Shown here piece after piece: positions 1 through 64,000 of a stretch of 64,000 nt of DNA; positions within the stretch are counted from its first letter, which is position 1, and every line of letters begins with the position of its first letter. Location: the IMG/VR virus record IMGVR_UViG_3300042540_001822, positions 155,476 through 219,475 of that record. One strand, written 5' to 3'. Below the pieces are notes generated by a model. The model had not been told where the DNA came from. It saw nothing but the letters and a program-made list of their open reading frames with translations, and searched no databases. The translations under genes were made by a program, and so were the position numbers.

Positions 1-173
1 CTTATTTTTTTCTTTGAATTTATAATTTCAACTGCCATATAGGATGAACTTCTTCCCTTCCATGACCCAACTTCGACAAAATGAGATCCATCTACAAAAT
101 GTGAAACCATTTGAGAATAAAAATCCGGATATGTAAACCAGTTTTCTCCTAGATTTTGATAAAAATGATCCAT
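1..173 (-). CDS. Class I SAM-dependent methyltransferase (Methyltransf_24-like), runs off window edge
   Basis: Manual translation MDHFYQNLGENWFTYPDFYSQMVSHFVDGSHFVEVGSWKGRSSSYMA; VEVGSWKGRS is SAM-binding motif I. Confidence 0.75.
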   Translation of the reverse strand, partial: MDHFYQNLGENWFTYPDFYSQMVSHFVDGSHFVEVGSWKGRSSSYMAVEIINSKKKI

Positions 174-175
174 TG

Positions 176-1711
176 TTATACGTTGGCCATTAAGGTGACT
201 TTCAAACCTTTTGAAGGATGAATAAGATAACCGTGTAATGCCCGTGTAGATCCTTCATATCCATGGTTGTGGTGCCATCGATCTGATCCAGAAAGACTAG
301 GCATTTGAAATACCTTTACTCCCTTATAATCTTTTACCATTTCGTGGTGGAGGTGTCCAGTAAAAAAGCTTCTGTGTTTAGTTCTGGCCCAAGCTTCTTG
401 CGCTTCGTTGGCCATAAGATAAGGAAGTTCTTGGAGTTTGGTTCCGTCTCCGTGTGTGAAGCCCAGCAGATTCTCCCCGTACTCAAAATACTGTCTGAAT
501 TTGTGGCACCGAATAACATTCACGTCCGAGCAGTTCCGATAATATGCACCCAGATATTGTAAGAGCACGTGTGAAAGTTTGAAATCGTGATTACCTGCGG
601 TCAGAAGAATTTCAACAGGAGCTATCTGTCTTAGTGTGTCAATAAATTCAACCATGAGCTGCTGACCTTCCACCATAATTTGGATGAATGTTCCGTCACA
701 ATCTTGAGGAGTACCTTTGGTGGTAGTACCACCTAAAGTATCAACATGGAAAAAATCAGATCCTACTGGAACTACAATTTTTTCCACATTGTAATGAACC
801 ACATCAGCTAAAATTTCTGCAGTCTTTGTCATTAACAGATCTTTCGCCATTTGCCTGCTATATGCTTCTCTGACTTCCCCAGACCAAGAATATTTTCCGT
901 AGTGAAGATCGAAGGGAGAAATTACCAAAGAATGAGGATCTCCATCGGGCAATTTCAATTTGGGTACCTCATACTGGGCAAAAACCTGGGAAAGTTTTTC
1001 AACTAAAGGGTTAATGATCAGTCCTCTAAATGCCCACCAATTGCTGGCCGCTTCTTTAATCATTTTTTCCTCTTCCCTAGTATATTTTTGAAAGAAAGAA
1101 AATTTTCTTTTTTGTAAAGCATCCGCCACCATTTCCTCCTCTTCTCTCATGAACATTTCCTCGTCGGTGAAAGGCTCAGAATCGTGGGTCCATCCCAGAA
1201 TTGTCTTCAAAGCGACAAAGATGTTTCGAGGGATTTCAAAATTGCGGCAAATTTCGTTGATTGTCTCGGGTGATCCTGTTAAAGCAGAATATCTGCTTTT
1301 CATATCACGGATGATTGTACCTGTAAATTTGTAAGCTTTATTTTTGATGTAGACTATGTATAGATCTTTGGTCTCGTCATAGTAATAATCCGTGCTGTGT
1401 TTGTACTTTTTAAAAGCAGATCTAGCAGCAGATTCTTCCTCCTGGATCATTTGGTCCAAATCTTCATCGGTCACCTCCTCAGTTTTAAATTTTTCCTGGA
1501 TGTGTTCCGTCACTTCCGATTCAGAATCAGGTTCGGCCAAACGGGAAGAAATTGCTCGACGAAACGAATCCAATTGGGAAGAGCCTAAAGTTATGTTCTT
1601 GTCCTCGACAATTTTTTTTGCAATCTCCGTTTTGCTGAGACCAGATTGGTGCAACTGTCTAATTTCTTCTTCATACTTTAAAACTAAATCTCTAAGGGAA
1701 AATGAACTCAT
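176..1711 (-). CDS. Calcineurin-like metallophosphoesterase with N-terminal helical/HTH region
   Basis: DLHYG, GSDFFH, GNHD, HGD, GHLHH motifs in canonical order. Confidence 0.8.
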   Translation of the reverse strand: MSSFSLRDLVLKYEEEIRQLHQSGLSKTEIAKKIVEDKNITLGSSQLDSFRRAISSRLAEPDSESEVTEHIQEKFKTEEVTDEDLDQMIQEEESAARSAFKKYKHSTDYYYDETKDLYIVYIKNKAYKFTGTIIRDMKSRYSALTGSPETINEICRNFEIPRNIFVALKTILGWTHDSEPFTDEEMFMREEEEMVADALQKRKFSFFQKYTREEEKMIKEAASNWWAFRGLIINPLVEKLSQVFAQYEVPKLKLPDGDPHSLVISPFDLHYGKYSWSGEVREAYSRQMAKDLLMTKTAEILADVVHYNVEKIVVPVGSDFFHVDTLGGTTTKGTPQDCDGTFIQIMVEGQQLMVEFIDTLRQIAPVEILLTAGNHDFKLSHVLLQYLGAYYRNCSDVNVIRCHKFRQYFEYGENLLGFTHGDGTKLQELPYLMANEAQEAWARTKHRSFFTGHLHHEMVKDYKGVKVFQMPSLSGSDRWHHNHGYEGSTRALHGYLIHPSKGLKVTLMANV

Positions 1712-1747
1712 ATTGGGTTTGAATTTTATACCGAAACGGATTTTGCT

Positions 1748-1775
1748 ATATACTTTAGAAGTGTTGAAAAATTTC
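1748..1775 (-). promoter_or_regulatory. Putative class II (GAAA..NTATA) promoter
   Basis: GAAATTTTT-N13-GTATAT upstream of phosphoesterase. Confidence 0.45.
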
Positions 1776-1794
1776 GAATTCTAAAAAATTAATT

Positions 1795-2055
1795 TTAAGA
1801 TTCTAAATTTTTTTGTTCTACGGATTTTACAATCGATTCGATAAGGAGGTCTTTTTCTAATTTCGAAAAGAAATCAGTTACGTATTTACATTTCTCATAT
1901 TCTTCCGTCGATTCGTAATAAATCAACAAGGAAGTTTTAATGACATCTCTTCTTTGTATAAGATGAGGATGCATTAATGCACGAGATCCCATTTTCTCCA
2001 TTCTTTGGAGAGCGCTCTCATAAATATTCCGATCCAGTTTTGGTTCGTTTTGCAA
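1795..2055 (-). CDS. Small protein with UVR (UvrB/C)-like EEYEKC motif
   Basis: YYESTEEYEKCKYV; helical 86 aa. Confidence 0.55.
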   Translation of the reverse strand: MQNEPKLDRNIYESALQRMEKMGSRALMHPHLIQRRDVIKTSLLIYYESTEEYEKCKYVTDFFSKLEKDLLIESIVKSVEQKNLES

Positions 2056-2064
2056 TTTATTTTT

Positions 2065-2268
2065 TTATTTTGAGTTGTTTCTCGGATCTTTTTTTTTGGT
2101 TAAAATCCTGTATAATTCTTCACACTTTTCATATTCTTCAAAAGATTCCAAAATTTTTAAACAAGATTCACTTTGTGTCCAAAGAGAACTTCTTTCTCCA
2201 TATTTTACCAGCTCCGAGTAAATTTGAAGTGCCCAATTAAGATCTTCGATTGATTTGGGGTTAGACAT
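2065..2268 (-). CDS. Small protein with UVR-like EEYEKC motif
   Basis: ILESFEEYEKCEEL; GAATATATAA upstream at 2289-2298. Confidence 0.55.
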   Translation of the reverse strand: MSNPKSIEDLNWALQIYSELVKYGERSSLWTQSESCLKILESFEEYEKCEELYRILTKKKDPRNNSK

Positions 2269-2313
2269 AAGTGAATCTGTAAATTCACTTATATATTCAT
2301 AACAACAGATAAA

Positions 2314-2538
2314 TCAGTTTAAAAATTGAAAAGAATCAGCAGGTTTTTGGAATGGTAAACCAAATTCCCCAGGTGCGTTATATTCAACCTGTAGAAGAGA
2401 TTCATTTTGTTTGTTTTTATATACGTTCAAAACCTTGACAGTTTTTTTTGTAGAAGATTCTCTCAGTATATCTCCTTTTTCTACTCTCATTCCATGTACG
2501 TATGTAGAGCTGGCTAATTTGTAGTCTTTAAGTTCCAT
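2314..2538 (-). CDS. Hypothetical protein
   Basis: ORF; start moved to MELKDY to reduce overlap. Confidence 0.45.
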   Translation of the reverse strand: MELKDYKLASSTYVHGMRVEKGDILRESSTKKTVKVLNVYKNKQNESLLQVEYNAPGEFGLPFQKPADSFQFLN

Positions 2539-2822
2539 TTTTTTAATTTTTGTATTTGTTTTTTTACTTCTGCACAAATTTCATACCGTTCCAATTCTTC
2601 ACACCAAAGAAGAAAATTTTTGAGAAAAAGATCAAAATTTTGTCTTTCGATGATAATGGAATACCCTTCTCCACCGACCTCTTGATCGTCTATTTGAAAA
2701 ATGATTGTGTAATCCTGTTTTTTTGTGATGGCTTTTGAAACCTGTGCATAGATGATGGACCAGAATTTATCCTTCTCCTCGAAAGAAAGATCGTCACTGA
2801 ACGAAAAATTTGAGTTTTTCAC
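2514..2822 (-). CDS. Hypothetical protein with C-terminal UVR-like motif
   Basis: WCEELERYEICAEV. Confidence 0.55.
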   Translation of the reverse strand: MKNSNFSFSDDLSFEEKDKFWSIIYAQVSKAITKKQDYTIIFQIDDQEVGGEGYSIIIERQNFDLFLKNFLLWCEELERYEICAEVKKQIQKLKKWNLKTTN

Positions 2823-2832
2823 TATTCAAATT

Positions 2833-3894
2833 TTATTTCGGGAGAATTGAATTTATAACACCAGAAAGATAATTGGTGATTTTATAAGGATCTGCATTTG
2901 AACCTGGCCTCCTGTCTTCTAGATATCCTTTCCATGTTTGAGAGGTAGACAATGGAATTCTAATAGAAGCACCTCTGTCGCTAACTCCCCAGCTGAATTT
3001 ATCAATGCTTTGGGTCTCATGCTTGCCTGTCAATCTCATTCGATTGTCAGAGCCGTAAAGAGAAATGGCGGTTTCGTGAGTTTTACCCAATTCCTCACAA
3101 ATTTGTTCGAAGTATTCTTTGCCTCCAGATTCTCTCATTTCGAAGGTTGAGAAATTGGTGTGCATGCCAGAGCCATTCCAGTCCTCATGCTCGCCCATGG
3201 GCTTTGGATGAAAATCAACTTTTATTTTATATGACTCTGCAATTCGAACCAGAAGAAATCTTGAAATCCATAGGTCGTCTGCCGCTGCCTTTTCTCCTTG
3301 ACCAAAAATTTGGTATTCCCATTGGCCTAACATTACTTCTGCATTAGTTCCAGTGATGTTGATTCCACAAGACAAACAAGCTTCTAGATGTTGTTCCGAA
3401 ATTTCTCTTCCTGCAGAATATGGGTGTCCAATTGAACAATAATATTTACCTTGTTCTTCCGGTACACGGAAATTTTCGAATCCTACAGGAAGAGTTTTGT
3501 CTTTATTAAACCATCGAAGAACATATTCTTGTTCGAAGCCGAACCAAGTGTTGAAATCCTCATCGTTTATTTTAGCTCTAAAATTCGAGGTGTGTGGGGA
3601 ATAATCTGAATTTAAAACTTCACATAACACAATGAATGAAAATCCACCTTTGAGAGGGTCCGCATACATTTTCACGGGTTTTAAAATACAATCTGAAAGT
3701 TTTCCATCCGCTTGTCTAGTAGAACTACCGTCAAAATTCCATTCTGGTATTTTCGAAAAGTGATTTCTTGCCCAGTGCATCGGAGAAAATGAACTTTCCC
3801 CTTCAAAGGGAACATCCAACACTTTAATTTTCGATCTTAGATTCGGCTCTGGTTCATATCCATCCAACCAGACATATTCCAATTTTATTTTCAT
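2833..3894 (-). CDS. glnII: Glutamine synthetase type II
   Basis: LEYVWLDG, WNFDGSST, GFEQEY, NAEVMLGQWEYQI, DWNGSGMHTNFS, RLTGKHET, RGASIRIP, EDRRP; 353 aa. Confidence 0.95.
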   Translation of the reverse strand: MKIKLEYVWLDGYEPEPNLRSKIKVLDVPFEGESSFSPMHWARNHFSKIPEWNFDGSSTRQADGKLSDCILKPVKMYADPLKGGFSFIVLCEVLNSDYSPHTSNFRAKINDEDFNTWFGFEQEYVLRWFNKDKTLPVGFENFRVPEEQGKYYCSIGHPYSAGREISEQHLEACLSCGINITGTNAEVMLGQWEYQIFGQGEKAAADDLWISRFLLVRIAESYKIKVDFHPKPMGEHEDWNGSGMHTNFSTFEMRESGGKEYFEQICEELGKTHETAISLYGSDNRMRLTGKHETQSIDKFSWGVSDRGASIRIPLSTSQTWKGYLEDRRPGSNADPYKITNYLSGVINSILPK

Positions 3895-3919
3895 ATGGGA
3901 ATTTTAATTTTGATGTTGT

Positions 3920-3947
3920 TTATACATCAAATTTTAAAAAAATTTCC
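3920..3947 (-). promoter_or_regulatory. Putative class II promoter
   Basis: GGAAATTTTTTT-N10-GTATAA upstream of glnII. Confidence 0.45.
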
Positions 3948-3962
3948 AATACAGAAATGAAA

Positions 3963-4139
3963 TTATTTAGATTGAAATCCAGTAAATGTTTTCTTGAAAT
4001 CTTCGAATCCCATCAACTTTCCTACAGTTGAATGTTTCAAACCTAAGGAACCTTGCTTTGTTCCAAAAATCTTTTGGTCGTACCACTTAATGAAATTATC
4101 TGGCGTGGTGTATTTTGCTTGTGGGGTAACTGTTTTCAT
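3963..4139 (-). CDS. Small hypothetical protein (58 aa, not in ORF track)
   Basis: MKTVTPQAKYTTPDNFIKWYDQKIFGTKQGSLGLKHSTVGKLMGFEDFKKTFTGFQSK; fills intergenic gap; carries FEDF motif. Confidence 0.55.
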   Translation of the reverse strand: MKTVTPQAKYTTPDNFIKWYDQKIFGTKQGSLGLKHSTVGKLMGFEDFKKTFTGFQSK

Positions 4140-4142
4140 AAT

Positions 4143-4538
4143 TTAGGGGGTTTCCGATAGGAAAAATATTTTTGCCAGAATTCCAACCAGGGATGTAAAG
4201 AAAATCCAAAGAGCCTTGTTGACTCCAGATTTCCACTTTACTAAATCAGAGTGTTCTAAAACCATCTTTTGGTAGGCAGCATCCTCTCTTTCTTGCTTTC
4301 TTTCGAATTCTGCACGAAATCTGGTATTTTCGTTTACTTTTACGATAACACCATCGTCTGGATCTAACAATTTGCGTTTAATGTCTGATAACTCTCTTTT
4401 CATTTCGGCTTGAGAGTTTTTAAGATCCTCCATAGCCATCTGAATAATTCTAAGATCGCTAGAAGGAATTCCTCTCATGTTAGAAAGTTCTTCGTGAAGA
4501 ATTGCACGGATAGTTTCGGCGAGTGGGGTAGGTTCCAT
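4143..4538 (-). CDS. Coiled-coil protein with C-terminal transmembrane helix (possible holin-like)
   Basis: C-terminal ALWIFFTSLVGILAKIFF; heptad-like core. Confidence 0.5.
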   Translation of the reverse strand: MEPTPLAETIRAILHEELSNMRGIPSSDLRIIQMAMEDLKNSQAEMKRELSDIKRKLLDPDDGVIVKVNENTRFRAEFERKQEREDAAYQKMVLEHSDLVKWKSGVNKALWIFFTSLVGILAKIFFLSETP

Positions 4539-4546
4539 GGTTGGAT

Positions 4547-4554
4547 TATATATC
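4547..4554 (-). promoter_or_regulatory. GATATATA late-promoter-like motif
   Basis: Exact motif just upstream of start 4538. Confidence 0.55.
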
Positions 4555-4573
4555 CAACATAAACCTGAAATTT

Positions 4574-4777
4574 TTAGGAATTAGATTCCCAGCATACACT
4601 TGTTTCGGAGGCAATAATGAAAGAATCCACAGTTTCTGGATCGGTATCTATCACGAACATCCCATAATATTCACCGTTTAAAATTTTCGATTCAATTATA
4701 AGAGATTCGTGCATATTAATTAGGGTGCAAACTTCCAAATGTGATTTTGCACTTTTTGTTTTAATTGTTGTTATCAT
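4574..4777 (-). CDS. Hypothetical protein
   Basis: ORF with ATGA overlap to upstream gene. Confidence 0.5.
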   Translation of the reverse strand: MITTIKTKSAKSHLEVCTLINMHESLIIESKILNGEYYGMFVIDTDPETVDSFIIASETSVCWESNS

Positions 4778-5049
4778 GATTCATCAATCTTTAAAATTAT
4801 ATTGTTGACTCTTGGAGAATCTACTATGAAAAATTTGCTTTTATCAACTTCTTCAATTATAAATTCTGTGGGATTTATACTTCCTCTCAACCAATATTTG
4901 GTTTTTCCAATTTTGAATTCGGTATCCAAATGATCTGGGGTTAACTTTGAAAGTCTTATCCATTTGCTTTGATTTCTGATAAACTGGGTTCGATAGTATT
5001 CCAACAAAGAATCCGTTGGTTTTTTTATTTCTCTAAAAATTTGGGCCAT
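4774..5049 (-). CDS. Hypothetical protein
   Basis: Start moved to MAQIFREIKK, just downstream of promoter motif at 5070-5098. Confidence 0.5.
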   Translation of the reverse strand: MAQIFREIKKPTDSLLEYYRTQFIRNQSKWIRLSKLTPDHLDTEFKIGKTKYWLRGSINPTEFIIEEVDKSKFFIVDSPRVNNIILKIDES

Positions 5050-5069
5050 TAATTTGTTTTTTCCTTGAG

Positions 5070-5098
5070 TTATACAACCAATTGGAAAAATAATTTCC
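5070..5098 (-). promoter_or_regulatory. Putative class II promoter
   Basis: GGAAATTATTTTT-N10-GTATAA. Confidence 0.45.
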
Positions 5099-5120
5099 CC
5101 GGTTGAATTTGAATTTTTAC

Positions 5121-5864
5121 TTACGATTGTTGTGGTGTTTGCATTTGTAATCTCAAACTTGTTAGATCGTCCATAATAGGACCAAGAATGAAAAATTCCT
5201 TTGACTCTTTTCCCATCTCGCAAACTCCAGGTTGGCAGTACCAATAAATGTTATAGTGAAAATGATTGTGATCCCCCGAAGACATTCTCTTCGATCCATT
5301 GACCTCGTTGGTCCAAGGATCCTCTCCATCGACCAGATGTTTTAAAAGATAATTTCTATCCCAAATGGTGGCATTGTGGGAGTGTAAATAATTTTCTCCA
5401 TCCGAGTACTTTAGAATTTGTTTTTTGTTTATTTCAAATGGGGTTGGCTCCAATTTATAGGATTCATAGTAGTGCAATTTGGTGTGGATTTTGATTGAGT
5501 TTGCATTGTGTAACTCAACAAAAGAAACCAATTCTTCTAAAACTTCATCCCCGGGATATGAAAAAGGCCACATATCTTCTTGGATGTAAATTACCCACTT
5601 AGAAGGAATACGTTCTAATGCCAATCTCATCCTGGTAGAAAAACCATTTTTGTCTGTCAACCCTGTTAAAATTGGTGTAATACCGGGATTCACGGTATAT
5701 GGAAGATTACGACAAGACAAATTGATGTCATGTACATTTTTTTCCTCTGAAGCCCAATAGACCGGTACCTTTTCAAAATTCCAATTGAAGTCAAGACCAT
5801 AAAGCATACCAAACCAATATTGTTGGTATGAATCACAGGTGTGAACGAGCAAAGAAAGATCCAT
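5121..5864 (-). CDS. Putative glycosyltransferase (GT-A-like)
   Basis: LLVHTCDSY start, YIQEDMW acidic motif, HNATIWDR; glyco-island context. Confidence 0.55.
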   Translation of the reverse strand: MDLSLLVHTCDSYQQYWFGMLYGLDFNWNFEKVPVYWASEEKNVHDINLSCRNLPYTVNPGITPILTGLTDKNGFSTRMRLALERIPSKWVIYIQEDMWPFSYPGDEVLEELVSFVELHNANSIKIHTKLHYYESYKLEPTPFEINKKQILKYSDGENYLHSHNATIWDRNYLLKHLVDGEDPWTNEVNGSKRMSSGDHNHFHYNIYWYCQPGVCEMGKESKEFFILGPIMDDLTSLRLQMQTPQQS

Positions 5865-5865
5865 T

Positions 5866-6849
5866 TTAAAAATTTTGGAAATAATTCGATTTTTGAAGCT
5901 TTTCTAGATAATCTGTAATTTTAGAACACTCTGATTCTCTCTTTTCCCCGTGTAAAACTTTGATCGATCTTTTTTCTTCCGGAATTTTATAAAAGCATAA
6001 AGAAGGATCTGGATTTTCCTCGGTCATCCACGATGAAAATCCAGGTTGACCCTGTTCATAAAAATGTACGGTTGTCTCTAAACCATCTCTTAAATTAATG
6101 TAACACAAAGGCAAACCCTCGTTCGTTTTTTTCCAGGACAAAACATTGTAAATGGTTTCCTCGTGATAGGCAGCATAATAATTCAAATCTAAATTGAGTT
6201 TTGGTAACATAAAACAAAGCTCACGCCACATTTTCACAAAAGATAAACAATCTGGTGTGGCTAATATCACGTTAGTTGTTCTGTAGGTACCCCTCGAATC
6301 TGGAAACATCTGTAGAAATTGCATTAAAGGCCATTCTAAAGTTTTTGTGTGATCTGCCATGGGCCAACATCCTTCAAATGGATTACCTCTTTCTTTTCCA
6401 GATTCAATCATAATCATGTACTGATGTATGCCTTCTGAACAGAGAGGATAGTTCTTAACAAGCGGAATCCAATCGAACAACTCGTCAACAATAGGAGTTC
6501 CTAAACAATCTGAATCTAGATAGCAAACCTCTTCGACACCAGACTCCAAAGCTTTTTCGATGGCAACAGTTTTGGCACAAAGGATTTGATAAATTCTTGG
6601 GCTTTTTCTTTCGATATAAAAATTTCCATCTGATTGTGTTCCAAAATCTTCAGGTCTCAAAGAATCGATAGGTAAATCAATATGAATTAGATGAACTTCC
6701 GTAATATCTTCGAAAGGATTGACGTTTTCCCGACAATTTATTCCATAAATTAGAATAGGAATGTCGGAAAATTTACGAATAGATAAAGCCAGATTTCTAG
6801 CGACCTGAAAATAATTTTCAGTCACATGGGTAATGTATGCTCTTTTCAT
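5866..6849 (-). CDS. Putative nucleotide-diphospho-sugar transferase
   Basis: YLDSD DxD motif, HEETIYN, VLHGEK; start at MKRAYITH. Confidence 0.6.
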   Translation of the reverse strand: MKRAYITHVTENYFQVARNLALSIRKFSDIPILIYGINCRENVNPFEDITEVHLIHIDLPIDSLRPEDFGTQSDGNFYIERKSPRIYQILCAKTVAIEKALESGVEEVCYLDSDCLGTPIVDELFDWIPLVKNYPLCSEGIHQYMIMIESGKERGNPFEGCWPMADHTKTLEWPLMQFLQMFPDSRGTYRTTNVILATPDCLSFVKMWRELCFMLPKLNLDLNYYAAYHEETIYNVLSWKKTNEGLPLCYINLRDGLETTVHFYEQGQPGFSSWMTEENPDPSLCFYKIPEEKRSIKVLHGEKRESECSKITDYLEKLQKSNYFQNF

Positions 6850-6968
6850 AAGAACTCCCATCCTCCACCTGGAAATTTTTCTTCTTGGACTAAAACATTA
6901 AAATTTTTTAGTTGTTCATTAAAATAACAAATGTAATTAATGTACAGGTCTTGTAGTTTCATGGGTTA

Positions 6969-7700
6969 TTAATTAATTGATTTTATTTGATCAATGTTTC
7001 TTTTAGTATATCCTTCTTCTGGGACATTTACCAAAATCTTATTGATAAAAACCGACCTAAGGCTATTGCTTACCATATACTCACGAACACGCTCCCATAA
7101 ATCACAATCACTTGGTGATACATTTCCAGTTTCCTCGTAAACATCCCGAAATAAAAGGGGTATTTTCACAAAATTCATGCAAACTGTTTGTGTTAATAAA
7201 CGTGTGCAATGAGGGTAAATTTCGTGATAATCCTTGTCGCTCGGCAAACTATATAAAGGAAATTCCTGTCCATTTGTGAAATATCCTTTGGCAAAAACAA
7301 AGTCAGCCCCCGTTATCTTGATGCACCGATTAACTTCCTCTAAATAAGTTGGATAGTAAAAATCATCATGGTTCTGCAAACATATAAAACTATGACCATC
7401 TCTCTTTGCCAACTCAATACCAGTATTTATTGCATTTGCTCCGCCCGAACTCCAAAGCTTATCTCCATCTTCATATTTATCCCTCTCCTTGGCGTGAGGT
7501 AAATTTACAGCTTTGATTCTATGGTCGTAACTCTTGGCGATCTGGCCGAATTGTTCTTGGTCTGAGTATTTGTCACCAATCATGTAAACTTCAAAATCTT
7601 GGTGAGATTGAGCATAAATACTATCCAAAAGCCTGCGAATGTAAAATTCGCTTAGGCCATCGGGGCGTTGGTAAGTCGGAAATACTATTGGGAATGTCAT
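6969..7700 (-). CDS. Glycosyltransferase family 2
   Basis: IVFPTYQR, IGD, GANAINTG, NHDD; start could be GTG at 7742. Confidence 0.75.
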   Translation of the reverse strand: MTFPIVFPTYQRPDGLSEFYIRRLLDSIYAQSHQDFEVYMIGDKYSDQEQFGQIAKSYDHRIKAVNLPHAKERDKYEDGDKLWSSGGANAINTGIELAKRDGHSFICLQNHDDFYYPTYLEEVNRCIKITGADFVFAKGYFTNGQEFPLYSLPSDKDYHEIYPHCTRLLTQTVCMNFVKIPLLFRDVYEETGNVSPSDCDLWERVREYMVSNSLRSVFINKILVNVPEEGYTKRNIDQIKSIN

Positions 7701-7743
7701 ATCTTTATTTTTTAATAATCCGGAATCTAATGTTTGTTTCACA

Positions 7744-8529
7744 TTAATCTTGATTTTTTTTATAAAAACGTTTATTTTCTGGTTGATACCATTCATCTAA
7801 TGAAGCTGGGACTCTTGAATGGTAACCTAAAAATTGTTGCATTTCATAAGTAAACGAATTCATTCTTTCATATCCTAAAGCTCTAGGATAATCTAATAAT
7901 TGTTTCATAAATGATTTACTTATAGTAAAAGGAATAGCTCTTCTATTATTCTGGGTTTTATTAGGAGCTGAAGAATGCCACACATTAGAATTGAATATTA
8001 ATATATCTCCTCTTTTTCCTGTTGCTTGGTGGGCATTGTTAAAAAACTCTTCATCGGTTGGTTTTCTTTCTTCTAAATGGGAACCGGTAAGAAGATAAGT
8101 CCCGCCATTCTCAATAGTAAAATCATCTATCATAATTAAACAATTAAGCATTATAGGAAATTCTCCAGAATAAAATCTTAGATCACGATGTACTATGGAT
8201 GAAAAATTAGGTTGGTTAGGTAAATTATTTAAAGCACTAAATGAATTTAAAATACATTTACTATGGAAAAAATTATCTTGTAATGATTGAATAAACCCAT
8301 TTTTAAGTAAAGTTTGTAAAAATTCTATAAATACCGGACTACTTAATAAAACATGAAGGGCAACCCCCATTGAATTAATATCATTATTATTATATAATTG
8401 AATATTTCTATGTTCTAAAAATGCTTTATCTATTTCACTAGATAGTATATCTAACCATTTTTTAGTTATTTGATTACGAACAATTACATAACCTTTTTCT
8501 TTTAATTCTTGGGATTGCTGTATTATCAT
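7744..8529 (-). CDS. Phytanoyl-CoA dioxygenase-like 2OG-Fe(II) oxygenase
   Basis: HRD...WH facial triad, ENGGT..L.GSH, GDILIF. Confidence 0.85.
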   Translation of the reverse strand: MIIQQSQELKEKGYVIVRNQITKKWLDILSSEIDKAFLEHRNIQLYNNNDINSMGVALHVLLSSPVFIEFLQTLLKNGFIQSLQDNFFHSKCILNSFSALNNLPNQPNFSSIVHRDLRFYSGEFPIMLNCLIMIDDFTIENGGTYLLTGSHLEERKPTDEEFFNNAHQATGKRGDILIFNSNVWHSSAPNKTQNNRRAIPFTISKSFMKQLLDYPRALGYERMNSFTYEMQQFLGYHSRVPASLDEWYQPENKRFYKKNQD

Positions 8530-9191
8530 TTTAAAAATTTTTCTCCTTCAACTCTATTTTTAATTATTTTAGCAGGGTTGCCGTATGCTAGTACATTTGA
8601 TGGGATAGATTTAGTAACTAAACTACCTGAGCCTATTACTGTGTTTTCTCCTATTTCTAATCTATCCATTATAGTTACCCCTAATGTAATAGCCGAAAAT
8701 TTTCCAATTTTAACATATCCCCCTGTTAAGGATCCCGCAGATATACTAGCAAAATCTTCTATTTCATTATCATGTTCTACTTGTGCCCCTGTAGCAAAAA
8801 AAGTAAAATTACCTATTTTAGCTTTAGGATTAAAAATACATCCAGCCATTGCTACAATCCCTATTCCTAATTCAGTAGTATTTCCTATAATAACTGAGGG
8901 GTGAATAGCATTCACAAATTTAAAATTAGGTATTAATTCATGTATTTGATTATAAACATAATACCTACTCCAATTATCTCCTATAGAAATTACTCCCCCA
9001 TATATGTCATTTTGATTAATAATTTCTTTCAAATTTTCTTGACGACCTAAAATAGAATAACCAAATCTTTTACTTCCTATCTCATGGATTGAGTCAACAA
9101 TACCAATAATATTATATTTTTTTTCTTTTTCAATAATATCTATAGTATAATGAGCTTGGTTACCTCCTCCTATTAAAATTATATTTTTCAC
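8526..9191 (-). CDS. NeuD/PglD-like sugar acetyltransferase (hexapeptide repeat)
   Basis: IGGGNQA, IHPS, EHD, left-handed beta-helix repeats, GNPAK. Confidence 0.9.
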   Translation of the reverse strand: MKNIILIGGGNQAHYTIDIIEKEKKYNIIGIVDSIHEIGSKRFGYSILGRQENLKEIINQNDIYGGVISIGDNWSRYYVYNQIHELIPNFKFVNAIHPSVIIGNTTELGIGIVAMAGCIFNPKAKIGNFTFFATGAQVEHDNEIEDFASISAGSLTGGYVKIGKFSAITLGVTIMDRLEIGENTVIGSGSLVTKSIPSNVLAYGNPAKIIKNRVEGEKFLK

Positions 9192-9814
9192 TTTGTATAA
9201 ATTTTAAATTTAGATAAGTTGGGGTATGGAAGCTCCAAATCAGCGTTATGCTTTTTGCTACCATCGGTGTTGTAAAATTGATTCATTAACAACAAGCCCC
9301 TCGTTGCAAGTTCGGGCATCATATAGAAATTCCATCCGAGCATATCAAAATGATCATCGTGATAACTGCACTCTCTCCTACCGCTATACCTTGCTCTTTT
9401 AAACCACAAATAAGCCTGATGATCATCGGTAAGTATTGCTCCTCCCTTGGATAACTTAAAATGCTTGTACGGACCTGTAAACGATATGCACATATGGGTA
9501 TTGGGAAGATACATATCAGCCGTAAACCTTAAAGCACTATCCCAAACCCGGCTCGGTTTGAGTTGGTATGCGCCCTTCAATGTCGTTCCTTCAACTTCTT
9601 CAAAATCCACCCTTGCCCCTGCGTGGATGATTTCGCAAGGCACGGATGGGTATGTTCGTTCCGGGATAGTAATTGTTGTGCCTCCAACTTTCTCGTACAT
9701 CAATGCTAAAAACAGTCCATTGGATTGGTTGTCTAAGCACACTGCATAAGGAGCGCCGGTGTAGTCCGCAAGGCGTTTTTCAAATTCGTTGGTAATGTCA
9801 TAAACAGTTTTCAT
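9188..9814 (-). CDS. Short DegT/DnrJ/EryC1/StrS aminotransferase
   Basis: FEKRLADYTGAPYAV, WDSA, SFTGPYK, GGAILTDD, GWNFYM; only 208 aa. Confidence 0.8.
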   Translation of the reverse strand: MKTVYDITNEFEKRLADYTGAPYAVCLDNQSNGLFLALMYEKVGGTTITIPERTYPSVPCEIIHAGARVDFEEVEGTTLKGAYQLKPSRVWDSALRFTADMYLPNTHMCISFTGPYKHFKLSKGGAILTDDHQAYLWFKRARYSGRRECSYHDDHFDMLGWNFYMMPELATRGLLLMNQFYNTDGSKKHNADLELPYPNLSKFKIYTK

Positions 9815-9849
9815 CCAGATAATTTTTTTTCTTCTTGGTGAATAAAATT

Positions 9850-10491
9850 TTAAATTTTGATTTTTTTTAAATAACCATTAGGGTTGAAAGTAACATTGTA
9901 ACCATAAAAATCACACCATTTTCTATCTATTTCGAATTGTGGATTTTGGGGCAAAAATTCTCCTATTGCTCTAAGAGGACCTCCGTCATAGTTTTTTTCG
10001 ATGCCCATCCAATTCACAGTTCCATCTTCAACGATCATATAGGAATCTTCGCTGATTAAATCTTTGAATTTATTCATCACAGACAAAACATCGTTATATT
10101 TGTGTGACCCGTCTTCAATCAACATAATTTTTTCAAATGAGGATGCATAATCCAAGTTGTATTCTTGATAACCTCCCAAGAATCTCTGAATTCTTGGATG
10201 TCGATTAATCAAACCCCTCTTTTCTTCGGAATTTGATAAAAAAGTTTCATCCTGAATATCCACAGTATGAACCATACCTTTACCTATATTATTTAAAATA
10301 TCACCCAAATACAGGCAGGATCCTCCATAATTAGTCCCTATCTCTATTATCAAATCGGGTTTTATTTCATTAATTATCATTTGATACATTACGTAATCAA
10401 ATGGGGATTTTTCAGTTATGATTCCTCTATATAAAGTTTTTAGATGTCCATCCATGATACCATCTAAATTTAAGTTGTATGAATTGTTCAT
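9850..10491 (-). CDS. Cephalosporin hydroxylase (CmcI)-like methyltransferase
   Basis: KSPFDYVMYQMII, KPDLIIEIGTNYGGS, IEDGSH, YMIVED. Confidence 0.85.
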   Translation of the reverse strand: MNNSYNLNLDGIMDGHLKTLYRGIITEKSPFDYVMYQMIINEIKPDLIIEIGTNYGGSCLYLGDILNNIGKGMVHTVDIQDETFLSNSEEKRGLINRHPRIQRFLGGYQEYNLDYASSFEKIMLIEDGSHKYNDVLSVMNKFKDLISEDSYMIVEDGTVNWMGIEKNYDGGPLRAIGEFLPQNPQFEIDRKWCDFYGYNVTFNPNGYLKKIKI

Positions 10492-10500
10492 TTTTTTATT

Positions 10501-10905
10501 TTAAAGATCCACTCTCATAGTATTGCACTCCCTGAAAAATCCACATCTTTCATAGAAATTTATTCTCTCATCAAAACAGGATAGAATAACCTTATAACAT
10601 CCAAGATATCTTGCTTTTTCCAATGCTTTTTGAACTAATAAATAACCAATTTTATTACCTCTAAATTTTTCTTTTACTGCTACATCCTCAATATACCCAG
10701 CTATTCCCCCGTTCCTTATTAATTTTTTTTGAATATGAAGGGTAATTGTTCCTATAATTTCTTCCCCTTCAACCGCTACAAAGTTATGATTGTTAAGCAT
10801 CCACTGGTCTAAATTGTGAATTTCAATTTCTGTAATCCACCATGTTTCACTAAGGACTTTCAATAAACCTAGTTCATCTCCTTTTTGAAATTCTCGAATA
10901 ATCAT
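10501..10905 (-). CDS. GNAT acetyltransferase (glucosamine-6-P N-acetyltransferase-like)
   Basis: GYIEDVAVKEKFRGNKIG, GCYKVILSC, FYERCGF. Confidence 0.9.
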   Translation of the reverse strand: MIIREFQKGDELGLLKVLSETWWITEIEIHNLDQWMLNNHNFVAVEGEEIIGTITLHIQKKLIRNGGIAGYIEDVAVKEKFRGNKIGYLLVQKALEKARYLGCYKVILSCFDERINFYERCGFFRECNTMRVDL

Positions 10906-10910
10906 GATAT

Positions 10911-12071
10911 TTATTTTTGAGATTCTAAAACTCGATCAATTACAAATTCAATTTCTTCGTCTCTTAAATAAAGATGCAAAGGAAGACTGATGATTTTTTC
11001 GCTTGAAATTAAAGAATTGGGGTTTAGCCCAAATTGAGATTTATACATCTCATAATTAGTATTGTCTCTATAATGAACCCCGGGATAGATTCCGTTCATA
11101 TTCAAGTATTCCATAGTTTTATTTCTTTCCTCTACAATTATTTGGTACAAATGTCTGGAAGAGATTTCCGTATAAGGAGAAACTTTAACTGATTTAATGC
11201 CAGATGATTCAAAAGCAGTTTCATAAATTTTGCAGATCTCCCTCCTTCTTTCATTATCTTCTTCCAAATATTTGAGACCTACCAAAGCCATAGAAGCCAT
11301 CATAGAATTTCCATGGTATTTAAATCCGACATCTACCAGATCATATTCCCATTTATAACTCCCTTTATCATGGGATCTCTGGTAAGTGTCTTTTGAAATT
11401 CCAAGCCAAGATAATTTTCTAGCTAAAGCGTCGTAATCCTCGTTTTTAAAACAGATCATTCCTGAATCAGCGGTAGGGAGGTTTTTAACAGCCTGAAAAC
11501 TAAAAATGGAAACATCAGCATCTAAACCAACATGGTCTTTCGAGTATCCAACCCCAATCTCTGTTTTGTTTTTGACCCAGGTTCCGGCCATATGTGCGGC
11601 GTCTAAAATAATTTTTAGGCCTTTTTTTTTGCAAAGTTTTACTATTTCATCAAACCTACCGGCATTACCACCAATACCAACAAATAAAACAGCTTTGGTT
11701 TTTTTAGTAATTTTTGATTCAACTGACTTAGGATCTAAGCAAAGAAATTCATCCACGTCCGCAAAAATTGGTTTCAACCTTTCGTACAAAATCGCATGAT
11801 TCGAAGAAACGAAAGTTAGAGGAGACGTGATAACCTCATCTCCATCTTTCCATTTATTTGCATCTTTCAAAATTTTCAAGGCAAGATGTAAACCTGATGT
11901 GTTAGAATTTATAAAATGCGAATGGTTGAATCCAGTGTACTTTTTCCATTCTTCTTCAATCTGCTGAGTTTTAAAACCTAAACCAGTCCAGCCCATTTCC
12001 ATACATTCCTCCATTATTTCGAAAATTTCGGAAGTTCTAAATTTAGGTTTAAATAATTGAATATTTTTCAC
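10911..12071 (-). CDS. DegT/DnrJ/EryC1/StrS sugar aminotransferase
   Basis: NSNTSGLHLAL, DAAH, FSFQAVKNL (PLP Lys), GFKYH, SLPLH. Confidence 0.93.
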   Translation of the reverse strand: MKNIQLFKPKFRTSEIFEIMEECMEMGWTGLGFKTQQIEEEWKKYTGFNHSHFINSNTSGLHLALKILKDANKWKDGDEVITSPLTFVSSNHAILYERLKPIFADVDEFLCLDPKSVESKITKKTKAVLFVGIGGNAGRFDEIVKLCKKKGLKIILDAAHMAGTWVKNKTEIGVGYSKDHVGLDADVSIFSFQAVKNLPTADSGMICFKNEDYDALARKLSWLGISKDTYQRSHDKGSYKWEYDLVDVGFKYHGNSMMASMALVGLKYLEEDNERRREICKIYETAFESSGIKSVKVSPYTEISSRHLYQIIVEERNKTMEYLNMNGIYPGVHYRDNTNYEMYKSQFGLNPNSLISSEKIISLPLHLYLRDEEIEFVIDRVLESQK

Positions 12072-13174
12072 AACAAATAATAATTTTTTACTAGAGCATA
12101 CTTAGACAAGTTTTCTCTTTTAATTTTTATAGAATCTGTGAATTGACATGTTTCATCTCCTATATTCTGTAATTTTTTTGTAAAAACTACAGAATCCCCA
12201 TCTACAAACAAATCATTCAATTTTTCTTTGTACCAAGTTCCTTTTCTCAAAATAATTTCTCGTTTATAAAATAATTCGCCATTTTCATTTTCAATCTGAA
12301 TTTCGAATTTTATTTCTTCCCCGAAAAAACCGTAGTCTACTTCCAAAAGCAATGAACATTCACTAAGATCTTCTTTCCAAAATATCGAAGAAGTTGTTTG
12401 GGAATGTAAAGAACTAGGTCCTGGTTGTATAACTGAACTTTTTAAGTTCCAATTCCCAATTCCAAAAAAATTATCTAATTCTTCATAATTGCAAATTAAA
12501 TTGTCGTCTTGAACAAAAAGTTGTAAAATTACATCTTCACCAGAGCAATTAGGAAAATGTTTTTGATAAACTGAATTATCAGAAAAATCTATATTTGGAA
12601 TTCTGTTTATTAAAATTTCATCAACGCTGAATCCGAAAAAGAATCCAGAAAACCAACTGCTAAAATTTGGGCTATTTCTAATAAAGAAATTCCTTTTTTT
12701 TCCTAGGTCATTAAAAACCTGATTAAATTTTTCTAGGATATTATCTGGGCATTTAAAATCACCTACAAAATAAAAAGAAAAATCATAACCTTTAGAATGA
12801 ACAAATTTTATAGAGTTAAAAAATTGGGACATAATAGCAACAGACCAACCAGTGATTACTACATAATCTCTAAACATCTCGTTTCCAATAGTCATAAATT
12901 TCATATAAATTGGATTCGATATACCTTGTAAATTGTAATTTAAAATGTCGGAATCAAGGAAATGGTAATTGTTTTTCTTTTCAAAAATAAAATAAGTCGA
13001 GTTTTCAATTATTTCTGGAGTACACGGGTGATGGCTGGTAAGTAAAACATCTATGTTATTTAATTTGAATTTTTTTAAGTTCTCTAATAGAATTTTCTGT
13101 TCATCTTCTGTTTGAGGATAAGCATCAATAATAACACAAAATTTTTTTTCTGTGTAATTTTTTTTGGAGTCCAT
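12068..13174 (-). CDS. Hypothetical protein, putative GT-like; paralog of 18983-19915
   Basis: N-terminus (AYP..ILLENLKK..VLLTSHHP..YFIFEKKN) similar to 18983 ORF. Confidence 0.55.
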   Translation of the reverse strand: MDSKKNYTEKKFCVIIDAYPQTEDEQKILLENLKKFKLNNIDVLLTSHHPCTPEIIENSTYFIFEKKNNYHFLDSDILNYNLQGISNPIYMKFMTIGNEMFRDYVVITGWSVAIMSQFFNSIKFVHSKGYDFSFYFVGDFKCPDNILEKFNQVFNDLGKKRNFFIRNSPNFSSWFSGFFFGFSVDEILINRIPNIDFSDNSVYQKHFPNCSGEDVILQLFVQDDNLICNYEELDNFFGIGNWNLKSSVIQPGPSSLHSQTTSSIFWKEDLSECSLLLEVDYGFFGEEIKFEIQIENENGELFYKREIILRKGTWYKEKLNDLFVDGDSVVFTKKLQNIGDETCQFTDSIKIKRENLSKYALVKNYYLL

Positions 13175-13208
13175 TCTTTAAAAAATATTTAATTTTTCTT
13201 CCAAATTA

Positions 13209-14123
13209 TCAATTTTTCCAAGCCCATATCATGTTTCCAGTGTGGTGTGTTTGGAATCCATTTTCTGAAAAGATAAGCAACAATTGATCCGGAGGATGAA
13301 TATGATATTCTAAAACTATCTTTGGTATAGACTTTAAAAATTCAGAGCTTAAGTAAGGCAAAATTTCCCATTCACATCCTTCACAGTCGATTTTCAAAAA
13401 ATCTATTTTTACTCCAGATTCTCTAGCCCATTCTTCCAGAACAACTCCTTGGCAAGAAACACTTTCATCAGTATGATCAAACGAAAAAGAAACTGAATTC
13501 AAAACACTAAAGTCATGTATGTTTAATCTTAAATCTTTTTTTTCAGACCACACGGCTGAATTGTTAACATGAATTGGTAAATCCCCAAAATTTGTTTGTA
13601 TAAAGTTTGATAATTTGGGATCTGGTTCAAAAGAGTGAACTTTAGAAGCACCTTGTGTAATTGAAAAATAAGTGAATAAACCAATATTAGCCCCAATATC
13701 AACAACAACATCTCCAGGTTCTACTTTACAACGATCGTGGTTATATTCACCGTTAAGAAAAATCTCCCAAAGTACCAATCCGGTTGATAAGTCTTTTTTT
13801 GAAAGATTACTCCCTATATTTTTCAACTTGTTTTTTTGGTCTAAATTTCTTACATCATGTTGAAAAACATCCGAGTAATCACAAACTTGAAGTAGGATTT
13901 CTTCAGTTTTAGAATCTTCCACTACAAAAGTCATTAATTTTGTAATTCTACCGTCATAAGATGCCCAGTAGGAACATTTTGGAAGGACTTTCATTGTTTC
14001 CCCCCTGAAAATTAAACTAGTATATGAATCAATGAACTTAATTACAATTTCTTTTTCTTCATCAAAATGACTTGTAAAATCTATTCCGTTTCTATCTGGT
14101 AAAATGTGATTCAATGAGATCAT
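13209..14123 (-). CDS. FkbM family methyltransferase with N-terminal extension
   Basis: VVVDIGANIGLF, HSFEP, DFLKIDCEGCE, LEYH. Confidence 0.9.
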   Translation of the reverse strand: MISLNHILPDRNGIDFTSHFDEEKEIVIKFIDSYTSLIFRGETMKVLPKCSYWASYDGRITKLMTFVVEDSKTEEILLQVCDYSDVFQHDVRNLDQKNKLKNIGSNLSKKDLSTGLVLWEIFLNGEYNHDRCKVEPGDVVVDIGANIGLFTYFSITQGASKVHSFEPDPKLSNFIQTNFGDLPIHVNNSAVWSEKKDLRLNIHDFSVLNSVSFSFDHTDESVSCQGVVLEEWARESGVKIDFLKIDCEGCEWEILPYLSSEFLKSIPKIVLEYHIHPPDQLLLIFSENGFQTHHTGNMIWAWKN

Positions 14124-14129
14124 AATTTA

Positions 14130-14906
14130 TTATTTGTTGTTTTGTTTAAGAACTTCTTTTTCTTTATTGAAGCAATGTAAAGAAGTGATGTGCATGGTAA
14201 AAAGTCCAGGTTTTACATTTTCCCAAGATTCGGGACTTCTCTCTTTCAATTTTTCTAGAACCCAAAAAACTTTGCGGCAAGCCATGTAAATATCGTCCCT
14301 GAAATGGCGGAGGTAGTCGCAAGACCTTATGTAATACACGATGTGTAAATAATCTGCTCTTCTCATAAAATGATAACCGATTGTACAAGGAACTCGTTCA
14401 CCGTGAACAGAACCAGTGTCTTCAGGGAACCACAAAGGAAGAAATGCCTGCCTTGTAAAAGGTTCTCTTTGTAGCAAATCGATCACATCCCCAAAGTCAC
14501 CATAATGGTACCTGATACCAAACATGGTAGATTTGGGTTCTTCCGATGCAAATTTAGGCCAGAGCCTTTCGGGATAAGTGTGAGAAAATTTCTCCTCGAT
14601 TTTAAACTGGGCGTTCTTCTTTTGGTTGAAAGGCCACCATTCGTTCGAAGGTGGTGGATTTAAAGGTTGGCCCCCTATTCTTTCTTCAAAATGATCGTCC
14701 GCCCAGGGAAGATTAGGTCTGACCTCCTCGCGTAGCTCCTGAAGTGTACCTGGCACAAACATAGAGAAAGATGTATTTAAAGTTTCCCACATGTCGTCGG
14801 GAGAAGTTATACCCTGCCATCTCTCGGTCTGTACAACATATCCATAGTCGATCAATTTTTCCTTAGCCCACTTGATGGCTTGTGAGGGCTTTTGAAATGT
14901 TTTCAA
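14130..14906 (-). CDS. Thymidylate synthase homologue, dCMP hydroxymethylase-like (Asp-type)
   Basis: PCT catalytic Cys, YYIRSCDYLRHFRDD, MHITSLHCF. Confidence 0.75.
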   Translation of the reverse strand: MKTFQKPSQAIKWAKEKLIDYGYVVQTERWQGITSPDDMWETLNTSFSMFVPGTLQELREEVRPNLPWADDHFEERIGGQPLNPPPSNEWWPFNQKKNAQFKIEEKFSHTYPERLWPKFASEEPKSTMFGIRYHYGDFGDVIDLLQREPFTRQAFLPLWFPEDTGSVHGERVPCTIGYHFMRRADYLHIVYYIRSCDYLRHFRDDIYMACRKVFWVLEKLKERSPESWENVKPGLFTMHITSLHCFNKEKEVLKQNNK

Positions 14907-14925
14907 TTGAAATAAATTTTGAAAA

Positions 14926-14952
14926 TTATACAGATCAGAAACTATAAGTTTC
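14926..14952 (-). promoter_or_regulatory. Putative class II promoter
   Basis: GAAAC-N16-GTATAA upstream of TS-like gene. Confidence 0.45.
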
Positions 14953-14980
14953 TGTTTGATTTTATTTTATCTCAAAAATT

Positions 14981-15613
14981 TTATTGGTTCAACCAAAAAA
15001 ATAATTCTTCATTACCAATCAAATTTAAATCCCTAACTCTATTTTTTTGAAAAACTTTATATTCGAAATATGGGTTGTCAAAGGGAACGAGCTCTTGTCT
15101 TCCTCTTTTAATAAGACCAACTCCCTCATCGATATTAAGAGTACAAATATTTAAGTCAGATCTAGTTGCCTTTAATTTATAAATCGTTTTCCAAACCGTT
15201 CCGTTCCATGGCTGTCCCCAATTATCCTCAACTAATCTGGTATAATTTTCTTCATACATAAATGGGTCACAATCATGCAAAACAATAACACCATTTTCTG
15301 ATAAGTGATTCAAAGAATTCAATATGTCTTTTTCCACCTGATAAGAAAGATGTAATCCATCAATAAAAATTAGGTCCCACTTATAATCAGGAGGTAAATC
15401 CAACAAATTATTTTCTAGCCTAATAAAGAATTCATCCGATGTGTATTGGTATTTAACTGGATTTTCCTGGTACTCTAAACCTGGATCTACCCCGGATTTT
15501 TCTGGACATTGAATTAAATCGAAACAATCCCACGGGAATCTAACTCCTATTTCTAAATAGGTATTAAAATTTTTTGTTTGAATGATTTGGTTGATTACTT
15601 CAGATCTGTGCAT
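14981..15613 (-). CDS. Class I SAM methyltransferase (Methyltransf_24-like)
   Basis: YLEIGV, DLIFIDGLH, IVLHDC, WNGTVWK; start MHRSEV. Confidence 0.85.
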   Translation of the reverse strand: MHRSEVINQIIQTKNFNTYLEIGVRFPWDCFDLIQCPEKSGVDPGLEYQENPVKYQYTSDEFFIRLENNLLDLPPDYKWDLIFIDGLHLSYQVEKDILNSLNHLSENGVIVLHDCDPFMYEENYTRLVEDNWGQPWNGTVWKTIYKLKATRSDLNICTLNIDEGVGLIKRGRQELVPFDNPYFEYKVFQKNRVRDLNLIGNEELFFWLNQ

Positions 15614-15634
15614 GAATATAAACTTGTTTACCAA

Positions 15635-15661
15635 TTGTACTGAATTGATAATTAAAGTTTC
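15635..15661 (-). promoter_or_regulatory. Putative class II promoter
   Basis: GAAAC-N16-GTACAA. Confidence 0.4.
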
Positions 15662-15697
15662 TTGGATACAAAAAATAGCAGGATTTAATCCTATAAA

Positions 15698-16108
15698 TTA
15701 TCTATTCTTACTGCTCATTTTCCGGTACAACTTGTATTCTGGTGTTTCCTCAATGGAATCTAATTCGAATCTCTGGAAATTTCCGAACCTCATAGGTCCA
15801 TTTAAATTAAACCTTTTGTGTGGTTCGACTGAATCCTCGTAAAATTGACAAATTTGCTCGTGATATTCGGAATCTTTTTCAATAAAATATTCTTCTGGGT
15901 TGTGATAGTAGTCAAAAAGATACTCTGCCCATTCGGAGGGATTCTTTCCTCCTCCAAATTGTTCGACAAATTTTTCCATTTGGATTTCTTCATCCGTCAT
16001 GCTTATACCCAAATTTTGGAAACCTGAAATCAAATCATCTAGATCTGACCCAATATCATTATTTTCATTCAAAATTGAGAACACCCAAAAGGATTTTAAA
16101 TTATTCAT
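15698..16108 (-). CDS. Hypothetical protein with CTS-like N-terminus
   Basis: MNNLKSFWVFSILNEN. Confidence 0.55.
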   Translation of the reverse strand: MNNLKSFWVFSILNENNDIGSDLDDLISGFQNLGISMTDEEIQMEKFVEQFGGGKNPSEWAEYLFDYYHNPEEYFIEKDSEYHEQICQFYEDSVEPHKRFNLNGPMRFGNFQRFELDSIEETPEYKLYRKMSSKNR

Positions 16109-16115
16109 GATAAAT

Positions 16116-16123
16116 TATATATC
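16116..16123 (-). promoter_or_regulatory. GATATATA late-promoter-like motif
   Basis: Exact motif just upstream of start 16108. Confidence 0.55.
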
Positions 16124-16138
16124 CATTTTTTTGCCCAC

Positions 16139-16169
16139 AAAAAACCCGACCTGAATTGGGTCGGGTTTT
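16139..16169 (-). terminator. Intrinsic terminator
   Basis: 11-bp stem aaaacccgacc/ggtcgggtttt, 7-nt loop, U-run on minus strand. Confidence 0.75.
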
Positions 16170-16183
16170 AAGCTTGTCCGGAA

Positions 16184-16342
16184 TTACTGAACTGCCGTGG
16201 TTGAATCTACAGAGGTAGTGTCCGCAGATTCAACTACTGTAGAATCCACTGTTGTCTCCTCGGAAGGAGCAGTTTCTTCTGTTGGTGTAGCACATGAGCT
16301 CAGAATCAAAGCTGAGACAAGCAAGAAAAACAAATTTTTCAT
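16184..16342 (-). CDS. Small lipoprotein (52 aa, not in ORF track)
   Basis: MKNLFFLLVSALILSSCATPTEETAPSEETTVDSTVVESADTTSVDSTTAVQ; lipobox LSSC; GAATATATAA upstream, terminator downstream. Confidence 0.75.
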   Translation of the reverse strand: MKNLFFLLVSALILSSCATPTEETAPSEETTVDSTVVESADTTSVDSTTAVQ

Positions 16343-16412
16343 TTTTTTGGTTTTGAATTTTAAATTATATATTCATTTCGAAGAATGTTTCAATGAATTC
16401 AATATTTTTTAT

Positions 16413-16658
16413 TCAAATAGAAGAAGATCCATATTCCATTTCGAGGTAAGACATCTCTATTTCTGCTTTTTTCTGGTCATATCCAAATTCATTCTGAATT
16501 AAATTTACACCATATTGTCTCCATTCCAAAAGCGTTTCCCCCTTCAAAGGAAAATTCAAATTCCAATAGGGATCTTTATTTAAAACTTCTTGTTTCAGAT
16601 CAAGATAAATTCTGTGTCTCTCTTTTAGAGCGGCAAAAATTTTGTTTTTGTTTTTCAT
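16413..16658 (-). CDS. Hypothetical protein
   Basis: ORF in operon orientation. Confidence 0.55.
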   Translation of the reverse strand: MKNKNKIFAALKERHRIYLDLKQEVLNKDPYWNLNFPLKGETLLEWRQYGVNLIQNEFGYDQKKAEIEMSYLEMEYGSSSI

Positions 16659-16674
16659 TTAATTTTTGATTTTA

Positions 16675-17463
16675 TTAAAATTTTGAGGATTCGAGATATT
16701 GTCTTTTTCTTTCATTCAGTGTTTTTCTTCCTTCCGATAACCAATTTTCCTGTGCGTTTGAATTTTCATCTTTAGTTTCTGATGGATAAGTTAATGAATT
16801 AGGATGAACACGATAAACATAACTGGGATATTGAAGATATTCAATTTTTCCTCTTAGAGAAAGCTCAAAGTTCATCGGCCAGTCGGAATAAGGAAATTCT
16901 TCCATATATTTTTGAAATAAATCAGGATAATTCACAAAAAATCTAGAAGATGAAGTAACACAGTTGTGTTGATTAGCAATAAAATCCGAAGAAGTATATT
17001 CCTCTTTTTGTAAGTGTTCAGGAGGCCCAAAAAAATAATTTCCTGTTCTTAGAGGTTCGAATTTTTTTTCATTCTCGTTGTATATTATGTAAGCCGTGAA
17101 ACACATTGATAAATCTTTATTATTTTCCATAATTTCATACTGATTTTGGAGTTTGTTCGGATCTATCCAATAGTCATCAGCATCTAAATAAGCTATGTAA
17201 TCACCGGTTGCCTGTTCAAGTAAAAATTTTGTATTTTGTATTTCTCCGGAATTAGATCTAGAAAAATAGCGAAACGAAAATTTATGTCCTGGAAGTATAT
17301 TTTTAAAGTACTCTAAAACTTCTAAACTTTGATCCGTAGATCCATCATCCGAAACCAGAATTTCTACGGGGAAAGAAGTTTGTTGACATAAAACGGAAAA
17401 TAAACAGGTGTCCAAAAATCTACCATAATTATAATTAGGTATAATGACCGTTACTTTTTTCAT
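16675..17463 (-). CDS. Glycosyltransferase family 2
   Basis: VIIPNYNYGRFL, VSDDGSTD, YIAYLDADDYW, SDW. Confidence 0.92.
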   Translation of the reverse strand: MKKVTVIIPNYNYGRFLDTCLFSVLCQQTSFPVEILVSDDGSTDQSLEVLEYFKNILPGHKFSFRYFSRSNSGEIQNTKFLLEQATGDYIAYLDADDYWIDPNKLQNQYEIMENNKDLSMCFTAYIIYNENEKKFEPLRTGNYFFGPPEHLQKEEYTSSDFIANQHNCVTSSSRFFVNYPDLFQKYMEEFPYSDWPMNFELSLRGKIEYLQYPSYVYRVHPNSLTYPSETKDENSNAQENWLSEGRKTLNERKRQYLESSKF

Positions 17464-17473
17464 TTTTAAAAAA

Positions 17474-18154
17474 TTATTGATTTACAAAATAAAACATTGT
17501 TTGATGTTCCCCGTTATTATTTACATCCCAATAAAAAGAATGTCTAACTTTTCCTGGAATAAAAAAAGTTTCATTAAGAATAGGATCGTGTGTTTCTACT
17601 GCTATTTTATTTATTTTATTTAAAATTGATTCATCCAAGTTTTGGAATAAATCATATTCTCCACCTTCAATGTCACACTTCAAAAAGTCAATTTTTTCCA
17701 AATTGAAAATTTTGAAAACATCCTCCATTTGCAAATAAAGGGGGTTGTGTTTTGGTGACCATAAGTGTGTTGGATGTAGGGATTTTCCCAAAACAGAAGC
17801 ATTCAAATATTTTACATTGTTGTGTTCTTTTGTATTTTCTATAAGACAAGAAAAAACTTCATAACCTCCATCTATAGCTATTATTTCTTTACATTTTTTT
17901 GCTGCCAAGTGAGTAAAGAAACCAACATTTGCCCCCAAATCAACCACCACATCTTCTGGATTAAGTTTGCAATCCCACATTTCATAAATGCAATTAGTTT
18001 CAGAGAATTCCCAGCCATAAATTTCCTTGAAGAGAAATTCATAACCAAAAAAAGAATTGGAACTTAAAACAAAATCAAGATTTTGATTCCAATAATGGTT
18101 ATTCTTGTCTGAAAAAAGTTTCCAATTTTTTCCTGTCATTTTATTTATATTCAT
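17474..18154 (-). CDS. FkbM family methyltransferase
   Basis: VVVDLGANVGFF, IDFLKCDIEGGE, AVETH. Confidence 0.88.
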   Translation of the reverse strand: MNINKMTGKNWKLFSDKNNHYWNQNLDFVLSSNSFFGYEFLFKEIYGWEFSETNCIYEMWDCKLNPEDVVVDLGANVGFFTHLAAKKCKEIIAIDGGYEVFSCLIENTKEHNNVKYLNASVLGKSLHPTHLWSPKHNPLYLQMEDVFKIFNLEKIDFLKCDIEGGEYDLFQNLDESILNKINKIAVETHDPILNETFFIPGKVRHSFYWDVNNNGEHQTMFYFVNQ

Positions 18155-18580
18155 TTATTTTTGGCTATCACCTTTCGAAACCCGATAAGAATCTGACTCA
18201 ATGTGGTGAGTTGAAACTTCAAAGATTATACCCTCTGTTATTGCTTCCAGTTGATGTGGTGTTCCTGGCTTTTGTCTCACACAGTCACCTTTTTTTAAGG
18301 TTGTCTCAACTACATCTGCATTCCTGGTGTCGATGAATCTATAAATGAAAGTTCCTTCCTGAACATACCACGTTTCATCCTTAATCAAATGGTAGTGCAT
18401 AGAAAATTTGGCTCCGGCTTTGAAGCAAAGAAGTTTCCCACAATACAATTCGTTGTTTTCGAAAACAATCTCTTGCCCCCACCCTTTTGGTATATTACAA
18501 CTGGGGCATTCCAAAGCATTGTAAATATGTGAAAGGTTGATTTCAATCATTTCAATTGGAGGATTTGGCAAATAGGACAT
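18155..18580 (-). CDS. Cupin domain protein (sugar isomerase-like)
   Basis: KGWGQE, SMHYHLIKDETWYV, PGTPH, FEVST. Confidence 0.85.
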   Translation of the reverse strand: MSYLPNPPIEMIEINLSHIYNALECPSCNIPKGWGQEIVFENNELYCGKLLCFKAGAKFSMHYHLIKDETWYVQEGTFIYRFIDTRNADVVETTLKKGDCVRQKPGTPHQLEAITEGIIFEVSTHHIESDSYRVSKGDSQK

Positions 18581-18588
18581 TTTAATTC

Positions 18589-18596
18589 GATATATA
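18589..18596 (+). promoter_or_regulatory. GATATATA late-promoter-like motif
   Basis: Plus-strand copy upstream of plus-strand ORF 18661. Confidence 0.45.
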
Positions 18597-18660
18597 ATTT
18601 TATGGAATTTGAATAAAAGTTTTCGAATTTTGGTTTATATTTGTAAATAATTAATTAATA

Positions 18661-18867
18661 ATGGAAATTGATAAAATAATCAATTCGATCAAAAATCACC
18701 TGCTGAGCATCGAGCTTTCATCTGATGGGGAAGATAAAAAAAATCATTTGATTGTAATTAAGCAGGAAGTTGAAAACTTATCTGTGGAATATCAAAAATT
18801 AAAAGAAACACACGATACAATCATTTCTCAGTTGAAACAGGAAATTTCTAGATTGAATAGGCTTTGA
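18661..18867 (+). CDS. Small coiled-coil hypothetical protein
   Basis: Occupies gap on plus strand; heptad pattern. Confidence 0.5.
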   Translation: MEIDKIINSIKNHLLSIELSSDGEDKKNHLIVIKQEVENLSVEYQKLKETHDTIISQLKQEISRLNRL

Positions 18868-18889
18868 TTTCAATTATTTAAAATTTTTG

Positions 18890-18974
18890 CGGAGAGGGAG
18901 GGATTCGAACCCCCGGATCCTTGCGGATCGGCTGTTTTCAAGACAGCTCTCGTAAACCACTTGAGTACCTCTCC
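18890..18974 (-). tRNA. tRNA-Ser(UGA)
   Basis: GGAGAGG acceptor, GCTGT-CTTGAAA-ACAGC anticodon arm, long variable arm, GGTTCGAATCC T-loop; CCA not encoded. Confidence 0.95.
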
Positions 18975-18982
18975 AATTTTTA

Positions 18983-19915
18983 TCAAACGAAAAATTCTAA
19001 CAAACCTCTTTGGTTGTATTTGACCTTATTTTCTTCATTCAAAACAAATTTTTTTGTAAGGATAAATTCTTTATCTTGTATTTTAACTTCTGTTAATTCT
19101 TCAGAAGGATAATACCAATACGTTCCAGGGTATAGATCAAAACTTTTACCATTCACTTCACACTGTAAACCATAATCTTTATTGTTCATAATATACAAAT
19201 AATAGCCTTGATCAGAAGGAATAGTTTCACAGATTATTTCAATCCCGGAAATTCTATTAATATAACTGTTTTCGAAACCTTGAATAGAATTAAATCCATC
19301 ACACGATTTTATCAAAAATAATTCCTCTTCTGGATAAAAAAAATTATAAAAATCATCTTCTAAATATCCACTTAAATTTTTGATGTCTGGACTTTCTTTA
19401 GTAATTGGAAATCTAAAATTCCTAACGAAAAAATCAATATTTCCACCAAACAATAAAGTATGATAGCCATAACTTGATTCAGTTGGATATTTGTGAAAAA
19501 TCAATTTTTTATTTTCTTTCAACATCTCTGAAAGATGTAAATCAAATGTTTGTAAATCAATATCACCAATTAGATTGTCACACTCAGTGAAAAAAAAGTT
19601 GACAAATCCCAAACGTTGACCTAGTGAAATTCCATTGATCATATTTCTTAAAATAGCGATAGAGTGACCTGGATTTGAGATAGAAACTCTAAATTGGGAG
19701 TTAGCGAACCAAAACCAAGATGTAGATTCTAACATGATGTTTTCCGAATCATAAACACAATAATCAACCATTTTTTGAATTTCTTCTGGTATTGGGAGGT
19801 GTGAGCACACCATCAATTTGTAATTTGTTTTTTTCAATCTGGTCAAACAATCTTTTAAAATATCCAAATGATATTGACTAGAGTGATAAGAATTGACAAT
19901 AATTATCTTTTCCAT
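18983..19915 (-). CDS. Hypothetical protein, putative GT-like; paralog of 12068-13174
   Basis: [28 protein letters not shown]; TECD. Confidence 0.55.
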
Positions 19916-19917
19916 AA

Positions 19918-20367
19918 AAAGGCGTAGTTCTGCGATTTTATCCCTCTGTCTGGGAATTTTTTTTGTTTGAAATATCGTTGAACCTCATTTGGCTCAACTC
20001 GTAATTTGCGTTGACCTGAGCCCAGAGTTTATCACATCTGGAATCCAATTGTTTCTGTAATGATTCAAATAGTTCTTTTTCAGCTCTTATTCTCGAGTCT
20101 TCTCGTTTGCCGATTTCATCTGTAACTTCATCGATTCTACTGTGGATGTAAGAATCATCAGAATGTAGGTTTCCCCTTGTAATTTCAATCTCTTTCCAAA
20201 CCGATTCAATGCGGTCAGAGATTTTGTTTGTGATTTTTCGGTCTAAATCCGAATTCATCTTAAACACGCCCACCACAGTGACCAAGACCACCACGGTAAG
20301 CGCACCTAAAAGAAAATAAAGTGTTTCCATAATTTTTAAATTTTTTTTGAAGCAGAACTACGCCTTT
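19918..20367. repeat. Perfect 16-bp inverted repeat pair enclosing ORF 19938-20330
   Basis: aaaggcgtagttctgc (19918-19933) and gcagaactacgccttt (20352-20367). Confidence 0.9.
19938..20330 (-). CDS. Membrane-anchored coiled-coil protein
   Basis: N-terminal TM LYFLLGALTVVVLVTVVGVF followed by helical soluble domain. Confidence 0.65.
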   Translation of the reverse strand: METLYFLLGALTVVVLVTVVGVFKMNSDLDRKITNKISDRIESVWKEIEITRGNLHSDDSYIHSRIDEVTDEIGKREDSRIRAEKELFESLQKQLDSRCDKLWAQVNANYELSQMRFNDISNKKNSQTEG

Positions 20368-20400
20368 GGGATTTGTATATGAAATTCCACAAAAGTTTCC

Positions 20401-20431
20401 AAAAAAAAAAGTTTGTCCGAAGACAAACTTT
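20401..20431 (-). terminator. Intrinsic terminator after tmRNA
   Basis: AAAGTTTGTC-TTCG-GACAAACTTT then U-run. Confidence 0.85.
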
Positions 20432-20435
20432 GTTG

Positions 20436-20872
20436 TGGAGCTGGGCGGATTCGAACCGCCGTCCTGTTAGGTAGATCTTGGAAACTCATTCACAGGCTTA
20501 GTCTATTTTTATAAACAGACAAATCTTTACCTCCTAGTTTTTGACTGTGATAGGAGATAATCCACAGCGTCTTCCCTTACAGCGATCTGAAGGGTATTGG
20601 GCCGGAGCCCGCAGGGTTACTGAGGGTCGACGAATTTTGTGGTACTATTAACCCTTTTTCCCACAATTGTGACTTTCTGTTCCTGGGCGTCACCTCCCGG
20701 TGTTTAGGCTGCCAAGGCAACTTCAACCGACTCCACTGAACCTAGTCCAGCAAGAGCAAAAAATGGATTTTCGCCATTTGAAAAGTACTTAGGATATTTA
20801 GGTGCTTCCAAAGCTAGCACCGCCTGCATCATGTCAAAGAACTTGTTCCTCCAGTCGATTCCTGTCAGCCCC
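20436..20872 (-). ncRNA. ssrA: tmRNA
   Basis: 5' GGGGCTGACAGGAATCGAC; 3' GGCGGTTCGAATCCGCCCAGCTCCA; G3.U alanine pair; tag frame 20775-20704 GENPFFALAGLGSVESVEVALAA*. Confidence 0.93.
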
Positions 20873-20882
20873 GAAGTTGTGT

Positions 20883-20909
20883 TTATATATGTACGAAAAA
20901 AAAAGTTTC
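20883..20909 (-). promoter_or_regulatory. Putative promoter of tmRNA
   Basis: GAAAC-N16-ATATAA about 10 nt upstream of tmRNA 5' end. Confidence 0.45.
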
Positions 20910-21300
20910 ATAATTTGACCTCAAATCTTTTCGCCATAGCATCTAACTTGTCAGAAGGAACTCCGTGAACATTTTCACCCATGTGTCGGTTTTCTACGAT
21001 CGCGGTGGAAACCAGATAACCGAATTTTTCGGCCATTTGAAAATAAGGTTCCATTTCCCATTCCTGTGTAAATGTATTTGATACGATAATTAAAGGGTGG
21101 TCCAAAAACATCCAATCTTTAACCATTGTTTGGCACCACTCGTGAGCCTGCTTTAATTTGTCACCTTGGAATTTATATTCTCCATCTACCATGAAAAATT
21201 GGTCAGCTTCAACGTGAAAAACCCCATAACCTCCTAACCTTTTGGCCAAAGTTGATTTACCAGATCCGGGCAAACCCCGGAGTAAAAGAAGTGTATTCAT
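20908..21300 (-). CDS. AAA_33/N4BP2-like P-loop kinase
   Basis: LLRGLPGSGKST, EADQFF, IVSNTF, HGVP. Confidence 0.85.
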   Translation of the reverse strand: MNTLLLLRGLPGSGKSTLAKRLGGYGVFHVEADQFFMVDGEYKFQGDKLKQAHEWCQTMVKDWMFLDHPLIIVSNTFTQEWEMEPYFQMAEKFGYLVSTAIVENRHMGENVHGVPSDKLDAMAKRFEVKL

Positions 21301-21313
21301 GATTTAAATTTGT

Positions 21314-21988
21314 TTAATTGGTTTTCTTTGTGATTACCCCATCGATGATTCCATAGGCCTTGGCTTCCTCGGCATCGAGCCAAAAATCACGGGTTGCGTC
21401 CTCCTGAACCTTTGCCGGATCCTTACCACAAAAATCACCAAGTAGTTCAAATAGGATTTTATTCACCTTTTCCCATTCTTGAAAGTCAATTTTTGCGTCC
21501 TGGATGTTTCCTTCGAAGCCTCCAGAAGATTGGTGCAACATCACCTTAGAGAAGCGAAGAGAAAATCTTTTTCCCTTGGTCCCAGCACCTAATAGCACAG
21601 ATCCCATAGAAGCTGCCATGCCCGTGTTGATTGTGGAGATGTCAGATTTAATGTACTGCATGACATCCACCATTGAAAGTCCAGATTTAACCGATCCCCC
21701 TGGTGAATCGATGTGCATTGTGATGTCCCTTTCATCAACGGAATCTAAAAACATCAGCTGTGCCTGAACTACTGTCGACATGGAATCACGGACCGGACCT
21801 GCCACCCATAAAATTCTGTCCATCATGAGTCTTGAAAAAATGTCCAATTGTGTCACCCGAAGTTCTCTTTCTTCTAGAATGTAGGGGGTTAGTGAGCTTT
21901 GAACTTGTTTTTCATAGTAGTCCAAAGTGGAGGAACTAATTCCTTGAGATAGGGAGAATTTTTGAAATTCCGAAAAAAGTTTTGACAT
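21314..21988 (-). CDS. clpP: ATP-dependent Clp protease proteolytic subunit
   Basis: DIFSRLMMDRI, IDSPGGSV, AASMG (Ser), MLHQ (His), RDFWLDAEEAKAYGIID. Confidence 0.95.
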   Translation of the reverse strand: MSKLFSEFQKFSLSQGISSSTLDYYEKQVQSSLTPYILEERELRVTQLDIFSRLMMDRILWVAGPVRDSMSTVVQAQLMFLDSVDERDITMHIDSPGGSVKSGLSMVDVMQYIKSDISTINTGMAASMGSVLLGAGTKGKRFSLRFSKVMLHQSSGGFEGNIQDAKIDFQEWEKVNKILFELLGDFCGKDPAKVQEDATRDFWLDAEEAKAYGIIDGVITKKTN

Positions 21989-22020
21989 GGTTTTAATTTA
22001 AAATGTAAAATTTTCTAACC

Positions 22021-22052
22021 CAAATATACGAACAAGAGAACTTAAAATTCCC
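22021..22052 (-). promoter_or_regulatory. Putative promoter of clpP
   Basis: GGAATTTT-N14-GTATATTTG; also contains Bacteroidota-type TAnnTTTG. Confidence 0.45.
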
Positions 22053-22187
22053 TTACTTGTGATAATTAATTAACCTTTGATGATTCCTTTTAAAAAGGTT
22101 TCTTTAGCAATACACTCATCCTCAAATTCGTTCAAAAGCATGAACATGAAACCAAACAAAAATATGGCCCAAAACATGCTATGAAAT

Positions 22188-22499
22188 TTAAATCAAAGAG
22201 GTGTTTACTGTTCTATTTGCAACCCCGGCTATTCCTGGAAAAGAAGAAAAAACGTTGGTCATATCTTTAATCGTCGTGTCCCAAGGAGAATGGCTTTCGT
22301 TAAATCTGACCATAGGATAAAATACTGGTGATTCGTAATTTCCACCCCGGATTGGCATTTTGCACCTGACTGGCGGGTGACTAACCGCCTGTAAATAAAA
22401 AACTGCAGATCCATCTGGAGTAAATCGAATTTCGGACACCTCAATGTCACTTCTCTCTTTTCCAGTGAGAAAATTTTTTAACTCGTCTCTGAAGTTCAT
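22188..22499 (-). CDS. Hypothetical protein
   Basis: ORF with ATGA overlap to trx. Confidence 0.55.
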   Translation of the reverse strand: MNFRDELKNFLTGKERSDIEVSEIRFTPDGSAVFYLQAVSHPPVRCKMPIRGGNYESPVFYPMVRFNESHSPWDTTIKDMTNVFSSFPGIAGVANRTVNTSLI

Positions 22500-22780
22500 A
22501 ATTCTGAAGTGTGTTTTTGAATGAGATCCTGATAAAAACCTTCGGGTTTCAAACCTTTAACGTTTTCTAAAACTGAATTTTCTTTCATAAATAAAACCGT
22601 AGGCAAAGATCTAATTCCAAATTCCGCTGTTCTTTCCTTATTTTCATCAACGTTAATTTTCACAATTTCAACGTTTGGATTTTTTGATTTTAAATTTTCT
22701 AAAATTGGATTAAGCATACGGCAGGGTCCACACCATTCGGCATAAAAATCTAAAATTGTAAGTGGAGTAGGGTTTGACAT
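22496..22780 (-). CDS. trxA: Thioredoxin
   Basis: DFYAEWCGPCR, INVDE, IRSLPT. Confidence 0.95.
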   Translation of the reverse strand: MSNPTPLTILDFYAEWCGPCRMLNPILENLKSKNPNVEIVKINVDENKERTAEFGIRSLPTVLFMKENSVLENVKGLKPEGFYQDLIQKHTSEL

Positions 22781-22825
22781 AAAAGTTTTTAAAATATTAG
22801 ATAAAATAGAAAAAATTGTTTCTTT

Positions 22826-23146
22826 TCAATAAACAATAGTTTGTGTCATATCTGGATTTGTTCTGTAAATTACCTCGGGACCAGGTGACATGATAACTGA
22901 AAGTTCATCTGACAGTGTTTGCAAACTTTGGATAAAATTTTGAACGTCGTCTTTTTTGGAAGCGGGAAAATTAAAATGAGTCATAACATCATTAGTCAGG
23001 GACTCAATAGAATCATCAAATTGCCCGGCATCATGAAAATCCATGTCCTTTTCATATTTTGAAACGAAGTCTTTGATTTCGTCCTGTTCTACCTGTGACA
23101 AAGAAAGATTCGACACAAAATCATCAAATTCTAGAATTCTTTTCAT
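22826..23146 (-). CDS. Hypothetical protein with CTS-like N-terminus
   Basis: MKRILEFDDFVS. Confidence 0.6.
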   Translation of the reverse strand: MKRILEFDDFVSNLSLSQVEQDEIKDFVSKYEKDMDFHDAGQFDDSIESLTNDVMTHFNFPASKKDDVQNFIQSLQTLSDELSVIMSPGPEVIYRTNPDMTQTIVY

Positions 23147-23161
23147 ATGACAAATTTTTTT

Positions 23162-23174
23162 GATATATATATAT
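23162..23174. promoter_or_regulatory. TA-run/GATATATA motif in divergent intergenic region
   Basis: gatatatatatatt between divergent ORFs 23146(-) and 23195(+). Confidence 0.5.
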
Positions 23175-23194
23175 TATAACCAAATAAATACAAA

Positions 23195-23641
23195 ATGGAA
23201 AAACATGATAAGGATAAAGATTTCTTGATCCAAGATTCGACAGAAGAATTTGAAACAACTGATTTGGATTCAAATGATGAATTCACCCTTGAAGAGGAGG
23301 ATTTTGACGAAGAGCCAGCAGAAGATATCGTAATTCAACCCCAAGAAGATAAAGACGAGGATGAAGATGATGATGATGAGGAAGATGATGACGAAGATCA
23401 GAAATCATCTGACACCGAAGATGAAATTTCCATGCAATATTACATGGATGATGAACCAGGAAAACCGGAGTTTAAAAAATCTAATAAAGAAGAAGATGAT
23501 GGGGAAGATGATGAGGATGATGAAGATGAATATATTTCTTTAAGTCACTCAGGGGAAGAACACAAAACCCCACAGAAATCCTCAAAAGGAACAAAGATAC
23601 TTTCATTTGAAGATTTTGTAGATGGTCTGGACGAGGATTAA
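23195..23641 (+). CDS. Extremely acidic low-complexity protein
   Basis: Long D/E tracts; C-terminal KILSFEDFVDG. Confidence 0.65.
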   Translation: MEKHDKDKDFLIQDSTEEFETTDLDSNDEFTLEEEDFDEEPAEDIVIQPQEDKDEDEDDDDEEDDDEDQKSSDTEDEISMQYYMDDEPGKPEFKKSNKEEDDGEDDEDDEDEYISLSHSGEEHKTPQKSSKGTKILSFEDFVDGLDED

Positions 23642-23820
23642 TCCTCTGAAGTAGTACTTCTTCCAAGATCTCTACGGATCAGTTTTCTGACATAGTGAGA
23701 AATAGAAACTGGGGGATCACCTTTAGTTAAAGCTTGTTTCGAGATTTTTTTCCCAAGTTCTTCTAGATCTTCGCTAGAAAGCAACACTTGGATTTTTTCG
23801 GATTTTTCTTCTTTTGCCAT
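23638..23820 (-). CDS. Ribbon-helix-helix-like DNA-binding protein
   Basis: KIQVLLSSEDLEEL...SISHYVRKLIRRDL. Confidence 0.55.
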   Translation of the reverse strand: MAKEEKSEKIQVLLSSEDLEELGKKISKQALTKGDPPVSISHYVRKLIRRDLGRSTTSED

Positions 23821-23833
23821 GATTGATTTTTTT

Positions 23834-25306
23834 TTAAATTGATTCGAATTTTATACCTCCATGAGGCATTCCTTTTGTTTTAAGTGGTCTGTAACCTTTC
23901 ATTTCGTCTGTAACTACGAATGCCTTATGAGGATTAACCATTACCCCCATTCTTTTCATTAAACCTCTATTTGCCAAAAAAGGAGTGCTTTTTTGAATTC
24001 TGTCAGTAGGTGCAACCTTAACATCGGAAATTTTAACTCCATTGAGCATCAAATCCAATGATATAATAGGTCTTTTTTCTTTTTCCCTTCCAATTTCAGT
24101 GTTTGTGTAACCTATAATTTCATCTGCGAAAGTATTTTCACCTATTTTCCAATATAGAACTCCATTTTTTTCCTCCAATTCATCAGCGTGAATCGAAGAG
24201 GCTGAAGATCCATTACCAGTGTCAAATTTTGCCACCATTTTACCAATTCTGGGAATATCTAAAGTTTCTAAATAGCCAACCTCCATTTTGCTATAGCTCC
24301 AATTATTCTTGTCTATAACATAGTCAATAACATCTCCAACAATAGGTCTTCCAATTGCCTGAGAAATACCTTCTGTTCCAGGAGAAGAATTGACCTCCAA
24401 AATGTAGGGTTTACCCGATTCAGCATCAATCATGATGTCTACTCCACACCAGTGGCTTCCGACTGCATTAGCGGCTTCACAAGCGAGAGCTGCTGTTTCT
24501 TCGTCGATATCATAGGATGAAACCTGCCCTCCCAAAGAGTAATTAGTTCTAAAGTCTTTTTCAACAGCTTCTCTTTTCATGGAACCGAGAATGGTGTAAT
24601 TTCCTTTTTTTGAAATAAGTGGATCGAATCTTTTAACGATTACCTGAATTCTAAGATCAAAATTAGAATTAATCTTTTCTTGTATCAAAATTTCCTTTTC
24701 CGGGTCTAGCTTTGCTATGGTCTGATAAACCGACTTTAAAGAAGCATAAGAATCAACAATCGAAACTCCAATTCCCTGGGTCCCAGACAGTAATTTCATA
24801 ACGACAGGAAATTTACCTCCAATCTGCTCCAAAGCGGAATCTAGATTGTCTTCCCCGTTGACTAATGCGTATCTAGGAACGGGTAAACCCTCACCCTCCA
24901 AAATCCGGGAGGTAAGAAATTTGCTTTCACAAATCTCAATTGATTCTAAAGAGTTAACGCAAAAATATCTAGATGCCTCCAAATCTCTCATGATTTGTTT
25001 GGTGTAGGAGTTGGTAATAACTCCTCTCCGAGGAATAATTGCAGTTTTATCTGGTTTAATTAGAATTTCTTTGCCATCTTTTTTTCCTTCACGAACCATG
25101 TGTCCGTTGTAAATTTTTTCCAACGTTATGTTGTTTATGTCCACCACGTTGCAGACGATTCCCCGATTTTCACACTCGGCCATAAAAGATTTAGAGGTAG
25201 GGCTGGGTTTGGCGGTACCGGACAGGATAAGAATTTCTACCCCATCTGAGGACTCGGATTCATTCAAGAAGGTTGAAAAATTAACAACAGAAGGAGCAAA
25301 GGACAT
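23834..25306 (-). CDS. rimK: RimK-family ATP-grasp ligase fused to retropepsin-like (RimB/Zn_protease) domain
   Basis: CESKFLT..L...GLPVPR, PVVMKLLSGTQGIGV, IQEKI..FDLR, FRTNYSLGG, GVDI, LEVNSSPG; C-terminal KFDTGNG; start at MSFAPS. Confidence 0.85.
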   Translation of the reverse strand: MSFAPSVVNFSTFLNESESSDGVEILILSGTAKPSPTSKSFMAECENRGIVCNVVDINNITLEKIYNGHMVREGKKDGKEILIKPDKTAIIPRRGVITNSYTKQIMRDLEASRYFCVNSLESIEICESKFLTSRILEGEGLPVPRYALVNGEDNLDSALEQIGGKFPVVMKLLSGTQGIGVSIVDSYASLKSVYQTIAKLDPEKEILIQEKINSNFDLRIQVIVKRFDPLISKKGNYTILGSMKREAVEKDFRTNYSLGGQVSSYDIDEETAALACEAANAVGSHWCGVDIMIDAESGKPYILEVNSSPGTEGISQAIGRPIVGDVIDYVIDKNNWSYSKMEVGYLETLDIPRIGKMVAKFDTGNGSSASSIHADELEEKNGVLYWKIGENTFADEIIGYTNTEIGREKEKRPIISLDLMLNGVKISDVKVAPTDRIQKSTPFLANRGLMKRMGVMVNPHKAFVVTDEMKGYRPLKTKGMPHGGIKFESI

Positions 25307-25329
25307 GAAAGTGGGAAGAAATTTTTCCT

Positions 25330-25337
25330 TATATATC
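25330..25337 (-). promoter_or_regulatory. GATATATA late-promoter-like motif
   Basis: Upstream of rimK start 25306. Confidence 0.55.
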
Positions 25338-25965
25338 ACTTTTTTTCAACAAACTCTGTAAAATAATGTTGATCTGTCTCGAAATTTGTTTTATTTTCTA
25401 CCGAATAAACATTCATATCAATTTTGTAACCAGGATTTTTTTCTATCCTCTTAAATGTCCACGCATTATCCATCCAAATTATTCTATTATTTGGATAGAT
25501 GAAATAATTTCCATTGTCCATCTTGAAAACGTGTCCACATTTGTGTTCTGGTGTTTCTGAAAAATTGGTATCTAATAAGGATCTATTTTCAAAAGACCAA
25601 TCAAGAGTAAAAAGGTAAATCCCCTGTCTTTTTAAACCCGAAATTGAAATTAAATCTGCTCTTAATCCGCTCATTCTTGCCCTCACCTGAACATCGATGT
25701 ACGAGCTAAAGCAATCCCAATAAATATGCTCGCTTAAAGGCAATAATTCAGCATCCTTTTTCCAACAAAAAGCGTTAATGGGTCTTCTTGTCCAATTGAC
25801 CCCATTTTCCAAAAAAGCTTCAAATAATGGAACTCTTTTTTCAATCGAAGCAACCGAATGAACATCTGCTAAGGTAAAATCACCGTGTCCTTTTTCGTGG
25901 TTAAATAAAAATTCATTTCTGATGAAACAGGTCAGAGTTGGGATGTTGTGATTTAGATAGGGCAT
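25336..25965 (-). CDS. Conserved phage hypothetical protein
   Basis: YLNHNIP, WDCFS, TLDW, EHKC, PNNRI; recalled as common in large phages (not verified). Confidence 0.65.
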   Translation of the reverse strand: MPYLNHNIPTLTCFIRNEFLFNHEKGHGDFTLADVHSVASIEKRVPLFEAFLENGVNWTRRPINAFCWKKDAELLPLSEHIYWDCFSSYIDVQVRARMSGLRADLISISGLKRQGIYLFTLDWSFENRSLLDTNFSETPEHKCGHVFKMDNGNYFIYPNNRIIWMDNAWTFKRIEKNPGYKIDMNVYSVENKTNFETDQHYFTEFVEKK

Positions 25966-25993
25966 TTTTTGGAATTAAAATCGATTTTCGAAT

Positions 25994-26257
25994 TTAAATA
26001 TCAAGCAAATATTGGATTTCTACTGCATTCTTGATTTTAAGAAGTTCTGCACACTGTGTGTAATTTTCTTCTAACAACAAAAAATCGATTATTTCCTGAA
26101 CTCTCTCGCACTTAAATCCGGAGGTAAAGGTGGGGTCAGAAATAAATTCAAATTTGTATTTCAAAATTTGGTTGGCATTTTCAAACATGAATTGCCTGTA
26201 ATCTTCAAATTCTTGGTCAATCTCGTCCAGAAGTGGGGTTGTCGTTTCTTTTTTCAT
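25994..26257 (-). CDS. Small protein with UVR-like motif
   Basis: LLLEENYTQCAELLKIK. Confidence 0.55.
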   Translation of the reverse strand: MKKETTTPLLDEIDQEFEDYRQFMFENANQILKYKFEFISDPTFTSGFKCERVQEIIDFLLLEENYTQCAELLKIKNAVEIQYLLDI

Positions 26258-26417
26258 TTTGAATTAATTGTTTCATATAAGACATAGATTCTTCGGGTCC
26301 AGTCAAAGCGTCGGGCTTGTGCCAATACAGTTTCATGAATCTTTGGTCATCTGCCATTCTTTCCCTAATAAGAATTAGTTCCTCTACAGAAGGTAAAGTG
26401 CGTCGGTGGAATCCCAT
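26217..26417 (-). CDS. Hypothetical protein
   Basis: MGFHRRTLP; abuts polymerase stop. Confidence 0.55.
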   Translation of the reverse strand: MGFHRRTLPSVEELILIRERMADDQRFMKLYWHKPDALTGPEESMSYMKQLIQNEKRNDNPTSGRD

Positions 26418-26418
26418 T

Positions 26419-27573
26419 TTAAAAAAGAGTATTAATCATGAAAAGGTTGGGAGAAATCGGGTGGTGACCCATTACTTCTATGAAGCGGTTGATTGGATCT
26501 AAAATTGTTTTGGTGAACTGTTGGTCTAAATCCACCGGAGGAGCATACTCGTAAGGGTAATTTCCTTGAGAATAGGCAAAAACATTGTTTTCCTGTGGAT
26601 TATTGGTTTTAACAAAGTAAAATCTAACTTTTTCTCCGCTTCCTAACAGGGGATATTTGTCCTTGTACTTCGAGTTGTTTAGTATGTAATTATGATAGCC
26701 AGAAGCTCTGACGTGAATAGGGGTAGCCTTGGCAAATTCGAAACCTGTGGTGTCGTTTAAAATGAACTTCTCGTAGTTGTTAACCGAAATAGCCAAGGCG
26801 ATCCGTTCTGGTTCCTGGGCTTTAAAATCTTTCTTGATTGATTTTAACTCTGTAACGAACTCCCTAATGTTGAAAGACCTACCTTTCGTTAAAATAAACT
26901 TAGTTAAGTACATTAGCTTCTCACGAACAAAGGCAGGTGTGCCTCCTTTTATCATCTCAACTCCAGTGGTTTTGATGTTGCTTAGAGGTTCGAACTCCAC
27001 ACCATCTGAGTAAACTGTGTTCGTAACATATTTTTTCTTGCCAAGAAAGATGGCATTAATCGACAAGGTCTCAAGTTCGAAATCCTGATAGTTTTCCGTG
27101 TTCCATTTTTTGGCGTAAATCTCAAAGCACTTTTTAAGATAACCTTTTAATCTAAATTCATTGATTTTTAAAATCAATTCCTTTGGATCTCCTTGCCAGT
27201 TACAAGACGCCACGACTTCCTGAAATGTTACATAATTGGAGTCAGTATCACCATAGATAGTTAAGGGCCGGTGTACCTTCTTGACATCGGTGACTCCTAG
27301 TTTTTCATGAAGATCGACATCATCGTGCCAGAAATCGTGAAAGTATCTATGAATAATTTTTTCTGAATACTTGATTAAATCCTGTCCCTGAAGAGTAACT
27401 GCTTCTGCAACGTCTGTATTAAAGCAAGCAAAGAAATTATTTCCTACCGCTCCATAGATGGAGTTCATCGTTAACTTTACGGCTTGTTCCTCGTTCTTGA
27501 GCTCATTCTTTAGGGAGGTGAGCTCTTCTATTTTTAATTTTAGTTCTTTCGCATTTAGATTATGTGGTTCCAT
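26419..27573 (-). CDS. Family B DNA polymerase, C-terminal subunit (gp43B-like)
   Basis: KLTMNSIYG (motif B), YGDTDS (motif C), KKKY, TTGVEM; no exonuclease or motif A. Confidence 0.92.
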   Translation of the reverse strand: MEPHNLNAKELKLKIEELTSLKNELKNEEQAVKLTMNSIYGAVGNNFFACFNTDVAEAVTLQGQDLIKYSEKIIHRYFHDFWHDDVDLHEKLGVTDVKKVHRPLTIYGDTDSNYVTFQEVVASCNWQGDPKELILKINEFRLKGYLKKCFEIYAKKWNTENYQDFELETLSINAIFLGKKKYVTNTVYSDGVEFEPLSNIKTTGVEMIKGGTPAFVREKLMYLTKFILTKGRSFNIREFVTELKSIKKDFKAQEPERIALAISVNNYEKFILNDTTGFEFAKATPIHVRASGYHNYILNNSKYKDKYPLLGSGEKVRFYFVKTNNPQENNVFAYSQGNYPYEYAPPVDLDQQFTKTILDPINRFIEVMGHHPISPNLFMINTLF

Positions 27574-27591
27574 TCTTGTTCCCAATCTAAT

Positions 27592-28353
27592 TTATTTCTC
27601 GATGATTCCAATCGCAGTGGAAGTTTTTGTCTGCTCTGAACAGAAAACGATGCGATTATCGTGAACATAACAGTGGGATGATTCAGAGTCTACATAATTC
27701 AAATGCGATTTGTAAATTGAGGAATCCATTTTACCTGACCCCTTGATTTCTGAAGTTCCAATGTTTAATTTAAAGTCAAAAGAATCTCCGGTTACCCTAA
27801 CGTTGTCTTTTTCAATTCGGAAAACAAGAAGTTCCTCTGCGTTGGACTCCATGCCACACAAAGAAGATAAAGAAGAAAAATCGGAAGAATACAATTTGAA
27901 GTTTGCTTCTGAATCTTCTTTCGAATGAACCATTTCTCCAATTGAATCCTCGACATAAGACAGCAAAGAAAGATCTGCACACTTAATCTTAATTTTCAGC
28001 GAGTTTGAAATGACATTGAGTTCGGTAGCCACACAAGATCCATCCAATTTAGAAATCTCAAGATTCAAAAAGATTTCTTCTTCTGCACGGTAGTACCTGA
28101 AGCAGTCTATCAATCTAACGACATCGATCAAACCAATTTTAATTCTTTCGCACTTCAATTTTGCGAATCCTTCGAGTGGTTCGAAAATTTGATCTACTGG
28201 AATCGATGCAAATTTCATAACAGATTTATCTGGTGTGTGAATTTTGCAAAAAAGTTCAGTTTCATTCAATTCCAATAGAACGCTTCGATCTACAACCTTT
28301 AATTTCTTCAGAAATGCGATTAAGTTGGTGGTACTTAAAACCCTAATTTTCAT
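27592..28353 (-). CDS. Putative DNA polymerase sliding clamp (gp45/PCNA-like)
   Basis: 253 aa, two beta-rich halves, adjacent to polymerase; no diagnostic motif. Confidence 0.55.
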   Translation of the reverse strand: MKIRVLSTTNLIAFLKKLKVVDRSVLLELNETELFCKIHTPDKSVMKFASIPVDQIFEPLEGFAKLKCERIKIGLIDVVRLIDCFRYYRAEEEIFLNLEISKLDGSCVATELNVISNSLKIKIKCADLSLLSYVEDSIGEMVHSKEDSEANFKLYSSDFSSLSSLCGMESNAEELLVFRIEKDNVRVTGDSFDFKLNIGTSEIKGSGKMDSSIYKSHLNYVDSESSHCYVHDNRIVFCSEQTKTSTAIGIIEK

Positions 28354-28374
28354 GTGTTTAAATTTTTATGTTTA

Positions 28375-28402
28375 TTGTATGTCGGGCCCGAGATTTGTTT
28401 TC
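28375..28402 (-). promoter_or_regulatory. Putative class II promoter
   Basis: GAAAAC-N16-ATACAA upstream of clamp. Confidence 0.35.
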
Positions 28403-28417
28403 GTCTTTGCCCAAAAT

Positions 28418-29803
28418 TTATTCTTCTTCTTGTTCTTCGGTTGGTGTTTCTTCTTCTACCTCGAAAATTTGAATGTCGGAATCCAAATTTCTGACGGAAG
28501 GTTGTGAAGAGGTAACAAGTAAGGTGGCAGAAGTCTTTTTAACCGGAATCACCTCGAGAAGTTTTACGACCTTTTCTTGTGCTTTAATAGCCACCTGTGT
28601 TGTCTTTATTTGTTGTTTGATGGATTTAATTTCCTCTTGAATTTCAACAATGTGATTGGTAGAAAGCTTTACTAGTTGAATCGATGAAAGACGTCCAGAG
28701 ATGGATTTATTAAACTGGGTCAGGAATTCCAAAATCTCTTCGTTTTTCCTTTTGCTTCCGCTCATGTAAATTAAAAATTTCAATTTTGCCTCCAGAAATT
28801 CCATTTCGTTGGTCAAATCCTGAACATCCCGATTTAATCTTTTAAGTTTAACATATTCAAGATGAGATTTGAATTCTTCGAGATAGGACTTTACAGAATC
28901 AAACTGCCTGACCCCTCCATCTTTGATAAAAACAATGTCCTCCTTAACCAAAATTTGAGTTAGCTTTTTTACTGTCTGTGTTAAAGATGTAAACTCGGCA
29001 GAGGTGCTTTTATAAAACCAAAGGGTAATGTCACACTTGCTTTGTGAGTTATTGTTTAACTTGTAGTCGACGCCCAGATTTTCCAATTTTCTGACAATTT
29101 TTTCCATAAAGGAATCAAATCTCATCACTGGGGGAAGATCAAAAATACGTATGGATTTTTTTTGTTGGTTAGCCTCAAACCCGCTCTCCAATAACCACAC
29201 ATTTTCGTGATCTTCGTATTTGTAAATTTTACCGGAGAAATCTTTAAAGTAGGGCTTTAATACCTTGTTCTTTCCCTGTAAAAATTCAACAATGTCCTCA
29301 AGCTTACGTGGCAAGATATTGGTTCGATATCCTACTGCTATGCCAATGATATGGGTTAGCAATCCGATGGGTATTTCCACGTTAAGCCAGTCGTGGCCTC
29401 CCTCTTCGTTCTGCTCATTCAAATCGGAATGCCGAGTAATGATATCTTTCACACCACGGTTTATTCTCACCGAAGTGTATCTTGGAGCGGATGGATTTGG
29501 ATTGACCGGTGATCCAAAAAATCCATCTCCTTCTAAAATGGAGAAGGAACATCCAAAGGGTCTGGCCAATTTTGAAATAGCTCCGGCCAAAGAAGAATCT
29601 CCGTGGTGATATAAACCAGTTCTGATGACCTCTCCAACTAAACCAATTGTTTTGTGAAAAGTAGACGGACTATTTTCTAAAATAATTCTTTGAACTGGGG
29701 TTAGAGAATCGTAGAAATTTGGAATACCTCTGGACTGAAGAACATAAAGAGCATAATCCCTATATTGGGTATTAATTTGGTCTGTAATCGAAATAAAGTT
29801 CAA
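28418..29803 (-). CDS. Type IIA topoisomerase subunit A (T4 gp52-like)
   Basis: RGIPNFYDSLTPVQR, YHHGDSS, G.GFFGS, SAPRY (catalytic Tyr), GIAVG; no C-terminal pinwheel. Confidence 0.92.
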   Translation of the reverse strand: MNFISITDQINTQYRDYALYVLQSRGIPNFYDSLTPVQRIILENSPSTFHKTIGLVGEVIRTGLYHHGDSSLAGAISKLARPFGCSFSILEGDGFFGSPVNPNPSAPRYTSVRINRGVKDIITRHSDLNEQNEEGGHDWLNVEIPIGLLTHIIGIAVGYRTNILPRKLEDIVEFLQGKNKVLKPYFKDFSGKIYKYEDHENVWLLESGFEANQQKKSIRIFDLPPVMRFDSFMEKIVRKLENLGVDYKLNNNSQSKCDITLWFYKSTSAEFTSLTQTVKKLTQILVKEDIVFIKDGGVRQFDSVKSYLEEFKSHLEYVKLKRLNRDVQDLTNEMEFLEAKLKFLIYMSGSKRKNEEILEFLTQFNKSISGRLSSIQLVKLSTNHIVEIQEEIKSIKQQIKTTQVAIKAQEKVVKLLEVIPVKKTSATLLVTSSQPSVRNLDSDIQIFEVEEETPTEEQEEE

Positions 29804-29902
29804 TTTTCAAATTTTTAATTATAGCAACAAGAAAAGCTCAATGTTTCTCATTTTAAAATTTAAACGAGTAAACAAAAGATGTGATTTGAAATTAGTGAAT
29901 GG

Positions 29903-31042
29903 TTAAGAGGTAGACTTATCGCCCTCGCCTTTAATTGCAGAAGCCAGAACAGGAGCTGGAACATCGTCCATTTCTACCAAAACAAAGTCAATTTGATTCT
30001 GGTTTTCCTTCCTCATTTCTTGAAGAACTTTTTGTAAATCGGTTGCATTTTTGAAAACGATACATCCAGCTGAATACCAACCTATTTCTTCTGTGGTGCC
30101 TGTTTTATTTCCTCTGTGAATGTTGATTCCATAATTTCCAGTTTCCGCATTTCCAGGAGAAAAGGTGGTGAACTTGGCCTTATTCACATCATCGACAATT
30201 GGGAATCTTTCTACCTTTACAGGTCCAGCCTGTACCAAAGCATCATAATCATTATGTTTACCAATTTTGTAAGGATATACCCCTGGCCGTAAAATTGCCA
30301 ATCCATCTGGATTAAGAGCTTCTTTGCTTTTGGCGAACCAATAATTTCTCAATTTAGAAATTAGAAAACTAGCACCTGGAACCGTGGTTCCTTGCATGAT
30401 GGACAAAGATTTTTCATTTTCTGGACTCATCAAAATCAAAGCATCAATAAATCTATTGGGATAATTCTTTTTAACCGAAAGGTAATTTCTAAGACCAACC
30501 AGGTTATATTTTTTAAAGTTCATTTCCCTGGCCAAACCTTTTTTTTCTAAAATGTATTTTAATCCTTCCCAAGACAAATCTTTAACGTCGTCAAATTTGT
30601 AATCTCCAGATTTTAATTCTTTGAAAATTTCTTTTGTTTCAGCCTCATCTGCAGTGGAAACCCCGGCAGAATTTAAAGCCTCAATGTCTTTTTCGGTTGT
30701 ATCTTTAGAATTAGAAGATTGATCACCGGATGTCCAATCCTGAGGGAGAATCCCCTTTTTTTTCAAAGCATCGAGTAATTCTTTATTTTCGTCCTTATGG
30801 AATTCCCCGGCAATTTTTTTGCCAATTTCGGTTCCATAAAAAAGGTCTGCAACGGAGATCGAGCTTTTACCCAGAGAGGTTGATTTGGACGTACTAGAAC
30901 TATCCTCAGATGAAGATTTTGTTTCTTTTGTTGCTTGTTTTAAAATAGATTCACTGGAATCTTCCTGAATTTTGGTGTAGCTATTAGAATTCAGAATAAC
31001 GAAAAATTCAGAAAATTTCAAAATGTTTTGTGACACAGACAA
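29903..31042 (-). CDS. Putative L,D-transpeptidase-fold peptidoglycan enzyme with CTS-like N-terminus
   Basis: GINIHRG...WYSAGC; N-terminal ILKFSEF; S/T-rich linker. Confidence 0.55.
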   Translation of the reverse strand: MSVSQNILKFSEFFVILNSNSYTKIQEDSSESILKQATKETKSSSEDSSSTSKSTSLGKSSISVADLFYGTEIGKKIAGEFHKDENKELLDALKKKGILPQDWTSGDQSSNSKDTTEKDIEALNSAGVSTADEAETKEIFKELKSGDYKFDDVKDLSWEGLKYILEKKGLAREMNFKKYNLVGLRNYLSVKKNYPNRFIDALILMSPENEKSLSIMQGTTVPGASFLISKLRNYWFAKSKEALNPDGLAILRPGVYPYKIGKHNDYDALVQAGPVKVERFPIVDDVNKAKFTTFSPGNAETGNYGINIHRGNKTGTTEEIGWYSAGCIVFKNATDLQKVLQEMRKENQNQIDFVLVEMDDVPAPVLASAIKGEGDKSTS

Positions 31043-31051
31043 GAATTTTTT

Positions 31052-31405
31052 TTAGATTTCTCCATCTGTATATATCTTTCCTGGACTATTTTTTATTAGA
31101 TAAACAATTAGGGTATTAATAATGACACTTGCCCCGCTAATCCAAAATCCAGAAAAAAGTATTGTTAGAATTTGGTAAAAATACCCATCATATTCCAATA
31201 AAAACATGAAAGGATTAACCATCTGATTGGCGGAAATCAGCAAACCAAATAAGATTCCCACCCAAAAGCCAGAACACTGCATACAGGTCAATAATTTTCC
31301 CAAAGTTGGGTACATTACCTGCAAATAAATTCTGAGAGGATCAAATATGGAACCATTGACTAAAATACTGGTGATGGCCCAACCTAAAAAACTAAATTCA
31401 ATCAT
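31052..31405 (-). CDS. DUF1360-like membrane protein
   Basis: LLTCMQCSGFWVG; multiple TM segments. Confidence 0.65.
   Translation of the reverse strand: MIEFSFLGWAITSILVNGSIFDPLRIYLQVMYPTLGKLLTCMQCSGFWVGILFGLLISANQMVNPFMFLLEYDGYFYQILTILFSGFWISGASVIINTLIVYLIKNSPGKIYTDGEI
31069..31076 (-). promoter_or_regulatory. GATATATA late-promoter-like motif
   Basis: Upstream of start 31042. Confidence 0.55.
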
Positions 31406-32439
31406 GACGGAAAGATTTTCTTGTAAGTAGACAAGAAATCCCTTTGTGTTTCATTTAATTCTTTAGGAATTCTTAATTTTAATCTGATTAATATGTCTCC
31501 TCTGAAATCAGAGTTAAATTCAGGAATTCCCTTTCCTGCTAACCGGAGAATCTTTCCTGGATCTGATCCAGGAGGTATTGAAATTTTATATTCTCCGTCT
31601 GGAATTTCTAAATTTGGAATTTTAACCTCTGCACCCATACAGGCATCATAAAAATCAACATCCATATCACAATACAAATTCAGGGAATCACGTTTGTAAA
31701 AATGATGTTGAATATCCTCTACAGACACAATTAAGTCTCCAGGATCACATGGGGATTTTTCAAAATCTCCACCTCCGTCGATCTTGAAATTTATACCCGT
31801 AACTGAACCTTTAGGAACCGTAATGTCTACCTGTGTTGTCTGTCTTATGGTTCCAGAACCAGAACAAGAATGGCAAGGTGTTTTGGCAGTTTCTCCAAAT
31901 CCACCACAGGAAAAACACGTTCCATCCACAGCCATTTGACCAAACCCTGTATTTACAATTTTTCTATTTACTCCTGTTCCATTACACTGAACACAAAAAA
32001 CGACCTCAGCATTATGTGCTCCTGTCCCTTTGCACGGTTCACAAGGAAATCTTTTGAATAGTGTTACCTTTTTCTGTGCTCCCTTTAGTACATCCGCTAG
32101 ATTAATTTGCAATCTGGCGTTTATATTTTTCCCCTTTCGAATTTGTGTTTTATGTTGATGCCAGGAGTTTGCTGAATTGAAATTATTAAAAAAATCTGCA
32201 AATGGACTTCCCCAGTTTGCTTGATTAGGTCCGCTCCACTTCGGAGAATCATATGCTTTCTTTTTTGAAGGATCCCCTAAAGTTTCGTAGGCTTCGTTTA
32301 TTTGTTTAAATTTTGCCTCTGCAGAGGTGTCTCCTGGATTTTTATCTGGATGATATTTTAAGGCCAATCTCCTGTAACTTTTTTTTATTGCATCAGAAGA
32401 CGCTTCTCTTCCAACTTCTAAAATTTGATAAAAGTCCAT
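31402..32439 (-). CDS. dnaJ: Chaperone DnaJ
   Basis: J-domain HPD, four CxxCxGxG repeats, C-terminal GDL/GKGIP motifs. Confidence 0.95.
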   Translation of the reverse strand: MDFYQILEVGREASSDAIKKSYRRLALKYHPDKNPGDTSAEAKFKQINEAYETLGDPSKKKAYDSPKWSGPNQANWGSPFADFFNNFNSANSWHQHKTQIRKGKNINARLQINLADVLKGAQKKVTLFKRFPCEPCKGTGAHNAEVVFCVQCNGTGVNRKIVNTGFGQMAVDGTCFSCGGFGETAKTPCHSCSGSGTIRQTTQVDITVPKGSVTGINFKIDGGGDFEKSPCDPGDLIVSVEDIQHHFYKRDSLNLYCDMDVDFYDACMGAEVKIPNLEIPDGEYKISIPPGSDPGKILRLAGKGIPEFNSDFRGDILIRLKLRIPKELNETQRDFLSTYKKIFPS

Positions 32440-32447
32440 TTGGGATT

Positions 32448-32795
32448 TTAAAATGTGGATTTAAGCCATGATCTAAGTTGATCGATCTTGGTTTTTTTCT
32501 TTTTAGGAAGGGATTTCCATTTTTGAATCAGAGACTCTTTGAGGAGAAGTATTTCACCGCATATTTCATAGTTTTCTACCCCTTCCCAATAGCCCAACAT
32601 TAAATTTGTAAATTTTTCGATTTGAGATTCATCTGAAAAAATATGAAGGAATTCTTCTGATTGTTCTCGAAGGGACTCCAAATACAAATCATGAACCGCC
32701 CGATCAATGTTTGCCTTTAAAACCGAAAATTGAGGATGACTTTCAAAAGAGGTTCCCCATCCTGTAAAAGAAGAGTCTTTGTTTGGGTTTGACAT
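32448..32795 (-). CDS. Hypothetical protein with UVR-like motif
   Basis: YWEGVENYEICGEIL. Confidence 0.55.
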   Translation of the reverse strand: MSNPNKDSSFTGWGTSFESHPQFSVLKANIDRAVHDLYLESLREQSEEFLHIFSDESQIEKFTNLMLGYWEGVENYEICGEILLLKESLIQKWKSLPKKKKTKIDQLRSWLKSTF

Positions 32796-33055
32796 TATTG
32801 TATATTCTCTAAAAGTTGAAACAAATGTTTGTAAATTTCCGGATTTAATAAATCCTGAGTTGATAAATTCAATTTCTGCATTTCCTGCAGAGTACGATCT
32901 AATCCGAAATTTTCTTCCAAAACTGCAAGTTTAATTTGGGATTCAATCTCTGTATCAGGTTTATAACGAATTTTTTTTGAATCTAATCCTAAAATTTGAT
33001 TTTCAAAATTCCGGAAAGATTGAATATCTTCAGAAGTGATTTTCGTGTTTTTCAT
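32795..33055 (-). CDS. Hypothetical protein
   Basis: Start at MKNTKITS downstream of promoter motif. Confidence 0.5.
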   Translation of the reverse strand: MKNTKITSEDIQSFRNFENQILGLDSKKIRYKPDTEIESQIKLAVLEENFGLDRTLQEMQKLNLSTQDLLNPEIYKHLFQLLENIQ

Positions 33056-33066
33056 GGTGTTCAAAA

Positions 33067-33094
33067 TTATATTCAAATTGAACAAATAAATTTC
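33067..33094 (-). promoter_or_regulatory. Putative class II promoter
   Basis: GAAA-N18-ATATAA. Confidence 0.4.
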
Positions 33095-33122
33095 GGATCA
33101 ATGAAAATTTGTACATTTATTT

Positions 33123-34043
33123 TTAAACATCAAAATCTTTCAGATATTTCAATAAAGCCTTTTCCTTCATTTTTACCTCGAATTCAATTGAAAAATCGTA
33201 ACCGTAATTTTTTACCTTCTCATAAATCCAATCTGAGTGTGCAAGATCCTTTGTTGAAGAATCTTCCCATTGTTTTTTCGAATCTGAATAGTGAACAATT
33301 GGACTGATTTCTTTTGGCCAGGTTTTGATACAAAGGTCAAGTGCTTCTTGTTCCGATAGATCAGATGGATTACACTTATGATGTAAATAATCATAGGTCA
33401 AGGGAACTCCAATTTTTTTGAAAACAAGTTCGTACAATTCAGAAGGAGTGAATCCCGATTTTTTGTCGTCATTTTCTACAACCAAACGTTTTTTAACTGA
33501 TTCGGGTAACATCTGAAAATTTTCACAAAATCTAGATGCAGCTTCTTCCTTAGTGGGTTGGGAAGTGTAAACATGAACGTTGATCGGATAAAAGTGTGTT
33601 TGGTCCAATCCCATGAGATCCATGATTTCTGCGTGCTGTCTTAAATCTTTTACTGCCTTGATCACAACATCTTCCCTCTGTGATGCTAGAACGGAATAAG
33701 GCGATGGATGAAATGTAATTCTTTGATCTCCTGCTTTGGCAATAGATCCAGCCTCTGCCAAAACAGTTTTTATTTCCTCGAAGTGTGGAAGATCATGAAA
33801 TTCATATTCGCTGTACCAAGGGAAAATATCAGATGACATTCTATACATCCGGATTCCCATTTCATTGTTCCATGAAATAATCTTAACCAAATCTAAGCAG
33901 TTCAAAAGTGCCGTTTCGGAAGCGAAGGAAATTCCTTTTTCTTCAAAAGTTTTTTTGACCATAGACCGATTGGTGGTAATTCTATTTAATCCTTTACCTT
34001 CACCCAAAGTAAGGTTTATACAACAATATCCAAATCTGTGCAT
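33123..34043 (-). CDS. uvsE: UV damage endonuclease (UVDE)
   Basis: FGYCCIN, MYRMSSDIFP, RITFHP, RLVVENDD, YDYLHH, HYSDS, AHSD, EVKMKE. Confidence 0.93.
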   Translation of the reverse strand: MHRFGYCCINLTLGEGKGLNRITTNRSMVKKTFEEKGISFASETALLNCLDLVKIISWNNEMGIRMYRMSSDIFPWYSEYEFHDLPHFEEIKTVLAEAGSIAKAGDQRITFHPSPYSVLASQREDVVIKAVKDLRQHAEIMDLMGLDQTHFYPINVHVYTSQPTKEEAASRFCENFQMLPESVKKRLVVENDDKKSGFTPSELYELVFKKIGVPLTYDYLHHKCNPSDLSEQEALDLCIKTWPKEISPIVHYSDSKKQWEDSSTKDLAHSDWIYEKVKNYGYDFSIEFEVKMKEKALLKYLKDFDV

Positions 34044-34052
34044 AATGTAAAT

Positions 34053-35837
34053 CTATGACTTTTTTGACAACCAAATCTTTCTTAATTCGGAAGAATTTCC
34101 AAAAGCCATCTCTAGCATTTGTCCTGATTTTTTATCCCGTACTATGGTAACAACTCTTTTGTTTTTCATGACATAATCCCAATCATCCAAAGACAAAGAT
34201 CCCAATCCCTTAAGATATCTGACATTTGCCAGTTTTTTTCGTGCTGTCGCGGTTTTAAATTCTGTTAGGGAGTAAAAATATTCCTTCGATTTGTCCCCGG
34301 TCGTGACCAATGGGGTATCCAAAAAATTCAACATTTTCTTGTCTATAATCCAGGGAAACCAATTGTAAAATAAAGAAATCAGAAGTGAGGTGATGTGAGA
34401 TCCATCTGGATCCTGGTCGGTGGCAATCACAATTTTTTCATAAGGACATTCGCCCTGGGAATTTTCTGGATCTAAATTTAAAATCTGCATCAATTCCAAA
34501 ATTTCACGATTATCAGAAAGATCCGATAAATTTCTGGCGTTTTTAATTTTTCCCTTCAAAGCATATACTCCATCTCTAGATGGATTTCTTTTTTGCAAAA
34601 TCGAGCCCATGGCTGAAAGACCCTCCACTATAAATAAATTTTCTGCTATTCTTGAGGTTGGAGGAAAATATTTGTGTGAAAATTTAACATTGACATTTTT
34701 CTTTTCTTTTCTAATTTTCTTTAAAGCTGCGTCTTTCTTTCTTCTTTCGACTTTTTCCTTGATGGTTTTGAAAAGTGGTGTGGTATAAAACTTTCGGAGA
34801 GATCCCTCAAAAGATTCCAAAATAATTTTTTCTACCTCTTCTCTTTTTGTCACAAATCTAGTTTTATTTTGATCACCAAATTTAACTAAGGAAGGAGGTA
34901 AATTCAAAATAAAACAGAAGTCATAAAAGTGATGGGCAAGAGAATCTTCTAAGACGTCGGCGATCTGGTCCATGATGATTTTCTGGTGAATTCCTGAACA
35001 CATGGCACTGTTTACAAAAGATACAGACCCAGATTCCCCCTCCTTCTCCCAAAATAAAATTTCACCCAATTGGGTTTTGAACGACATTTGTTGAAGAGAA
35101 GAAGTAGAAATTTGATGGATATCTGATTTCCAAACAAATTCTAGCTGAATATTTTTCGTGTGGGCTTCAGATTCTAAAACTCTTTTTTTCAGGATTAATA
35201 GAGAAATTAAAATATCCTTATTCCATTTACAGTGTTCGAATATTTCATGTAAAGGAATAAATGTAACTGAAGTCCCAAGATTTTGAGTTGTTCTTTTTTG
35301 AATTTTAGGTTTGGTCGATTTGAAGTTAACCCATTGTTGTGAATAAACTTCTTTGGAATTGGTCGAAACGATTGAGAATTCGGATGATAATGCGTTAACC
35401 AAACTAACCCCCATTCCATTGGTTCCTATGAGTGTGTCCGATAATCCATCATTGTCAAAGTTGCTTCCCGCTCTCAACATAGAAACTGCCGTTTCAATGT
35501 TACTTACTCCACTTTTCTCGTTAATTTTAGAACCATCTACAAATCCTTCTCCCGTATCTGCTATTGTGATCTTATTTGTTGAGGGTTCCACTTCAATACG
35601 AATCAATTTCATTGGTTTCTTCATTCTTTTGGCTTCATCTACACAGTTAGAAAAAACCTCATCGAAGAGCTTATACATACCCACAGATATGTGCCTGGGG
35701 ACCAATGAAATTTTGTCTTTATCGACCTTTGGAATGGATTCTTCCGTTATCTTGACAGATCCTACATAAATGGTGGGCCTTTTGAGAATGTGCTCAAAGT
35801 CGCTGAGAACCTGGATTTTCTTTTTAGATTGGGTCAT
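34053..35837 (-). CDS. Type IIA topoisomerase subunit B (gp39+60-like, unsplit)
   Basis: EHILKRPTIYVGS, DEVFSNCVD, GSNFD, GTNGMG, VEGLSA, DQDPDG, RYLKGLGS. Confidence 0.93.
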   Translation of the reverse strand: MTQSKKKIQVLSDFEHILKRPTIYVGSVKITEESIPKVDKDKISLVPRHISVGMYKLFDEVFSNCVDEAKRMKKPMKLIRIEVEPSTNKITIADTGEGFVDGSKINEKSGVSNIETAVSMLRAGSNFDNDGLSDTLIGTNGMGVSLVNALSSEFSIVSTNSKEVYSQQWVNFKSTKPKIQKRTTQNLGTSVTFIPLHEIFEHCKWNKDILISLLILKKRVLESEAHTKNIQLEFVWKSDIHQISTSSLQQMSFKTQLGEILFWEKEGESGSVSFVNSAMCSGIHQKIIMDQIADVLEDSLAHHFYDFCFILNLPPSLVKFGDQNKTRFVTKREEVEKIILESFEGSLRKFYTTPLFKTIKEKVERRKKDAALKKIRKEKKNVNVKFSHKYFPPTSRIAENLFIVEGLSAMGSILQKRNPSRDGVYALKGKIKNARNLSDLSDNREILELMQILNLDPENSQGECPYEKIVIATDQDPDGSHITSLLISLFYNWFPWIIDKKMLNFLDTPLVTTGDKSKEYFYSLTEFKTATARKKLANVRYLKGLGSLSLDDWDYVMKNKRVVTIVRDKKSGQMLEMAFGNSSELRKIWLSKKS

Positions 35838-35860
35838 ATAAATTTAAAAGGGAATTGCAG

Positions 35861-35901
35861 CAAATATACGGTTTTATACAAACCAGCACCCTAATTATTT
35901 C
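35861..35901 (-). promoter_or_regulatory. Putative promoter(s) of topo B
   Basis: GAAA-N18-GTATAA plus TATATTTG (TAnnTTTG). Confidence 0.45.
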
Positions 35902-35918
35902 GTATTTGTTTTAGTAAA

Positions 35919-36473
35919 TTAGGAATTAGAAGGTTTGTAAAAAATTTCTTCCACCTTCATAGGGGCAATTGGTGCTTCAAAACCTTTCTTTTCTAAAGAG
36001 GCTGGAGTCCCTATAATATACTCTTTGGATCCGATTTTTTCAATCCTCTTTACAATAAATTCAGAATCAAAAAAGATGGTTCTTTGGTTGCCGAATCTAT
36101 CGATGTCAAAATCAAAATCTTTTGAATTTGGATCGATTTCTTTTCCTGTTTTTGCCTTGTAGGCCAAAGCAACTCTTTGTCTTTCTTTTTGAATTATATC
36201 TTGTATGTACTGTGGTGTACCCTTTCCCTGTGTCGGGACATCTGCTACGACAGTTATCTTTTTAATTTCTCCAGATTTTTGAAGTTCCAATAATTTTTGT
36301 AAGGTAGAAATAACCTCTGAATATTTGATGTTCTGATCAGGAGACGCTTTTACATCCGCCATAAACTTTACCTCATTGTAAACCGGAATAACCGAATAGG
36401 AACTTTGAGGTTCTTTTCTGACTTCCATAATTGGTTTTTTGGAGAAGTTTTCAAACAATTGTAAATGCTTCAT
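35919..36473 (-). CDS. Hypothetical protein with CTS-like N-terminus
   Basis: MKHLQLFENFSKKPIME; GAATATATAA at 36497-36506. Confidence 0.6.
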   Translation of the reverse strand: MKHLQLFENFSKKPIMEVRKEPQSSYSVIPVYNEVKFMADVKASPDQNIKYSEVISTLQKLLELQKSGEIKKITVVADVPTQGKGTPQYIQDIIQKERQRVALAYKAKTGKEIDPNSKDFDFDIDRFGNQRTIFFDSEFIVKRIEKIGSKEYIIGTPASLEKKGFEAPIAPMKVEEIFYKPSNS

Positions 36474-36496
36474 GAATAGAAAATTATTTTATACAT

Positions 36497-37369
36497 TTAT
36501 ATATTCTTAAAAATCTTAGTTTCGAAAAAACCTGTAAACAACCCGAACTGATCTTCATATTCTTTAGGAATTTTAATTTTAGATTTCAGATCATCTGGCA
36601 TGTGTTTCCACGCCTGTGACAGAAGGAGAACTATCTTCCCGGGATTCCTTCGGAGTTCCAAGTTCAACGAGTCCGGTTGGAGATATGGCAGGGTTAGGAT
36701 TAGTTTCTGTGCATTTTCTGATCCTTTTTCCAGAACTTCCAGCCATCCCTTCATGTTCCATTTACCCTTGATTAATTCAAATTCATCACAAAAAAATCGA
36801 CCATTTATTTCTTGTGGTGCTCCTTCCAAGGATTGGAGTTCGTTGCGGGAACAATTAAAAACTCCACCAACTTTCTTTGGTGCTCCTTTCAAGGACTGTA
36901 ATTGGTTTTGTGAACAATTAAAACCCATGCCAACTTCCTTCGGTGCTCCTTTTAATGATTGGAGTTCATTGAGCGAACAATTAAAACTCCCTCCAACTTT
37001 TTGTGGTGATCCTTCAAGTGATCGTAGTCCGTTGTTGCGAAAATAAAAATTACCACTAACTTCCTTTGGTGCTCCTTCCAGAGATCGGAGTTTGTTGCCG
37101 AAACAAGTAAAATTCCCAGTGACACTTCCAAATTTAATTAATCCCATAAAACTTTTTATTCCCTTTGGAGGATCATACAAGTTTTTAGAAATTTTAGATC
37201 CATAACAACGGAAATCCCCCCGAATGTCTACCAAACCTGTTGATGGATTTACTCTCCAGGTTCCTTTTGTGTTACGATTCAGGAAAATCCCATTATATCG
37301 ATCAAAACCCACAGGAATCCATTTTTGATTTATGGATTCGTAGATCCTAAATGGAATCAGATGTCTCAT
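36497..37369 (-). CDS. 21-aa leucine-rich-repeat-like (SLEGAP) protein, paralog 1
   Basis: About five FxCxxNxLxSLxGAP repeats; C-terminal domain shared with 37384 ORF. Confidence 0.8.
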   Translation of the reverse strand: MRHLIPFRIYESINQKWIPVGFDRYNGIFLNRNTKGTWRVNPSTGLVDIRGDFRCYGSKISKNLYDPPKGIKSFMGLIKFGSVTGNFTCFGNKLRSLEGAPKEVSGNFYFRNNGLRSLEGSPQKVGGSFNCSLNELQSLKGAPKEVGMGFNCSQNQLQSLKGAPKKVGGVFNCSRNELQSLEGAPQEINGRFFCDEFELIKGKWNMKGWLEVLEKGSENAQKLILTLPYLQPDSLNLELRRNPGKIVLLLSQAWKHMPDDLKSKIKIPKEYEDQFGLFTGFFETKIFKNI

Positions 37370-37373
37370 GTTT

Positions 37374-37381
37374 TATATATC
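37374..37381 (-). promoter_or_regulatory. GATATATA late-promoter-like motif
   Basis: Immediately upstream of start 37369. Confidence 0.55.
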
Positions 37382-37383
37382 CT

Positions 37384-38334
37384 TTAAAACAAACCCAGCT
37401 CGTCAAATCCGGAAAACAGTTCGAAATCATCTTCATATCCTTTAGGAATCTTAATTGCAGATTGCATGTCCTTTGGCATGTGATTCCATGCAGTGGCCAA
37501 TAGATGAACTGTTTTCCCCGGATCACGTTGGAGTTCCTGGTTCCACCAGTCCGGTCCTAGCCATGGGAGGGTGAGAATCAATTTTTGGGCTGATGGTGTT
37601 CCTGTGTTCAGAACCTCGACCCATCCTTCCATGTTCCATTTGCCTGAATCTAATTGGAATTCGTCACACCGAAAACTCCTACCCACCGTCTGAGGTGCTC
37701 CTTCGAGGGAGGTCAGTTGGTTGCCGCCACAGTAGAATCCCCGGCCCAATTCCTGAGGTGCTCCGACCAGAGATTGGAGTTGGTTGACGTCACACCGAAA
37801 ATCCCCATTTACCGTCTGAGGTGCTCCTTCCAGGGATTGGAGTTGGTTGTCGATACACCAAAAATCCCCATCTACCGTCTGAGGTGCTCCTTCCAGGGAT
37901 TGGAGTTTGTTGTGGGAACACCGAAAATCCCCATTTACCGTCTGAGGTGCTCCTTCCAGGGATTGGAGTTGGTTGTCGATACACCAAAAATCCCCATCTA
38001 CCGTCTGAGGTGCTCCTTCCAGGGATTGGAGTTTGTTGTGGGAACAATCAAAAAACCCCCCCACCGTCTGGGGTGCTCCTGCCAGGGAGGTCAGCCGGTT
38101 GGAGCCACAGGAGAAATTCCCACTCACATGTCCGAACGAGATGCCCGGGAAAGACTCCAGTCTTTTGGCACTACAGTCAAAATCACCCTGAACGTCCACC
38201 AAACCTGTTGTTGGATTAACAGACCAGGTTCCAGTTGTGTATTTGTTTAAGAATTTCTCCTGCTTCTTGGTGAGACTTGAAGGAAGAAGAACCACTTTAG
38301 CTTCGAAAAGTACAAACGGTTGGATGTGTTTCAT
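37384..38334 (-). CDS. 21-aa leucine-rich-repeat-like (SLEGAP) protein, paralog 2
   Basis: About seven repeats; start at MKHIQPFVLFE. Confidence 0.8.
   Translation of the reverse strand: MKHIQPFVLFEAKVVLLPSSLTKKQEKFLNKYTTGTWSVNPTTGLVDVQGDFDCSAKRLESFPGISFGHVSGNFSCGSNRLTSLAGAPQTVGGFFDCSHNKLQSLEGAPQTVDGDFWCIDNQLQSLEGAPQTVNGDFRCSHNKLQSLEGAPQTVDGDFWCIDNQLQSLEGAPQTVNGDFRCDVNQLQSLVGAPQELGRGFYCGGNQLTSLEGAPQTVGRSFRCDEFQLDSGKWNMEGWVEVLNTGTPSAQKLILTLPWLGPDWWNQELQRDPGKTVHLLATAWNHMPKDMQSAIKIPKGYEDDFELFSGFDELGLF
37792..38046. repeat. Perfect 126-bp tandem duplication (63-bp basic unit) inside LRR gene
   Basis: ccgtctgaggtgctccttccagggattggagtt at 37812, 37875, 37938, 38001; 37792-37917 equals 37918-38043. 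Confidence 0.9.
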
Positions 38335-38339
38335 CCAAT

Positions 38340-38347
38340 TATATATC
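38340..38347 (-). promoter_or_regulatory. GATATATA late-promoter-like motif
   Basis: Immediately upstream of start 38334. Confidence 0.55.
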
Positions 38348-38612
38348 AAAATTTTTGAATTACAACATTCAATTTAGTTTTCCCTTTCAAAAGTCTATGC
38401 CATTTTCCGGCTGGGATGAAAAATTCTCCTATGGCTGGAACCGGTAAAACATCGTCTTCTTGGTACATCCAATCACTTTCACCCAAAAAAATCACGACCC
38501 TATCTTCGGTGTCTTGATGCCACTTTAGTTCCTCACTTTCGGTTGATGGATCAAAAGTCCTTTTGTATGTTCCTTCAGAAATTTTCTCTTCTGTAAACGG
38601 GAGTGATTTCAC
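38346..38612 (-). CDS. Small cupin-like protein
   Basis: LKWHQDTEDRVV, FIPAGKWHRLLKG. Confidence 0.6.
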   Translation of the reverse strand: MKSLPFTEEKISEGTYKRTFDPSTESEELKWHQDTEDRVVIFLGESDWMYQEDDVLPVPAIGEFFIPAGKWHRLLKGKTKLNVVIQKF

Positions 38613-39199
38613 CAGGGACTACTAGATTTAATTCCCAAAAGTTTTCGGTACCGTGCAACATTACAAGACCAATATCTAGGTTTCCATTTCGGCCCTGGAT
38701 TATCGCAATTATGCCTGGCTCTGAATGATTTCGATCTTTTAGGATCATCATTTCTTACCCTCATTCCGGGTTGGCCAAATCTAACCAAAACGACTTTTCC
38801 TGATTCATTCTTTGTATAGACCCCAAATTTTCTAGGACCTCCTGAAGTTCTGAAAGGTCGATTGAGATTTACCTTTCTTCCTTTATATTCTGCCTCGTAA
38901 AGGTCCTCCTCCAGAAAAGGAACGTCAAGCCAAACCTCTACTCCTTCGAAGAAATCTCTTCGGCCTAAATCTGACTGAAGAAAAAATAAATCATCTTCAC
39001 CGAAGTCTAACACATTATTTTCCCAAAGCTCTCTGGCTTCATTAATCATTTGAAACCACGATTCTGAACCAATTCTAAAAACACTTTCAGAAAGAGAAAG
39101 ATTGTTTTTCAAATGATAATCGAATTTTTCGAAATCGTATATGTTTCGGTTGTGGATTTCGTTGAATTCTCCCCACAATTCAAGGTTTAAGATTTGCAT
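38609..39199 (-). CDS. Conserved phage protein with basic C-terminal domain
   Basis: YKGRKVNLNRPFR..KFGVY..VRFG..KSFRARHNC..YWSC. Confidence 0.65.
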   Translation of the reverse strand: MQILNLELWGEFNEIHNRNIYDFEKFDYHLKNNLSLSESVFRIGSESWFQMINEARELWENNVLDFGEDDLFFLQSDLGRRDFFEGVEVWLDVPFLEEDLYEAEYKGRKVNLNRPFRTSGGPRKFGVYTKNESGKVVLVRFGQPGMRVRNDDPKRSKSFRARHNCDNPGPKWKPRYWSCNVARYRKLLGIKSSSPW

Positions 39200-39203
39200 A
39201 TTC

Positions 39204-39211
39204 TATATATC
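39204..39211 (-). promoter_or_regulatory. GATATATA late-promoter-like motif
   Basis: Immediately upstream of start 39199. Confidence 0.55.
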
Positions 39212-39238
39212 ATCCTTGTGCTAAAAACAATCCCTGTG

Positions 39239-39661
39239 TTAGAAGTTTTTTTTTCCTTCTGGATTGTAGTACATGAAACGATGTACCTTCGAATCATCTT
39301 CCCAAGTGTAATGAACCATGATACCGCCATCGCTTAAATATTTATTATTCCCTAAATTGTGGTGGGTTTCGATTATTCTTAATAACATAGCTCTTGCTAT
39401 ATCATCAGATTTAGTAAACTGCGAACACATTTCATTTTTGAGAGACCCGTATCTAAAAAAATACATGGCCATCAAATCAAAATCTGGGTGAATCGTATAA
39501 AGAGTCCAAAACTCTTCAAGATTTTGTCTTTTCCATTCAGTAGTTCCAAACTCCAGTCGATTTCTTTCTTTTATTTCTGTTGGAGTAAATGAAACCATTG
39601 GTTTTTGAGCAAATAAAGTTGAGCTAAATAGCACACTTAAAAGAATAATTAGTTTTCTCAT
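39239..39661 (-). CDS. Exported protein with signal peptide
   Basis: MRKLIILLSVLFSSTLFA-Q Sec-type signal. Confidence 0.65.
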   Translation of the reverse strand: MRKLIILLSVLFSSTLFAQKPMVSFTPTEIKERNRLEFGTTEWKRQNLEEFWTLYTIHPDFDLMAMYFFRYGSLKNEMCSQFTKSDDIARAMLLRIIETHHNLGNNKYLSDGGIMVHYTWEDDSKVHRFMYYNPEGKKNF

Positions 39662-39668
39662 CGTTTTT

Positions 39669-40067
39669 TTATAATTTTATTTTTTCTGTGATGCGGGTTT
39701 TCGCCCTTTCTGAAATTGGTATAGGATTTCCTTCTTCATCTATTCTAACAAATTTAATGTTTGTTCGAAGAATAACTTTCTGCTCTCCTGTGTAAACATT
39801 GTGTGCTCTTGCCTCCATGTAAATTGTAACTGATGTTGTACCAATCTCAGCTGGGTTTCCATAAATTTTCAGAAGCTGCCCTTCCTTGGCTGGTCTCTCA
39901 AAGAAACATTTGTCGATGGAGACTGTTACCATTCTAGGAGTGTCGCAAAGCTGCATGGCATATCCAGCAGCAGCCGCATCTATCCACTTCAAAAGCTGAC
40001 CTCCGAACAAATTTCCATGAAAGCCCAGGTCTGACTTTTTAACAGGATACATAGAAAGAACTTCCAT
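39669..40067 (-). CDS. Acyl-CoA thioesterase (HotDog, YciA-like)
   Basis: HGNLFGGQLLKWIDAAA, VTVSID..F..P, IGTTSV, FVRIDEEGNP. Confidence 0.9.
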   Translation of the reverse strand: MEVLSMYPVKKSDLGFHGNLFGGQLLKWIDAAAAGYAMQLCDTPRMVTVSIDKCFFERPAKEGQLLKIYGNPAEIGTTSVTIYMEARAHNVYTGEQKVILRTNIKFVRIDEEGNPIPISERAKTRITEKIKL

Positions 40068-40074
40068 TTTTCAG

Positions 40075-41313
40075 TTATTTAACAGGATCTGGCTGATTTT
40101 GTGATTTCAATTTCATAGTCGCAGCCTTTTTAAAGTTTTCCAAATTCCGGTAGATTCTTTCTTTTTCTCCTGGATTGAGCAATTCAAAAAAAGGCATTTC
40201 TGTAACTTTCTTCATTTTTTCGTAGGACATCTCTGGATTTCCCGTGTGGTAAGCAGCCAAAGAAAATTCGTCCAACAATCTCCATTGCCAAATTTCGGGT
40301 TCTACAAATAAGATGTCTCCGGTTCCTGGATTTTTCATCGCCATCGTACCATAAGTAAAAGATAACACAAATCTATTTTGTTCTCTTAATTTTCTCATAC
40401 AGTGAAACACCGCTTCCAGCCTCTCTGGTCGGAATTCCCAAGCTTTAGAATAGGCCTGAATAACTTCGTCTGGATGTCTACCAAGTTTTTCTTTTAATCT
40501 CCCTATCATGTACAAAGAGTAATAAACCTCTTCTGGCCAGCCTCCAGCATTCACCCTCTTTTCATAGGCCTGTAAAGCCTTGAGATTTTGATTTGAATCA
40601 CGATAACTTTGGGCGAGATAAAACATGTACCTGGTATTGTTTGGGTCCTCCGCCAAGGCTTTCTCCAAAATTTCTGCGTCCTTCGAATACTTCTCTTCTA
40701 AAGATGAAGCCCTTTTTAACGGGGAGATGTTGGCGTTCACCAAACATCTATCGTTAGGAATCTGTGCCTGATATAAAGGTTGCTTTCCTGGTAAATCTAA
40801 ATATTCATGAAGAACGCCTTTGTAAACCCAATTTTGGTCAGACTTCACAATTTGAGCTCTAAAGTATTGTAAAGAATTCAATTTATATTGAATCTGAAAG
40901 CAGTCTACGCCATCTGGCAAATCGGAGAAAGGATTTGTTCCAGGATTCAGATTTTCAAACAAATCATCGGCATCAATAATCCATCTATAATCACATTTTC
41001 CGTAGGATAATTCTAAACTTTCTGTACGATTGACTTCGAAGTTAACCCAAGGTCTTTCGTGTAGTTCACCCGGGATGTTTAATTCTTCCATGGTACTCCG
41101 GATCTCCTCAATGGTGTTGTCCTTTGAACCAGTATCACAGATTACCCAGTAGGAAATAAAAGGAGCAACCCTCTGTAAACATTTTCTAATTGTGTCCCCT
41201 TCATCTTTAACGATCATAACCAAACAGAATGTGAACTTTTGTTTGGGGGATAAACTTGTGGAAGGTGATGGAGATTTTTTGATCTGTGGTTTATTCTTTG
41301 TGGATTTAGACAT
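40075..41313 (-). CDS. Glycosyltransferase family 2 with TPR repeats
   Basis: LVMIVKDE, ICDTGSKD, PWVNF, IIDADD, YKGVLHE; TPR RYMFYLAQSY. Confidence 0.85.
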   Translation of the reverse strand: MSKSTKNKPQIKKSPSPSTSLSPKQKFTFCLVMIVKDEGDTIRKCLQRVAPFISYWVICDTGSKDNTIEEIRSTMEELNIPGELHERPWVNFEVNRTESLELSYGKCDYRWIIDADDLFENLNPGTNPFSDLPDGVDCFQIQYKLNSLQYFRAQIVKSDQNWVYKGVLHEYLDLPGKQPLYQAQIPNDRCLVNANISPLKRASSLEEKYSKDAEILEKALAEDPNNTRYMFYLAQSYRDSNQNLKALQAYEKRVNAGGWPEEVYYSLYMIGRLKEKLGRHPDEVIQAYSKAWEFRPERLEAVFHCMRKLREQNRFVLSFTYGTMAMKNPGTGDILFVEPEIWQWRLLDEFSLAAYHTGNPEMSYEKMKKVTEMPFFELLNPGEKERIYRNLENFKKAATMKLKSQNQPDPVK

Positions 41314-41328
41314 AAAAAAACTTTCTTT

Positions 41329-41355
41329 TTATATCTAATTTTTAGAAAAAATTTC
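41329..41355 (-). promoter_or_regulatory. Putative class II promoter
   Basis: GAAATTTTTT-N11-ATATAA. Confidence 0.4.
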
Positions 41356-42034
41356 AGATTTTCTGAATTTCTAAAATTTTATCCAACGTGTAACCCAGCA
41401 AACTGGATTTTGTGAAGTTTGCCCGAATACGGATTGGGTTTGATTTTGATGCTGAAATCAATTCTAGATCTAACACAGCTGAACTAAATTCCGTTTCTAT
41501 ATCAGGGGTGAATTCAAAGGTTGATTTTTTCAAAGTCCTGCCATTCCAAATTAACAAACTTAAATTTTCCAATTTTGAATCCAAAATTTTCACAATTTGA
41601 TTTGGAGTCAGAATTTCCAATTTAATGCCAAGGTAACCTGTAGGACTTGGTGCATAAATGGAAAACAAAGAATATCCAACACCTTCTAAAAGTCCAGGAA
41701 TAGTGTCATTCTTGATCGTGAACAAAGGAAAAGATCCGGAGTGGACGTGCTGTTTGAATTTTATTCCATTTTCAACGAAGAATTCAATTAGATTTTTGGC
41801 CAAGGATGAATCAGAAAACTTCCGACGAAATTTGACATGTAAAGTTGGATTAGGTCCGGCTGCCAATTTTGAGGGCTTAAGCTCTACTCCGGTCTGGCAG
41901 AAGTAATTTTCGAGTTGTATTCCTATTTTACCAATCTGGCTATGATGAGACATTTCAACTTTATTTTTGAAATGAATTTCTTTTTCAAAGTTTTCTACAA
42001 ACCCCGTAAGTAAATCTACCGTGTATTTTGACAT
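41354..42034 (-). CDS. Hypothetical protein
   Basis: 226-aa ORF, no recognised motif. Confidence 0.55.
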   Translation of the reverse strand: MSKYTVDLLTGFVENFEKEIHFKNKVEMSHHSQIGKIGIQLENYFCQTGVELKPSKLAAGPNPTLHVKFRRKFSDSSLAKNLIEFFVENGIKFKQHVHSGSFPLFTIKNDTIPGLLEGVGYSLFSIYAPSPTGYLGIKLEILTPNQIVKILDSKLENLSLLIWNGRTLKKSTFEFTPDIETEFSSAVLDLELISASKSNPIRIRANFTKSSLLGYTLDKILEIQKI

Positions 42035-42067
42035 AAATTTGAAGTCACTTTGACCTGTAGGGTTTCT

Positions 42068-42730
42068 TTATTGTGTATTAGAATCAGTTTTGGGTTTATC
42101 CGATTTACTTTTCCGTAGGTCTAACTGGTTCACAATTTTTTTGTACAGTCTATCTATCCCCACTCCAGAATCAAACTTTTTAAGCTTTCTGCTTTTTTGG
42201 TACAGTTCGATAAGAGGAGCAGTTTTTTCGGTGTACGTTTGAAATCTTTTTTTAATCACTTCTGGATCTTTATCATCTTCTCTATTTTCTTTTTCTGCTC
42301 TAGATAAAATCCTTTCTGTAGCGGTCTTTTCATCCAAATCCAAATAGATCGTATGACTTAAACCCAATCCCATTTTTCCGAGCAAAGAGTCTAACATTCC
42401 AGCCTGCTTTACAGTTCTAGGAAAACCATCAAAAATAATACCCATTCCAGGATCCAATTTTTTAAGTTCTTTTCTGAGCATCGATACCATCGTTTTATCA
42501 TCGATGTATTCCCCCTTGGCAATCTTTGCTTTCAATTCTGGTTCCTTCGAATTACGAATCAGATCTCCTGTAGAAATGTGATTGTAACCCTCTTTATCAG
42601 CGAGTCTTTTTGAGAAGGTCCCCTTCCCAGATCCAGGAGGACCCATGATAACTAAGATCTTTCCCTGAAAATCAGGAAGTTCTCTTTCTTGAAGATGAAT
42701 GAATTCGTCAAATTTCTTAACTGTGCTCAT
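42068..42730 (-). CDS. adk: Adenylate kinase (short LID) with CTS-like N-terminal extension
   Basis: GPPGSGKGT, HISTGDLIR, FDGFPRT, REDD, RFQTY; start [10 protein letters not shown]. Confidence 0.92.
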   Translation of the reverse strand: MSTVKKFDEFIHLQERELPDFQGKILVIMGPPGSGKGTFSKRLADKEGYNHISTGDLIRNSKEPELKAKIAKGEYIDDKTMVSMLRKELKKLDPGMGIIFDGFPRTVKQAGMLDSLLGKMGLGLSHTIYLDLDEKTATERILSRAEKENREDDKDPEVIKKRFQTYTEKTAPLIELYQKSRKLKKFDSGVGIDRLYKKIVNQLDLRKSKSDKPKTDSNTQ

Positions 42731-42980
42731 ATTTGATAATTGTATTTTGGATTGGAAATTTAAAGATTGGGACTCTTTTACCGTCTTGAGTCTCTTGAAA
42801 AACCTCATAAGAATTGTAATGGGCCTGAGAAAGTTGAATGGTCATGATTTCCTTGTATATTCCTCTTATATGAGGATTTTCAGATTCGATTTGAAGGGTG
42901 TGTTTTTTGGTGTTAAAGATTAAAATATTTGTCATGGTTTTTTTGTTAGGATTGAAAATTAAGATCCACAGGCGATACAA
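42717..42980 (-). CDS. Hypothetical protein
   Basis: ORF between nrdA and adk; true start likely MTNILIF. Confidence 0.5.
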
Positions 42981-45424
42981 TCATCAGGATTATCCAAACT
43001 ACAACTTAAATCTTCTAAAGTTTGGTTGGCTAGAACTTGTAATTCTTCATTTGGGGTTTCCAAAGGTTTTTTGAAAACTTTGGGCTCTTCTTTTTTGGGT
43101 GTTACCTGATATCTAGAAACATCAATTCCTAATCCTGTCATGGCATCTACAGCCGACTTGGTACGTAAATAGTACATGCCGGTTTTCAAACCCAATTTCC
43201 AAGAATGGAAATGAGCGGCAGTTAGTTTGGCGGCGTTGACTCCTTCGATGAAAAGGTTGAGGGATTGGGATTGACAAATGAATCTACCTCTTTCTGCCGA
43301 CATCTCAATCAGATCTTTCTGCTTGATTTCCCAAACTGTTTTGTAAACCTCCTTGATGTCATCCGGAATGTTTGGAATGTTTTGAACGGATCCTTTGTGA
43401 ATGATAATCAAATTTTTAACATCTTCATTCCAAAGTCCTAGATTAATCAAATCTTTTACCAGATATTTATTGATTATGATAAATTCTCCGCTCAGGGTCC
43501 TTCTGGTATAAATGTTAGAGGTAAAGGGTTCAAAAGCTTCATTATTGCCCATGATTTGAGCTGTGCTCGCGGTTGGCATCGGTGCTAAAAGCAAAGAATT
43601 TCTGGCTCCATGTTTAATAACATCTTTTCTTAATTTGTCCCAATTCCATCTGCCAGAGAGTTCAGAGTCGGATACGTCCCAAAGGTTGAATTGGAATTTT
43701 CCTTGACTCAAGGGAGATCCTGGAAAACTTTCATAGTGTCCTTCTTTCTTAGCCAAATCGACAGAAGCTGTCATGGAGGCGAAATAAATTGTTTCAAAAA
43801 TTTCAGAGTTGATCTTTCTTGCTTCAGGAGAAGTAAAGGGTATTCCCATAATGGCAAAAAGGTCTGCTAGCCCTTGAATTCCGATACCGATTGGTCTGTG
43901 TCTAAAGTTGGAATTTTTAGTTTCTGGGGTTGGATAAAAATTGACATCAATTACTTTATTTAAATTCAGTGTAGTTTGATAGGCCACATTGTAAAGCATG
44001 TCATGATCCACATCACATTTTTTTCTTACAATTTTAGATGTTCTGGCATCTGTAGATTTTAGGAACTTATTCACCGCTATGGAAGCCAAATTGCAAACTG
44101 CAGTTTCGTCTTTACTGCTAAATTCTATAATTTCTGTACACAAATTAGAAGATTTGATTGTTCCTAAATTTTGTTGGTTTGATTTTCTATTGGCAGCATC
44201 TTTAAACAAAATGTAAGGGGTTCCGGTTTCAATTTGTGAATCCAAAATCTTGCCCCACAGATCCCGGGCCTTGATTGTTTTTCTGGCCTTCCCTGCCTGT
44301 TCTGCCTCCAAATAAGAAGCGTTGAATTCCTCACCAAATTTTTCATGAAGATTGGGAACTTCCGACGGGGAAAACAAAGACCAAGTAGAATCTTCATTAA
44401 CTCTCTCCATAAACAAATCTGGTATCCACAAAGCCAAAAACAAATCTCTGGCTCTTCTTTCTTCTTTGCCTGTGTTCTTTCTTAATTCCAAAAAATCTTC
44501 GACATCGGAATGCCAGGGTTCCAAGTAGATGGCAAAGCTTCCTTTTCTCTTTCCACCTCCTTGGTCCACATACCTAGCAGTTTCGTTATAAACCCTAAGC
44601 ATGGGAATGATCCCGTTTGATTTGCCATTTGTTCCTCTGATGTAAGAATCCGTTGCCCTAACATTATGAATCGCTAAACCAATTCCTCCGGCATGCTGAG
44701 AAATCAAGGCAACGTCAGAGAGAGTTTTATAAATTCCGGGAATGGAATCTTCTGACATGGTTAACAAAAAGCAGGAAGACAACTGGGGCTTCCTAGTTCC
44801 AGCATTGAAAAGGGTTGGGGTTGCATGAGTCATCATGTGATTGGAAAGCAACTCATATGTCTTGATCGTGTTCTTGATGTCATTACCCCAGATTCCTACC
44901 GCCACTCTCATGTACATGTGTTGAGGTGTTTCTGCCGGTTTATCAAGCATCTTAAGAAGATAACTTTTCTCAAGAGTTTTAAATCCAAAATATTCGAAGT
45001 TAAAATCTCTGTCATGAATGACAGCGGAATCTAGTGTGTCTTTGTGTTCCATCACCACACGATAGGTTTCTTCTGAAATTAGACCCGATTCCAATCCGGT
45101 CTCAGGGTCCACATATGAGAATAGATCCTGAATCGTTTCTGAGAATTTCTTCTTGGTTGTTTTGTGCAATCTAGAAACTGCTATTCTGGAAGCCAAAATG
45201 GAGTAATCTGGATGCCTGGGAATAAGTGAAGCTGCAGTTTCTGCAGCTAAATTGTCAAGCTCCCAGGTTGAAATTCCATCATAGATTCCTGCAATAACTT
45301 TTTGTGCTATTTCCATGGTATCAACGAATTCTGAGTTCAACCCATAGGTTACCTTTCGAATTCGATTTGAAATTTTATCGAATCTGACCGCTTCTCTTGA
45401 ACCGTCTCTTTTGTGTACAAACAT
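42959..45424 (-). CDS. nrdA: Class Ia ribonucleotide reductase alpha subunit with ATP cone
   Basis: VHKRDG ATP cone, [38 protein letters not shown]-terminal CIACGS; no intein. Confidence 0.97.
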
Positions 45425-45440
45425 TTTTTATGAATTTTTT

Positions 45441-46424
45441 TTAAAAATCTACATCTAAATCGAAAGCATCGGATGAACCATTTAGAACTCCCGCCTTCTG
45501 ATACTCTGCCACTCTTTTCTCAAAGAAGTTTGTTTTCCCCTGTAAAGAAATATTCGTCATAAAGTCGAATGGATTTTCGGATCCATACACTTTTGAACAT
45601 TCCAAAGAAACCAAAAGTCTATCTGCTACAAATTCCAAATATTGACTCATCAGATCAGAGTTCATGCCAATAAGTCTAACAGGCAAAGATTCCAAAATGA
45701 ATTCTTTCTCGATCTCCAAGGCACTGACAATAATTTCTTTGATTTTTTCTTCCGATACCTTGTTCGCCAGATATTTGTTATGAAGAAGAACTGCAAAATC
45801 GCAGTGCATTCCTTCGTCACGAGAAATGAGTTCGTTTGAAAATGAAAGGCCTGGCATTAGCCCTCTTTTCTTCAACCAGAAGATTGAACAGAAAGAACCA
45901 GAAAAGAAAATTCCCTCAACTGCTGCAAAGGCAATTAATCTTTCCTGAAAGTTAGGAGATGAAATCCATTTCAAAGCCCAATCTGCTTTTTTCTTCACAG
46001 CAGGAATAGTTTCAATGGCGTGAAATAAACGGTGTTTTTCCTGGGGATCAGAAATATAGGTATCAATCAACAAAGAATACGTTTCCGAGTGAATGTTTTC
46101 CATCATGATTTGAAACCCGTAGAAAAATTTTGCTTCAGTGTATTGAACTTCTCTGACAAAATTTTCTGCCAAATTTTCATTTACAATTCCATCCGATGCA
46201 GCAAAGAAAGCCAGAACGTGTTTGATGAAGTGTTTTTCATCTTCATTAAGCTTGTTTCTCCAGTGATCTAAATCGGAAGAAAGATCAATTTCCTCTGCGG
46301 TCCAAATGCATGCCATTTGATTTTTATACTGAGACCAAAGTTCGTCGTGTTGAATTGGGAAAATAACGAATCGATCTGGATTTTCTTGTAGGATCGGTTC
46401 TGGTAGCGAATATTCTTCCATCAT
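45441..46424 (-). CDS. nrdB: Class Ia ribonucleotide reductase beta subunit
   Basis: [48 protein letters not shown]; start MMEEY. Confidence 0.97.
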
Positions 46425-46459
46425 AGGGTTTCTATTTATTTTTATGTTTTTAGTAAGAT

Positions 46460-46927
46460 TTAATAATTGTTTGCCTGCCTTCTGCGATTTTCCTCGTTTT
46501 TGGACATGTACATGTTGTACATTTCCTCTGCAGTCATACCGATCGAAACTGCATAATTCATGAAGAAATGAAGTATATCCACAATTTCGAATTTGCATTC
46601 TCTTTGGTCAGAATCGGACAAATCTGAAAATTTAATTTCGGAATAGGTGGCATATTTTTGCTTCCATTTTTTCCAAACTGCATTTCCGTGTCCGTCCTTG
46701 ATTCCGCCCAAAGCATCTGTGGCTTCGTGGATTTCATCAATTATGGAGTGGCTATTCATGTGCCAAAAATCCATTACATCTCTAAGTGTCATGTTTGAAA
46801 AGTCATAACCATAAACTGTAGCCTGTGTGGATGCCTGTAAATTTAAAATGTCTCCAAGTGTGTCTTTAGATTCTGCGTACAAATTTTTGATTTCTAGATT
46901 AGAACATTGATTGTCAGTGTTTGCCAT
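46460..46927 (-). CDS. T4 gp56-like dCTP/dUTP pyrophosphatase (all-alpha)
   Basis: [36 protein letters not shown] match recalled T4 gp56 segments AVWKKWK, KFELVDIFHF, KNKHNFERQDNGY. Confidence 0.85.
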
Positions 46928-46961
46928 ATAATTTGTTTTTAGATTGCGGTTTGGTTTGACT

Positions 46962-46969
46962 TATATATC
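46962..46969 (-). promoter_or_regulatory. GATATATA late-promoter-like motif
   Basis: Upstream of start 46927. Confidence 0.5.
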
Positions 46970-47008
46970 ACCCCCTGGCAAAAAACCAGGAGGAGAAGTA
47001 TGTCCTTA

Positions 47009-48412
47009 TTAGGACATTTTTTTCAATTGTTTCTCCAACTGGTCGATTTCTATTTGGAGTTTTAACATTTTATCCTTGGCCATTCTTCTTTTGGCGTAAA
47101 GGTCTTTAATTATCGACTTCAAAATTGGATCTTCGTCGTCTCCTCCGAACACAGCTCCAGAGGAAGTTTTAATCCAACTTTCTTTTATGTCCAATAAATT
47201 TTTGCCTTTGTAAACTTCAGGAGAGATTCCCCACTGCACAATGGCGTTGGGATATAGAGAAGCAAAGTCATAACATGCTACCCATTCGTGCAAACCAACA
47301 ATTGGATCTTTGACATATGCACCGGCAAATTTGACGTGATTTTCATCCTTTCTGGTTTGGACAAAGACCTGCTTTCGTTCGAGAAATTTTCTCATCATCA
47401 TTACCTCGGTAGACCACACTGGGGAAAGAGCCCTATTGATTTCAACACCGTTTAAATTTGCTATCTTAAAGAAGGTCAGCATTGTCTTCAACTTCTTGTC
47501 GATATAATGAACCAGTGCACAGTCAATGGCGTTGTAAAAAATGAATTTACTGAAATCTGATTGGTAAAGAGTCCGTAGTGTTCCCTCGTAATGAATTTTC
47601 TTTAATCCGGTTGCTTTTTCTGCCACATAATCCAAACGATTACTTTCCTTAATTTTGATTACCCTGTCCCACTTCTTGTAAATTTCAAGATAGTCGATCA
47701 TGAGGATGTGGGCTGGAAGTTGATTTTGTCCAATAAAATAACCACTCGGAGACATGATTTTTGGATCTATTCCAAGCCTTTTGGCTCTATTAATAAGATA
47801 AGGCCAGTCGTATCCAAACCAGTTCCAACCTGTGATCACCGACATCTTAGATGCTATATCCTTGAAGAAGGTGTAAAGCATGTCATACTCAGACTCGAAC
47901 TTTTTGTACTTGAAGTCCCAGGTGTCTCCTTTTTCTTGTAAATACTCGTTGACCTGTTGGTGAATCAATCCCTGTTGTTCGGCATCCAAATCGTCCAGCC
48001 CCAGGACGATCAACTTGCATTTATCTGTGGCTATTCCTATGGACAAAATTTTATTTTTTGCCTTCTCAGTATCCAATGAATCTTTCATCTCGTCGGTCAT
48101 CTCGACCTCGATGTCCACGAAGAATTTTTTTGGGGTTTGAAATTCCCAAAGTGGTTTAGTCAGTTCTGGATCCGCCTCTTCGAGCAATTGTAAAATTCGA
48201 TATTTGTCGTATTTTGTGTTTTTATATTTCTTAATTGAAGATCCCTCCCAATTTTTCCAAACTTTATCCCGATCCCTATCGCTGTGTGAACAAATCTGCC
48301 AGACGAATCTTTCCTCTGGTGGAATCGGGACGTTAACAAATGTAATGTTTCCTTCCGGAGAAAAAGTCGAAATTTTGAGTTCTTCTCCGTTATTTTCAAT
48401 ATCTACTATCAT
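47009..48412 (-). CDS. Family B DNA polymerase, N-terminal subunit (3'-5' exonuclease + motif A; gp43A-like)
   Basis: FVDIE (ExoI), GWNWFGYD (ExoII), YNAID (ExoIII), YDFASLYP (motif A); ends after first fingers helix; start MIVDIE. Confidence 0.92.
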   Translation of the reverse strand: MIVDIENNGEELKISTFSPEGNITFVNVPIPPEERFVWQICSHSDRDRDKVWKNWEGSSIKKYKNTKYDKYRILQLLEEADPELTKPLWEFQTPKKFFVDIEVEMTDEMKDSLDTEKAKNKILSIGIATDKCKLIVLGLDDLDAEQQGLIHQQVNEYLQEKGDTWDFKYKKFESEYDMLYTFFKDIASKMSVITGWNWFGYDWPYLINRAKRLGIDPKIMSPSGYFIGQNQLPAHILMIDYLEIYKKWDRVIKIKESNRLDYVAEKATGLKKIHYEGTLRTLYQSDFSKFIFYNAIDCALVHYIDKKLKTMLTFFKIANLNGVEINRALSPVWSTEVMMMRKFLERKQVFVQTRKDENHVKFAGAYVKDPIVGLHEWVACYDFASLYPNAIVQWGISPEVYKGKNLLDIKESWIKTSSGAVFGGDDEDPILKSIIKDLYAKRRMAKDKMLKLQIEIDQLEKQLKKMS

Positions 48413-48429
48413 AAATGAAATCCTGAATG

Positions 48430-48437
48430 GATATATA
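48430..48437 (+). promoter_or_regulatory. GATATATA late-promoter-like motif
   Basis: Plus-strand copy immediately upstream of start 48443. Confidence 0.55.
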
Positions 48438-48442
48438 CACTT

Positions 48443-48769
48443 ATGTTGGACAATCTTAAAAGTTTCGGAAATTTTGTAACTGAAAACTGGAGCGCATTTG
48501 CTCCGGGAAGCGTAGCTGTGCCTGGAGAATGGTACAAGGACAATGTTAATTCCAGAAATTATCGTCCTGCCTACACCCAAATGCCTAGAGTTGTAGACGA
48601 TCTTTACAACACTACGGATTTATATTCTTATTTAGACGAGTTAGCAGAAGAAGAAGAATTTCAAAAAATGCTTACCAAAGATCACAAGAATTCCAAGAAG
48701 ATTTTAAAGTACGTGAAACAAAGAATTCACGAGACACTTTCAGGCAAGGCCAAAACAGAGTCTAAGTAG
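48443..48769 (+). CDS. Hypothetical protein with CTS-like N-terminus
   Basis: MLDNLKSFGNFVTEN. Confidence 0.6.
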   Translation: MLDNLKSFGNFVTENWSAFAPGSVAVPGEWYKDNVNSRNYRPAYTQMPRVVDDLYNTTDLYSYLDELAEEEEFQKMLTKDHKNSKKILKYVKQRIHETLSGKAKTESK

Positions 48770-49128
48770 GCCTGAAGCTTTTTGTCTGTTACCTGGATGT
48801 GAATATTTTTCTCCACAAAAATTTTCCAGGAATCTGAGGCATATCTTCCAACTCCAGGTAATTCTAAAACAGAATCGAACCCGGAATTCCACTTTTTGCT
48901 AAGATCCACTATTCTTTGACTTTTAACTGAGGAAAACCCAGTACTTCGAATAATAGTAGCTATTTGTTCGGGTTGAGTATTTGAGGCAGTCGAAGGATCA
49001 GGAATCAATTCAAAGAGTGGCAACAAAACTTTTCTGACCTGTTGGTTGGTTGTTTGATTCAATAGAATGCAACAAACCAGCATCTTCCAAGGATCTTCCA
49101 AATAGTCTTCTTGAATAAGTCTTTCCAT
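48727..49128 (-). CDS. HhH-GPD DNA glycosylase, MBD4-like
   Basis: DPWKMLVCCILLNQT, LPGVGRYASDSWKIF, TDKKL. Confidence 0.85.
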   Translation of the reverse strand: MERLIQEDYLEDPWKMLVCCILLNQTTNQQVRKVLLPLFELIPDPSTASNTQPEQIATIIRSTGFSSVKSQRIVDLSKKWNSGFDSVLELPGVGRYASDSWKIFVEKNIHIQVTDKKLQAYLDSVLALPESVS

Positions 49129-49139
49129 AAAACAAAAAT

Positions 49140-49172
49140 AAAAAAGCCCGTTCGAATTAGAACGAGCTTTTT
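49140..49172 (-). terminator. Intrinsic terminator after hsp20
   Basis: AAAAGCTCGTTC-TAATTC-GAACGGGCTTTT then U. Confidence 0.7.
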
Positions 49173-49196
49173 CAAAAATTGCCAGAATTTTTTAAC

Positions 49197-49553
49197 TTAC
49201 AGAATTGTGATTTTCTTGGAGATAGCCTGCTTTTTCTTCGGGATTCTTATAGAGAGAATGCCGTTTTCTAATTTGGCTTCCATTTTAGACCCATCAACGG
49301 TCTCTGGCAACTTGTATTTTTTTGAAAATCCATTGGACCATTTGTTGGTGTTGGATTTTGCTTCCACTAGAAGCACATTGTCTGTTACCTCCAATGAAAT
49401 TTCGGATTGAGAAAATCCAGGAACTTTGAATTCAGCATCCAAAGAATTTTCTTGTTCGTTGACACGGTAATCTACGGGGTCAACTAAACCTAGATCATTG
49501 GATAGAATTCTATCCATCATTTCTAGGGGGTGATAAAACCGATATTTGTTCAT
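49197..49553 (-). CDS. Small heat-shock protein Hsp20
   Basis: FKVPGFSQSEI, FSKKYKLP, AKLENGILSIRIPK. Confidence 0.9.
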   Translation of the reverse strand: MNKYRFYHPLEMMDRILSNDLGLVDPVDYRVNEQENSLDAEFKVPGFSQSEISLEVTDNVLLVEAKSNTNKWSNGFSKKYKLPETVDGSKMEAKLENGILSIRIPKKKQAISKKITIL

Positions 49554-49670
49554 AAATGTTAATTTTTTTTAACATTCAAGAATCAAATTTTGTTCCGAAC
49601 TAAAATTATAACGGATTAACCGACAAATTGTCTTAAAAAAAATAATTAACAGGAAATTTTGTCGAAAAAA

Positions 49671-50132
49671 TTATTTCTCCTGCAATTTTTTCATTGTTTT
49701 CACAAAATCAGAAAAATTCTGAATAGTTTTAGACCTTGTTTTTTTTCCTTTTTTGTCCTTTTGTGCTGATGGAGTTCCAACTGTCAGAGAGGTAAACTTA
49801 TCTCCAGATCCTTGTTTAGAAGCATCGTAAAAATTTGCATTTGTTCCTGGACCTGTTGGTGGTGTCACCGGTCCCATACCAGGGGTAGAATTTAAACTCG
49901 CCATTCCGCCTTCACTTTCTTCCATCTTGAATTTTGGATAACCACATTTTTGCATGTAATTTTCAACCTGCCAATTTTCTGTACAATATGAATTTTCCAC
50001 CATCCATTCACACAGAGATTCTAAAATTTCTTCGGCAGAATTTTTTTCGGATTCATAATAAGGAAGATCGTCACAACAGCATAAACAAACTACTGTGTGT
50101 CCTTGTGTGGTATTACCTGTTGGGAAAAACAT
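49671..50132 (-). CDS. Hypothetical protein
   Basis: Cys cluster CLCCCD; TPGMGPVTPP; C-terminal IQNFSDFV. Confidence 0.55.
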   Translation of the reverse strand: MFFPTGNTTQGHTVVCLCCCDDLPYYESEKNSAEEILESLCEWMVENSYCTENWQVENYMQKCGYPKFKMEESEGGMASLNSTPGMGPVTPPTGPGTNANFYDASKQGSGDKFTSLTVGTPSAQKDKKGKKTRSKTIQNFSDFVKTMKKLQEK

Positions 50133-50146
50133 AATTTCAATTTTTT

Positions 50147-50383
50147 TTAAAGTACTTCTACAACATCTTTTGCAAATATTCTAATGATTCTTCCTTCTTG
50201 ATTGTTGGTTATATAACCGATTAAAGAACCATTTACGTCTCTTATTGGACTAGTTACATTCAAAATTGAACCGGTAGAATGCCTTATGGTTCTACCTGTA
50301 AGAGGATCTGGTTCTGAGTTTAAACTAGATTCACTCATTTGTGTTATTTGTTCATGGTTAGCTTGTCCACATCCGCAACTCAT
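50147..50383 (-). CDS. Hypothetical protein
   Basis: MSCGCG start; GATATATA upstream. Confidence 0.55.
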   Translation of the reverse strand: MSCGCGQANHEQITQMSESSLNSEPDPLTGRTIRHSTGSILNVTSPIRDVNGSLIGYITNNQEGRIIRIFAKDVVEVL

Positions 50384-50404
50384 AATATTTGGGTTTAATT
50401 TATT

Positions 50405-50412
50405 TATATATC
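50405..50412 (-). promoter_or_regulatory. GATATATA late-promoter-like motif
   Basis: Upstream of start 50383. Confidence 0.55.
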
Positions 50413-50828
50413 TATCTGTAATCGTTTCTCAATTCTTTTCTTCTCAAATAATTGAAGAGATATTGTAAAGCCCTGTTATAATCCTTCAAAGTTTTAAAAG
50501 GTCTAGGAAATCTACGGATGTCGTTTCCTCCCCCTTGCGGGATTTCGTGAGATTTTTCTGGATTGTACCTTCTGACAATTCCACTTGGATGAACCGTGTA
50601 AAAAACATCTCCGTGACCTCTTTCTCTTTGTTTGTTTTTTGTTCTAACAAATTTCAAGGTATTATTTAATTCCTGCTGATGTGAATGATCCTCTTCAAAT
50701 CCTAAATCTATGATATTTCTATATGCTCCAGATTTTCTGATGTCATCCAAAGAAATATCCCTCCTGGTATCGGCTTTGTATTCTAACCTAGGATCATATT
50801 TTTTAAATTCCAACAGGTGATAGAGCAT
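50412..50828 (-). CDS. Hypothetical protein
   Basis: MLYHLLEFKKY start; basic 138 aa. Confidence 0.55.
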   Translation of the reverse strand: MLYHLLEFKKYDPRLEYKADTRRDISLDDIRKSGAYRNIIDLGFEEDHSHQQELNNTLKFVRTKNKQRERGHGDVFYTVHPSGIVRRYNPEKSHEIPQGGGNDIRRFPRPFKTLKDYNRALQYLFNYLRRKELRNDYR

Positions 50829-50831
50829 CGA

Positions 50832-51524
50832 TTAAGATTTTTTACTCGAAATATAATCACGGTAATCTGCCAAATGTGTCATTTTCTTTTTTCCTTTTGG
50901 CTTGGTTACCTCTGGATTCAAATGTGGAACGATAGGTTTAATACCACCTCCTACGTTCAAACCCGGAGTAAAAGTTGGCATTTTCTTCGAACCAATGATG
51001 GGAGAAGTTGCACCAGATACCGGAATCCCTTTCTCATCCAGTGATTCTGATTCTTCAACTTTTCCCGTCAACATTTCAATATCTTCTATTGATAAACCAT
51101 AATCATCGTTAAAATCTGTGAAGTAAACATGTCCATTCACATTTTGTCCAACTTCAGTTACTGTTAAAACGTCACCCTCTTGAAGATCTTCAAAACCTTT
51201 AGCAGGAGAATACCACTCGGGATAAGTTACATTCATAATTCGAATTTTATCGCCTGGTTTGTAATATTGGGTCTTCGATTTTGTTGAGTCTTCCTCGACT
51301 GCTTGATAATCGTCGTACTCGAAAGTTTCTTTTACGTAGTGTGGGAGTTTTCTGGTTTTGGTTGAAGCATACTTCTCCAACTCCTTGTTGGTCATCTCTC
51401 CATCGGCAATAGCCTTGATTTCTTTCCTATACTTTGAATCGATGTCTTTTAATTTAAGTTGACCCGACCTTAAAGCCCAAGCCTGGCCCATGAGAGATTG
51501 TTGTGCTTTTGAAACTGCTGGCAT
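50832..51524 (-). CDS. Protein with DUF3008-like N-terminus
   Basis: MPAVSKAQQSLMGQAWALRSG...ELEKYASTKTRKLP. Confidence 0.6.
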   Translation of the reverse strand: MPAVSKAQQSLMGQAWALRSGQLKLKDIDSKYRKEIKAIADGEMTNKELEKYASTKTRKLPHYVKETFEYDDYQAVEEDSTKSKTQYYKPGDKIRIMNVTYPEWYSPAKGFEDLQEGDVLTVTEVGQNVNGHVYFTDFNDDYGLSIEDIEMLTGKVEESESLDEKGIPVSGATSPIIGSKKMPTFTPGLNVGGGIKPIVPHLNPEVTKPKGKKKMTHLADYRDYISSKKS

Positions 51525-51528
51525 TTTA

Positions 51529-52128
51529 TTATTCAATTTTTTTTAGTTTTATGTAGTAATTAGGATCTTCAAATAGATGATCCATGGCTATTTCTCTTGC
51601 CTTTTGTGGAGAATCTGTGTGTTCCATCTCAACAAAAACACCATCAACCAACTGTCTGGTTAGGTAATCTACAACTCCTGGTAAATTGTGACCAATTGTT
51701 TCGGTGTGTTTTTTCGCTAAATCTAAAATTGTGAGTTTATCCCCTACTCCACCTTTAAGAATTTCACTGGATGTATTATTTTCTTTTAGATAAAGATTTT
51801 TCATTTTCTTTTTCATCTCCGAAGGTGTCATAGGCTTAGCGTTCAAGCCCCAATTGGCATTCGGATTGATGATTTTAGAAGATTTCTTTTTCCATTCGGG
51901 AAAAGTCCAAAGCCACTTGTTGTATGCCTTTCCCACAATTTCGAATCCCTTGTCTCCCGGTTGGATAGCGATTGGTGATTGTGGAGGCATATAAGAACTC
52001 GTCTCTGCCTCATTACTTTGTTTGAAAGCCTTGTCGACCAACTTAAAACCACTATCTCCGTCAGGAATTTTCTTGGCAGATTTGGGTGGTTTGTAGCTTG
52101 AGGTCAGAGACGGGTTCTTTTTTTTCAT
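51529..52128 (-). CDS. Protein with C-terminal DUF5661-like domain
   Basis: GVFVEMEHTD..AREIAMDHLFEDPNYYIKL. Confidence 0.65.
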   Translation of the reverse strand: MKKKNPSLTSSYKPPKSAKKIPDGDSGFKLVDKAFKQSNEAETSSYMPPQSPIAIQPGDKGFEIVGKAYNKWLWTFPEWKKKSSKIINPNANWGLNAKPMTPSEMKKKMKNLYLKENNTSSEILKGGVGDKLTILDLAKKHTETIGHNLPGVVDYLTRQLVDGVFVEMEHTDSPQKAREIAMDHLFEDPNYYIKLKKIE

Positions 52129-52142
52129 TCCATGTTATTATG

Positions 52143-52349
52143 TTAGGCAATCACTGCTTCCACTTTTGATTTTGAAATTTGAATAGTTTCAAAAAATCCA
52201 GAAACCCCTTCAAGGTGTGAAGCAACTTTGTGTTCAACCTCGAGCACGGATTCTGCTTCGACCAAAAATTCTCCTTTGGACATAACAGGGTCACCATTTT
52301 TCTTGGTTTCACCAGATTCGAATTGTACTCTTGCGATGTAGTATGGCAT
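52143..52349 (-). CDS. DUF4494-like small protein
   Basis: YYIARVQFES...EFLVEAESVLEVE; recalled as Bacteroidota family. Confidence 0.6.
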   Translation of the reverse strand: MPYYIARVQFESGETKKNGDPVMSKGEFLVEAESVLEVEHKVASHLEGVSGFFETIQISKSKVEAVIA

Positions 52350-52423
52350 AAAAATTTATTTAGATGTCTTTTTTACTTCTCTTCTACTTTTTGTTTCCAC
52401 CGAGTAATCCGAATCTTTTGTTC

Positions 52424-52431
52424 TATATATC
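52424..52431 (-). promoter_or_regulatory. GATATATA late-promoter-like motif
   Basis: Directly after terminator, upstream of 52349 gene block. Confidence 0.5.
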
Positions 52432-52453
52432 TTTTTTCCAAAACACAAAGCAC

Positions 52454-52482
52454 AAAAAAAGGCAACTCTTGGAGTTGCCTTT
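52454..52482 (-). terminator. Intrinsic terminator after Hc1-like gene
   Basis: GGCAACTC-CAA-GAGTTGCC then 7 U. Confidence 0.8.
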
Positions 52483-52500
52483 CTGGGTAGTAGAAAGAAA

Positions 52501-52677
52501 TTAGGCTTTGTTTTTTTCCTCTTGGATTTCAAGCCTAAGCTGCTGAGCGAGTTTTTTCAGTTCTTGCAAAGACTGTCTAACACGTGTGCCAGCAGACATG
52601 TTGCCTTTTTCTGAAAATTTCACCATATCAGTTTCAACTGTTTCTACCAAAGATTTGATTGCTTCAAATGTTTGCAT
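52501..52677 (-). CDS. Histone H1-like (Hc1 family) nucleoid protein, 58 aa (not in ORF track)
   Basis: MQTFEAIKSLVETVETDMVKFSEKGNMSAGTRVRQSLQELKKLAQQLRLEIQEEKNKA; KGNxxAGTRxRxxL signature. Confidence 0.8.
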   Translation of the reverse strand: MQTFEAIKSLVETVETDMVKFSEKGNMSAGTRVRQSLQELKKLAQQLRLEIQEEKNKA

Positions 52678-52760
52678 GATAATTGGTTTTTTGTTTTATT
52701 TTAGATCCAAAATTCTAAAAAGTTCCCATTTTTGGATCTTTAAGTTCGATTTTTTTTAAT

Positions 52761-53294
52761 TTATCTGTTCCACAAATAAATCTTTTTGGAAGATCCATCT
52801 TGCATGTGCCAATCTTCTCCCAAAGCGAAAGAAAGCAATGATTTAGAATATGCTCCATAGTTCTTGATGTCCAAATTCAAATTCATCTCATCAACCATTC
52901 TAATGATTTTTGGATTTTTCTCCAAATAGCTGGAAATACACTTTCCGATTTGTTCGAACAATCTAGAAAGTTCACCACCGGATAGTTTAAAAGAAACTTT
53001 GTTTTTTTCTGGCAAACTTCCTTTATTAATCGCAATATCTTCTATGACTTCTGTTCCAATTTTGTTGATGTTCAAAACAGCGTATGAATTTTTGGGACCA
53101 TCCATAGACTCATATTGTGAATACTTTCCTATCATCAAACAGAATCCTTCGGGATCTTCTTTTTCTCTTTCCAATTGGAAAAAGTAATAATAAACATCAC
53201 CTTCTTTTTTAAGTAAAAATGGCATTGTTCCGAAGCCATCGGCCTCGTTCAACGTGTTTGACAGAAAATCTGTATAATTAAATAAATTTTTCAC
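52761..53294 (-). CDS. Hypothetical protein with CTS-like N-terminus
   Basis: (GTG)KNLFNYTDFLSNTLNEA. Confidence 0.6.
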   Translation of the reverse strand: MKNLFNYTDFLSNTLNEADGFGTMPFLLKKEGDVYYYFFQLEREKEDPEGFCLMIGKYSQYESMDGPKNSYAVLNINKIGTEVIEDIAINKGSLPEKNKVSFKLSGGELSRLFEQIGKCISSYLEKNPKIIRMVDEMNLNLDIKNYGAYSKSLLSFALGEDWHMQDGSSKKIYLWNR

Positions 53295-53311
53295 AGTGAA
53301 TCTTTTTTGTG

Positions 53312-53319
53312 TATATATC
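53312..53319 (-). promoter_or_regulatory. GATATATA late-promoter-like motif
   Basis: Upstream of start 53294. Confidence 0.55.
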
Positions 53320-55232
53320 TAATTTTTCTTCAAGTCTGACACCAAACCAGAATACAAATTAAGTACCGACTTTGGCAGCATCTTTTTCAAGGATGCATAA
53401 TCTTCTTCTTCCAATTTAGATCTTACCTCTGTGGCAGAGGTGCTTCTAGGCGTTTCAACCAATTTAAAGTCTTCCGGCAATTTATCGAACAACTCCGTTT
53501 TTTTAATGTAATCCATCTGCTTGTCATAATCGTCTTGTCGATCTTCACCAGCTCCGACGAGATGTGGCTCGAATCCCATCTCCACCAATTTGTTCACTGC
53601 AGATCCCAACAGACCCCGTGGAACGATCATGTAGTCCTTTAAAACATCTCCGTGTTCTTTTACCACAGCATCCATATACTGCTTTATTGTTGTTTCCCCA
53701 AATGGAGATTTTCCACTCTTATTGTGTCCAGGATAAACAACAACCACAAAAGAAGGTAATTTATTTTCCTCGTGTAACTTTTTGGCCATCTTTAAATGTC
53801 CCAAATGAAAAGGTTGAAAACGCCCCATGATGACATTGATCTTTTTGTCTTCTTCCTTTTCAACCAATGGTTCTTCTTCATCAGAAGATTGCTGGTCTAT
53901 ACTTTCTAATTTAGAAATAAAATCATCGAAAGAAAGTAAAGGATTTTCGTTCTTTTCTGTATCCTCGCTTTCTTCCAACACATATTTCACATTAGGCTTT
54001 GAATCTTTTTGAAAATCCAAAAAGCTAACAAATTCGGATTCATTGACTTCTTTTTCTGGACGTTCGATATGATCTTTAATTTCTTGGATTAGCAAATTCA
54101 GCTGGGCCAGAGTTCCAGATGTGACTATTCCAGAAGCACGGGTTTTTAGTTTTCTGAAAGAATTTAACAGAAGTTTGTACAGTGACTCGAAGGCTTCGTC
54201 TTCTTCAACAAATTTTGCCACTCTACGATCCCTGACCAAATCCCTATTTAATCTGAATTCTGGCTTTTTTAGATATTCTGGTTCTTCAAAATCTGCTCCT
54301 CTGTATTTCTCGGCATTTTCCTCCAAAAATTTAGCAAACACGTCAGAAATAAATGAAATATACCTTTCGTCTTCTCCTTCTCCTTCTACCTCAAAAGAAT
54401 CTACACCCTGCTGTAGGATAAAATTCATTACGTCTAACAGGGTAATTCCAAGAAAATCAGAAGGCTTTTTATCCCTCTTTTCTTGATATTTTGTTTTGGC
54501 TAAATCAGTGAACAAAGGATCAACCATCTTTGCCAGAACCGTTTCATTCTCTGAATTTGGTTCTCCGAATCTGAATACTACACCTTCTACATCTTTATCT
54601 AGATCATCGTTCAGAGCGCTGGATTTCAATTCTGGATTTAAAACAGAAATGATAAATCTAACAAAACTTTGGGTTTGGAATCTCGAAACTAGCTGCTGAA
54701 ATGGAGTTGCCAAAAATTCGGTCAACTGCTCTTTTTGTGTTTCGTCCAGATAGCCTTGGAAAATAATAGGGCTTCTTTCCACTCCCAATAAATCTGCCCA
54801 CGTGTCCAATTTTTCTTTCTGCTGAATTGTTTTGGCGATCTTTCCTTGTAAATCCATTTTATGGACGAACGAAAGTATCAAGTGATTCTTAGGAATTCTG
54901 TCGTAAACAATTTCAACAGGCTTAGTGTTGGCAAAATATTCCAATCCAAATCTCCAACCTCTTGGAATTTTTTCTAAAATGTCAGGAGGCAAGGATTCAA
55001 TGTACTGAATTGGCTTTTCGTAATACTTCATCAAAGTCCTGTCAACCAATGTGATTGGATTTCTTTGGTCTCTCCTATAAAAATTGAACTTACCAGTTTC
55101 TAAATCCCTCTCAAAAGAAAAGGCAGATCCATCCATCTTTTCATTGATGGTAACAAATTGAGAAAAAAGAGATTGAATGAAATCCGCCCCTTTCTTATTA
55201 TACATATCGTATAGGTGGTTGATACCTGCCAT
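53319..55232 (-). CDS. RNA-ligase-like covalent nucleotidyltransferase fused to HxGH cytidylyltransferase/NMNAT-like domain
   Basis: EKMDGS (motif I), GLEYF (III), EGVVFR (IV), AKMVD (V); C-terminal GRFQPFHLGH and TSATEVR. Confidence 0.75.
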   Translation of the reverse strand: MAGINHLYDMYNKKGADFIQSLFSQFVTINEKMDGSAFSFERDLETGKFNFYRRDQRNPITLVDRTLMKYYEKPIQYIESLPPDILEKIPRGWRFGLEYFANTKPVEIVYDRIPKNHLILSFVHKMDLQGKIAKTIQQKEKLDTWADLLGVERSPIIFQGYLDETQKEQLTEFLATPFQQLVSRFQTQSFVRFIISVLNPELKSSALNDDLDKDVEGVVFRFGEPNSENETVLAKMVDPLFTDLAKTKYQEKRDKKPSDFLGITLLDVMNFILQQGVDSFEVEGEGEDERYISFISDVFAKFLEENAEKYRGADFEEPEYLKKPEFRLNRDLVRDRRVAKFVEEDEAFESLYKLLLNSFRKLKTRASGIVTSGTLAQLNLLIQEIKDHIERPEKEVNESEFVSFLDFQKDSKPNVKYVLEESEDTEKNENPLLSFDDFISKLESIDQQSSDEEEPLVEKEEDKKINVIMGRFQPFHLGHLKMAKKLHEENKLPSFVVVVYPGHNKSGKSPFGETTIKQYMDAVVKEHGDVLKDYMIVPRGLLGSAVNKLVEMGFEPHLVGAGEDRQDDYDKQMDYIKKTELFDKLPEDFKLVETPRSTSATEVRSKLEEEDYASLKKMLPKSVLNLYSGLVSDLKKN

Positions 55233-55239
55233 GACTTAT

Positions 55240-55719
55240 TTATTTGTGTGTGAAATCTTTTTTGAATGTGAAGATCCCATATGCTTTTTCCATTTCTTTG
55301 TTCAAATCTTCAACCAGATCCATATGAATGACTTGACTAATTCCTTCTATAATTTTTCTAACAAAAATTTTGGACTTTAACTGTAGAGGGGAATTCCAAG
55401 CCAAAATAAGTTTAGGAAGATAAATTTGAATTCCAGGGGGATCAAAATTTTCGAAATCAATAAGTTCGAAAACCCTTTTTTCCACCGTGTAAACTAACTC
55501 GTTATTCAATAATATTTTTCTGTCTCCGTGTTTTGTTTTTATAATTAAACCGGAAGAACCATTTTCAGTTTTAAATAAAACCAGCTTTCCATCTCTGACA
55601 ACTGCCTGTGGGGAATTACCGTCAAGAAAAAAATCCAAGGCTGTGTATAAGGGATCAAACATCATCGGACAAAGAATTTTGTTTAGTTTGTACCTCTGAA
55701 GGGATTGGCAATTTAGCAC
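55240..55719 (-). CDS. Hypothetical protein
   Basis: ORF; true start likely MMFDPLY. Confidence 0.5.
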   Translation of the reverse strand: MLNCQSLQRYKLNKILCPMMFDPLYTALDFFLDGNSPQAVVRDGKLVLFKTENGSSGLIIKTKHGDRKILLNNELVYTVEKRVFELIDFENFDPPGIQIYLPKLILAWNSPLQLKSKIFVRKIIEGISQVIHMDLVEDLNKEMEKAYGIFTFKKDFTHK

Positions 55720-56593
55720 GTTCTAAATATCTGGCAAAGTCTTCCACAATATCTAACATTTTATCATTATAAATGTAACTAGGTGAAGTAACTAAAGACC
55801 AGGCATCTTCAAATGTTTTCACTTGATTTGGATCAATCCCTGGACCAAACATAAGTTCTACTGCCTCTTGTGGATCGTTGGTGACAAATTGGACTGTTCC
55901 TTCTATGGTTTGTGGTCTAGAAAGTCTGTTCTTTCTTATTCCACGGTAGGATTTTTTGGATTTAAAAATTCCTTCACTTAATCTCAAAACATAGCCTTCA
56001 TAATCCATGATTTTCCCCTCTTCATCAAGACTTTCTACCTCTTTTAAAGAAGAAAGAATAGCCTGAAAAAGCCAATTCCGATGGGCAGATTTGTACACAG
56101 ATTCGTCAAGACGATAATCCGGAGAGTAATAAATAAATCTTGCCCAATCCATATTGGAAAGAGGAATAAGATCCAACTGAACAATTCCTTGAGATGGATC
56201 TCCTCCGATTGGCCAACCGATTGAAAGTACTCCTAAACCCTTCATGAGCTTCATGTCGGGTTCAAATCCAAGGATTTCAGGCAATTCAGTAGACAATAAC
56301 TGTTCCAAATCCGTCAAGACAGTTTCGGGGCTGGAACCCAATTGATCCATCAGATACTCTTTGGAAATCCCCAAATCGATGTCACCAGAATCGTCCGTTG
56401 GGTTTTTCTTTTTTCCAATGCTTCCGATTAGCAAAAAATCCTCGTCAAAATTACCACCGCCCAAAATAGAAAACAGATTTGATTCTATGTGTTCCAATGT
56501 GGACTGTGCTTCATCCTCCCTTATTCTACGGGAGGTTTTTATGGCGGCCCCGCCTTCATTTAATCTCATAAATTGGTTGAAATTAGCAATCAT
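55655..56593 (-). CDS. Pol-beta-superfamily nucleotidyltransferase with CTS-like N-terminus
   Basis: LIGSIGKK...SGDIDLG, third acidic residue in VQLDL; MIANFNQFMRLNE. Confidence 0.7.
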   Translation of the reverse strand: MIANFNQFMRLNEGGAAIKTSRRIREDEAQSTLEHIESNLFSILGGGNFDEDFLLIGSIGKKKNPTDDSGDIDLGISKEYLMDQLGSSPETVLTDLEQLLSTELPEILGFEPDMKLMKGLGVLSIGWPIGGDPSQGIVQLDLIPLSNMDWARFIYYSPDYRLDESVYKSAHRNWLFQAILSSLKEVESLDEEGKIMDYEGYVLRLSEGIFKSKKSYRGIRKNRLSRPQTIEGTVQFVTNDPQEAVELMFGPGIDPNQVKTFEDAWSLVTSPSYIYNDKMLDIVEDFARYLERAKLPIPSEVQTKQNSLSDDV

Positions 56594-57076
56594 TTAATCT
56601 AAATCAAAATATTTTCTAGAACGTCTTAAATAATCTCGATATTTTCTTTGATCTTCAGTTTTAGGTTTTTCCACATCGAAATCAGAACCGAAAGTTTTTT
56701 TACCAGAATACAAAGATCTTGTGTAAAAATCTTCATAATCTTTTTCTTTGTTTTTTCCACTTTTCTGAATACTTTCTCCCCATCTGCTAAAAACCTCTTC
56801 TTCATCTTTTGATCCCTTTGGAAGTTTACTTCCAATTGCTCCGAAAATTGCCTTACCAGCTTTAGAGATACCAATCCCAGCTGCTCCTAAAAGTCTTCCT
56901 AGAGCTCCTCCTGGATCTTCTGCCATGGCTTTAGCCCAGCTCGAATAACCTCTCCAATTTTCTCCTTCTATTTCAGGAACTCTAGATCTTATTCTTGCCT
57001 CTAGTTCTTCCCACTTTTTTTTTGCAATATTTTCATTCAAAGAATTAAATTCATCAAATTTTAAAACTGAGGACAT
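56594..57076 (-). CDS. Hypothetical protein with CTS-like N-terminus
   Basis: MSSVLKFDEFNSLNEN. Confidence 0.6.
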   Translation of the reverse strand: MSSVLKFDEFNSLNENIAKKKWEELEARIRSRVPEIEGENWRGYSSWAKAMAEDPGGALGRLLGAAGIGISKAGKAIFGAIGSKLPKGSKDEEEVFSRWGESIQKSGKNKEKDYEDFYTRSLYSGKKTFGSDFDVEKPKTEDQRKYRDYLRRSRKYFDLD

Positions 57077-57094
57077 ACCAAATCTTATTTTACC

Positions 57095-57102
57095 TATATA
57101 TC
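57095..57102 (-). promoter_or_regulatory. GATATATA late-promoter-like motif
   Basis: Upstream of start 57076. Confidence 0.55.
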
Positions 57103-57111
57103 TCCGTGCCG

Positions 57112-58635
57112 TTACAGCTTTACCTTGAAAATTTGGTACTTGAATTTTTCGTTTTTGTAAATTTCAATTCTTGCCTGCCCGTGTTTCATCAAGTAATTTG
57201 TATACCTAGATGAACAAAAATCATCCACAAAATCGATAACATTAACTTTCTCTTTCCCTTCCATCAGCCTCATACCTCTTCCCAAACTTTGTTTGATCAA
57301 AACCTCGCTCTTGTAAGATTCGACCAGAAAAATATTGTGGAGATTGTTGATAGAAATACCAGTAGCAAAAGTTCCAAAGGTCGCTACAAGAATCTTATTG
57401 TCGCCCTCGCCCATTCTAGATTTATACTCTTCCCTTAATTTCTCATCGGTATCCCCATCAACATAAAAAACTTCTTTGGAAGAATCTTGTTCTCTTAATC
57501 TATTCCAGATTTGTTTTCCGTATTCGTCCTTTACAGATTGAAAAAGAACCAAAGAATTTTTAGAAGTTTTAGCAACGAAATCCACGATGTAGGCGATTCT
57601 TTTTTCGCTTTCTACCACCATCTTTCTTTCAATGTTGTAAATTTCCGTACCTTCTAAATTTTGAGAGGTAAATTTCAGCTGGGCTAGTTTGTCCTTGATT
57701 TCTGGATCTAACCAGTCGAGCATGACGACTTTGATAGCCACTGGGGTAGCGTGTTTGTTTTGGAACAAAAAGTCAGGAGAGATTTCTACGATGACCGGAC
57801 CCAAGAATTGCTGGATTGTCAGATGATCTGCTGTTCCCCTCTTGGTAAGAGTTCCAGTTAATCCAAAACGCCACCCGGTCCCCATACATTTTGACATAAT
57901 TTTCTTGATGGACATGGAATTTGTATGGTGTGCCTCATCCACAAAAACAGCGTCTATGCCCTCAAAGAAATCCTGTTCTTGTTTCACCAAAGATTGAAAT
58001 GTTCCGATGATAACGTCACATCCTTCTCTTATCTTGCTGCCCCCGCCTATCTGTTGTATCTTGACCCCAAGTTCTCCAATTCCATAATCCAAAAAGTCGT
58101 CATTTCCCTGAAAAACAAGATTGGTACTTGGAACTATCATCAGAAATTTCCGAATATAATTTCTGGATTTCAGAAAAGCCAAAATCATAAAGGCGATAAG
58201 AGTTTTTCCTGATGAAGTAGCAATCTCCGAAACAGAATAACGATATTTAACAATTTTCCAGGCGGCCTCTATTTGGTAGTCTCTGGGTTTAATTTCTTTG
58301 TCGGCGAAGAATTCATTTACCCAATTTTGGAATTCTTCCAAAGTTAGATCTGAAAGTATTAAAGAATCCAATCCTTCTATCTGAACTTCATATCCAAATT
58401 CCTTTCCTATGCTGAAAATCTCCATCCAAAGACCAACGGGGACTCTCCAAATCAAACCCTTTTTTTCTACGAAACAAACATTACCATCCCAAATTTTTTT
58501 CTTTACCAAAGGGTGGAAGAACCAATTATTTACTTTTTTGGTTAAAGAAATTTCAATCTGTCTTTTCTCCACTTCTGTGACCAGATTGCTCATGATGAGC
58601 CATTGGCGATCTTCGGAGACTGTGAACTTCAACAT
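57112..58635 (-). CDS. uvsW: UvsW-like SF2 DNA helicase
   Basis: PRDYQ, IATSSGKT, VDEAH, GLTGT, VATFGTFATGISINNLH, QSLGRGMR. Confidence 0.92.
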   Translation of the reverse strand: MLKFTVSEDRQWLIMSNLVTEVEKRQIEISLTKKVNNWFFHPLVKKKIWDGNVCFVEKKGLIWRVPVGLWMEIFSIGKEFGYEVQIEGLDSLILSDLTLEEFQNWVNEFFADKEIKPRDYQIEAAWKIVKYRYSVSEIATSSGKTLIAFMILAFLKSRNYIRKFLMIVPSTNLVFQGNDDFLDYGIGELGVKIQQIGGGSKIREGCDVIIGTFQSLVKQEQDFFEGIDAVFVDEAHHTNSMSIKKIMSKCMGTGWRFGLTGTLTKRGTADHLTIQQFLGPVIVEISPDFLFQNKHATPVAIKVVMLDWLDPEIKDKLAQLKFTSQNLEGTEIYNIERKMVVESEKRIAYIVDFVAKTSKNSLVLFQSVKDEYGKQIWNRLREQDSSKEVFYVDGDTDEKLREEYKSRMGEGDNKILVATFGTFATGISINNLHNIFLVESYKSEVLIKQSLGRGMRLMEGKEKVNVIDFVDDFCSSRYTNYLMKHGQARIEIYKNEKFKYQIFKVKL

Positions 58636-58647
58636 CCTTTGATAAAA

Positions 58648-59085
58648 TTATTTGATTGTTCCGCCTCTTAGATATTCTTCTAAAGAAACTCTTTGTTTTA
58701 TACCATATAACATGTGATCAACGGTCTGAACTGTCTGATCCATGAATTTACGGTGGCCTTCTACAAGTTCTATTTTTTGTGTTATCTCGGCTAGATCACC
58801 CTCGATGAGAGTTTTTGTTTCATTGCTTCCATACCTAACATCTTTGTTTTCTTGGTATTCCTTTAATTTTTTTGCTCTTTCCTGTCTCTCTCTTGATGAA
58901 AGCTTAGAGATAATCGAAGCCAGTTTAAAACTGTACTCGATTAAAATTTGTCGAGTGCTAAAAAGTTCGATCTGGGCTTCCGCCACAGTTCTAATGTTCT
59001 TTAAACTCAAAGAAATAACCTGAATTTTCTCTCTCCATTCGGCTCTTTCTGTTTCGAAAACTTTGTGAAAATCTGTCTCTGCCAC
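58648..59085 (-). CDS. uvsY: UvsY-like recombination mediator
   Basis: 145 aa helical, TKTLIEGD, position adjacent to uvsW as in T4-like phages. Confidence 0.65.
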   Translation of the reverse strand: MAETDFHKVFETERAEWREKIQVISLSLKNIRTVAEAQIELFSTRQILIEYSFKLASIISKLSSRERQERAKKLKEYQENKDVRYGSNETKTLIEGDLAEITQKIELVEGHRKFMDQTVQTVDHMLYGIKQRVSLEEYLRGGTIK

Positions 59086-59087
59086 TT

Positions 59088-59303
59088 TTAGAATAATTGA
59101 TTTCTGTTGGTTTTTTTCTTTTTATTTAGATCTACTGAGATCGACTTCTTTTGTTTCAATTTTGGTTCTTCGTAGGATGCTAGGTCTTCGATCTTGTCCA
59201 AAGAATTTAGGATCTCAATCTCGTGAAGGGCTATCGGAAATTTGAGCCCATTTTGCTTTTTTGGTGGTTGAATAGGATTGTAATCGTGTAGAAACATGCT
59301 CAA
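59088..59303 (-). CDS. Hypothetical protein
   Basis: ORF with ATGA overlap to primase. Confidence 0.5.
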   Translation of the reverse strand: MSMFLHDYNPIQPPKKQNGLKFPIALHEIEILNSLDKIEDLASYEEPKLKQKKSISVDLNKKKKTNRNQLF

Positions 59304-60364
59304 ACCTCCATAAAGTATGTTAAATCTAAAGTTTCTTTGGTAAAATAATCCTCAAATCTTCTGATTTTTAATTTCTTCAAACGAAGATAATTGATCAGAT
59401 CGTTTAAATCCCACTTTTTGTCCAGAGGCAGGTTATGATCCTGTAGAAATTTTTTCCAATTGAAAACCAAATTTCCTTTGGTGAGCATTTCTAAAGATTT
59501 TGTTCTACCTGCTTTGTCCCAATCATACCAAAATCTGATGTCGTCAAATTCAAATGGAAATTTGTTTTCTATAGAACAAAGGCCAACTGAATTTTCCCAG
59601 AACCAAGAATCCATTGGACCTTCAAAAATTGTGATTGTACGATCGAAAGAAATCTGACCAATCCCAAAGACGTGGGATATAGGATCTATCTTGCCACATT
59701 CCATCAAAAATTCTGAGTTGGTCTCTCCCATCATTTTCTCCCAAATTCCACTCAATTTATAAGTGTAATATTTAGAAGCTCTTGTTGATTTTGACATAGA
59801 TCGAACTTGAAGACCAATAATTTCTTGATCTTTTGTAAGATTGAAAAGAAAAAGTCTTTCTTCTGCCGGATCCCAAGCAAATTTCTGATCGGGAACTTGG
59901 TTTCTTCTTTTCAAGTAACCTGCAATGGAAGATTTATCCACATCTTCCAATTTTAAACGTTGTATAAAATCTTTCCTAGGAATAACATATTTTTTAAAGT
60001 CAATTTCAAACAACATAGAAATATCCACATCTCCATAGTGGGTTTTTCTTTTTTCTTTGCTTTCCTTAATGATCTTTAAAATTTCTTTTCTGTCGTCTGA
60101 ATTTAAATCGGATAAAACTTCAAAATCAGTAAAGAAAGCATACCCATCTTTGAAAATACCACAACCACCATTGTAACATTTATAACACAAGGTTGTCAAA
60201 TAAAAGTTCCCTCTTTTTTTTCTTCCAGTAGAGCTATCCCCGCAGTATGGGCAAGAAAAATTAATTCTATTTCCGGCCAGATAAATTTTTTGCCTGGCAG
60301 AATCTCCTGGAAAGGATTTTCTTAAAACAGTTTCGACTAGATTCTCTATTTTGGTAAGTTCCAT
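59300..60364 (-). CDS. DNA primase (T4 gp61-like)
   Basis: NFSCPYCGD..YKCYNGGC zinc finger, FEGPMD, YDWD, WDLND. Confidence 0.9.
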   Translation of the reverse strand: MELTKIENLVETVLRKSFPGDSARQKIYLAGNRINFSCPYCGDSSTGRKKRGNFYLTTLCYKCYNGGCGIFKDGYAFFTDFEVLSDLNSDDRKEILKIIKESKEKRKTHYGDVDISMLFEIDFKKYVIPRKDFIQRLKLEDVDKSSIAGYLKRRNQVPDQKFAWDPAEERLFLFNLTKDQEIIGLQVRSMSKSTRASKYYTYKLSGIWEKMMGETNSEFLMECGKIDPISHVFGIGQISFDRTITIFEGPMDSWFWENSVGLCSIENKFPFEFDDIRFWYDWDKAGRTKSLEMLTKGNLVFNWKKFLQDHNLPLDKKWDLNDLINYLRLKKLKIRRFEDYFTKETLDLTYFMEV

Positions 60365-60372
60365 GATTTGAC

Positions 60373-60398
60373 AAAAAAGGGGAGGTTTCCCTCCCCTT
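60373..60398 (-). terminator. Intrinsic terminator after SSB
   Basis: AAGGGGAGG-GAAA-CCTCCCCTT then U-run. Confidence 0.85.
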
Positions 60399-60422
60399 AT
60401 GATTTTAATTTAATAATAAAAA

Positions 60423-61403
60423 TTAAAGATCTGCGTATAGATCATCCAAAGAAGAAGCAGTTGTGGGTGCTGCCGGTCTCTTTAGACCTGCCTTTGATGC
60501 CTTTTCTGCCGGCTCTTCGTCAGGAACGGAACCTACCCGTGTAGAAACTGCTTCATCGTACAAAGAAGATGATTGAGATGGGGCTTCTGTTTTGTAAGAA
60601 GAAGGTGATGGTTTATTGACACCTCCTAAAATTTCGTTGACCAATCTTCCATCTGGAACTGTATTGCGAATAATAGACATTACTCTTTCGGTCAAATCAT
60701 CATCCCAATCTTTGTAATCAAAGGCCGTGAGATTTTGAGGACCAGACTCCAAATAGGCTGTAATTTCTTTCATGTCCTCTTGGTTTTTCTTCATTTTTCT
60801 TCCTTCAATCTCAATTGGACATTTGTCACCAACAAAAGAACAAAGATCGTAGTTGTTCCATTCCCCTACCTTACGGGATTGGATAGAAAAAAGCTTACCG
60901 CTGAAAAGATCAAATGGGTTGCAAGGATCTCCATATTCGGGTTTGAGCTGTGCTTCCAACATTTCGTTGAGCTTCTTACCAAATTTGAAAATCATAATTT
61001 TTCCTTCCAAATCAGGATTGTTTTTGTCCTGTACAATTTGAATCAAGGAATAATAATCTTCTTTTCGGCTAAATCCTTTGGAAAGCTCTTGATCAGCCGC
61101 CGAATGTGAATTCTTTAATTTCCAGAAGATGTCCTTCAGAATTGATTTTTTTCCAACTGTTGAAGGGCAATCAACCGAAAATTTATCACCAGAAATTGGG
61201 TCGGTCAGATACACGTAGTATTTGTGGATTTTGGATTTTACCGGGTCAGTGATATTCGGAACGAATCTCACCAGTGCCTTGTAAACTCCATCTTTTCCAT
61301 TTTCGGGGTAGGGCTTGTAGAATTCAGATTCCTTACCACCTTTTTCGTTTGTTTTGGTTACAAAATTCTCCAGATCTAAATTGAAGATGTCCAAGTTGCT
61401 CAT
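60423..61403 (-). CDS. Single-stranded DNA-binding protein (T4 gp32-like)
   Basis: ALVRFVP, VDCP, KIMIFKFGKK, NPFDLFSG, NNYD, acidic tail SLDDLYADL. Confidence 0.9.
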   Translation of the reverse strand: MSNLDIFNLDLENFVTKTNEKGGKESEFYKPYPENGKDGVYKALVRFVPNITDPVKSKIHKYYVYLTDPISGDKFSVDCPSTVGKKSILKDIFWKLKNSHSAADQELSKGFSRKEDYYSLIQIVQDKNNPDLEGKIMIFKFGKKLNEMLEAQLKPEYGDPCNPFDLFSGKLFSIQSRKVGEWNNYDLCSFVGDKCPIEIEGRKMKKNQEDMKEITAYLESGPQNLTAFDYKDWDDDLTERVMSIIRNTVPDGRLVNEILGGVNKPSPSSYKTEAPSQSSSLYDEAVSTRVGSVPDEEPAEKASKAGLKRPAAPTTASSLDDLYADL

Positions 61404-61469
61404 AATTTTTTAAGTTTTTTTTATTTGTGTGTTTAATTGTGTTCAAAATGAAAAGTTTCCTTTAATTTC

Positions 61470-61937
61470 TTATATATCTTTATTTTTTTGTTCTATTTTG
61501 TATTTATATTGGGCTATGACATCGGAACATATTCCAATACAAGAATCAATTGGATCGTGATGAACTTCGGGCAAAACGGCAATAGAACCCTCAATGGGTT
61601 GTTTTCCTGGATAAACCCAAACAAATCCACGGCTGGTCAAAGTTGCCAAATCGGATTCATGAAAGAAATAGTGCAAATCTGTTTTCATCATTTGAATCAA
61701 AGCCTCCTCATTTTTGATGTGTATCCACAACCTTTTTTCTCTTTCGATCAACCAATCCAAAGTAACTAAATGTTTTCCCTCGTCGTGACCCAAGAAAAAT
61801 TGATTCTCATAGGACCAAAGGTCCACTTCTACATCAAACCCAAGATCCAAAGCTTTGTCGATATAATCTGTCCTATTTTCAAATTCTGGCATCGATCCTG
61901 CCAAATTTCCCCTATGAGAAATAAATTTAAATTTCAT
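61470..61937 (-). CDS. Minimal GDPD/PI-PLC-like phosphodiesterase
   Basis: ISHRGN, DVEVDL, LGHD, WIHIKN, YFFH, GICSD. Confidence 0.7.
   Translation of the reverse strand: MKFKFISHRGNLAGSMPEFENRTDYIDKALDLGFDVEVDLWSYENQFFLGHDEGKHLVTLDWLIEREKRLWIHIKNEEALIQMMKTDLHYFFHESDLATLTSRGFVWVYPGKQPIEGSIAVLPEVHHDPIDSCIGICSDVIAQYKYKIEQKNKDI
61471..61478 (-). promoter_or_regulatory. GATATATA late-promoter-like motif
   Basis: Upstream of SSB; GGAAACTTTT also present at 61451-61460. Confidence 0.45.
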
Positions 61938-61944
61938 TTTTTGT

Positions 61945-62610
61945 TTATACGGAGTTTAGATCCTGAAATAACTTCAAACAAATCCACGTGGCATCCACAA
62001 GATCGTCTACTGGTTTGTTTACGCTTTTCGCCGGGGTTATCCACTGAGACTGATACATTTGGAGGGTTTTAGTGAGGGTTTCAAAATTTGTTCCTTCCAT
62101 TTTTTGTTCGATCAAAGCATGATACAATTCATCCTTTTTAGCATTTCCCTTCACGGCAAATTTTTTGACAGAGGTTGGGGAGAATACGTGGAAATTTTGA
62201 CTTCCGATTTTTTGGGTAATCTTTGCTCTCAATAAAGCAGTTGCCATAGATATGTCAATAAGAGCGTTTCCGTTGGATGCAAAGCTTAGTCCTTCTATGG
62301 CTATGTGAGTTTTTGGACATTCTATGTGTGGCTCTATCCCAGACCAAAAGAAATCCACCAATTCTAAAAAATAGTCGATCTTTATTCTTTCTTTCGCTGA
62401 GTACTCCTCAGGAAGCTTTTCTTTCGTTAGAAAGGTAAGATTGAAATTTGGTGTTTGTGACAAAACAGAATAAGGCTTGTTAGCAGATTTTAAAAATGAA
62501 TCTTCGCTTCTATCGGATCTTGTTAAACTGCCCCAGAAAAATTTCGAATTAGATAATACACAGTAAGCAGGAGAATTTAGGGAAAAGTCTATCCCTATGA
62601 AAATTGACAT
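61945..62610 (-). CDS. RuvC-like Holliday junction resolvase
   Basis: IGIDFS, IAIEG, PTSVKKFAVKGNAKKD, DDLVDA. Confidence 0.8.
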   Translation of the reverse strand: MSIFIGIDFSLNSPAYCVLSNSKFFWGSLTRSDRSEDSFLKSANKPYSVLSQTPNFNLTFLTKEKLPEEYSAKERIKIDYFLELVDFFWSGIEPHIECPKTHIAIEGLSFASNGNALIDISMATALLRAKITQKIGSQNFHVFSPTSVKKFAVKGNAKKDELYHALIEQKMEGTNFETLTKTLQMYQSQWITPAKSVNKPVDDLVDATWICLKLFQDLNSV

Positions 62611-62625
62611 AAATTGAGATTTATG

Positions 62626-62633
62626 TATATATC
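62626..62633 (-). promoter_or_regulatory. GATATATA late-promoter-like motif
   Basis: Upstream of start 62610. Confidence 0.5.
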
Positions 62634-64000
62634 TACACTATTCTAAATCCTTGAATAAAATTACTAAAATCATCAGTATTTGTAGAAGCTTTCACTGTTG
62701 CAGCATCTCCTGAAGTTTTCTCTGACCTAACCCAAAAATACAAAGTAAGGGGACTAGCTCCTCCAGTTAGAATTAAAGATGAACTAAAACCATTTTGGTA
62801 TTTTGGACTATCTGCAGTAACTTCACTAACCTCGAAAACCCAGACACCGTAAGCTGTATTTATTGCTCCAGTACCGCCGACATTTCCTAAAACAACTTTG
62901 TATCTTTCGACATTATCCGAGTCCACATTTAAATTCACTTGAAAATAAAAGGAAAGGTTCCAGACTTCATTAGCGGCTATTGTAATTGTACCGGATGTAC
63001 TGTTGTAGTCATTTCCAGTATCGTATTTTTCTGAATCTGCTACAAAAGCGTTGGCAGTCGTAAGTGTTCCTGGGTTATTATTTACCACATCATAAGAAGT
63101 TGTTCTTGAAGCACGGAAATAGGTGGATCCTGGGTTAGAGCCAGAAGTTCCTGAGGTTCCACAAGAACAAGAAGTTCCTGATGATCCTGCTGTTCCAGAA
63201 CTTCCAGCACTTCCAGCACTTCCAGAAGTTCCAGAAGTTCCAGAAGTTCCGGGTAAAGAAAAGCTTAATGAAAAAATCTCATCCTCCTTTGCCCCATCGT
63301 CTGCACAAGCTATTTGAAATCCAGTGTATGCATACCAACCATTTTCATCTGAAATTGAGTCTATTCTCCAAATGAAATAAGAACCAGATGTGCAAGACTG
63401 AAAAATCAAAAGGGTCCCAACGGTAAAAGTTCCAAGCAAAGCAGAAAAATCGCTATTGGGGTTATAAGCGAAATCACTAAGAGATAAATTTCTTTCTTCT
63501 GATAAGTCACAAAAGTTATTTGTATTAAAATCAAAATAACCATTACCGGGGTCATTAGGAGCAGATGCATTTTTTTTCCATCTCCACTGGGGAATTGCGC
63601 AACCAGATGTTCCGCTAGATCCAGACGTTCCAGAAGTTCCTGAAGAACCAGAGGTTCCAGAAGAACCAGACGTTCCAGATGATCCTGCAGTTCCAGACGA
63701 TCCTGCGGTTCCAGATGATCCTGCGGTTCCAGATGATCCAGATGTTCCGGAAGAACCAGATGATCCGGAAGAACCAGATGATCCAGAAGAACCGGAAGAT
63801 CCTGAGGATCCACTTGATCCAGAGGAACCGGATGATCCACTCGATCCAGAAGAACCGGAGGTTCCTGATGAACCCGAAGATCCTGATGATCCACTCGATC
63901 CAGAAGAACCAGAAGTTCCCGAAGAACCTGATGACCCCGAGGATCCGCTAGATCCAGATGAACCAGAGGTTCCTGAAGAACCTGATGATCCCGAGGATCC
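62633..64000 (-). CDS. Gly-Ser/Thr-Ser triplet-repeat fibre-like protein, 5' end outside window
   Basis: One open frame from 64000 to stop 62633: GSSGSSGSSGTSG...GCAIPQWRWKKNASAPNDPGNG...; C-terminal beta-rich head-like domain. Confidence 0.8.
   Translation of the reverse strand, partial: GSSGSSGSSGTSGSSGSSGSSGSSGSSGTSGSSGSSGSSGSSGSSGTSGSSGSSGSSGSSGSSGSSGSSGSSGSSGSSGSSGSSGTSGSSGTAGSSGTAGSSGTAGSSGTSGSSGTSGSSGTSGTSGSSGTSGCAIPQWRWKKNASAPNDPGNGYFDFNTNNFCDLSEERNLSLSDFAYNPNSDFSALLGTFTVGTLLIFQSCTSGSYFIWRIDSISDENGWYAYTGFQIACADDGAKEDEIFSLSFSLPGTSGTSGTSGSAGSAGSSGTAGSSGTSCSCGTSGTSGSNPGSTYFRASRTTSYDVVNNNPGTLTTANAFVADSEKYDTGNDYNSTSGTITIAANEVWNLSFYFQVNLNVDSDNVERYKVVLGNVGGTGAINTAYGVWVFEVSEVTADSPKYQNGFSSSLILTGGASPLTLYFWVRSEKTSGDAATVKASTNTDDFSNFIQGFRIV
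63602..64000. repeat. Degenerate 9-bp coding repeat (G-S-S / G-T-S)
   Basis: About 44 consecutive G-x-x triplets; second short tract near 63128-63258. Confidence 0.9.

What the first reader, a model, noticed from the sequence alone, without database searches (positions are those of the whole stretch)
14130..46927. Candidate cytosine hypermodification pathway: Asp-type thymidylate synthase homologue in a sugar island plus gp56-like dCTPase
Seen: ORF 14130-14906 has PCT and RSCDYLRHFRDD. Aligned to E. coli ThyA RSCDVFLGLPFN (Asn177) and T4 gp42 RSNDVVFGFRND (Asp179), the specificity position is Asp. Established: Asn selects dUMP, Asp selects dCMP; T4 pairs gp42 with gp56 dCTPase to replace C by hmC and then glucosylates it. 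ORF 46460-46927 closely follows gp56 segments. The TS homologue sits among amino-sugar aminotransferases, acetyltransferases, methyltransferases and GTs. Inference: genomic C is replaced by a 5-substituted C, possibly decorated with an unusual acetylated or methylated amino sugar rather than glucose.
Basis: partly seen in the sequence, partly recalled or inferred. Interest (0 to 1): 0.8.

Follow-up and report, generated by a model that had tools for sequence, protein, structure and literature searches.

The report
Asp-type thymidylate-synthase relative plus dCTPase
A large freshwater phage carries an unusual cytosine-type relative of thymidylate synthase and a T4-like dCTPase, a pairing that suggests its DNA cytosine is chemically replaced, but the neighbouring sugar genes are a recent add-on rather than part of that pathway.

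Summary
ORF 14130-14906 (-) is a thymidylate-synthase (TS)-fold protein with the catalytic Cys and Asp at the base-specificity position. ORF 46460-46927 (-) is a full-length homologue of T4 gp56 (35% identity).

The TS homologue belongs to a large, phage-borne and apparently uncharacterised TS family. Asp177, Arg143, Gln127 and His173 (E. coli numbering) are near-invariant. This signature matches none of the four known product classes: methyl, hydroxymethyl, hydroxy on C, or hydroxymethyl on U.

In at least six of eight cultured phages examined, including mycobacteriophage Muddy, the family sits in a cassette: kinase, NTP pyrophosphatase, hypothetical protein, TS, usually a deaminase, then DNA polymerase I. 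The pyrophosphatase was confirmed as gp56-like in three of them. So a pre-replicative dCMP-modifying route is the best reading (about 0.5). The substituent cannot be predicted.

The sugar-decoration idea is not supported. Of 80 related viral loci, only the window's own sublineage has sugar or methyltransferase genes beside the TS gene, and their content differs within it. About 30 relatives with the same backbone have none.

The main rival is an ordinary dTTP-supply module. LC-MS of DNA from cultured carriers would decide.

The parts
14130..14906 (-). TS-fold enzyme of an uncharacterised phage family. It has catalytic Cys174, Asp205 (ThyA N177 position), Arg171 (L143 position), Ser195/Arg152 (deoxyribose type) and Asp197 (D169 kept). 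Predicted dCMP C5-modifying enzyme.
46460..46927 (-). gp56-like all-alpha nucleoside triphosphate pyrophosphatase (dCTPase/dUTPase family)
   Evidence: 35% identity to T4 gp56 over the full length; phrog_173 at 2e-19; 1426 phage records hit; conserved at 72-95% identity in clade relatives
42068..42808 (-). Adenylate/UMP-CMP-kinase-family NMP kinase next to the RNR genes. Candidate kinase for the modified dCMP (inferred only).
   Evidence: Pfam ADK 1.5e-35; PDB adenylate and UMP-CMP kinases; conserved in the same position in L013 at 56% identity
42959..46598 (-). Class I ribonucleotide reductase large (42959-45424) and small (45441-46598) subunits. The small subunit's true start is probably near 46421. 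Nucleotide-supply context of the gp56-like gene.
   Evidence: relative's NrdB is 326 aa
14981..20330 (-). Upstream arm of the accessory island: Methyltransf_24, unknown, GT2, FkbM methyltransferase, cupin, unknowns. Not part of the conserved pathway.
   Evidence: natural variants lack the Methyltransf_24 gene
5121..14123 (-). Downstream arm of the accessory island: FkbM methyltransferase, unknown 368 aa, DegT aminotransferase (ArnB/PseC-like), GNAT, CmcI-like O-methyltransferase, truncated DegT, NeuD/PglD-type acetyltransferase, PhyH dioxygenase, GT2, two unknowns. In relatives the TS gene is followed directly by homologues of 4774-5244 and 4143-4538.
40075..41313 (-). Conserved GT2 + TPR glycosyltransferase in the nucleotide-metabolism module. 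Its architecture and weak PDB hits resemble the protein glycosyltransferases GmaR and SunS, not known DNA glycosyltransferases.
   Evidence: 76% identical orthologue in L013

Best explanation
The window comes from a huge freshwater phage (the identical IMG/VR contig is 219 kb). It encodes two conserved enzymes of a pre-replicative deoxycytidylate-modification route. Inferred steps: (1) the gp56-like pyrophosphatase hydrolyses dCTP (and dUTP) to the monophosphate, emptying the dCTP pool and feeding dCMP; (2) the TS-fold enzyme binds dCMP through Asp205, Ser195 and Arg152/Arg194, attacks C6 with Cys174 and installs a substituent on C5; (3) an NMP kinase (candidate 42068-42808) and the host NDP kinase make the triphosphate; (4) the phage B-family polymerase incorporates it, so genomic C is largely replaced by a 5-substituted C. 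Shown here: fold, residue signature, homology to gp56, conservation, and recurrent gene neighbourhood. Not shown: substrate, product, cofactor, or any modification in DNA. The substituent is not predictable. The family has Arg at the position that is Leu in ThyA, Asn in the one 5mC-type enzyme aligned here (PaMx74) and Asp/Glu in hydroxymethylases. It keeps Asp169, unlike the hydroxylases. The adjacent amino-sugar/methyltransferase island is a lineage-specific accessory module, most likely for a glycan on a protein or cell-surface target, and is not a required part of the route.
For: TS fold with high confidence. Cytosine-type and deoxyribose-type residues are near-invariant across the family: D177 in 90/92, S167 in 86/92, R126 in 91/92, C146 in 90/92, and the same in 64 sequences. 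The determinants are taken from PMC8670742, PMC13326640 and PMC5175136. The best PDB matches are the cytosine-specific members MilA and the HY126 dCMP hydroxylase. gp56 homology is full length. The ten organism names most often hit by gp56 are all enterobacterial, Acinetobacter or Aeromonas phages, and Synechococcus phages, second most frequent for the polymerase query, are not among them. Recurrent partnership: at least six of eight cultured phages examined show kinase, NTP pyrophosphatase, hypothetical protein, TS, usually a deaminase, then DNA polymerase I. In Clostridium phage A2 the upstream genes are unannotated. The pyrophosphatases of Muddy and Zuko, and more weakly Opt-155, are gp56 homologues. 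Metagenomic locus L087 has gp56-like, TS and deaminase within 10 kb. Both genes are conserved in the clade and appear to share one 349,306-bp contig. Thymidylate-kinase-like kinases beside cytosine-modifying TS homologues are an established pattern (PMC13326640, Table 1). No DHFR is annotated in any of the cassette regions examined, unlike the 5mC phage PaMx74.
Against: No experiment or read-level signal for modified DNA is available; only Illumina contigs exist. Within the siphophage cassettes, every component except Asp177 and the extra hypothetical protein also fits ordinary dTTP synthesis. The family is only about 13-15% identical to characterised enzymes, so transferring the Asn/Asp rule is an inference. 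The ThyA Glu58 equivalent appears to be Asn or Asp, so even folate dependence is uncertain. No gp1-type dNMP kinase or dCMP deaminase was found in the window. gp56-family enzymes also act as dUTPases.
Confidence: 0.5

Rival explanations
1. Ordinary thymidylate supply. The TS-fold enzyme is the phage's thymidylate synthase, acting either directly on dUMP despite Asp177 or through 5-methyl-dCMP that a deaminase converts to the thymine nucleotide. The gp56-like enzyme is a dUTPase/dCTPase feeding it. Virion DNA contains canonical C, or 5mC only as a by-product.
For: All database annotations call the family thymidylate synthase. The siphophage cassette (thymidylate kinase, dUTPase, TS, dCMP deaminase) is the classical dTTP-synthesis set. 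Asp177 TS homologues next to deaminases were shown to make 5mdCMP, with the deaminase proposed to yield dTTP (bioRxiv 10.1101/2024.12.05.627091). NCBIfam's weak best hit is the methanogen-type thymidylate synthase.
Against: Asp at position 177 is invariant in the 64-sequence alignment and present in 90 of 92 representatives. N177D mutants switch ThyA to dCMP (cited in PMC8670742). The family does not detect Xp12/PaMx74-type enzymes by BLAST, and its signature differs from PaMx74's. No DHFR accompanies it. A conserved extra protein of unknown role sits in the cassette. In the Xp12 model, 5mC still replaces C in DNA.
Confidence: 0.25
2. One reading: C is replaced by a 5-substituted C that is then decorated with an acetylated or methylated amino sugar made by the flanking island and transferred by its GT2 enzymes.
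For: The island flanks the TS gene on both sides. GT-A-fold DNA glycosyltransferases exist and are often found near TS homologues (bioRxiv 10.1101/2023.12.21.572611). GT2_a hits TarP/TarS-type enzymes, the PDB neighbours reported for those DNA GT-A enzymes. Decoration genes vary between close relatives in T-even phages too (PMC13326640).
Against: Of 80 related loci, only five (the window's own contig and two near-duplicate pairs, all with TS at least 90% identical) carry a cluster of island genes. NeuD/PglD, PhyH and GT2_b occur only in the window's own contig, and DegT/GNAT in three loci. A further relative outside that set, at 94% TS identity, has methyltransferases and a nuclease but no aminotransferase or GT2 there. 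About 30 relatives with the same backbone have none. No nucleotidyltransferase or 4,6-dehydratase was found in the island. No GT-B or T4-type glucosyltransferase was found. The TS lacks the hydroxymethylase and hydroxylase signatures that would create an O-acceptor. A natural variant lacks the adjacent methyltransferase.
Confidence: 0.1
3. The TS-fold enzyme is a MilA/BcmA-like CMP hydroxymethylase serving a nucleoside or sugar-nucleotide natural-product pathway encoded by the island, unrelated to DNA.
For: MilA is the best PDB match by sequence profile and by fold. The gene is embedded among sugar-tailoring enzymes.
Against: The ribose determinants of MilA (Ala for Ser167, Lys for Arg126) are not present; the family keeps Ser and Arg (PMC5175136). 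The gene is conserved without the island. Elsewhere it lies in DNA-replication cassettes next to DNA polymerase I.
Confidence: 0.03

Closest known systems
T4 gp42 dCMP hydroxymethylase with gp56 dCTPase/dUTPase
   Same: TS fold, catalytic Cys, Arg-Ser-x-Asp motif, Asp at the base-specificity position, Thr after the Cys. It is paired with a true gp56 homologue (35% identity) in a T4-like replication module.
   Different: About 15% identity by Foldseek or 21% by hhalign. Arg instead of Asp145 three residues before the Cys. His instead of Ser94 two residues before the Tyr. Gln for the second Arg of the RR pair, His for Gly173, Phe for Tyr218. The Glu60 equivalent appears to be Asn. No T4-type glucosyltransferase. 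The two genes lie 32 kb apart.
Xp12/PaMx74-type dCMP methyltransferase with a 5mC-selective deaminase
   Same: Asp177 TS homologue found next to a dCMP-deaminase-family gene, a MazG-type pyrophosphatase and DNA polymerase I in siphophages. The gene order matches that of the family's cassettes.
   Different: No BLAST-level relationship. PaMx74 has Asn143, Arg127, Gly173 and Tyr209, with an adjacent DHFR. No deaminase or DHFR was found in the window.
5-hydroxy-dCMP synthases (RB69 gp48, DLP3 gp80, HY126 AfhB), flavin-dependent
   Same: Asp177 and Phe at 209 (as in Mosigvirus AV110). AfhB is among the best structural matches. A thymidylate-kinase-like kinase neighbour is a shared pattern.
   Different: The diagnostic D169N change is absent: Asp is kept in 63 of 64 family members. 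Position 143 is Arg, not Glu.
MilA CMP 5-hydroxymethylase (mildiomycin pathway)
   Same: Best PDB hit by profile (2e-9) and by fold (TM 0.71). Asp at the specificity position.
   Different: The family keeps the deoxyribose-type Ser167 and Arg126. Position 143 is Arg, not Asp. The context is phage DNA replication.

Membership tests
Thymidylate synthase superfamily (fold) | TS alpha/beta fold | tested here: met
   AlphaFold pLDDT 93.9. Foldseek matches to MilA, AfhB, ThyA and T4 dCH at E 1e-13 to 1e-10, TM 0.6-0.73. Viral TS models also match.
Thymidylate synthase superfamily (fold) | Catalytic Cys after Pro, the Arg166-Ser167-x-Asp169 motif, and Arg126, Tyr94 and His207 | tested here: met
   C174, R194, S195, D197, R152, Y111 and H244 are invariant or nearly so.
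Thymidylate synthase superfamily (fold) | Pfam PF00303 gathering score | tested here: not met
   20.6 bits against a cut-off of 24.3; only residues 137-199 align. PHROG 160 matches at 5e-25.
Thymidylate synthase superfamily (fold) | Catalytic Glu58 that activates methylene-THF | tested here: inconclusive
   hhalign and MAFFT put Asn65 (N 41, D 14 of 64) at that position. An invariant Glu75-Arg76 lies seven residues after the Trp. The N-terminal alignment is weak.
Cytosine-specific TS homologues | Asp in place of ThyA Asn177 | tested here: met
   D205; 64 of 64 and 90 of 92 family members.
T4 gp42-type dCMP hydroxymethylase | Asp/Glu three residues before the catalytic Cys and Ser/Thr two residues before Tyr96 (PMC6400193) | tested here: not met
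   Arg171 (64/64) and His109 (60/64).
5-hydroxy-dCMP synthase | D169N (PMC13326640) | tested here: not met
   Asp197 is kept in 63 of 64; the Mosigvirus AV110 control shows Asn.
Xp12/PaMx74-type dCMP methyltransferase | Sequence relationship to the characterised enzymes and a non-acidic residue at position 143 | tested here: not met
   No Xp12/PaMx74 match among the tblastn hits listed. The PaMx74 signature is N/P/D/D with R127 and G173, against R/T/D/D with Q127 and H173.
MilA/BcmA CMP hydroxymethylase | Ala for Ser167 and Lys for Arg126 (ribose preference, PMC5175136) | tested here: not met
   Ser195 and Arg152 are conserved.
gp56 dCTPase/dUTPase family | Full-length homology to T4 gp56 | tested here: met
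   35% identity, E 3e-29, residues 6-155 against 5-171. Pfam dUTPase_2 is below its cut-off (21.3 against 22.9).
gp56 dCTPase/dUTPase family | dCTP/dCDP hydrolysis | not testable with these tools
   Needs an enzyme assay.
T4-like glycosylated-cytosine system | A DNA glycosyltransferase conserved together with the TS homologue | tested here: not met
   Only GT2 proteins were found in the Pfam-scanned ORFs. The island GT2s are absent from most relatives. The conserved GT2-TPR resembles protein glycosyltransferases.

The most novel reading that the evidence does not exclude
The family represents a fifth product class of the TS superfamily. Its remodelled active site (Arg143, His173, His two residues before the Tyr, possible loss of Glu58) would install a C5 substituent on dCMP that is neither methyl, hydroxymethyl nor hydroxyl, perhaps by trapping the exocyclic methylene with another nucleophile or by using a non-folate cofactor. 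A still undescribed cytosine derivative would then replace C in the DNA of many phages, from mycobacteriophage Muddy and Gordonia, Streptomyces and Serratia siphophages to freshwater huge phages.
Probability: 0.2. Interest if true: 0.85.

Novelty: new variant of a known kind. Interest (0 to 1): 0.6.

Why it matters
TS-superfamily enzymes are the entry point of nearly all known pre-replicative pyrimidine hypermodifications. Residue signatures are now used to predict the base a phage makes. This family carries the cytosine determinant but a signature that fits no characterised product. It is abundant: about 4,900 sequences at 90% clustering and about 300 clusters at 50%. It also occurs in easily grown phages, including the therapeutic phage Muddy. 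If it yields a modified cytosine, that would affect restriction and CRISPR evasion, sequencing behaviour and the innate-immune properties of those phages. It would also add a new chemistry to the family. The question is directly testable with existing isolates.

Tried and rejected
- Megablast of the island against phage genomes found nothing.
- Pfam alone would have left both key ORFs below threshold.
- Five further literature searches found no paper that characterises this family or reports the DNA composition of its cultured carriers. The Yersinia P744 paper has nothing on restriction or modification.
- Public runs holding the window are Illumina lake metagenomes kept as contigs. Laying reads gave no information on base modification, and the two 'RNA' runs look like DNA. 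It only showed strain variants lacking the Methyltransf_24 gene.
- Long family members were tested as possible informative fusions. They are intein or LAGLIDADG insertions instead.
- hhalign of the family profile against all window ORFs of at least 150 aa found no second TS-fold paralogue.
- BLAST of the siphophage cassette's kinase, deaminase and hypothetical partner found no homologues in the window.
- The Methyltransf_24 gene next to NrdA in a relative gave no BLAST match at E below 1e-5 to the one next to the TS gene.
A metagenomic equivalent was used instead.
- The MilA-like CMP reading was rejected on the ribose determinants.
Full report
**Setting.** All substantial ORFs of the window lie on the minus strand, and G+C is about 29-41% in 2-kb windows. 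The gene content is that of a very large phage with a T4-like replication and nucleotide module:
- RNR large and small subunits, topoisomerase II subunits, a gp32-like protein, a helicase and UvdE.
- A B-family polymerase in two parts.
- ClpP, DnaJ, HSP20, and RimK-like and glutamine-synthetase-like proteins.

The polymerase N-part is closest to uncultured megaphage records (39% identity). An identical locus lies on a 219-kb IMG/VR contig (L017). The sequence occurs in many lake and freshwater metagenomes.

**Observation check.** The 258-aa ORF at 14130-14906 (-) contains VPCT and RSCDYLRHFRDD. HMMER, MAFFT and hhalign agree on the alignment. Cys174 falls on the catalytic Cys146, Arg194-Ser195-x-Asp197 on Arg166-Ser167-x-Asp169, and Asp205 on Asn177.

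Pfam's TS model is hit only below its cut-off, but PHROG 160 is hit at 5e-25. An AlphaFold model built on 64 homologues has pLDDT 93.9. It superposes on MilA, the HY126 dCMP hydroxylase AfhB, many ThyA structures and T4 dCMP hydroxymethylase at E 1e-13 to 1e-10. So the ORF is a genuine TS-fold protein.

The 155-aa ORF at 46460-46927 aligns end to end with T4 gp56 (35% identity, E 3e-29). It hits 1426 phage records, those listed mostly annotated dCTPase. Both observations are confirmed.

**A distinct family.** The protein has about 4,900 relatives at 90% clustering and about 300 clusters at 50% identity with E below 1e-10. In cultured phages it occurs in Gordonia, Mycobacterium (Muddy, FF47), Streptomyces, Microbacterium, Curtobacterium, Serratia, Yersinia, Brevundimonas, Pseudomonas and, more distantly, Clostridium phages. 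It is annotated 'thymidylate synthase' in most listed records.

Near-invariant positions across 92 and 64 diverse members, in ThyA numbering:

| Position | Family residue |
|---|---|
| Cys146 | kept |
| Asn177 | Asp |
| Leu143 | Arg |
| Arg127 | Gln |
| His147 | Thr/Ser |
| Asp169 | kept |
| Leu172-Gly173 | Arg-His |
| Tyr209 | Phe |
| Trp83, Tyr94, Arg126, Arg166, Ser167, His207 | kept |

The literature gives diagnostic residues:
- Asn177 selects dUMP and Asp selects dCMP (cited in PMC8670742 and PMC13326640).
- Asp/Glu three residues before the Cys, plus Ser/Thr two before the Tyr, marks hydroxymethylases (PMC6400193).
- D169N marks flavin-dependent 5-hydroxy-dCMP synthases (PMC13326640).
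- Ser167-to-Ala and Arg126-to-Lys mark the ribonucleotide-preferring MilA (PMC5175136).

I aligned the window protein and eight family members with reference enzymes fetched here: ThyA, PaMx74 (5mC), T4 gp42 (5hmC), Mosigvirus AV110 (5hoC type) and SPO1 gp29 (5hmU). The family's combination (Arg143, Thr147, Asp169, Asp177, His at Tyr-2, Gln127, His173) matches none of them. It is cytosine-type and deoxyribose-type. It fails the hydroxymethylase, hydroxylase and MilA tests and is not related at BLAST level to the Xp12/PaMx74 methylases. The ThyA Glu58 equivalent seems to be Asn or Asp, but that part of the alignment is weak.

**Partnership with a gp56-like enzyme.** The eight cultured phages examined were Yersinia P744, Serratia Opt-155, Muddy, Zuko, PMBT14, Strzyga, Clostridium A2 and GTE2. 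In at least six, the family member sits in one conserved cassette: thymidylate-kinase-like kinase, NTP pyrophosphatase, a 250-350-aa hypothetical protein, the TS homologue, usually a dCMP-deaminase-family protein, then DNA polymerase I. Strzyga has the pyrophosphatase, hypothetical protein, TS and polymerase, with an unassigned P-loop protein further upstream and no annotated deaminase. In Clostridium A2 the genes upstream of the TS gene are all annotated as hypothetical proteins.

The pyrophosphatases of Muddy and Zuko are BLAST-detectable homologues of T4 gp56 and of the window's ORF; that of Opt-155 is weaker. A metagenomic locus (L087) has a 52%-identical gp56-like gene, the TS homologue and a deaminase within 10 kb.

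In the huge-phage clade the two genes are about 32 kb apart, but both are conserved (TS 62-100%, gp56-like 72-95% identity). Both searches list the same longest-contig length, 349,306 bp, so they appear to share that contig. The gp56-like gene keeps its place between the polymerase N-part and the RNR genes, followed by an adenylate/UMP-CMP-type kinase.

Structural neighbours of related TS clusters include viral fusions to dCMP deaminase and to thymidylate kinase. These recurrent links tie the family to deoxypyrimidine metabolism for DNA synthesis. Together with Asp177 they make a dCMP-modifying route the best reading.

**Why it is not settled.** Apart from Asp177 and the extra hypothetical protein, the siphophage cassette is also what a plain dTTP-supply module would look like. 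For Xp12-type phages, 5-methyl-dCTP is itself proposed as the precursor of dTTP via a 5mC-selective deaminase (bioRxiv 10.1101/2024.12.05.627091). I therefore keep a substantial rival (0.25) in which the end product is thymidylate.

Against that rival:
- Asp177 is near-invariant across the family.
- No DHFR is annotated in any cassette region examined, in contrast to PaMx74.
- The cassettes contain an extra conserved protein.

No sequencing data that could reveal modification exist for this phage.

**The sugar island.** The flanking genes are indeed glycan-type enzymes:
- an ArnB/PseC-like aminotransferase and a truncated second copy;
- a NeuD/PglB/VioB-family acetyltransferase above its NCBIfam cut-off, and a GNAT;
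- a rhamnosyl-O-methyltransferase-like protein, two FkbM methyltransferases and a Methyltransf_24 protein;
- a cupin, a PhyH dioxygenase and two GT2 proteins.

No sugar nucleotidyltransferase or 4,6-dehydratase was found.

Comparative data separate the island from the TS gene. Of 80 IMG/VR loci with relatives at 51-100% identity, five carry a cluster of island genes beside the TS gene: the window's own contig and two near-duplicate pairs, all with TS at least 90% identical. One further locus (L036, TS 69%) has only the cupin and one unknown island ORF, and six show weak FkbM-like matches. Within that sublineage the content differs. The NeuD/PglD-type acetyltransferase, PhyH and the second GT2 occur only in the window's contig. 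A further relative with 94% identical TS, outside that set, has methyltransferases, a 621-aa protein and a non-specific nuclease instead.

About 30 relatives share the backbone. Where the flank reaches them, the polymerase C-part and RimK lie upstream of the TS gene. Homologues of 4774-5244, 4143-4538 and 1795-2055 lie downstream, with no island-gene homologues between them. Contigs from other lake samples show a variant in which the Methyltransf_24 gene next to the TS gene is replaced by a short sequence.

The one glycosyltransferase that is conserved, GT2 with TPR repeats at 40075-41313, lies in the nucleotide module. It weakly resembles the protein glycosyltransferases GmaR and SunS. GT-A-fold DNA glycosyltransferases do exist (bioRxiv 10.1101/2023.12.21.572611), so a lineage-specific DNA decoration cannot be excluded. 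It is not supported, and the TS signature does not predict an oxygen acceptor. I give it 0.1.

**Verdict.** The finding is real and its core inference is reasonable but unproven: a cytosine-directed TS homologue working with a gp56-like dCTPase. The T4 analogy is only partial, the product is unknown, and the sugar link is most likely positional. The result is a new variant of a known kind of system. A clean experimental test is available in cultured phages that carry the same family.

Noticed in passing
window 47009-48580 (-) and 26419-27585 (-): The B-family DNA polymerase is encoded in two separate genes about 20 kb apart. The N-part holds the exonuclease and the start of the polymerase domain; the C-part covers Pfam DNA_pol_B positions 137-451. 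Both parts keep their separate positions in relatives: the C-part next to topoisomerase II and the N-part next to the gp56-like gene.
   Followed up: partly
L012:4144-4932, L094:9093-9974 (and Muddy gp47, Zuko gp75, Opt-155 gp50): The hypothetical protein always encoded just upstream of the TS homologue in the siphophage cassettes may itself be a second, very divergent TS-fold protein. Atlas structure TM to TS clusters is 0.53-0.64. PMBT14's 262-aa uncharacterised protein appears in the Foldseek list of the window's TS model at E 1.9e-3. hhalign is not significant (E 0.35). A heterodimer with the Gln127 family is conceivable. No counterpart was found in the window.
   Followed up: partly
proteins P0121, P0217, P0232, P0262 (relatives of 14130-14906): Several long family members carry an intein (Hint/Intein_splicing) or LAGLIDADG insertions inside the TS domain, as is typical of conserved, important phage genes.
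   Followed up: partly
window 14909-15725: Contigs from other lake samples join 14909 to 15725 and 14920 to 15670, with 83 or 41 other letters between. These are natural variants lacking the Methyltransf_24 gene next to the TS gene.
   Followed up: no
window 9188-9814 (-): A 208-aa ORF matches only the first quarter of the DegT aminotransferase profile (positions 23-98 of 360). It is probably a truncated remnant of a second aminotransferase. A 79% identical copy exists in L019/L020.
   Followed up: no
window 45441-46598 (-): The longest ORF for the RNR small subunit overlaps the gp56-like ORF by 139 bases. The orthologue in L013 is 326 aa, so the real start is probably about 59 codons downstream and the overlap is an artefact.
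   Followed up: partly
window 40075-41313 (-): A GT2 + TPR glycosyltransferase is conserved (76% identity in L013) within the nucleotide-metabolism module. Its weak PDB hits are the protein glycosyltransferases GmaR and SunS, which hints at phage-directed protein glycosylation.
   Followed up: partly
L009:6145-6732; L007:17924-18523: Close relatives carry a DNA/RNA non-specific endonuclease (Endonuclease_NS) near the TS homologue. In L009 it lies roughly where the window has a GT2 gene. A phage-encoded non-specific nuclease would fit a genome protected by base modification, but this is only a hint.
   Followed up: no
window 53319-55232 (-): A 637-aa protein combines an RNA-ligase-like N-terminal region with a cytidylyltransferase-like region. 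It is conserved at 64% identity in L013.
   Followed up: no
window 48727-49128 (-), 33123-34043 (-), 21314-21988 (-), 31402-32439 (-), 49197-49553 (-), 23834-25339 (-), 2833-3894 (-): The phage encodes an HhH-GPD DNA glycosylase, a UvdE UV endonuclease, ClpP, a full DnaJ, HSP20, a RimK-like ATP-grasp ligase and a glutamine-synthetase-like protein. Orthologues of the glycosylase, HSP20, RimK-like and glutamine-synthetase-like genes were seen in relatives.
   Followed up: no

What the first reader, a model, noticed from the sequence alone, without database searches (positions are those of the whole stretch)
15698..57076. Dispersed capsid-targeting-like motif marks a large predicted virion-packaged (injected) proteome that includes enzymes
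Seen: unrelated ORFs begin with a hydrophobic-x-x-[FY]-x-x-[FY] segment, usually followed by [LIVM]-x-E. Examples: MNNLKSFWVFSILNE (15698), MKRILEFDDF (22826), VVNFSTFLNE (RimK), ILKFSEF (29903), MKHLQLFENFSKKPIME (35919), MRHLIPFRIYE and MKHIQPFVLFE (LRR pair, looser match), [12 protein letters not shown] (Adk), NLKSFGNFVTE (48443), NLFNYTDFLSNTLNE (52761), IANFNQFMRLNE (NTase), VLKFDEFNSLNE (56594). The same core is C-terminal or internal in 3963, 23195, 49671, 50832 and twice in 53319. Most of the N-terminal examples have a GATATATA-type motif directly upstream. Established: T4 internal proteins carry the N-terminal capsid-targeting sequence MKTYQEFIAE, removed by gp21 protease after [IL]-x-E, and are injected with the DNA. 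Inference: this phage appends a portable targeting tag to ~15-19 cargoes (RimK ligase/protease, adenylate kinase, nucleotidyltransferases, LRR proteins, peptidoglycan enzyme, acidic protein), far more than T4, and delivers them before any phage transcription.
Basis: partly seen in the sequence, partly recalled or inferred. Interest (0 to 1): 0.85.

Follow-up and report, generated by a model that had tools for sequence, protein, structure and literature searches.

The report
Capsid-loading tags on phage cargo proteins
In a large uncultured T4-related phage, about twenty unrelated proteins (including adenylate kinase and a RimK-type ligase) carry a short removable tag like the one phage T4 uses to load proteins into its head, so the proteins shipped with the DNA can probably be predicted from sequence alone.

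Summary
In the window, 15 of 84 proteins have hydrophobic-x-x-[FYW]-x-x-[FYW] within residues 2-14, against 2.2 expected. Thirteen of these follow it with [LIVM]-x-E.

Across more than 300 related metagenomic loci the tag is all-or-none per protein family. It stays in place while the spacer and the rest of the protein diverge. Conservation of the mature protein begins exactly after the Glu.

The tag is an add-on:
- Cellular adenylate kinases start at phage residue 25.
- A Lak-megaphage homologue of the nucleotidyltransferase starts at the predicted cleavage point.
- Fused versions keep tag plus site at the domain junction.

Replication, tail and baseplate families lack the tag. Relatives, including one contig that also carries the tagged genes, encode T4-type portal, major capsid protein gp23 and an S77 (gp21-family) prohead protease. 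The protease is fused to a scaffold-like part packed with [LIVM]-x-E sites, and six or more small tagged proteins surround it. GATATATA marks the head genes and the tagged genes alike, so it looks like a late promoter. T4's own three internal proteins fit the same pattern.

Best reading: an expanded T4-type capsid-targeting system, a new variant of a known kind. Packaging, cleavage and injection are inferred, not shown.

The parts
16064..16108 (-). N-terminal tag MNNLKSFWVFSILNE of gene 15698-16108 (136 aa, unknown function)
   Evidence: The one relative found also has a tag plus L-T-E. GATATATA lies at 16116-16123.
23117..23146 (-). N-terminal core MKRILEFDDF of gene 22826-23146 (106 aa)
   Evidence: ILEFDDF / LKEFDDF is kept in 57 relatives. 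Many of the relatives have L-S/T-E a few residues later; the window copy has L-S-Q.
25259..25306 (-). N-terminal tag MSFAPSVVNFSTFLNE of the RimK-type ATP-grasp / Zn-protease-like protein 23834-25306 (490 aa)
   Evidence: Pfam RimK 2.9e-32. JGI start at Met12. All full-length relatives listed keep xLNFxxF[LI]NE followed by a conserved mature start. GATATATA lies at 25330-25337.
30962..31036 (-). N-terminal tag (..ILKFSEF..KIQE) of gene 29903-31036, which has a C-terminal endolysin-like domain
   Evidence: PHROG endolysin 1.2e-6. Relatives are tagged, e.g. IFNFREF..VLNE. GATATATA lies at 31069-31076.
36423..36473 (-). N-terminal tag MKHLQLFENFSKKPIME of gene 35919-36473 (184 aa)
   Evidence: The tag family is 100% tagged. 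Upstream lies the variant GAATATATA.
37337..37369 (-). N-terminal tag MRHLIPFRIYE of repeat protein 36497-37369 (290 aa)
   Evidence: Paralogues and orthologues keep xHLQSFSLFE. GATATATA at 37374-37381 lies only 4 nt from the ATG.
38302..38334 (-). N-terminal tag MKHIQPFVLFE of repeat protein 37384-38334 (316 aa)
   Evidence: JGI start.. GATATATA lies at 38340-38347.
39158..39199 (-). N-terminal tag (ILNLELWGEFNE) of gene 38609-39199 (196 aa).
   Evidence: Relatives have MKILNFGEF..ISE and MRIKGFSDF..LSE. GATATATA lies at 39204-39211.
42686..42730 (-). N-terminal tag [15 protein letters not shown] of adenylate kinase 42068-42730 (220 aa)
   Evidence: Pfam ADK 1.5e-35. JGI start. All 5 distinct orthologues are tagged and then read RE[LI]PD..GPPGSGKG. 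Solved bacterial Adk residue 2 aligns to phage residue 25.
48443..48484 (+). N-terminal tag MLDNLKSFGNFVTE of + strand gene 48443-48769 (108 aa)
   Evidence: 93% of its 15 relatives are tagged, typically VKSFENFLNE. GATATATA lies at 48430-48437.
53244..53294 (-). N-terminal tag (GTG start) ..LFNYTDFLSNTLNE of gene 52761-53294 (177 aa)
   Evidence: Of 36 relatives, 97% are tagged. The spacer varies from 2 to 12 residues, and an invariant E-x-DGFGT follows. AlphaFold gives low confidence for residues 1-24. Fused forms keep the tag at the junction. GATATATA lies at 53312-53319.
56555..56593 (-). N-terminal tag MIANFNQFMRLNE of the Pol-beta-like nucleotidyltransferase 55655-56593 (312 aa)
   Evidence: Of 42 relatives, 95% are tagged. 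E13-G14-G15 are invariant. pLDDT is below 50 for residues 1-15 and 89.5 overall. The Lak-A2 homologue starts at the predicted mature end.
57032..57076 (-). N-terminal tag MSSVLKFDEFNSLNE of gene 56594-57076 (160 aa)
   Evidence: Of 42 relatives, 93% are tagged. GATATATA lies at 57095-57102.
50796..50828 (-). N-terminal core only (LLEFKKY) of gene 50412-50828 (138 aa); no clear [LIVM]-x-E follows
   Evidence: The relatives listed (14 of 44 hits) keep [FY]-x-x-Y-D-P..E.
21956..21988 (-). Possible degenerate core (LFSEFQKF) on the roughly 40-residue N-terminal extension of ClpP 21314-21988
   Evidence: Pfam CLP_protease starts at residue 47. Relatives keep EFxK[FY] but have no cleavage motif before the ClpP fold. 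Uncertain member.
23597..23617 (+). C-terminal copy ILSFEDF of the acidic protein 23195-23641 (148 aa)
   Evidence: KILSFEDFVxG is invariant in 6 relatives while the acidic body varies. GATATATA lies at 23162-23169.
49704..49724 (-). C-terminal copy IQNFSDF of basic protein 49671-50132 (153 aa)
   Evidence: 96% of 27 distinct relatives keep the core in the last 22 residues, after a poly-Lys run.
50853..50873 (-). C-terminal copy LADYRDY of the DUF3008 protein 50832-51536
   Evidence: LKDYRDW[IL] is conserved in the relatives listed, again after a poly-Lys run.
3996..4016 (-). C-terminal copy LMGFEDF of the 58-aa protein 3963-4139 (unverified)
   Evidence: Only identical copies from the same strain were available.
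53898..54041 (-). Two internal copies in the linker of 53319-55232, between the RNA-ligase-like and cytidylyltransferase-like domains
   Evidence: The first copy follows V-N-E (VNE|SxF[IV]SFxEF). The second reads SYxEFIxKLE. The second copy is conserved in all 15 relatives examined and the first in 12 of them. Domains.
16116..16123 (-). GATATATA late-promoter-like motif. This is one of 17 copies. The others are at 4547, 18589(+), 23162(+), 25330, 31069, 37374, 38340, 39204, 46962, 48430(+), 50405, 52424, 53312, 57095, 61471 and 62626.
   Evidence: 17 found against 1.6 expected. In relatives the same motif precedes portal-region, protease, tail-fibre and tube genes.

Best explanation
The motif is a T4-type capsid-targeting propeptide used on an unusually large scale.

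Proposed mechanism:
1. Late in infection, a GATATATA-type late promoter drives both the head genes and a dispersed set of cargo genes.
2. Each cargo carries a 10-25-residue amphipathic tag: Met, 2-5 residues, hydrophobic-x-x-F-x-x-F.
3. The tag docks the protein onto the assembling prohead core or scaffold.
4. The gp21-family (S77) prohead protease then cuts after the [L/I/M/V]-x-E that follows the tag. This releases the mature protein inside the head.
5. The protein leaves with the DNA at the next infection.

C-terminal and internal copies of the same core do the docking without being removed, or they serve as junctions of polyproteins that are cut apart.

Shown here: the tag, its portability, its family-specific conservation, the cleavage-type signature, the shared promoter motif, the same tag on proteins of the head module, and a T4-type protease, capsid protein and portal in the family.

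Inferred: docking, cleavage, retention in the virion, and injection.
For: Enrichment. 15 of 84 N-termini against 2.2 expected.

All-or-none by family. Tagging is bimodal across 2563 distinct proteins. An internal control window scores about 0 in the tagged families.

Two-part architecture. The spacer between core and site is variable. Predicted P3 is L 50%, I 31%, M 11%, V 8%, and P1' is a small residue. This matches the T4 gp21 rule of cleavage after Glu (PMC5694885).

Conservation begins at the predicted cut. E13-G14-G15 are invariant in the NTase family and E-x-DGFGT in the 52761 family.

Add-on nature. Shown by the Lak-A2 homologue, the Adk alignment, and the fused 867- and 871-aa proteins that keep tag plus I-L-E|SDGFGT at the junction.

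Structure. AlphaFold leaves the tag as a detached, low-confidence short helix.

Head module in relatives. It contains Peptidase_S77 next to Gp23, with Portal_T4 nearby. His and Ser align with T4 gp21. The protease's C-terminal part has 28 [LIVM]xE sites against 11.7 expected, as would be expected of a scaffold that is chopped up. Six or more small tagged families surround the protease and capsid genes.

Shared promoter motif. GATATATA precedes 10 of 16 tagged families against 9 of 66 untagged ones, P = 1.6e-4. Those 9 untagged families include the 878-aa protein upstream of the protease (a possible portal), the protease, a tail fibre and the tube.

T4 comparison. T4 ipI, ipII and ipIII fit the same pattern. 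According to the literature, T4 internal proteins and Alt use 10-20-residue targeting propeptides removed by gp21 (PMC5694885, PMC3012670).
Against: - No virion proteomics exists, and no cultured relative carries the tag. Flavobacterium phage MaF61 has none in the 78 ORFs of its first 50 kb, the only part examined.
- The head module was not recovered on the window's own contig. The evidence is from relatives and from a co-occurring contig of the same sample.
- A position-weight matrix built from this family does not rank T4's internal proteins at the top of the T4 proteome, because the register differs: the first aromatic is residue 4 in T4 and residues 6-8 here.
- C-terminal targeting tags are not known for T4.
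- It is not obvious why a phage would package adenylate kinase.
- ClpP and 50412 lack a clear cleavage site.
Confidence: 0.75

Rival explanations
1. The tag does bring proteins to the prohead core and is cut there, but the tagged enzymes are not delivery cargo. Either they are assembly or core components that are degraded or expelled, or the propeptide keeps them inactive until late (zymogen-like control). In both cases nothing functional is injected.
For: Several tagged families sit inside the head module and look scaffold-like (coiled-coil, acidic). In T4, gp22, gp67 and gp68 are cut into fragments that leave the head (PMC5694885). Adk and a RimK-type ligase are odd things to inject.
Against: T4 proteins that carry the targeting sequence (internal proteins, Alt) stay in the head and are ejected (PMC5694885, PMC3012670). 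In the tagged enzymes the single predicted cut lies exactly before a well-folded domain. That arrangement preserves the protein rather than destroying it.
Confidence: 0.13
2. The motif is a short linear motif that binds some other hub, unrelated to the capsid. Candidates are the sliding clamp, a chaperone (the phage encodes DnaJ, Hsp20 and ClpP), or a nucleotide-synthesis complex.
For: The motif works at N-termini, C-termini and internally. The C-terminal copies flanked by basic residues resemble clamp-binding tails. About half of the primase family carries a similar C-terminal core. Host Adk is part of the T4 dNTP-synthesis complex (own knowledge).
Against: The family's polymerase tail is a different conserved motif, NLFMINxLF. 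T4's clamp tails read [ST]LDFL[FLY]. Replication and nucleotide-metabolism families (RNR, topoisomerase, gp32, clamp, helicase) are untagged. A hub-binding motif would not need the conserved [LIVM]-x-E, and it would not predict the tag's concentration around the protease and capsid genes or the shared late-type promoter.
Confidence: 0.08
3. The conserved N-termini reflect a constraint on the messenger RNA: efficient translation of leaderless or near-leaderless late transcripts from AT-rich codons. They would not then be a protein signal.
For: GATATATA lies only 4-8 nt from the ATG in six genes. The tag is rich in residues with AT-rich codons (K, N, F, I, D, E).
Against: Synonymous codons vary at the conserved positions. 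Tagged genes with 17-34 nt leaders carry the same tag. The 878-aa protein upstream of the protease (93% of its copies) and the protease (76%) have the same GATATATA upstream but no tag. The same core occurs at C-termini, in linkers and at fusion junctions.
Confidence: 0.03

Closest known systems
Phage T4 capsid-targeting sequence on internal proteins IPI-III and Alt, removed by the gp21 prohead protease
   Same: A short N-terminal peptide sits on unrelated proteins. It has an aromatic-x-x-aromatic core followed by [L/I]-x-E. The T4 database sequences fit the same pattern. The system is paired with an S77 protease, a gp23 capsid protein, a T4-type portal and a TATA-like late promoter motif with no -35 element.
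   Different: At least 13 cleavable N-terminal families lie in 64 kb, plus at least 6 more in the head module. For T4 the source read names only a few: the internal proteins, Alt and gp24 (PMC5694885). The tag here is longer, with the first aromatic at residues 6-8 and a variable spacer. Copies also occur at C-termini and internally. Cargo includes housekeeping-type enzymes (Adk, RimK-type ligase) and a Pol-beta-like NTase. The protease is fused to the scaffold-like part.
Propeptides of ejection proteins in giant phages phiKZ, 201phi2-1 and SPN3US
   Same: Many head-internal proteins, enzymes among them, are processed by a gp21-related protease that cuts after Glu (PMC5694885).
   Different: In those phages P3 is small (A/S/G-x-E), the propeptides are mostly longer than 100 residues, and they are not a portable consensus tag. 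Here P3 is L/I/M/V and the tag is 10-25 residues with a clear consensus.
Encapsulin cargo-loading peptides
   Same: A short terminal peptide, at either end of the protein, directs unrelated enzymes into a shell with the HK97 fold (own knowledge).
   Different: Encapsulin peptides bind the shell protein directly and are not cleaved. There is no sequence relation, and no DNA or ejection is involved.
Phage P1 Dar system and 'polyvalent' virion-packaged proteins
   Same: Anti-defence or host-modifying proteins are loaded into the head and injected (PMC5512222).
   Different: Loading in P1 depends on an ordered protein-protein hierarchy, not on a shared cleavable tag.

Membership tests
T4-type capsid-targeting propeptide system | A short (10-20 aa) peptide at the extreme N-terminus of otherwise unrelated proteins | tested here: met
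   15 of 84 window proteins against 2.2 expected. The first aromatic is mostly at residues 6-8. Tagging is all-or-none by family.
T4-type capsid-targeting propeptide system | The peptide ends at a gp21-type site (L/I-x-E, cut after Glu) | tested here: met
   Predicted P3 is L 50%, I 31%, M 11%, V 8%. Conservation of the mature protein starts at P1'. This is sequence evidence only.
T4-type capsid-targeting propeptide system | The phage encodes a gp21-family (Peptidase S77) prohead protease with catalytic His and Ser, next to a gp23-type capsid gene | tested here: inconclusive
   Met in relatives. These include a 230-kb contig that also carries the tagged genes and a contig of the same sample that co-occurs with window-identical contigs in the four assemblies checked (3300042540, 3300042482, ERZ27271709, SRR27420217). 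His/Ser shown. Not recovered on the window's own contig.
T4-type capsid-targeting propeptide system | Sequence resemblance to T4's own targeting peptides | tested here: met
   ipI, ipII and ipIII from AF158101 match M-x-x-[FY]-x-x-F followed by I-x-E. The register differs, so a family matrix does not rank them first.
T4-type capsid-targeting propeptide system | Cargo genes are expressed late, together with head genes | tested here: inconclusive
   GATATATA is shared by the 878-aa gene upstream of the protease (a possible portal), protease, fibre and tube genes and by 10 of 16 tagged families. No expression data exist.
T4-type capsid-targeting propeptide system | The tag is sufficient to load a foreign protein into proheads and is then removed | not testable with these tools
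   Needs a reconstituted assembly system or a cultured host.
T4-type capsid-targeting propeptide system | Mature cargo is present in virions and ejected with the DNA | not testable with these tools
   No isolate exists. Viral-fraction metaproteomics would be needed.
Sliding-clamp-binding tail (T4 [ST]LDFL[FLY] type) | The same motif is present on the polymerase and other clamp clients | tested here: not met
   The family's polymerase ends in NLFMINxLF. T4 tails were read from the database. Replication families are untagged.
phiKZ-like long propeptides | A small residue at P3 (A/S/G-x-E) and propeptides longer than 100 aa | tested here: not met
   By the way sites were picked (first [LIVMF]-x-E after the core), P3 is L/I/M/V and never F; small residues at P3 were not scored. 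The tag is 10-25 aa. Literature values from PMC5694885.

The most novel reading that the evidence does not exclude
The core hydrophobic-x-x-F-x-[D/E]-F peptide is a position-independent 'address label' for the phage head. It works at N-termini (where it is then cleaved off), at C-termini, and at polyprotein junctions. If so, the complete injected proteome of a widespread, uncultured family of 220-370-kb phages can be read from sequence. That proteome would include housekeeping-type enzymes never before seen as virion cargo: adenylate kinase, a RimK-type protein ligase, a Pol-beta-like nucleotidyltransferase, an RNA-ligase/cytidylyltransferase, an acidic possible DNA mimic, and histone-like basic proteins.
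Probability: 0.45. Interest if true: 0.8.

Novelty: new variant of a known kind. Interest (0 to 1): 0.62.

Why it matters
Proteins that phages inject with their DNA act before any phage gene is expressed, and they include key anti-defence and host-takeover factors. At present they are found only by mass spectrometry of cultured phages.

A recognisable, cleavable address tag would allow them to be predicted directly from metagenomes for a large family of uncultured phages. At least 183 IMG/VR contigs carry this family's capsid gene.

The predicted cargo list is unusual. It contains metabolic and protein-modifying enzymes and a peptidoglycan hydrolase, and it gives concrete candidates for new counter-defence functions.

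The tag could also serve as a tool for loading foreign proteins into capsids, as the T4 tag already does.

The result also shows that gene callers can drop the tag: the 52761 gene was called 23 residues short.

Tried and rejected
- Nearest cultured relatives. There is no near match in the phage collection. Topoisomerase II is only 30% identical to T4-likes. Flavobacterium phage MaF61 shares a few distant genes but has no tag in the 78 ORFs of its first 50 kb, the only part examined, so it was dropped.
- Family matrix against T4. A matrix built from this family and scanned over the T4 proteome did not single out T4's internal proteins, because the register differs. A register-free pattern did recover them.
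- Walking to the head genes. One look-up was wasted on a short contig. The look-up for a gene near the right end of the window returned only contigs that stop at or just beyond a repeat-rich gene there. The walk therefore went through relatives: fibres, sheath and tube, baseplate, then head.
- Head module on the window's own contig. The window's contig was not among the 80 capsid-gene loci kept out of 183. An attempt to link the co-occurring head-module contig to the 231-kb contig of the window strain failed.
- Function of cargo proteins. PHROGs, Pfam and PDB sequence searches were mostly empty. The fold search for the 52761 family gave nothing meaningful.
- False members removed. Hsp20 and the N-terminus of 53319 were examined as possible members and rejected: the conserved residues there belong to the fold.
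- Clamp-binding motif. Considered and rejected.
- Nucleotide-level motif. Considered and rejected.
- Capsid protein N-terminus. It matches the pattern (AEIFDTW..IIE), but it aligns with T4 gp23's own propeptide. It was therefore not counted as a tag.

Full report
WHAT THE WINDOW IS

The window is the last 64 kb of a 219,475-bp viral contig, IMGVR_UViG_3300042540_001822. Almost all genes lie on the minus strand.

The gene content is that of a distant T4-like phage:
- gp32, UvsW-type helicase, a UvsY-sized protein and a gp61-type primase
- topoisomerase II in two subunits, only 30% identical to T4-likes
- sliding clamp, ribonucleotide reductase, and a family-B DNA polymerase split into two distant genes

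No cultured close relative exists in the phage collection.

More than 300 related loci were fetched from IMG/VR and JGI metagenomes. The helicase in them is 69-96% identical and the RimK-type protein 60-97% identical. The contigs reach 220-370 kb.

Gene starts for RimK, Adk and the second repeat protein were taken from independent JGI gene calls. With those starts, 15 of 84 window proteins carry [LIVMFA]xx[FYW]xx[FYW] within residues 2-14. Shuffles give 2.2 +/- 1.5, with a maximum of 9 in 5000. Thirteen of the 15 are followed by [LIVM]-x-E. Codon choice varies at the conserved positions, so the signal is in the protein.

GATATATA occurs 17 times against 1.6 expected. It sits 4-34 nt upstream of start codons, including most of the tagged genes.

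COMPARATIVE EVIDENCE

Orthologues keep the tag while everything else drifts.
- NTase family: the N-terminus varies (for example MIANFNQFMRLNE..VLNFSGFAILLE..LMDFVKFSRIFE), but E-G-G-A-A-I-K that follows is invariant.
- 52761 family: the spacer between the core and the site ranges from 2 to 12 residues. It always ends in [LIVM]-x-E followed by x-DGFGT.
- All five distinct Adk orthologues are tagged and then read RE[LI]PD..GPPGSGKG.
- All full-length RimK relatives listed are tagged.

I clustered 2563 distinct proteins from the loci fetched up to that point (about 210 loci). The result is bimodal. Sixteen families are 65-100% tagged, and nearly all others are 0-10% tagged. An internal control window scores about zero in the tagged families.

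Untagged families include portal-region, protease, sheath, tube, gp32, primase, UvsY, UvsW, RNR, topoisomerase, both polymerase parts and the clamp.

Predicted P3 is L or I in 81% of cases, and P1' is small.

THE TAG IS AN ADD-ON

- Solved bacterial adenylate kinases begin at phage residue 25.
- The Lak-A2 megaphage homologue of the NTase begins M-SGMAIKGS, which is at the predicted mature end.
- In two relatives the 53319-type and 52761-type proteins are fused. The junction keeps the core plus I-L-E|SDGFGT.
- AlphaFold models built from family alignments are confident for the domains (mean pLDDT 89.5 and 80.9). They leave residues 1-15 (NTase model) and 1-24 (52761 model) as a detached short helix plus a disordered linker.

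C-TERMINAL AND INTERNAL COPIES ARE REAL

- KILSFEDFVxG is invariant at the C-terminus of the otherwise variable acidic protein 23195.
- The 49671 and 50832 families keep the core after a poly-Lys run.
- The linker of 53319 keeps up to two copies (the second in all 15 relatives examined, the first in 12). The first of them follows V-N-E.

These copies have no downstream cleavage motif.

THE HEAD MODULE

I walked through relatives from the helicase side: tail fibres, then sheath and tube (phrog_45), then baseplate (gp13, gp25-like). This reached a locus that holds, in order:
- an 833-aa protein
- a 676-aa protein with Pfam Peptidase_S77
- a 573-aa protein with Pfam Gp23

The same module lies at about 51-55 kb of IMGVR_UViG_3300044974_001280. 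That contig also holds the tagged cluster beside the helicase at 123 kb (L016) and the tagged Adk and repeat genes beside topoisomerase II at 150 kb (L096). At least 15 contigs carry both capsid and helicase relatives.

The protease aligns with T4 gp21 (PDB 5JBL, E = 0.003). It has His in GELDHP and Ser in SSR at the positions of T4's GELNH and SRG. Its C-terminal 456 residues contain 28 [LIVM]xE sites against 11.7 expected (P < 0.001), which looks like a scaffold built to be chopped up.

At least six small families around these genes carry the tag, for example VLDFSSYFLTE, MIKKFDSFRLNE, MLLNFKQWESQNLNE and MIKKFSEFR..ELNE.

GATATATA precedes the 878-aa protein upstream of the protease (93% of copies), the protease (76%), a 1643-aa fibre (100%), the tube (52%), and 10 of 16 tagged families against 9 of 66 untagged ones (P = 1.6e-4). 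GATATATA therefore behaves like a late promoter. It has no -35 element, like T4's TATAAATA (the T4 comparison is from my own knowledge).

LINK TO THE WINDOW'S OWN GENOME

The window's contig ends in a repeat-rich gene, and contigs from several other assemblies stop at or just beyond the same gene.

A second contig of the same sample, _001929 (112.7 kb), carries the head module (L154: protease 677 aa, Gp23 575 aa, tagged neighbours). The head module of that contig type, with two Portal_T4 genes upstream, was also recovered from other assemblies.

Its distance from the capsid gene to the contig end is 62.5 kb. Adding the window's 5.4 kb from helicase to contig end gives close to the 69.8 kb separating the capsid gene and the helicase in the 230-kb relative.

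A look-up with a gene from its left end found head-module contigs in assemblies that also hold window-identical contigs (3300042482, ERZ27271709, SRR27420217); the contig itself comes from the window's own sample, 3300042540.

This points to one genome of about 334 kb, but that is inference, not proof.

COMPARISON WITH T4

I read T4's proteins from the database record AF158101. A register-free pattern, M-x(1-8)-[FYW]xx[FY]-x(0-12)-[LIVMF]xE, hits 13 of 313 T4 ORFs. All three internal-protein genes are among the hits.

The literature states three things (PMC5694885 and PMC3012670):
- T4 internal proteins and Alt enter the prohead core through a 10-20-residue capsid-targeting sequence.
- gp21 removes that sequence by cutting after Glu.
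- The tag can carry foreign proteins into the head.

The full-text literature searches run (three queries) turned up no description of such a tag in metagenomic or huge phages.

RIVALS

- A clamp-binding tail is excluded. The family's polymerase ends in NLFMINxLF and T4's clamp tails read [ST]LDFL[FLY].
- An mRNA-level explanation fails on codon variation, on tag-less genes that carry the same promoter motif, and on the C-terminal, internal and junction copies.
- The main live alternative is that some tagged proteins are core or assembly components, or late-activated proenzymes, rather than injected cargo.

VERDICT

This is a new variant of a known kind: the T4 capsid-targeting principle, expanded in number of users, in position within the protein, and in type of cargo. 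Packaging, cleavage and injection still need experiments.

Noticed in passing
window 20433-20872 (-) and 18889-18974 (-): The phage encodes a tmRNA (Rfam RF00023, 67 bits; ARAGORN predicts a tag peptide that, as far as I recall, lacks the usual tmRNA tag ending) and a tRNA-Ser (UGA anticodon).
   Followed up: partly
window 47009-48412 (-) and 26419-27585 (-): The family-B DNA polymerase is split into two genes 20 kb apart: an exonuclease/N-terminal part of 467 aa, and a C-terminal part carrying YGDTDS. The C-terminal part ends in a conserved NLFMINxLF, probably the clamp-binding tail.
   Followed up: partly
window about 5000-19900 and 2833-3894: A large sugar/glycan-modification cluster is present: two DegT-type aminotransferases, a PglD-like acetyltransferase, GNAT, several methyltransferases and glycosyltransferases, PhyH and a cupin. 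A glutamine synthetase gene is also present.
   Followed up: no
window 21314-21988, 31402-32439, 49197-49553, 22496-22780: The phage carries its own ClpP, DnaJ, Hsp20 and thioredoxin. The ClpP has a roughly 40-residue N-terminal extension with a conserved EFxK[FY].
   Followed up: partly
L143 6104-8134; L154 7936-9969: The S77 prohead protease is fused to a roughly 450-residue E/K-rich part that holds 28 [LIVM]xE sites against 11.7 expected. This looks like a protease-scaffold fusion.
   Followed up: yes
L232 2459-4084 and 4087-5694: Two tandem Portal_T4 (PF07230) paralogues of 541 and 535 aa lie upstream of the head module. They are in addition to an 880-aa protein directly before the protease.
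   Followed up: no
window 63406-64000 and beyond: A Pro/Asp/Glu-rich repeat gene sits at the contig end, and contigs from several other assemblies stop at or just beyond it. Contig IMGVR_UViG_3300042540_001929 (112.7 kb, carrying the head module) fits by distance as the continuation, which implies a genome of about 334 kb.
   Followed up: partly
window 52761-53294 (-): On the window's own contig the JGI gene call starts this gene 23 codons late (154 aa against 177 aa, GTG start), so it drops the tag. Automatic annotation can therefore hide these tags.
   Followed up: yes
window 37374-37381, 38340-38347, 39204-39211, 48430-48437, 16116-16123, 4547-4554: GATATATA lies only 4-8 nt from the ATG. 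If it is a -10-type promoter element, these late messages would be leaderless or nearly so.
   Followed up: no
window 52501-52677 (-), 50832-51536 (-), 51529-52128 (-): A histone-H1-like Hc1 protein (58 aa) and small DUF3008 and DUF5661 proteins sit in the middle of the tagged gene cluster at 49.6-57.1 kb. They could be DNA-associated head proteins.
   Followed up: no
L025 12988-15591; L073 11404-14019: In two relatives the RNA-ligase/cytidylyltransferase protein and the 52761-type protein are fused into one protein of 867 or 871 aa. The tag and cleavage motif are retained at the junction.
   Followed up: yes
L126 6034-6999 (Prevotella phage Lak-A2): Lak megaphages encode a homologue of the tagged NTase (26-27% identity) that has no tag.
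   Followed up: partly

What the first reader, a model, noticed from the sequence alone, without database searches (positions are those of the whole stretch)
20436..21988. Phage tmRNA with an extended, apparently doubled tag located next to a phage ClpP
Seen: the tag reads GENPFFALAGLGSVESVEVALAA (23 aa). The first ~10 residues resemble a short Bacteroidota tag (GENNYALAA type) whose end FALAG is followed by 13 more residues ending in a second ALAA degron. clpP lies ~440 nt upstream on the same strand. Established: tmRNA tags stalled peptides for ClpXP/ClpP degradation. Inference: a phage-owned trans-translation and proteolysis module, possibly countering tRNA/mRNA-cleaving defences or rerouting tagged proteins to the phage ClpP.
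Basis: partly seen in the sequence, partly recalled or inferred. Interest (0 to 1): 0.6.

Follow-up and report, generated by a model that had tools for sequence, protein, structure and literature searches.

The report
Jumbo-phage tmRNA with long tag
A roughly 220-kb phage, probably of Bacteroidota, carries its own ribosome-rescue RNA (tmRNA) whose degradation tag is 23 residues against 8-10 in the likely host phylum; such long tags are conserved across its phage clade, which often also carries SmpB, ClpP and a Clp ATPase.

Summary
Window 20433-20872 (-) is a full-length tmRNA (Rfam 67.2 bits, cut-off 47). ARAGORN's different tag call is a failed guess.

The resume context matches Bacteroidota tmRNAs. 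Synonymous changes among relatives show that this frame is under protein-level selection.

A true ClpP-type protease with an intact Ser/His/Asp triad lies 441 nt upstream on the same strand. A small kinase-like ORF sits between them.

New findings:
- The genome is a 219-kb jumbo-phage record from a large clade.
- 27 of 48 relatives carry a tmRNA over the cut-off, and all 13 near-complete ones have a full-length match.
- 21 of the 22 tags I could place are 21-25 residues; one is 10. All 54 sampled host-phylum tags are 8-10.
- Relatives often carry SmpB and a ClpA/C-like ATPase. This genome has neither.
- The tight ClpP-tmRNA adjacency is unique to this genome. Other pairings recur: ClpP next to SmpB, and a Clp ATPase next to the tmRNA.

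The "doubled tag" idea is neither shown nor excluded as a duplication. The tag reads better as a host-type tag with about 14 conserved extra residues inside it. Coupling to ClpP is inferred, and expression is untested. I rate it a new variant of a known kind.

The parts
20433..20872 (-). Phage tmRNA (ssrA) gene, one-piece, 440 nt
   Evidence: Rfam RF00023 scores 67.2 bits against a cut-off of 47. ARAGORN finds the same gene. Covariation in 7 relatives includes G3:U70 and compensatory pairs in the T-arm, helix 2 and PK1.
20704..20775 (-). Tag reading frame: resume codon GGC to stop TAA, 23 residues ending in ALAA
   Evidence: Read from the sequence and the frame tables. The resume context is host-like.
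20789..20825 (-). Pseudoknot 1 region; it ends 12-13 nt before the resume codon
   Evidence: Rfam alignment. Three PK1 stem pairs show changes on both sides. The coordinates are approximate.
20408..20431 (-). Intrinsic-terminator-like hairpin plus T-run directly after the tmRNA 3' end
   Evidence: The consensus scan finds 10 pairs and a T-run. It is also visible in the sequence.
20908..21300 (-). 130-aa P-loop kinase-like ORF (AAA_33, resembling the N-terminal half of polynucleotide kinases) between clpP and the tmRNA
   Evidence: Pfam AAA_33 at 3.7e-12. PHROGs phrog_2071 'ATPase' at 2.9e-39 and phrog_505 'polynucleotide kinase' at 3.2e-8. It has no counterpart at this locus in relatives.
21314..21988 (-). 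ClpP-type serine protease, 224 aa, with Ser127/His152/Asp201
   Evidence: Pfam CLP_protease at 1.3e-58. NCBIfam ClpP model NF011091 scores 249 bits, against 66 bits for the head-maturation model. It aligns over its full length to solved ClpPs.
22021..22028 (-). Candidate Bacteroidota-type -7 promoter box (TATATTTG), 33 nt before the clpP start; weak evidence
   Evidence: Pattern match. The motif is not enriched in the window (69 found, 77 expected), so this is only a candidate.

Best explanation
This is a working, phage-encoded, one-piece tmRNA of Bacteroidota type in a jumbo phage.

Shown:
- The RNA has every tmRNA part: an alanine-identity acceptor stem with G3:U70, a T-arm, helix 2, PK1, a resume codon in the host-type context, and a tag frame that ends in ALAA.
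- The tag frame is under protein-level selection.
- Long tags of 21-25 residues are the rule in this phage clade, while tags in the likely host phylum are 8-10 residues.

Inferred:
- The RNA is made during infection. In this genome it may be made as the tail of a clpP-kinase-tmRNA transcript, since only 35 nt and no terminator precede it and a terminator follows it.
- It is charged by host AlaRS and delivered by host SmpB and EF-Tu, because this genome has no smpB.
- It frees ribosomes stalled on broken or stop-less mRNAs and adds Ala plus 23 residues.
- The host-like C-terminal ALAA sends the product to a ClpX/ClpA/C-type unfoldase with ClpP.
- The conserved inner stretch is aromatic and hydrophobic, then has a Gly, then is acidic. 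It is a second recognition element for an adaptor or another protease. That would make phage-tagged proteins distinguishable from host-tagged ones, as the long Mycoplasma tag does for Lon.
- The neighbouring phage ClpP supplies or replaces the proteolytic chamber and must dock on a host unfoldase.

The confidence given is for the whole statement. I put the shown part (a functional phage tmRNA with this 23-residue tag) at about 0.85, and the inferred coupling to ClpP and the second-determinant role at about 0.35.
For: RNA identity and structure.

Tag frame. ARAGORN independently calls a 24-residue tag at the same position in relatives.

Clade-wide conservation: 27 of 48 relatives score over the Rfam cut-off, and all 13 records at least 90% complete have a full-length match, two of them just below the cut-off. 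The 22 placed tags all resume at nt 91-99. 21 are 21-25 residues and one (L101) is 10. Two further near-identical tmRNAs (L094/L096) read about 31 residues, but their resume codon was only inferred by eye. The 25 phage tmRNAs fall on one side of a branch from the 54 host-phylum tmRNAs, with SH-aLRT 91.

Host tags are short: 54 of 54 are 8-10 residues.

ClpP is of the true ClpP type with an intact triad. Its nearest cellular relatives are Bacteroidota at 48% identity.

The link between proteolysis and trans-translation genes recurs in different arrangements: ClpP next to the tmRNA here; a ClpA/C-like ATPase about 0.1 kb from the tmRNA in G042-44; and clpP directly followed by smpB in G002 and G003, and about 0.9 kb away in G006.

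There is no integrase, so the gene is not an attachment-site relic.

Precedent for a long hydrophobic tag acting as a protease-specificity switch: PMC8403727, which cites Gur and Sauer 2008.
Against: - There are no expression data.
- This genome holds no SmpB, ClpX, ClpA/C-type ATPase or Lon, although about 12% of it is missing.
- The close adjacency is unique to this genome, and the nearest sisters lack ClpP in the records held. ClpP is therefore not obligatory for the tmRNA.
- The upstream promoter is not identified. The one motif match is no better than chance.
- Part of the tag's conservation could come from RNA structure. In subgroup B the synonymous signal is weak (127 against 300), and there the case rests mainly on the absence of in-frame stops.
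- The host assignment is indirect.
Confidence: 0.6

Rival explanations
1. The tmRNA serves ribosome rescue only. The phage simply tops up tmRNA supply when host transcription is shut off or mRNAs are cut, the fate of tagged proteins does not matter, and the ClpP next door is an unrelated accessory gene.
For: Adjacency to ClpP is not conserved and sister phages lack ClpP. This genome has no unfoldase. Earlier papers suggest rescue or maintenance roles for phage tmRNAs (PMC9004378, PMC7162821).
Against: The tag peptide is under purifying selection along its whole length, including two-base Leu codon swaps at tag codons 8 and 21. Its length and inner motif are kept across subgroups. Proteolysis genes sit beside trans-translation genes in three different arrangements.
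Confidence: 0.2
2. The tag arose. A short host-type tag (GEN..ALAA) lost its stop or was duplicated, and translation now runs on to a second ALAA. The inner ALAG is a relic of the first degron.
For: In this subgroup both halves look host-like at codon level. The first is GGC GAA AAT ... GCT CTT GCT G.. and the last is GCC TTG GCA GCC TAA, which compare with host tags such as those in L159 and L161. In the Rfam alignment the model's helix 5, where a short tag would normally end, falls on the first ALAG segment.
Against: There is no nucleotide repeat beyond what the shared residues require. The other subgroups have inner segments of the INAFG or VNESV type. The inner segment is conserved with synonymous changes, so it is now functional rather than a relic. 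The long tag is found in every major subgroup sampled, so any such event would predate their split.
Confidence: 0.2
3. The 'ClpP' is the phage's head-maturation (prohead) protease, as PHROGs would label it, and has nothing to do with tagged proteins.
For: The best PHROGs hits are 'head maturation protease' families, led by phrog_94 at 120 bits. Many phage ClpP-fold proteins are prohead proteases (one search lists several hundred weaker phage hits).
Against: The cellular ClpP model scores 249 bits against 66 for the head-maturation model, which needs 120. The protein aligns over its full length to solved ClpPs and to Bacteroidota ClpPs at 48% identity. Its neighbours are thioredoxin, RimK-like ligase, kinase, RNR, topoisomerase and polymerase genes, not portal or capsid genes. 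An 85%-complete sister phage lacks it, which an essential capsid protease should not allow.
Confidence: 0.07
4. The tmRNA gene is a passenger or relic picked up from a host, for example through integration at ssrA, and is not used by the phage.
For: Prophages often integrate at ssrA and can carry fragments of it (PMC9004378).
Against: The gene is full length. Its structure is kept by compensatory changes. It is conserved across a large clade and separates from host tmRNAs. There is no integrase. It has a terminator of its own.
Confidence: 0.03

Closest known systems
Bacteroidota one-piece tmRNA (tags such as GENNYALAA)
   Same: The resume context and first three codons are the same ('taaat GGC GAA AAT'). 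So are the C-terminal ALAA, the G3:U70 acceptor stem, the T-arm, PK1 and the overall one-piece layout.
   Different: The tag is 23 residues against 8-10. The gene is 440 nt against 349-402. The Rfam score is 67 bits against 93-198. It sits on the phage side of the single branch that separates phage from host tmRNAs.
Known phage tmRNAs (Bacillus phage G, mycobacteriophage Bxz1 group, Melnitz/pelagiphage two-piece tmRNAs, tmRNA and SmpB in huge phages)
   Same: All are phage-borne ssrA genes, often in large genomes that also carry other translation genes (PMC4131195, PMC9004378, PMC7162821, PMC12484599).
   Different: Those reports give ARAGORN calls only. Phage G's reported tag is 13 residues. 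None of the papers I found describes a clade-wide long tag or a recurrent link to ClpP, SmpB and a Clp ATPase. ARAGORN finds only 12 of the 32 tmRNA loci in this clade and miscalls several tags.
Mycoplasma long ssrA tag (27 residues) recognised by Lon
   Same: It is a long tag rich in hydrophobic and aromatic residues that carries recognition information beyond the last three residues (PMC8403727).
   Different: The phage tag keeps a ClpX-type ALAA end. No Lon gene was found in this phage. The protease that reads the inner segment is unknown.
ClpP genes of huge phages (Lak phages, uncultured phage LR745206)
   Same: They are cellular-type ClpPs in jumbo phages of Bacteroidota, 47-65% identical to this one.
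   Different: LR745206 has no detectable tmRNA. The genomes are 540-640 kb, and the ClpP similarity is well below that within this clade (74-83%).

Membership tests
tmRNA (Rfam RF00023, one-piece) | Covariance-model score over the curated gathering score across the full model | tested here: met
   67.2 bits against 47, model positions 1-374 of 374.
tmRNA (Rfam RF00023, one-piece) | tRNA-like domain: 7-bp acceptor stem with G3:U70 (alanine identity), a T-arm and no anticodon arm | tested here: met
   ARAGORN's drawing of the tRNA-like domain. G:U is present in 7 of 7 relatives, and T-arm pairs change on both sides.
tmRNA (Rfam RF00023, one-piece) | PK1 followed after about 10-14 nt by a resume codon and a short open frame ending in a hydrophobic xAA degron and a stop | tested here: met
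   PK1 is aligned and covaries. A 12-13 nt spacer is followed by GGC at nt 98, ALAA and TAA.
tmRNA (Rfam RF00023, one-piece) | Tag frame is translated (protein-level selection) | tested here: met
   67 synonymous against 56 non-synonymous in frame, compared with 10/113 and 4/114 plus stops in the other frames. This is comparative evidence, not an experiment.
tmRNA (Rfam RF00023, one-piece) | Works with SmpB; is expressed and charged with alanine | not testable with these tools
   There is no smpB in this genome. Relatives carry one.
ClpP (ATP-dependent Clp protease proteolytic subunit, MEROPS S14) | Full-length CLP_protease domain with the Ser-His-Asp triad | tested here: met
   Pfam at 1.3e-58, profile positions 6-181 of 182. 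Ser127, His152 and Asp201 align with solved ClpPs.
ClpP (ATP-dependent Clp protease proteolytic subunit, MEROPS S14) | Score over NCBIfam's equivalog cut-off for ClpP | tested here: not met
   NF011091 scores 249 bits against a cut-off of 361, and TIGR00493 scores 193 against 308.6. It is therefore a divergent ClpP-type protein, not a certified equivalog.
ClpP (ATP-dependent Clp protease proteolytic subunit, MEROPS S14) | Forms a barrel that docks on a Clp ATPase | not tested
   This genome has no unfoldase gene. No complex prediction was run.
ClpP-related phage head-maturation protease | Score over the NF045542 cut-off and a position next to portal and capsid genes | tested here: not met
   66.4 bits against a cut-off of 120. 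The neighbours are metabolic and replication genes. The gene is absent from sister phage records.

The most novel reading that the evidence does not exclude
The conserved inner part of the long tag is a phage-specific address. Proteins tagged by the phage tmRNA would then be recognised by a phage-controlled Clp machine (phage ClpP with a phage or captured host unfoldase, or a phage adaptor) rather than by the host's ordinary ssrA pathway. That would give these jumbo phages a private quality-control and protein-recycling route during infection. It might also serve as a counter to RNA-cutting defences.
Probability: 0.2. Interest if true: 0.75.

Novelty: new variant of a known kind. Interest (0 to 1): 0.55.

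Why it matters
Phage tmRNAs have been listed in surveys but hardly studied, and what they do for the phage is an open question. In this clade the tag has been kept at two to three times the host length, with a conserved inner motif. The same phages repeatedly place ClpP, SmpB or a Clp ATPase beside trans-translation genes.

This makes a clear experiment possible: does the extra tag segment change which protease or adaptor reads the tag? A yes would show that phages run their own protein-disposal route. It would also provide orthogonal degradation tags for Bacteroidota.

There is a practical point too. ARAGORN, the tool used in the published surveys, misses most tmRNAs of this clade and miscalls their tags, so phage tmRNAs are probably under-counted.

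Tried and rejected
- ARAGORN's tag at nt 228-296 is rejected. The program flags it as not identified, it lies far from PK1, and that frame is not conserved.
- blastn of the tmRNA against 50,697 phage records found nothing.
- ARAGORN on 85 related loci found only the window's own gene. Infernal through the genome search was needed.
- The best database ClpP match, LR745206 (635 kb), has no tmRNA. This clade is therefore not simply that published group.
- There is no bS21 gene, so I could not link the phage to the published bS21 phage clades.
- The Bacteroidota -7 box TAnnTTTG is not enriched in the window (69 found, 77 expected). Several relatives have a TAAATTTG just before their tmRNA, but this genome does not.
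- I ran no complex prediction, because I do not claim a specific protein pair binds.
- I made no large protein searches, because the family scans settled the proteins.
Full report
**1. What is there**

ARAGORN and Rfam both find one tmRNA on the minus strand at window 20433-20872. The Rfam score is 67.2 bits against a curated cut-off of 47, and the match covers the whole model.

The gene starts 35 nt after the stop of the upstream ORF. It is followed at once by a 10-bp hairpin and a T-run at 20408-20431.

The window is the last 64 kb of a 219,475-bp IMG/VR virus record, estimated 88% complete, with GC 35.8%. The record holds only three tRNAs plus this tmRNA. It has no integrase. Every ORF of 200 aa or more in the window lies on the minus strand. 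These ORFs include ribonucleotide reductase, topoisomerase II subunits, a helicase and a family-B DNA polymerase. So this is a jumbo phage, and the tmRNA sits in its replication and auxiliary-gene region.

**2. The tag**

Read from the sequence, tmRNA nt 98-169 (window 20775 to 20704) run GGC GAA AAT through GCA GCC TAA. ARAGORN instead reports a peptide at nt 228-296 and marks it 'Tag not identified'. I reject that call for four reasons.

- The Rfam alignment puts the model's resume codon on the GGC.
- PK1 ends 12-13 nt before the GGC, which is the usual spacing.
- The context 'taaat GGC GAA AAT' is letter for letter that of Bacteroidota tmRNAs whose tag is GENNYALAA.
- Comparison with relatives supports this frame. 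In the six closest distinct tmRNAs, in-frame codon differences are 67 synonymous and 56 non-synonymous. They include CTT/TTG leucine swaps at tag codons 8 and 21. The other two frames give 10/113 and 4/114 and hold 7 and 10 stops.

In several relatives an in-frame stop lies six codons before the GGC. This limits how far upstream translation could begin. In more distant relatives ARAGORN itself calls a 24-residue tag at the same position.

**3. The RNA is under selection**

I aligned seven distinct tmRNAs of this subgroup. Of 103 predicted pairs, 22 keep pairing through changes on both sides. These lie in helix 2, PK1, the T-arm and later helices. The acceptor stem keeps G3:U70 in all seven. 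This is not a relic.

**4. The neighbours**

- Window 21314-21988 (-) encodes a 224-aa ClpP-type protease (Pfam 1.3e-58). The best NCBIfam model is a ClpP equivalog of 221 positions, at 249 bits. That is below its strict cut-off of 361. The ClpP-related head-maturation model scores only 66 bits against a cut-off of 120.
- The protein aligns end to end with solved ClpPs. Ser127, His152 and Asp201 are in place.
- PHROGs would name it 'head maturation protease'. I do not follow that, because of the scores above, the non-structural neighbours, and its absence from an 85%-complete sister phage.
- Between clpP and the tmRNA lies a 130-aa P-loop kinase-like ORF at 20908-21300.

**5. Relatives**

The ClpP finds more than 590 loci in IMG/VR, mostly on contigs of 90-430 kb. 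I searched 48 of those records with the tmRNA model.

- 27 hold a tmRNA over the cut-off.
- All 13 records that are at least 90% complete have a full-length match. Two of these are a little below the cut-off.
- Together with three phage contigs binned into Bacteroidota MAGs, I read 22 distinct tags.
- All 22 resume at nt 91-99 after an A-rich 'AAAT/AAAC/AAGT'-type context.
- 21 of the 22 are 21-25 residues long.
- A further tmRNA (L101) has a short 10-residue tag.
- One more pair (L094/L096) looks like about 31 residues, but I placed its resume codon only by eye.

The subgroups differ in sequence but share a plan. The plan is Gly plus two polar residues, then an aromatic and hydrophobic stretch, then a Gly or Pro turn, then an acidic patch, then a hydrophobic-Ala-x-Ala-Ala end. 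Examples are GKKSVWDAINSFGTPVTEVEYAYAA and GNTNFWSLVNESVNAPVTEELLAA.

The window's own subgroup has ten records with tags of 23-24 residues. In a quick tree that leaves out the insert columns, the 25 phage tmRNAs fall on one side of a branch from 54 tmRNAs of the Bacteroidota phylum, with SH-aLRT 91. No outgroup from another phylum was included, so the source of the phage gene is not proven.

**6. Is a long tag normal in the host lineage?**

The host is not known directly. The indirect evidence points to Bacteroidota:

- The nearest cellular ClpPs are from Psychroflexus, Olivibacter and Flavobacteriaceae, at 48% identity.
- Related phage contigs have been binned into Saprospirales, Flavobacteriaceae and 'Bacteroidetes' MAGs.
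- The resume codon and the first tag residues are of Bacteroidota type.
- GC is low.

I sampled 151 genomes of that phylum. 144 have a tmRNA over the cut-off. I read the tags of 54 of them, taking 35 of the best-scoring (including five from genomes reached through the ClpP loci) and 19 from the lower range. All are 8-10 residues, and the genes are 349-402 nt.

**7. 'Doubled' tag?**

In this subgroup both ends of the tag look host-like at codon level. The Rfam model's helix 5, where a short tag would end, aligns to the first ALAG segment.

But the two ALA segments share no more bases than the residues require. Other subgroups have no ALAA-like inner segment. The inner segment is itself conserved through synonymous changes.

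The safest description is a host-type tag, GEN at the start and ALAA at the end, with about 14 conserved extra residues in between. Whether this arose by stop loss, duplication or stepwise insertion cannot be told from these data.

**8. A module?**

This genome has no SmpB, ClpX, AAA_2 or classic AAA unfoldase, or Lon. About 12% of it is missing.

Among the relatives, SmpB is in 16 of 48 records and in 11 of 13 near-complete ones. A 660-824-aa ORF encoding a ClpA/C/B-like two-ring ATPase is in 31 of 48.

The 441-nt ClpP-tmRNA spacing is unique to this genome. Elsewhere the two genes are 5.6-375 kb apart, usually on the same strand.

The locus is collinear with sister phages G042-44, whose tmRNA is 92% identical. 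The exception is the segment beside the tmRNA. Here it holds the kinase-like ORF and clpP. There it holds an 821-aa Clp ATPase plus a 338-aa ORF on the other strand, and those records contain no clpP.

In G002 and G003, smpB follows clpP by 30-37 nt, and in G006 by about 0.9 kb. So proteolysis genes sit beside trans-translation genes in three different arrangements. I take this as moderate support for a functional link. It is not proof, and my sample was chosen through ClpP.

**9. Mechanism**

Shown: a complete, conserved tmRNA with a long, selected tag that ends in a ClpX-type degron, and an intact ClpP next to it.

Inferred: it is made during infection, possibly as the 3' end of a clpP-kinase-tmRNA transcript. 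It is charged and delivered by host factors. It rescues stalled ribosomes and tags their products.

More speculative: the inner segment is a second recognition element, as in the Mycoplasma tag that switched to Lon (PMC8403727). The phage ClpP would then work with a host unfoldase.

A counter-defence role against RNA-cutting systems fits the kinase-like ORF and an RNA-ligase-family gene elsewhere in the genome. It is untested.

**10. Known or new?**

Phage tmRNAs are known from phage G, the Bxz1 group, two-piece tmRNAs of marine myophages, and tmRNA with SmpB in huge phages (PMC4131195, PMC9004378, PMC7162821, PMC12484599). Cellular-type ClpP is known in Lak-like phages.

I found no paper that describes a clade-wide long tag or the recurrent link to Clp genes. 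The library does not cover most subscription journals.

ARAGORN, which those surveys used, detects only 12 of the 32 tmRNA loci in this clade.

**Verdict**

It is a new variant of a known kind, and the functional story is still inference.

Noticed in passing
L230:10342-13828 (sister phage G043), matching window 20873-22187: At the same collinear locus beside the tmRNA, the three closest sister phages carry an 821-aa ClpA/C-like two-ring ATPase and a 338-aa ORF on the opposite strand. This genome has the kinase-like ORF and clpP there instead. The sister records hold no clpP, and this genome holds no Clp ATPase. It looks like a cassette swap between two halves of a Clp protease.
   Followed up: partly
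G002:C1:111726-112816, G003:C1:110331-111419 and G006:C1:121965-123924 (relatives): In these relatives smpB lies directly downstream of clpP, with a gap of 30-37 nt, or about 0.9 kb in G006. This is a clpP-smpB gene pair.
   Followed up: partly
window 20908-21300 (-); G000:C1:144467-145003: The 130-aa ORF between clpP and the tmRNA resembles the kinase half of polynucleotide kinases (phrog_505, weak; phrog_2071, strong). It has no counterpart at this locus in relatives. An RNA_ligase-family gene (PF09414, 89.6 bits) lies about 11 kb before the window. Together they hint at RNA repair.
   Followed up: partly
window 47009-48580 (-) and 26419-27585 (-): The family-B DNA polymerase appears split into two ORFs about 19 kb apart. 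One holds the exonuclease domain and the start of the polymerase domain, and the other holds the rest of the polymerase domain.
   Followed up: no
window 18889-18974 (-): tRNA-Ser (anticodon UGA) lies 1.5 kb downstream of the tmRNA. The whole record has only three tRNAs (Met, Arg, Ser).
   Followed up: no
window 22496-25339 (-): A thioredoxin and a 501-aa RimK-like ATP-grasp protein, the latter with a weak C-terminal match to the RimB-type 'Zn_protease' domain, lie upstream of clpP. Their order is conserved in relatives (L230, L233, L238).
   Followed up: no
L086-L114 and L163-L165 (relatives' tmRNA loci): ARAGORN detects 12 of the 32 tmRNAs that Infernal finds in this clade. It misses those 92% identical to the window's. 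In six of its 12 detections it picks a short tag starting far downstream of PK1. Surveys based on ARAGORN probably under-count phage tmRNAs.
   Followed up: yes
L093, L095, L163 and L098, upstream of their tmRNAs: These relatives have a terminator hairpin and then TAAATTTG (TAAATTAG in L163 and CAAATTCG in L098) shortly before the tmRNA 5' end. TAAATTTG matches the Bacteroidota -7 promoter consensus as I recall it. The window's own tmRNA lacks both elements and abuts the upstream ORF.
   Followed up: partly
window 1-64000: All 43 ORFs of 200 aa or more lie on the minus strand.
   Followed up: no
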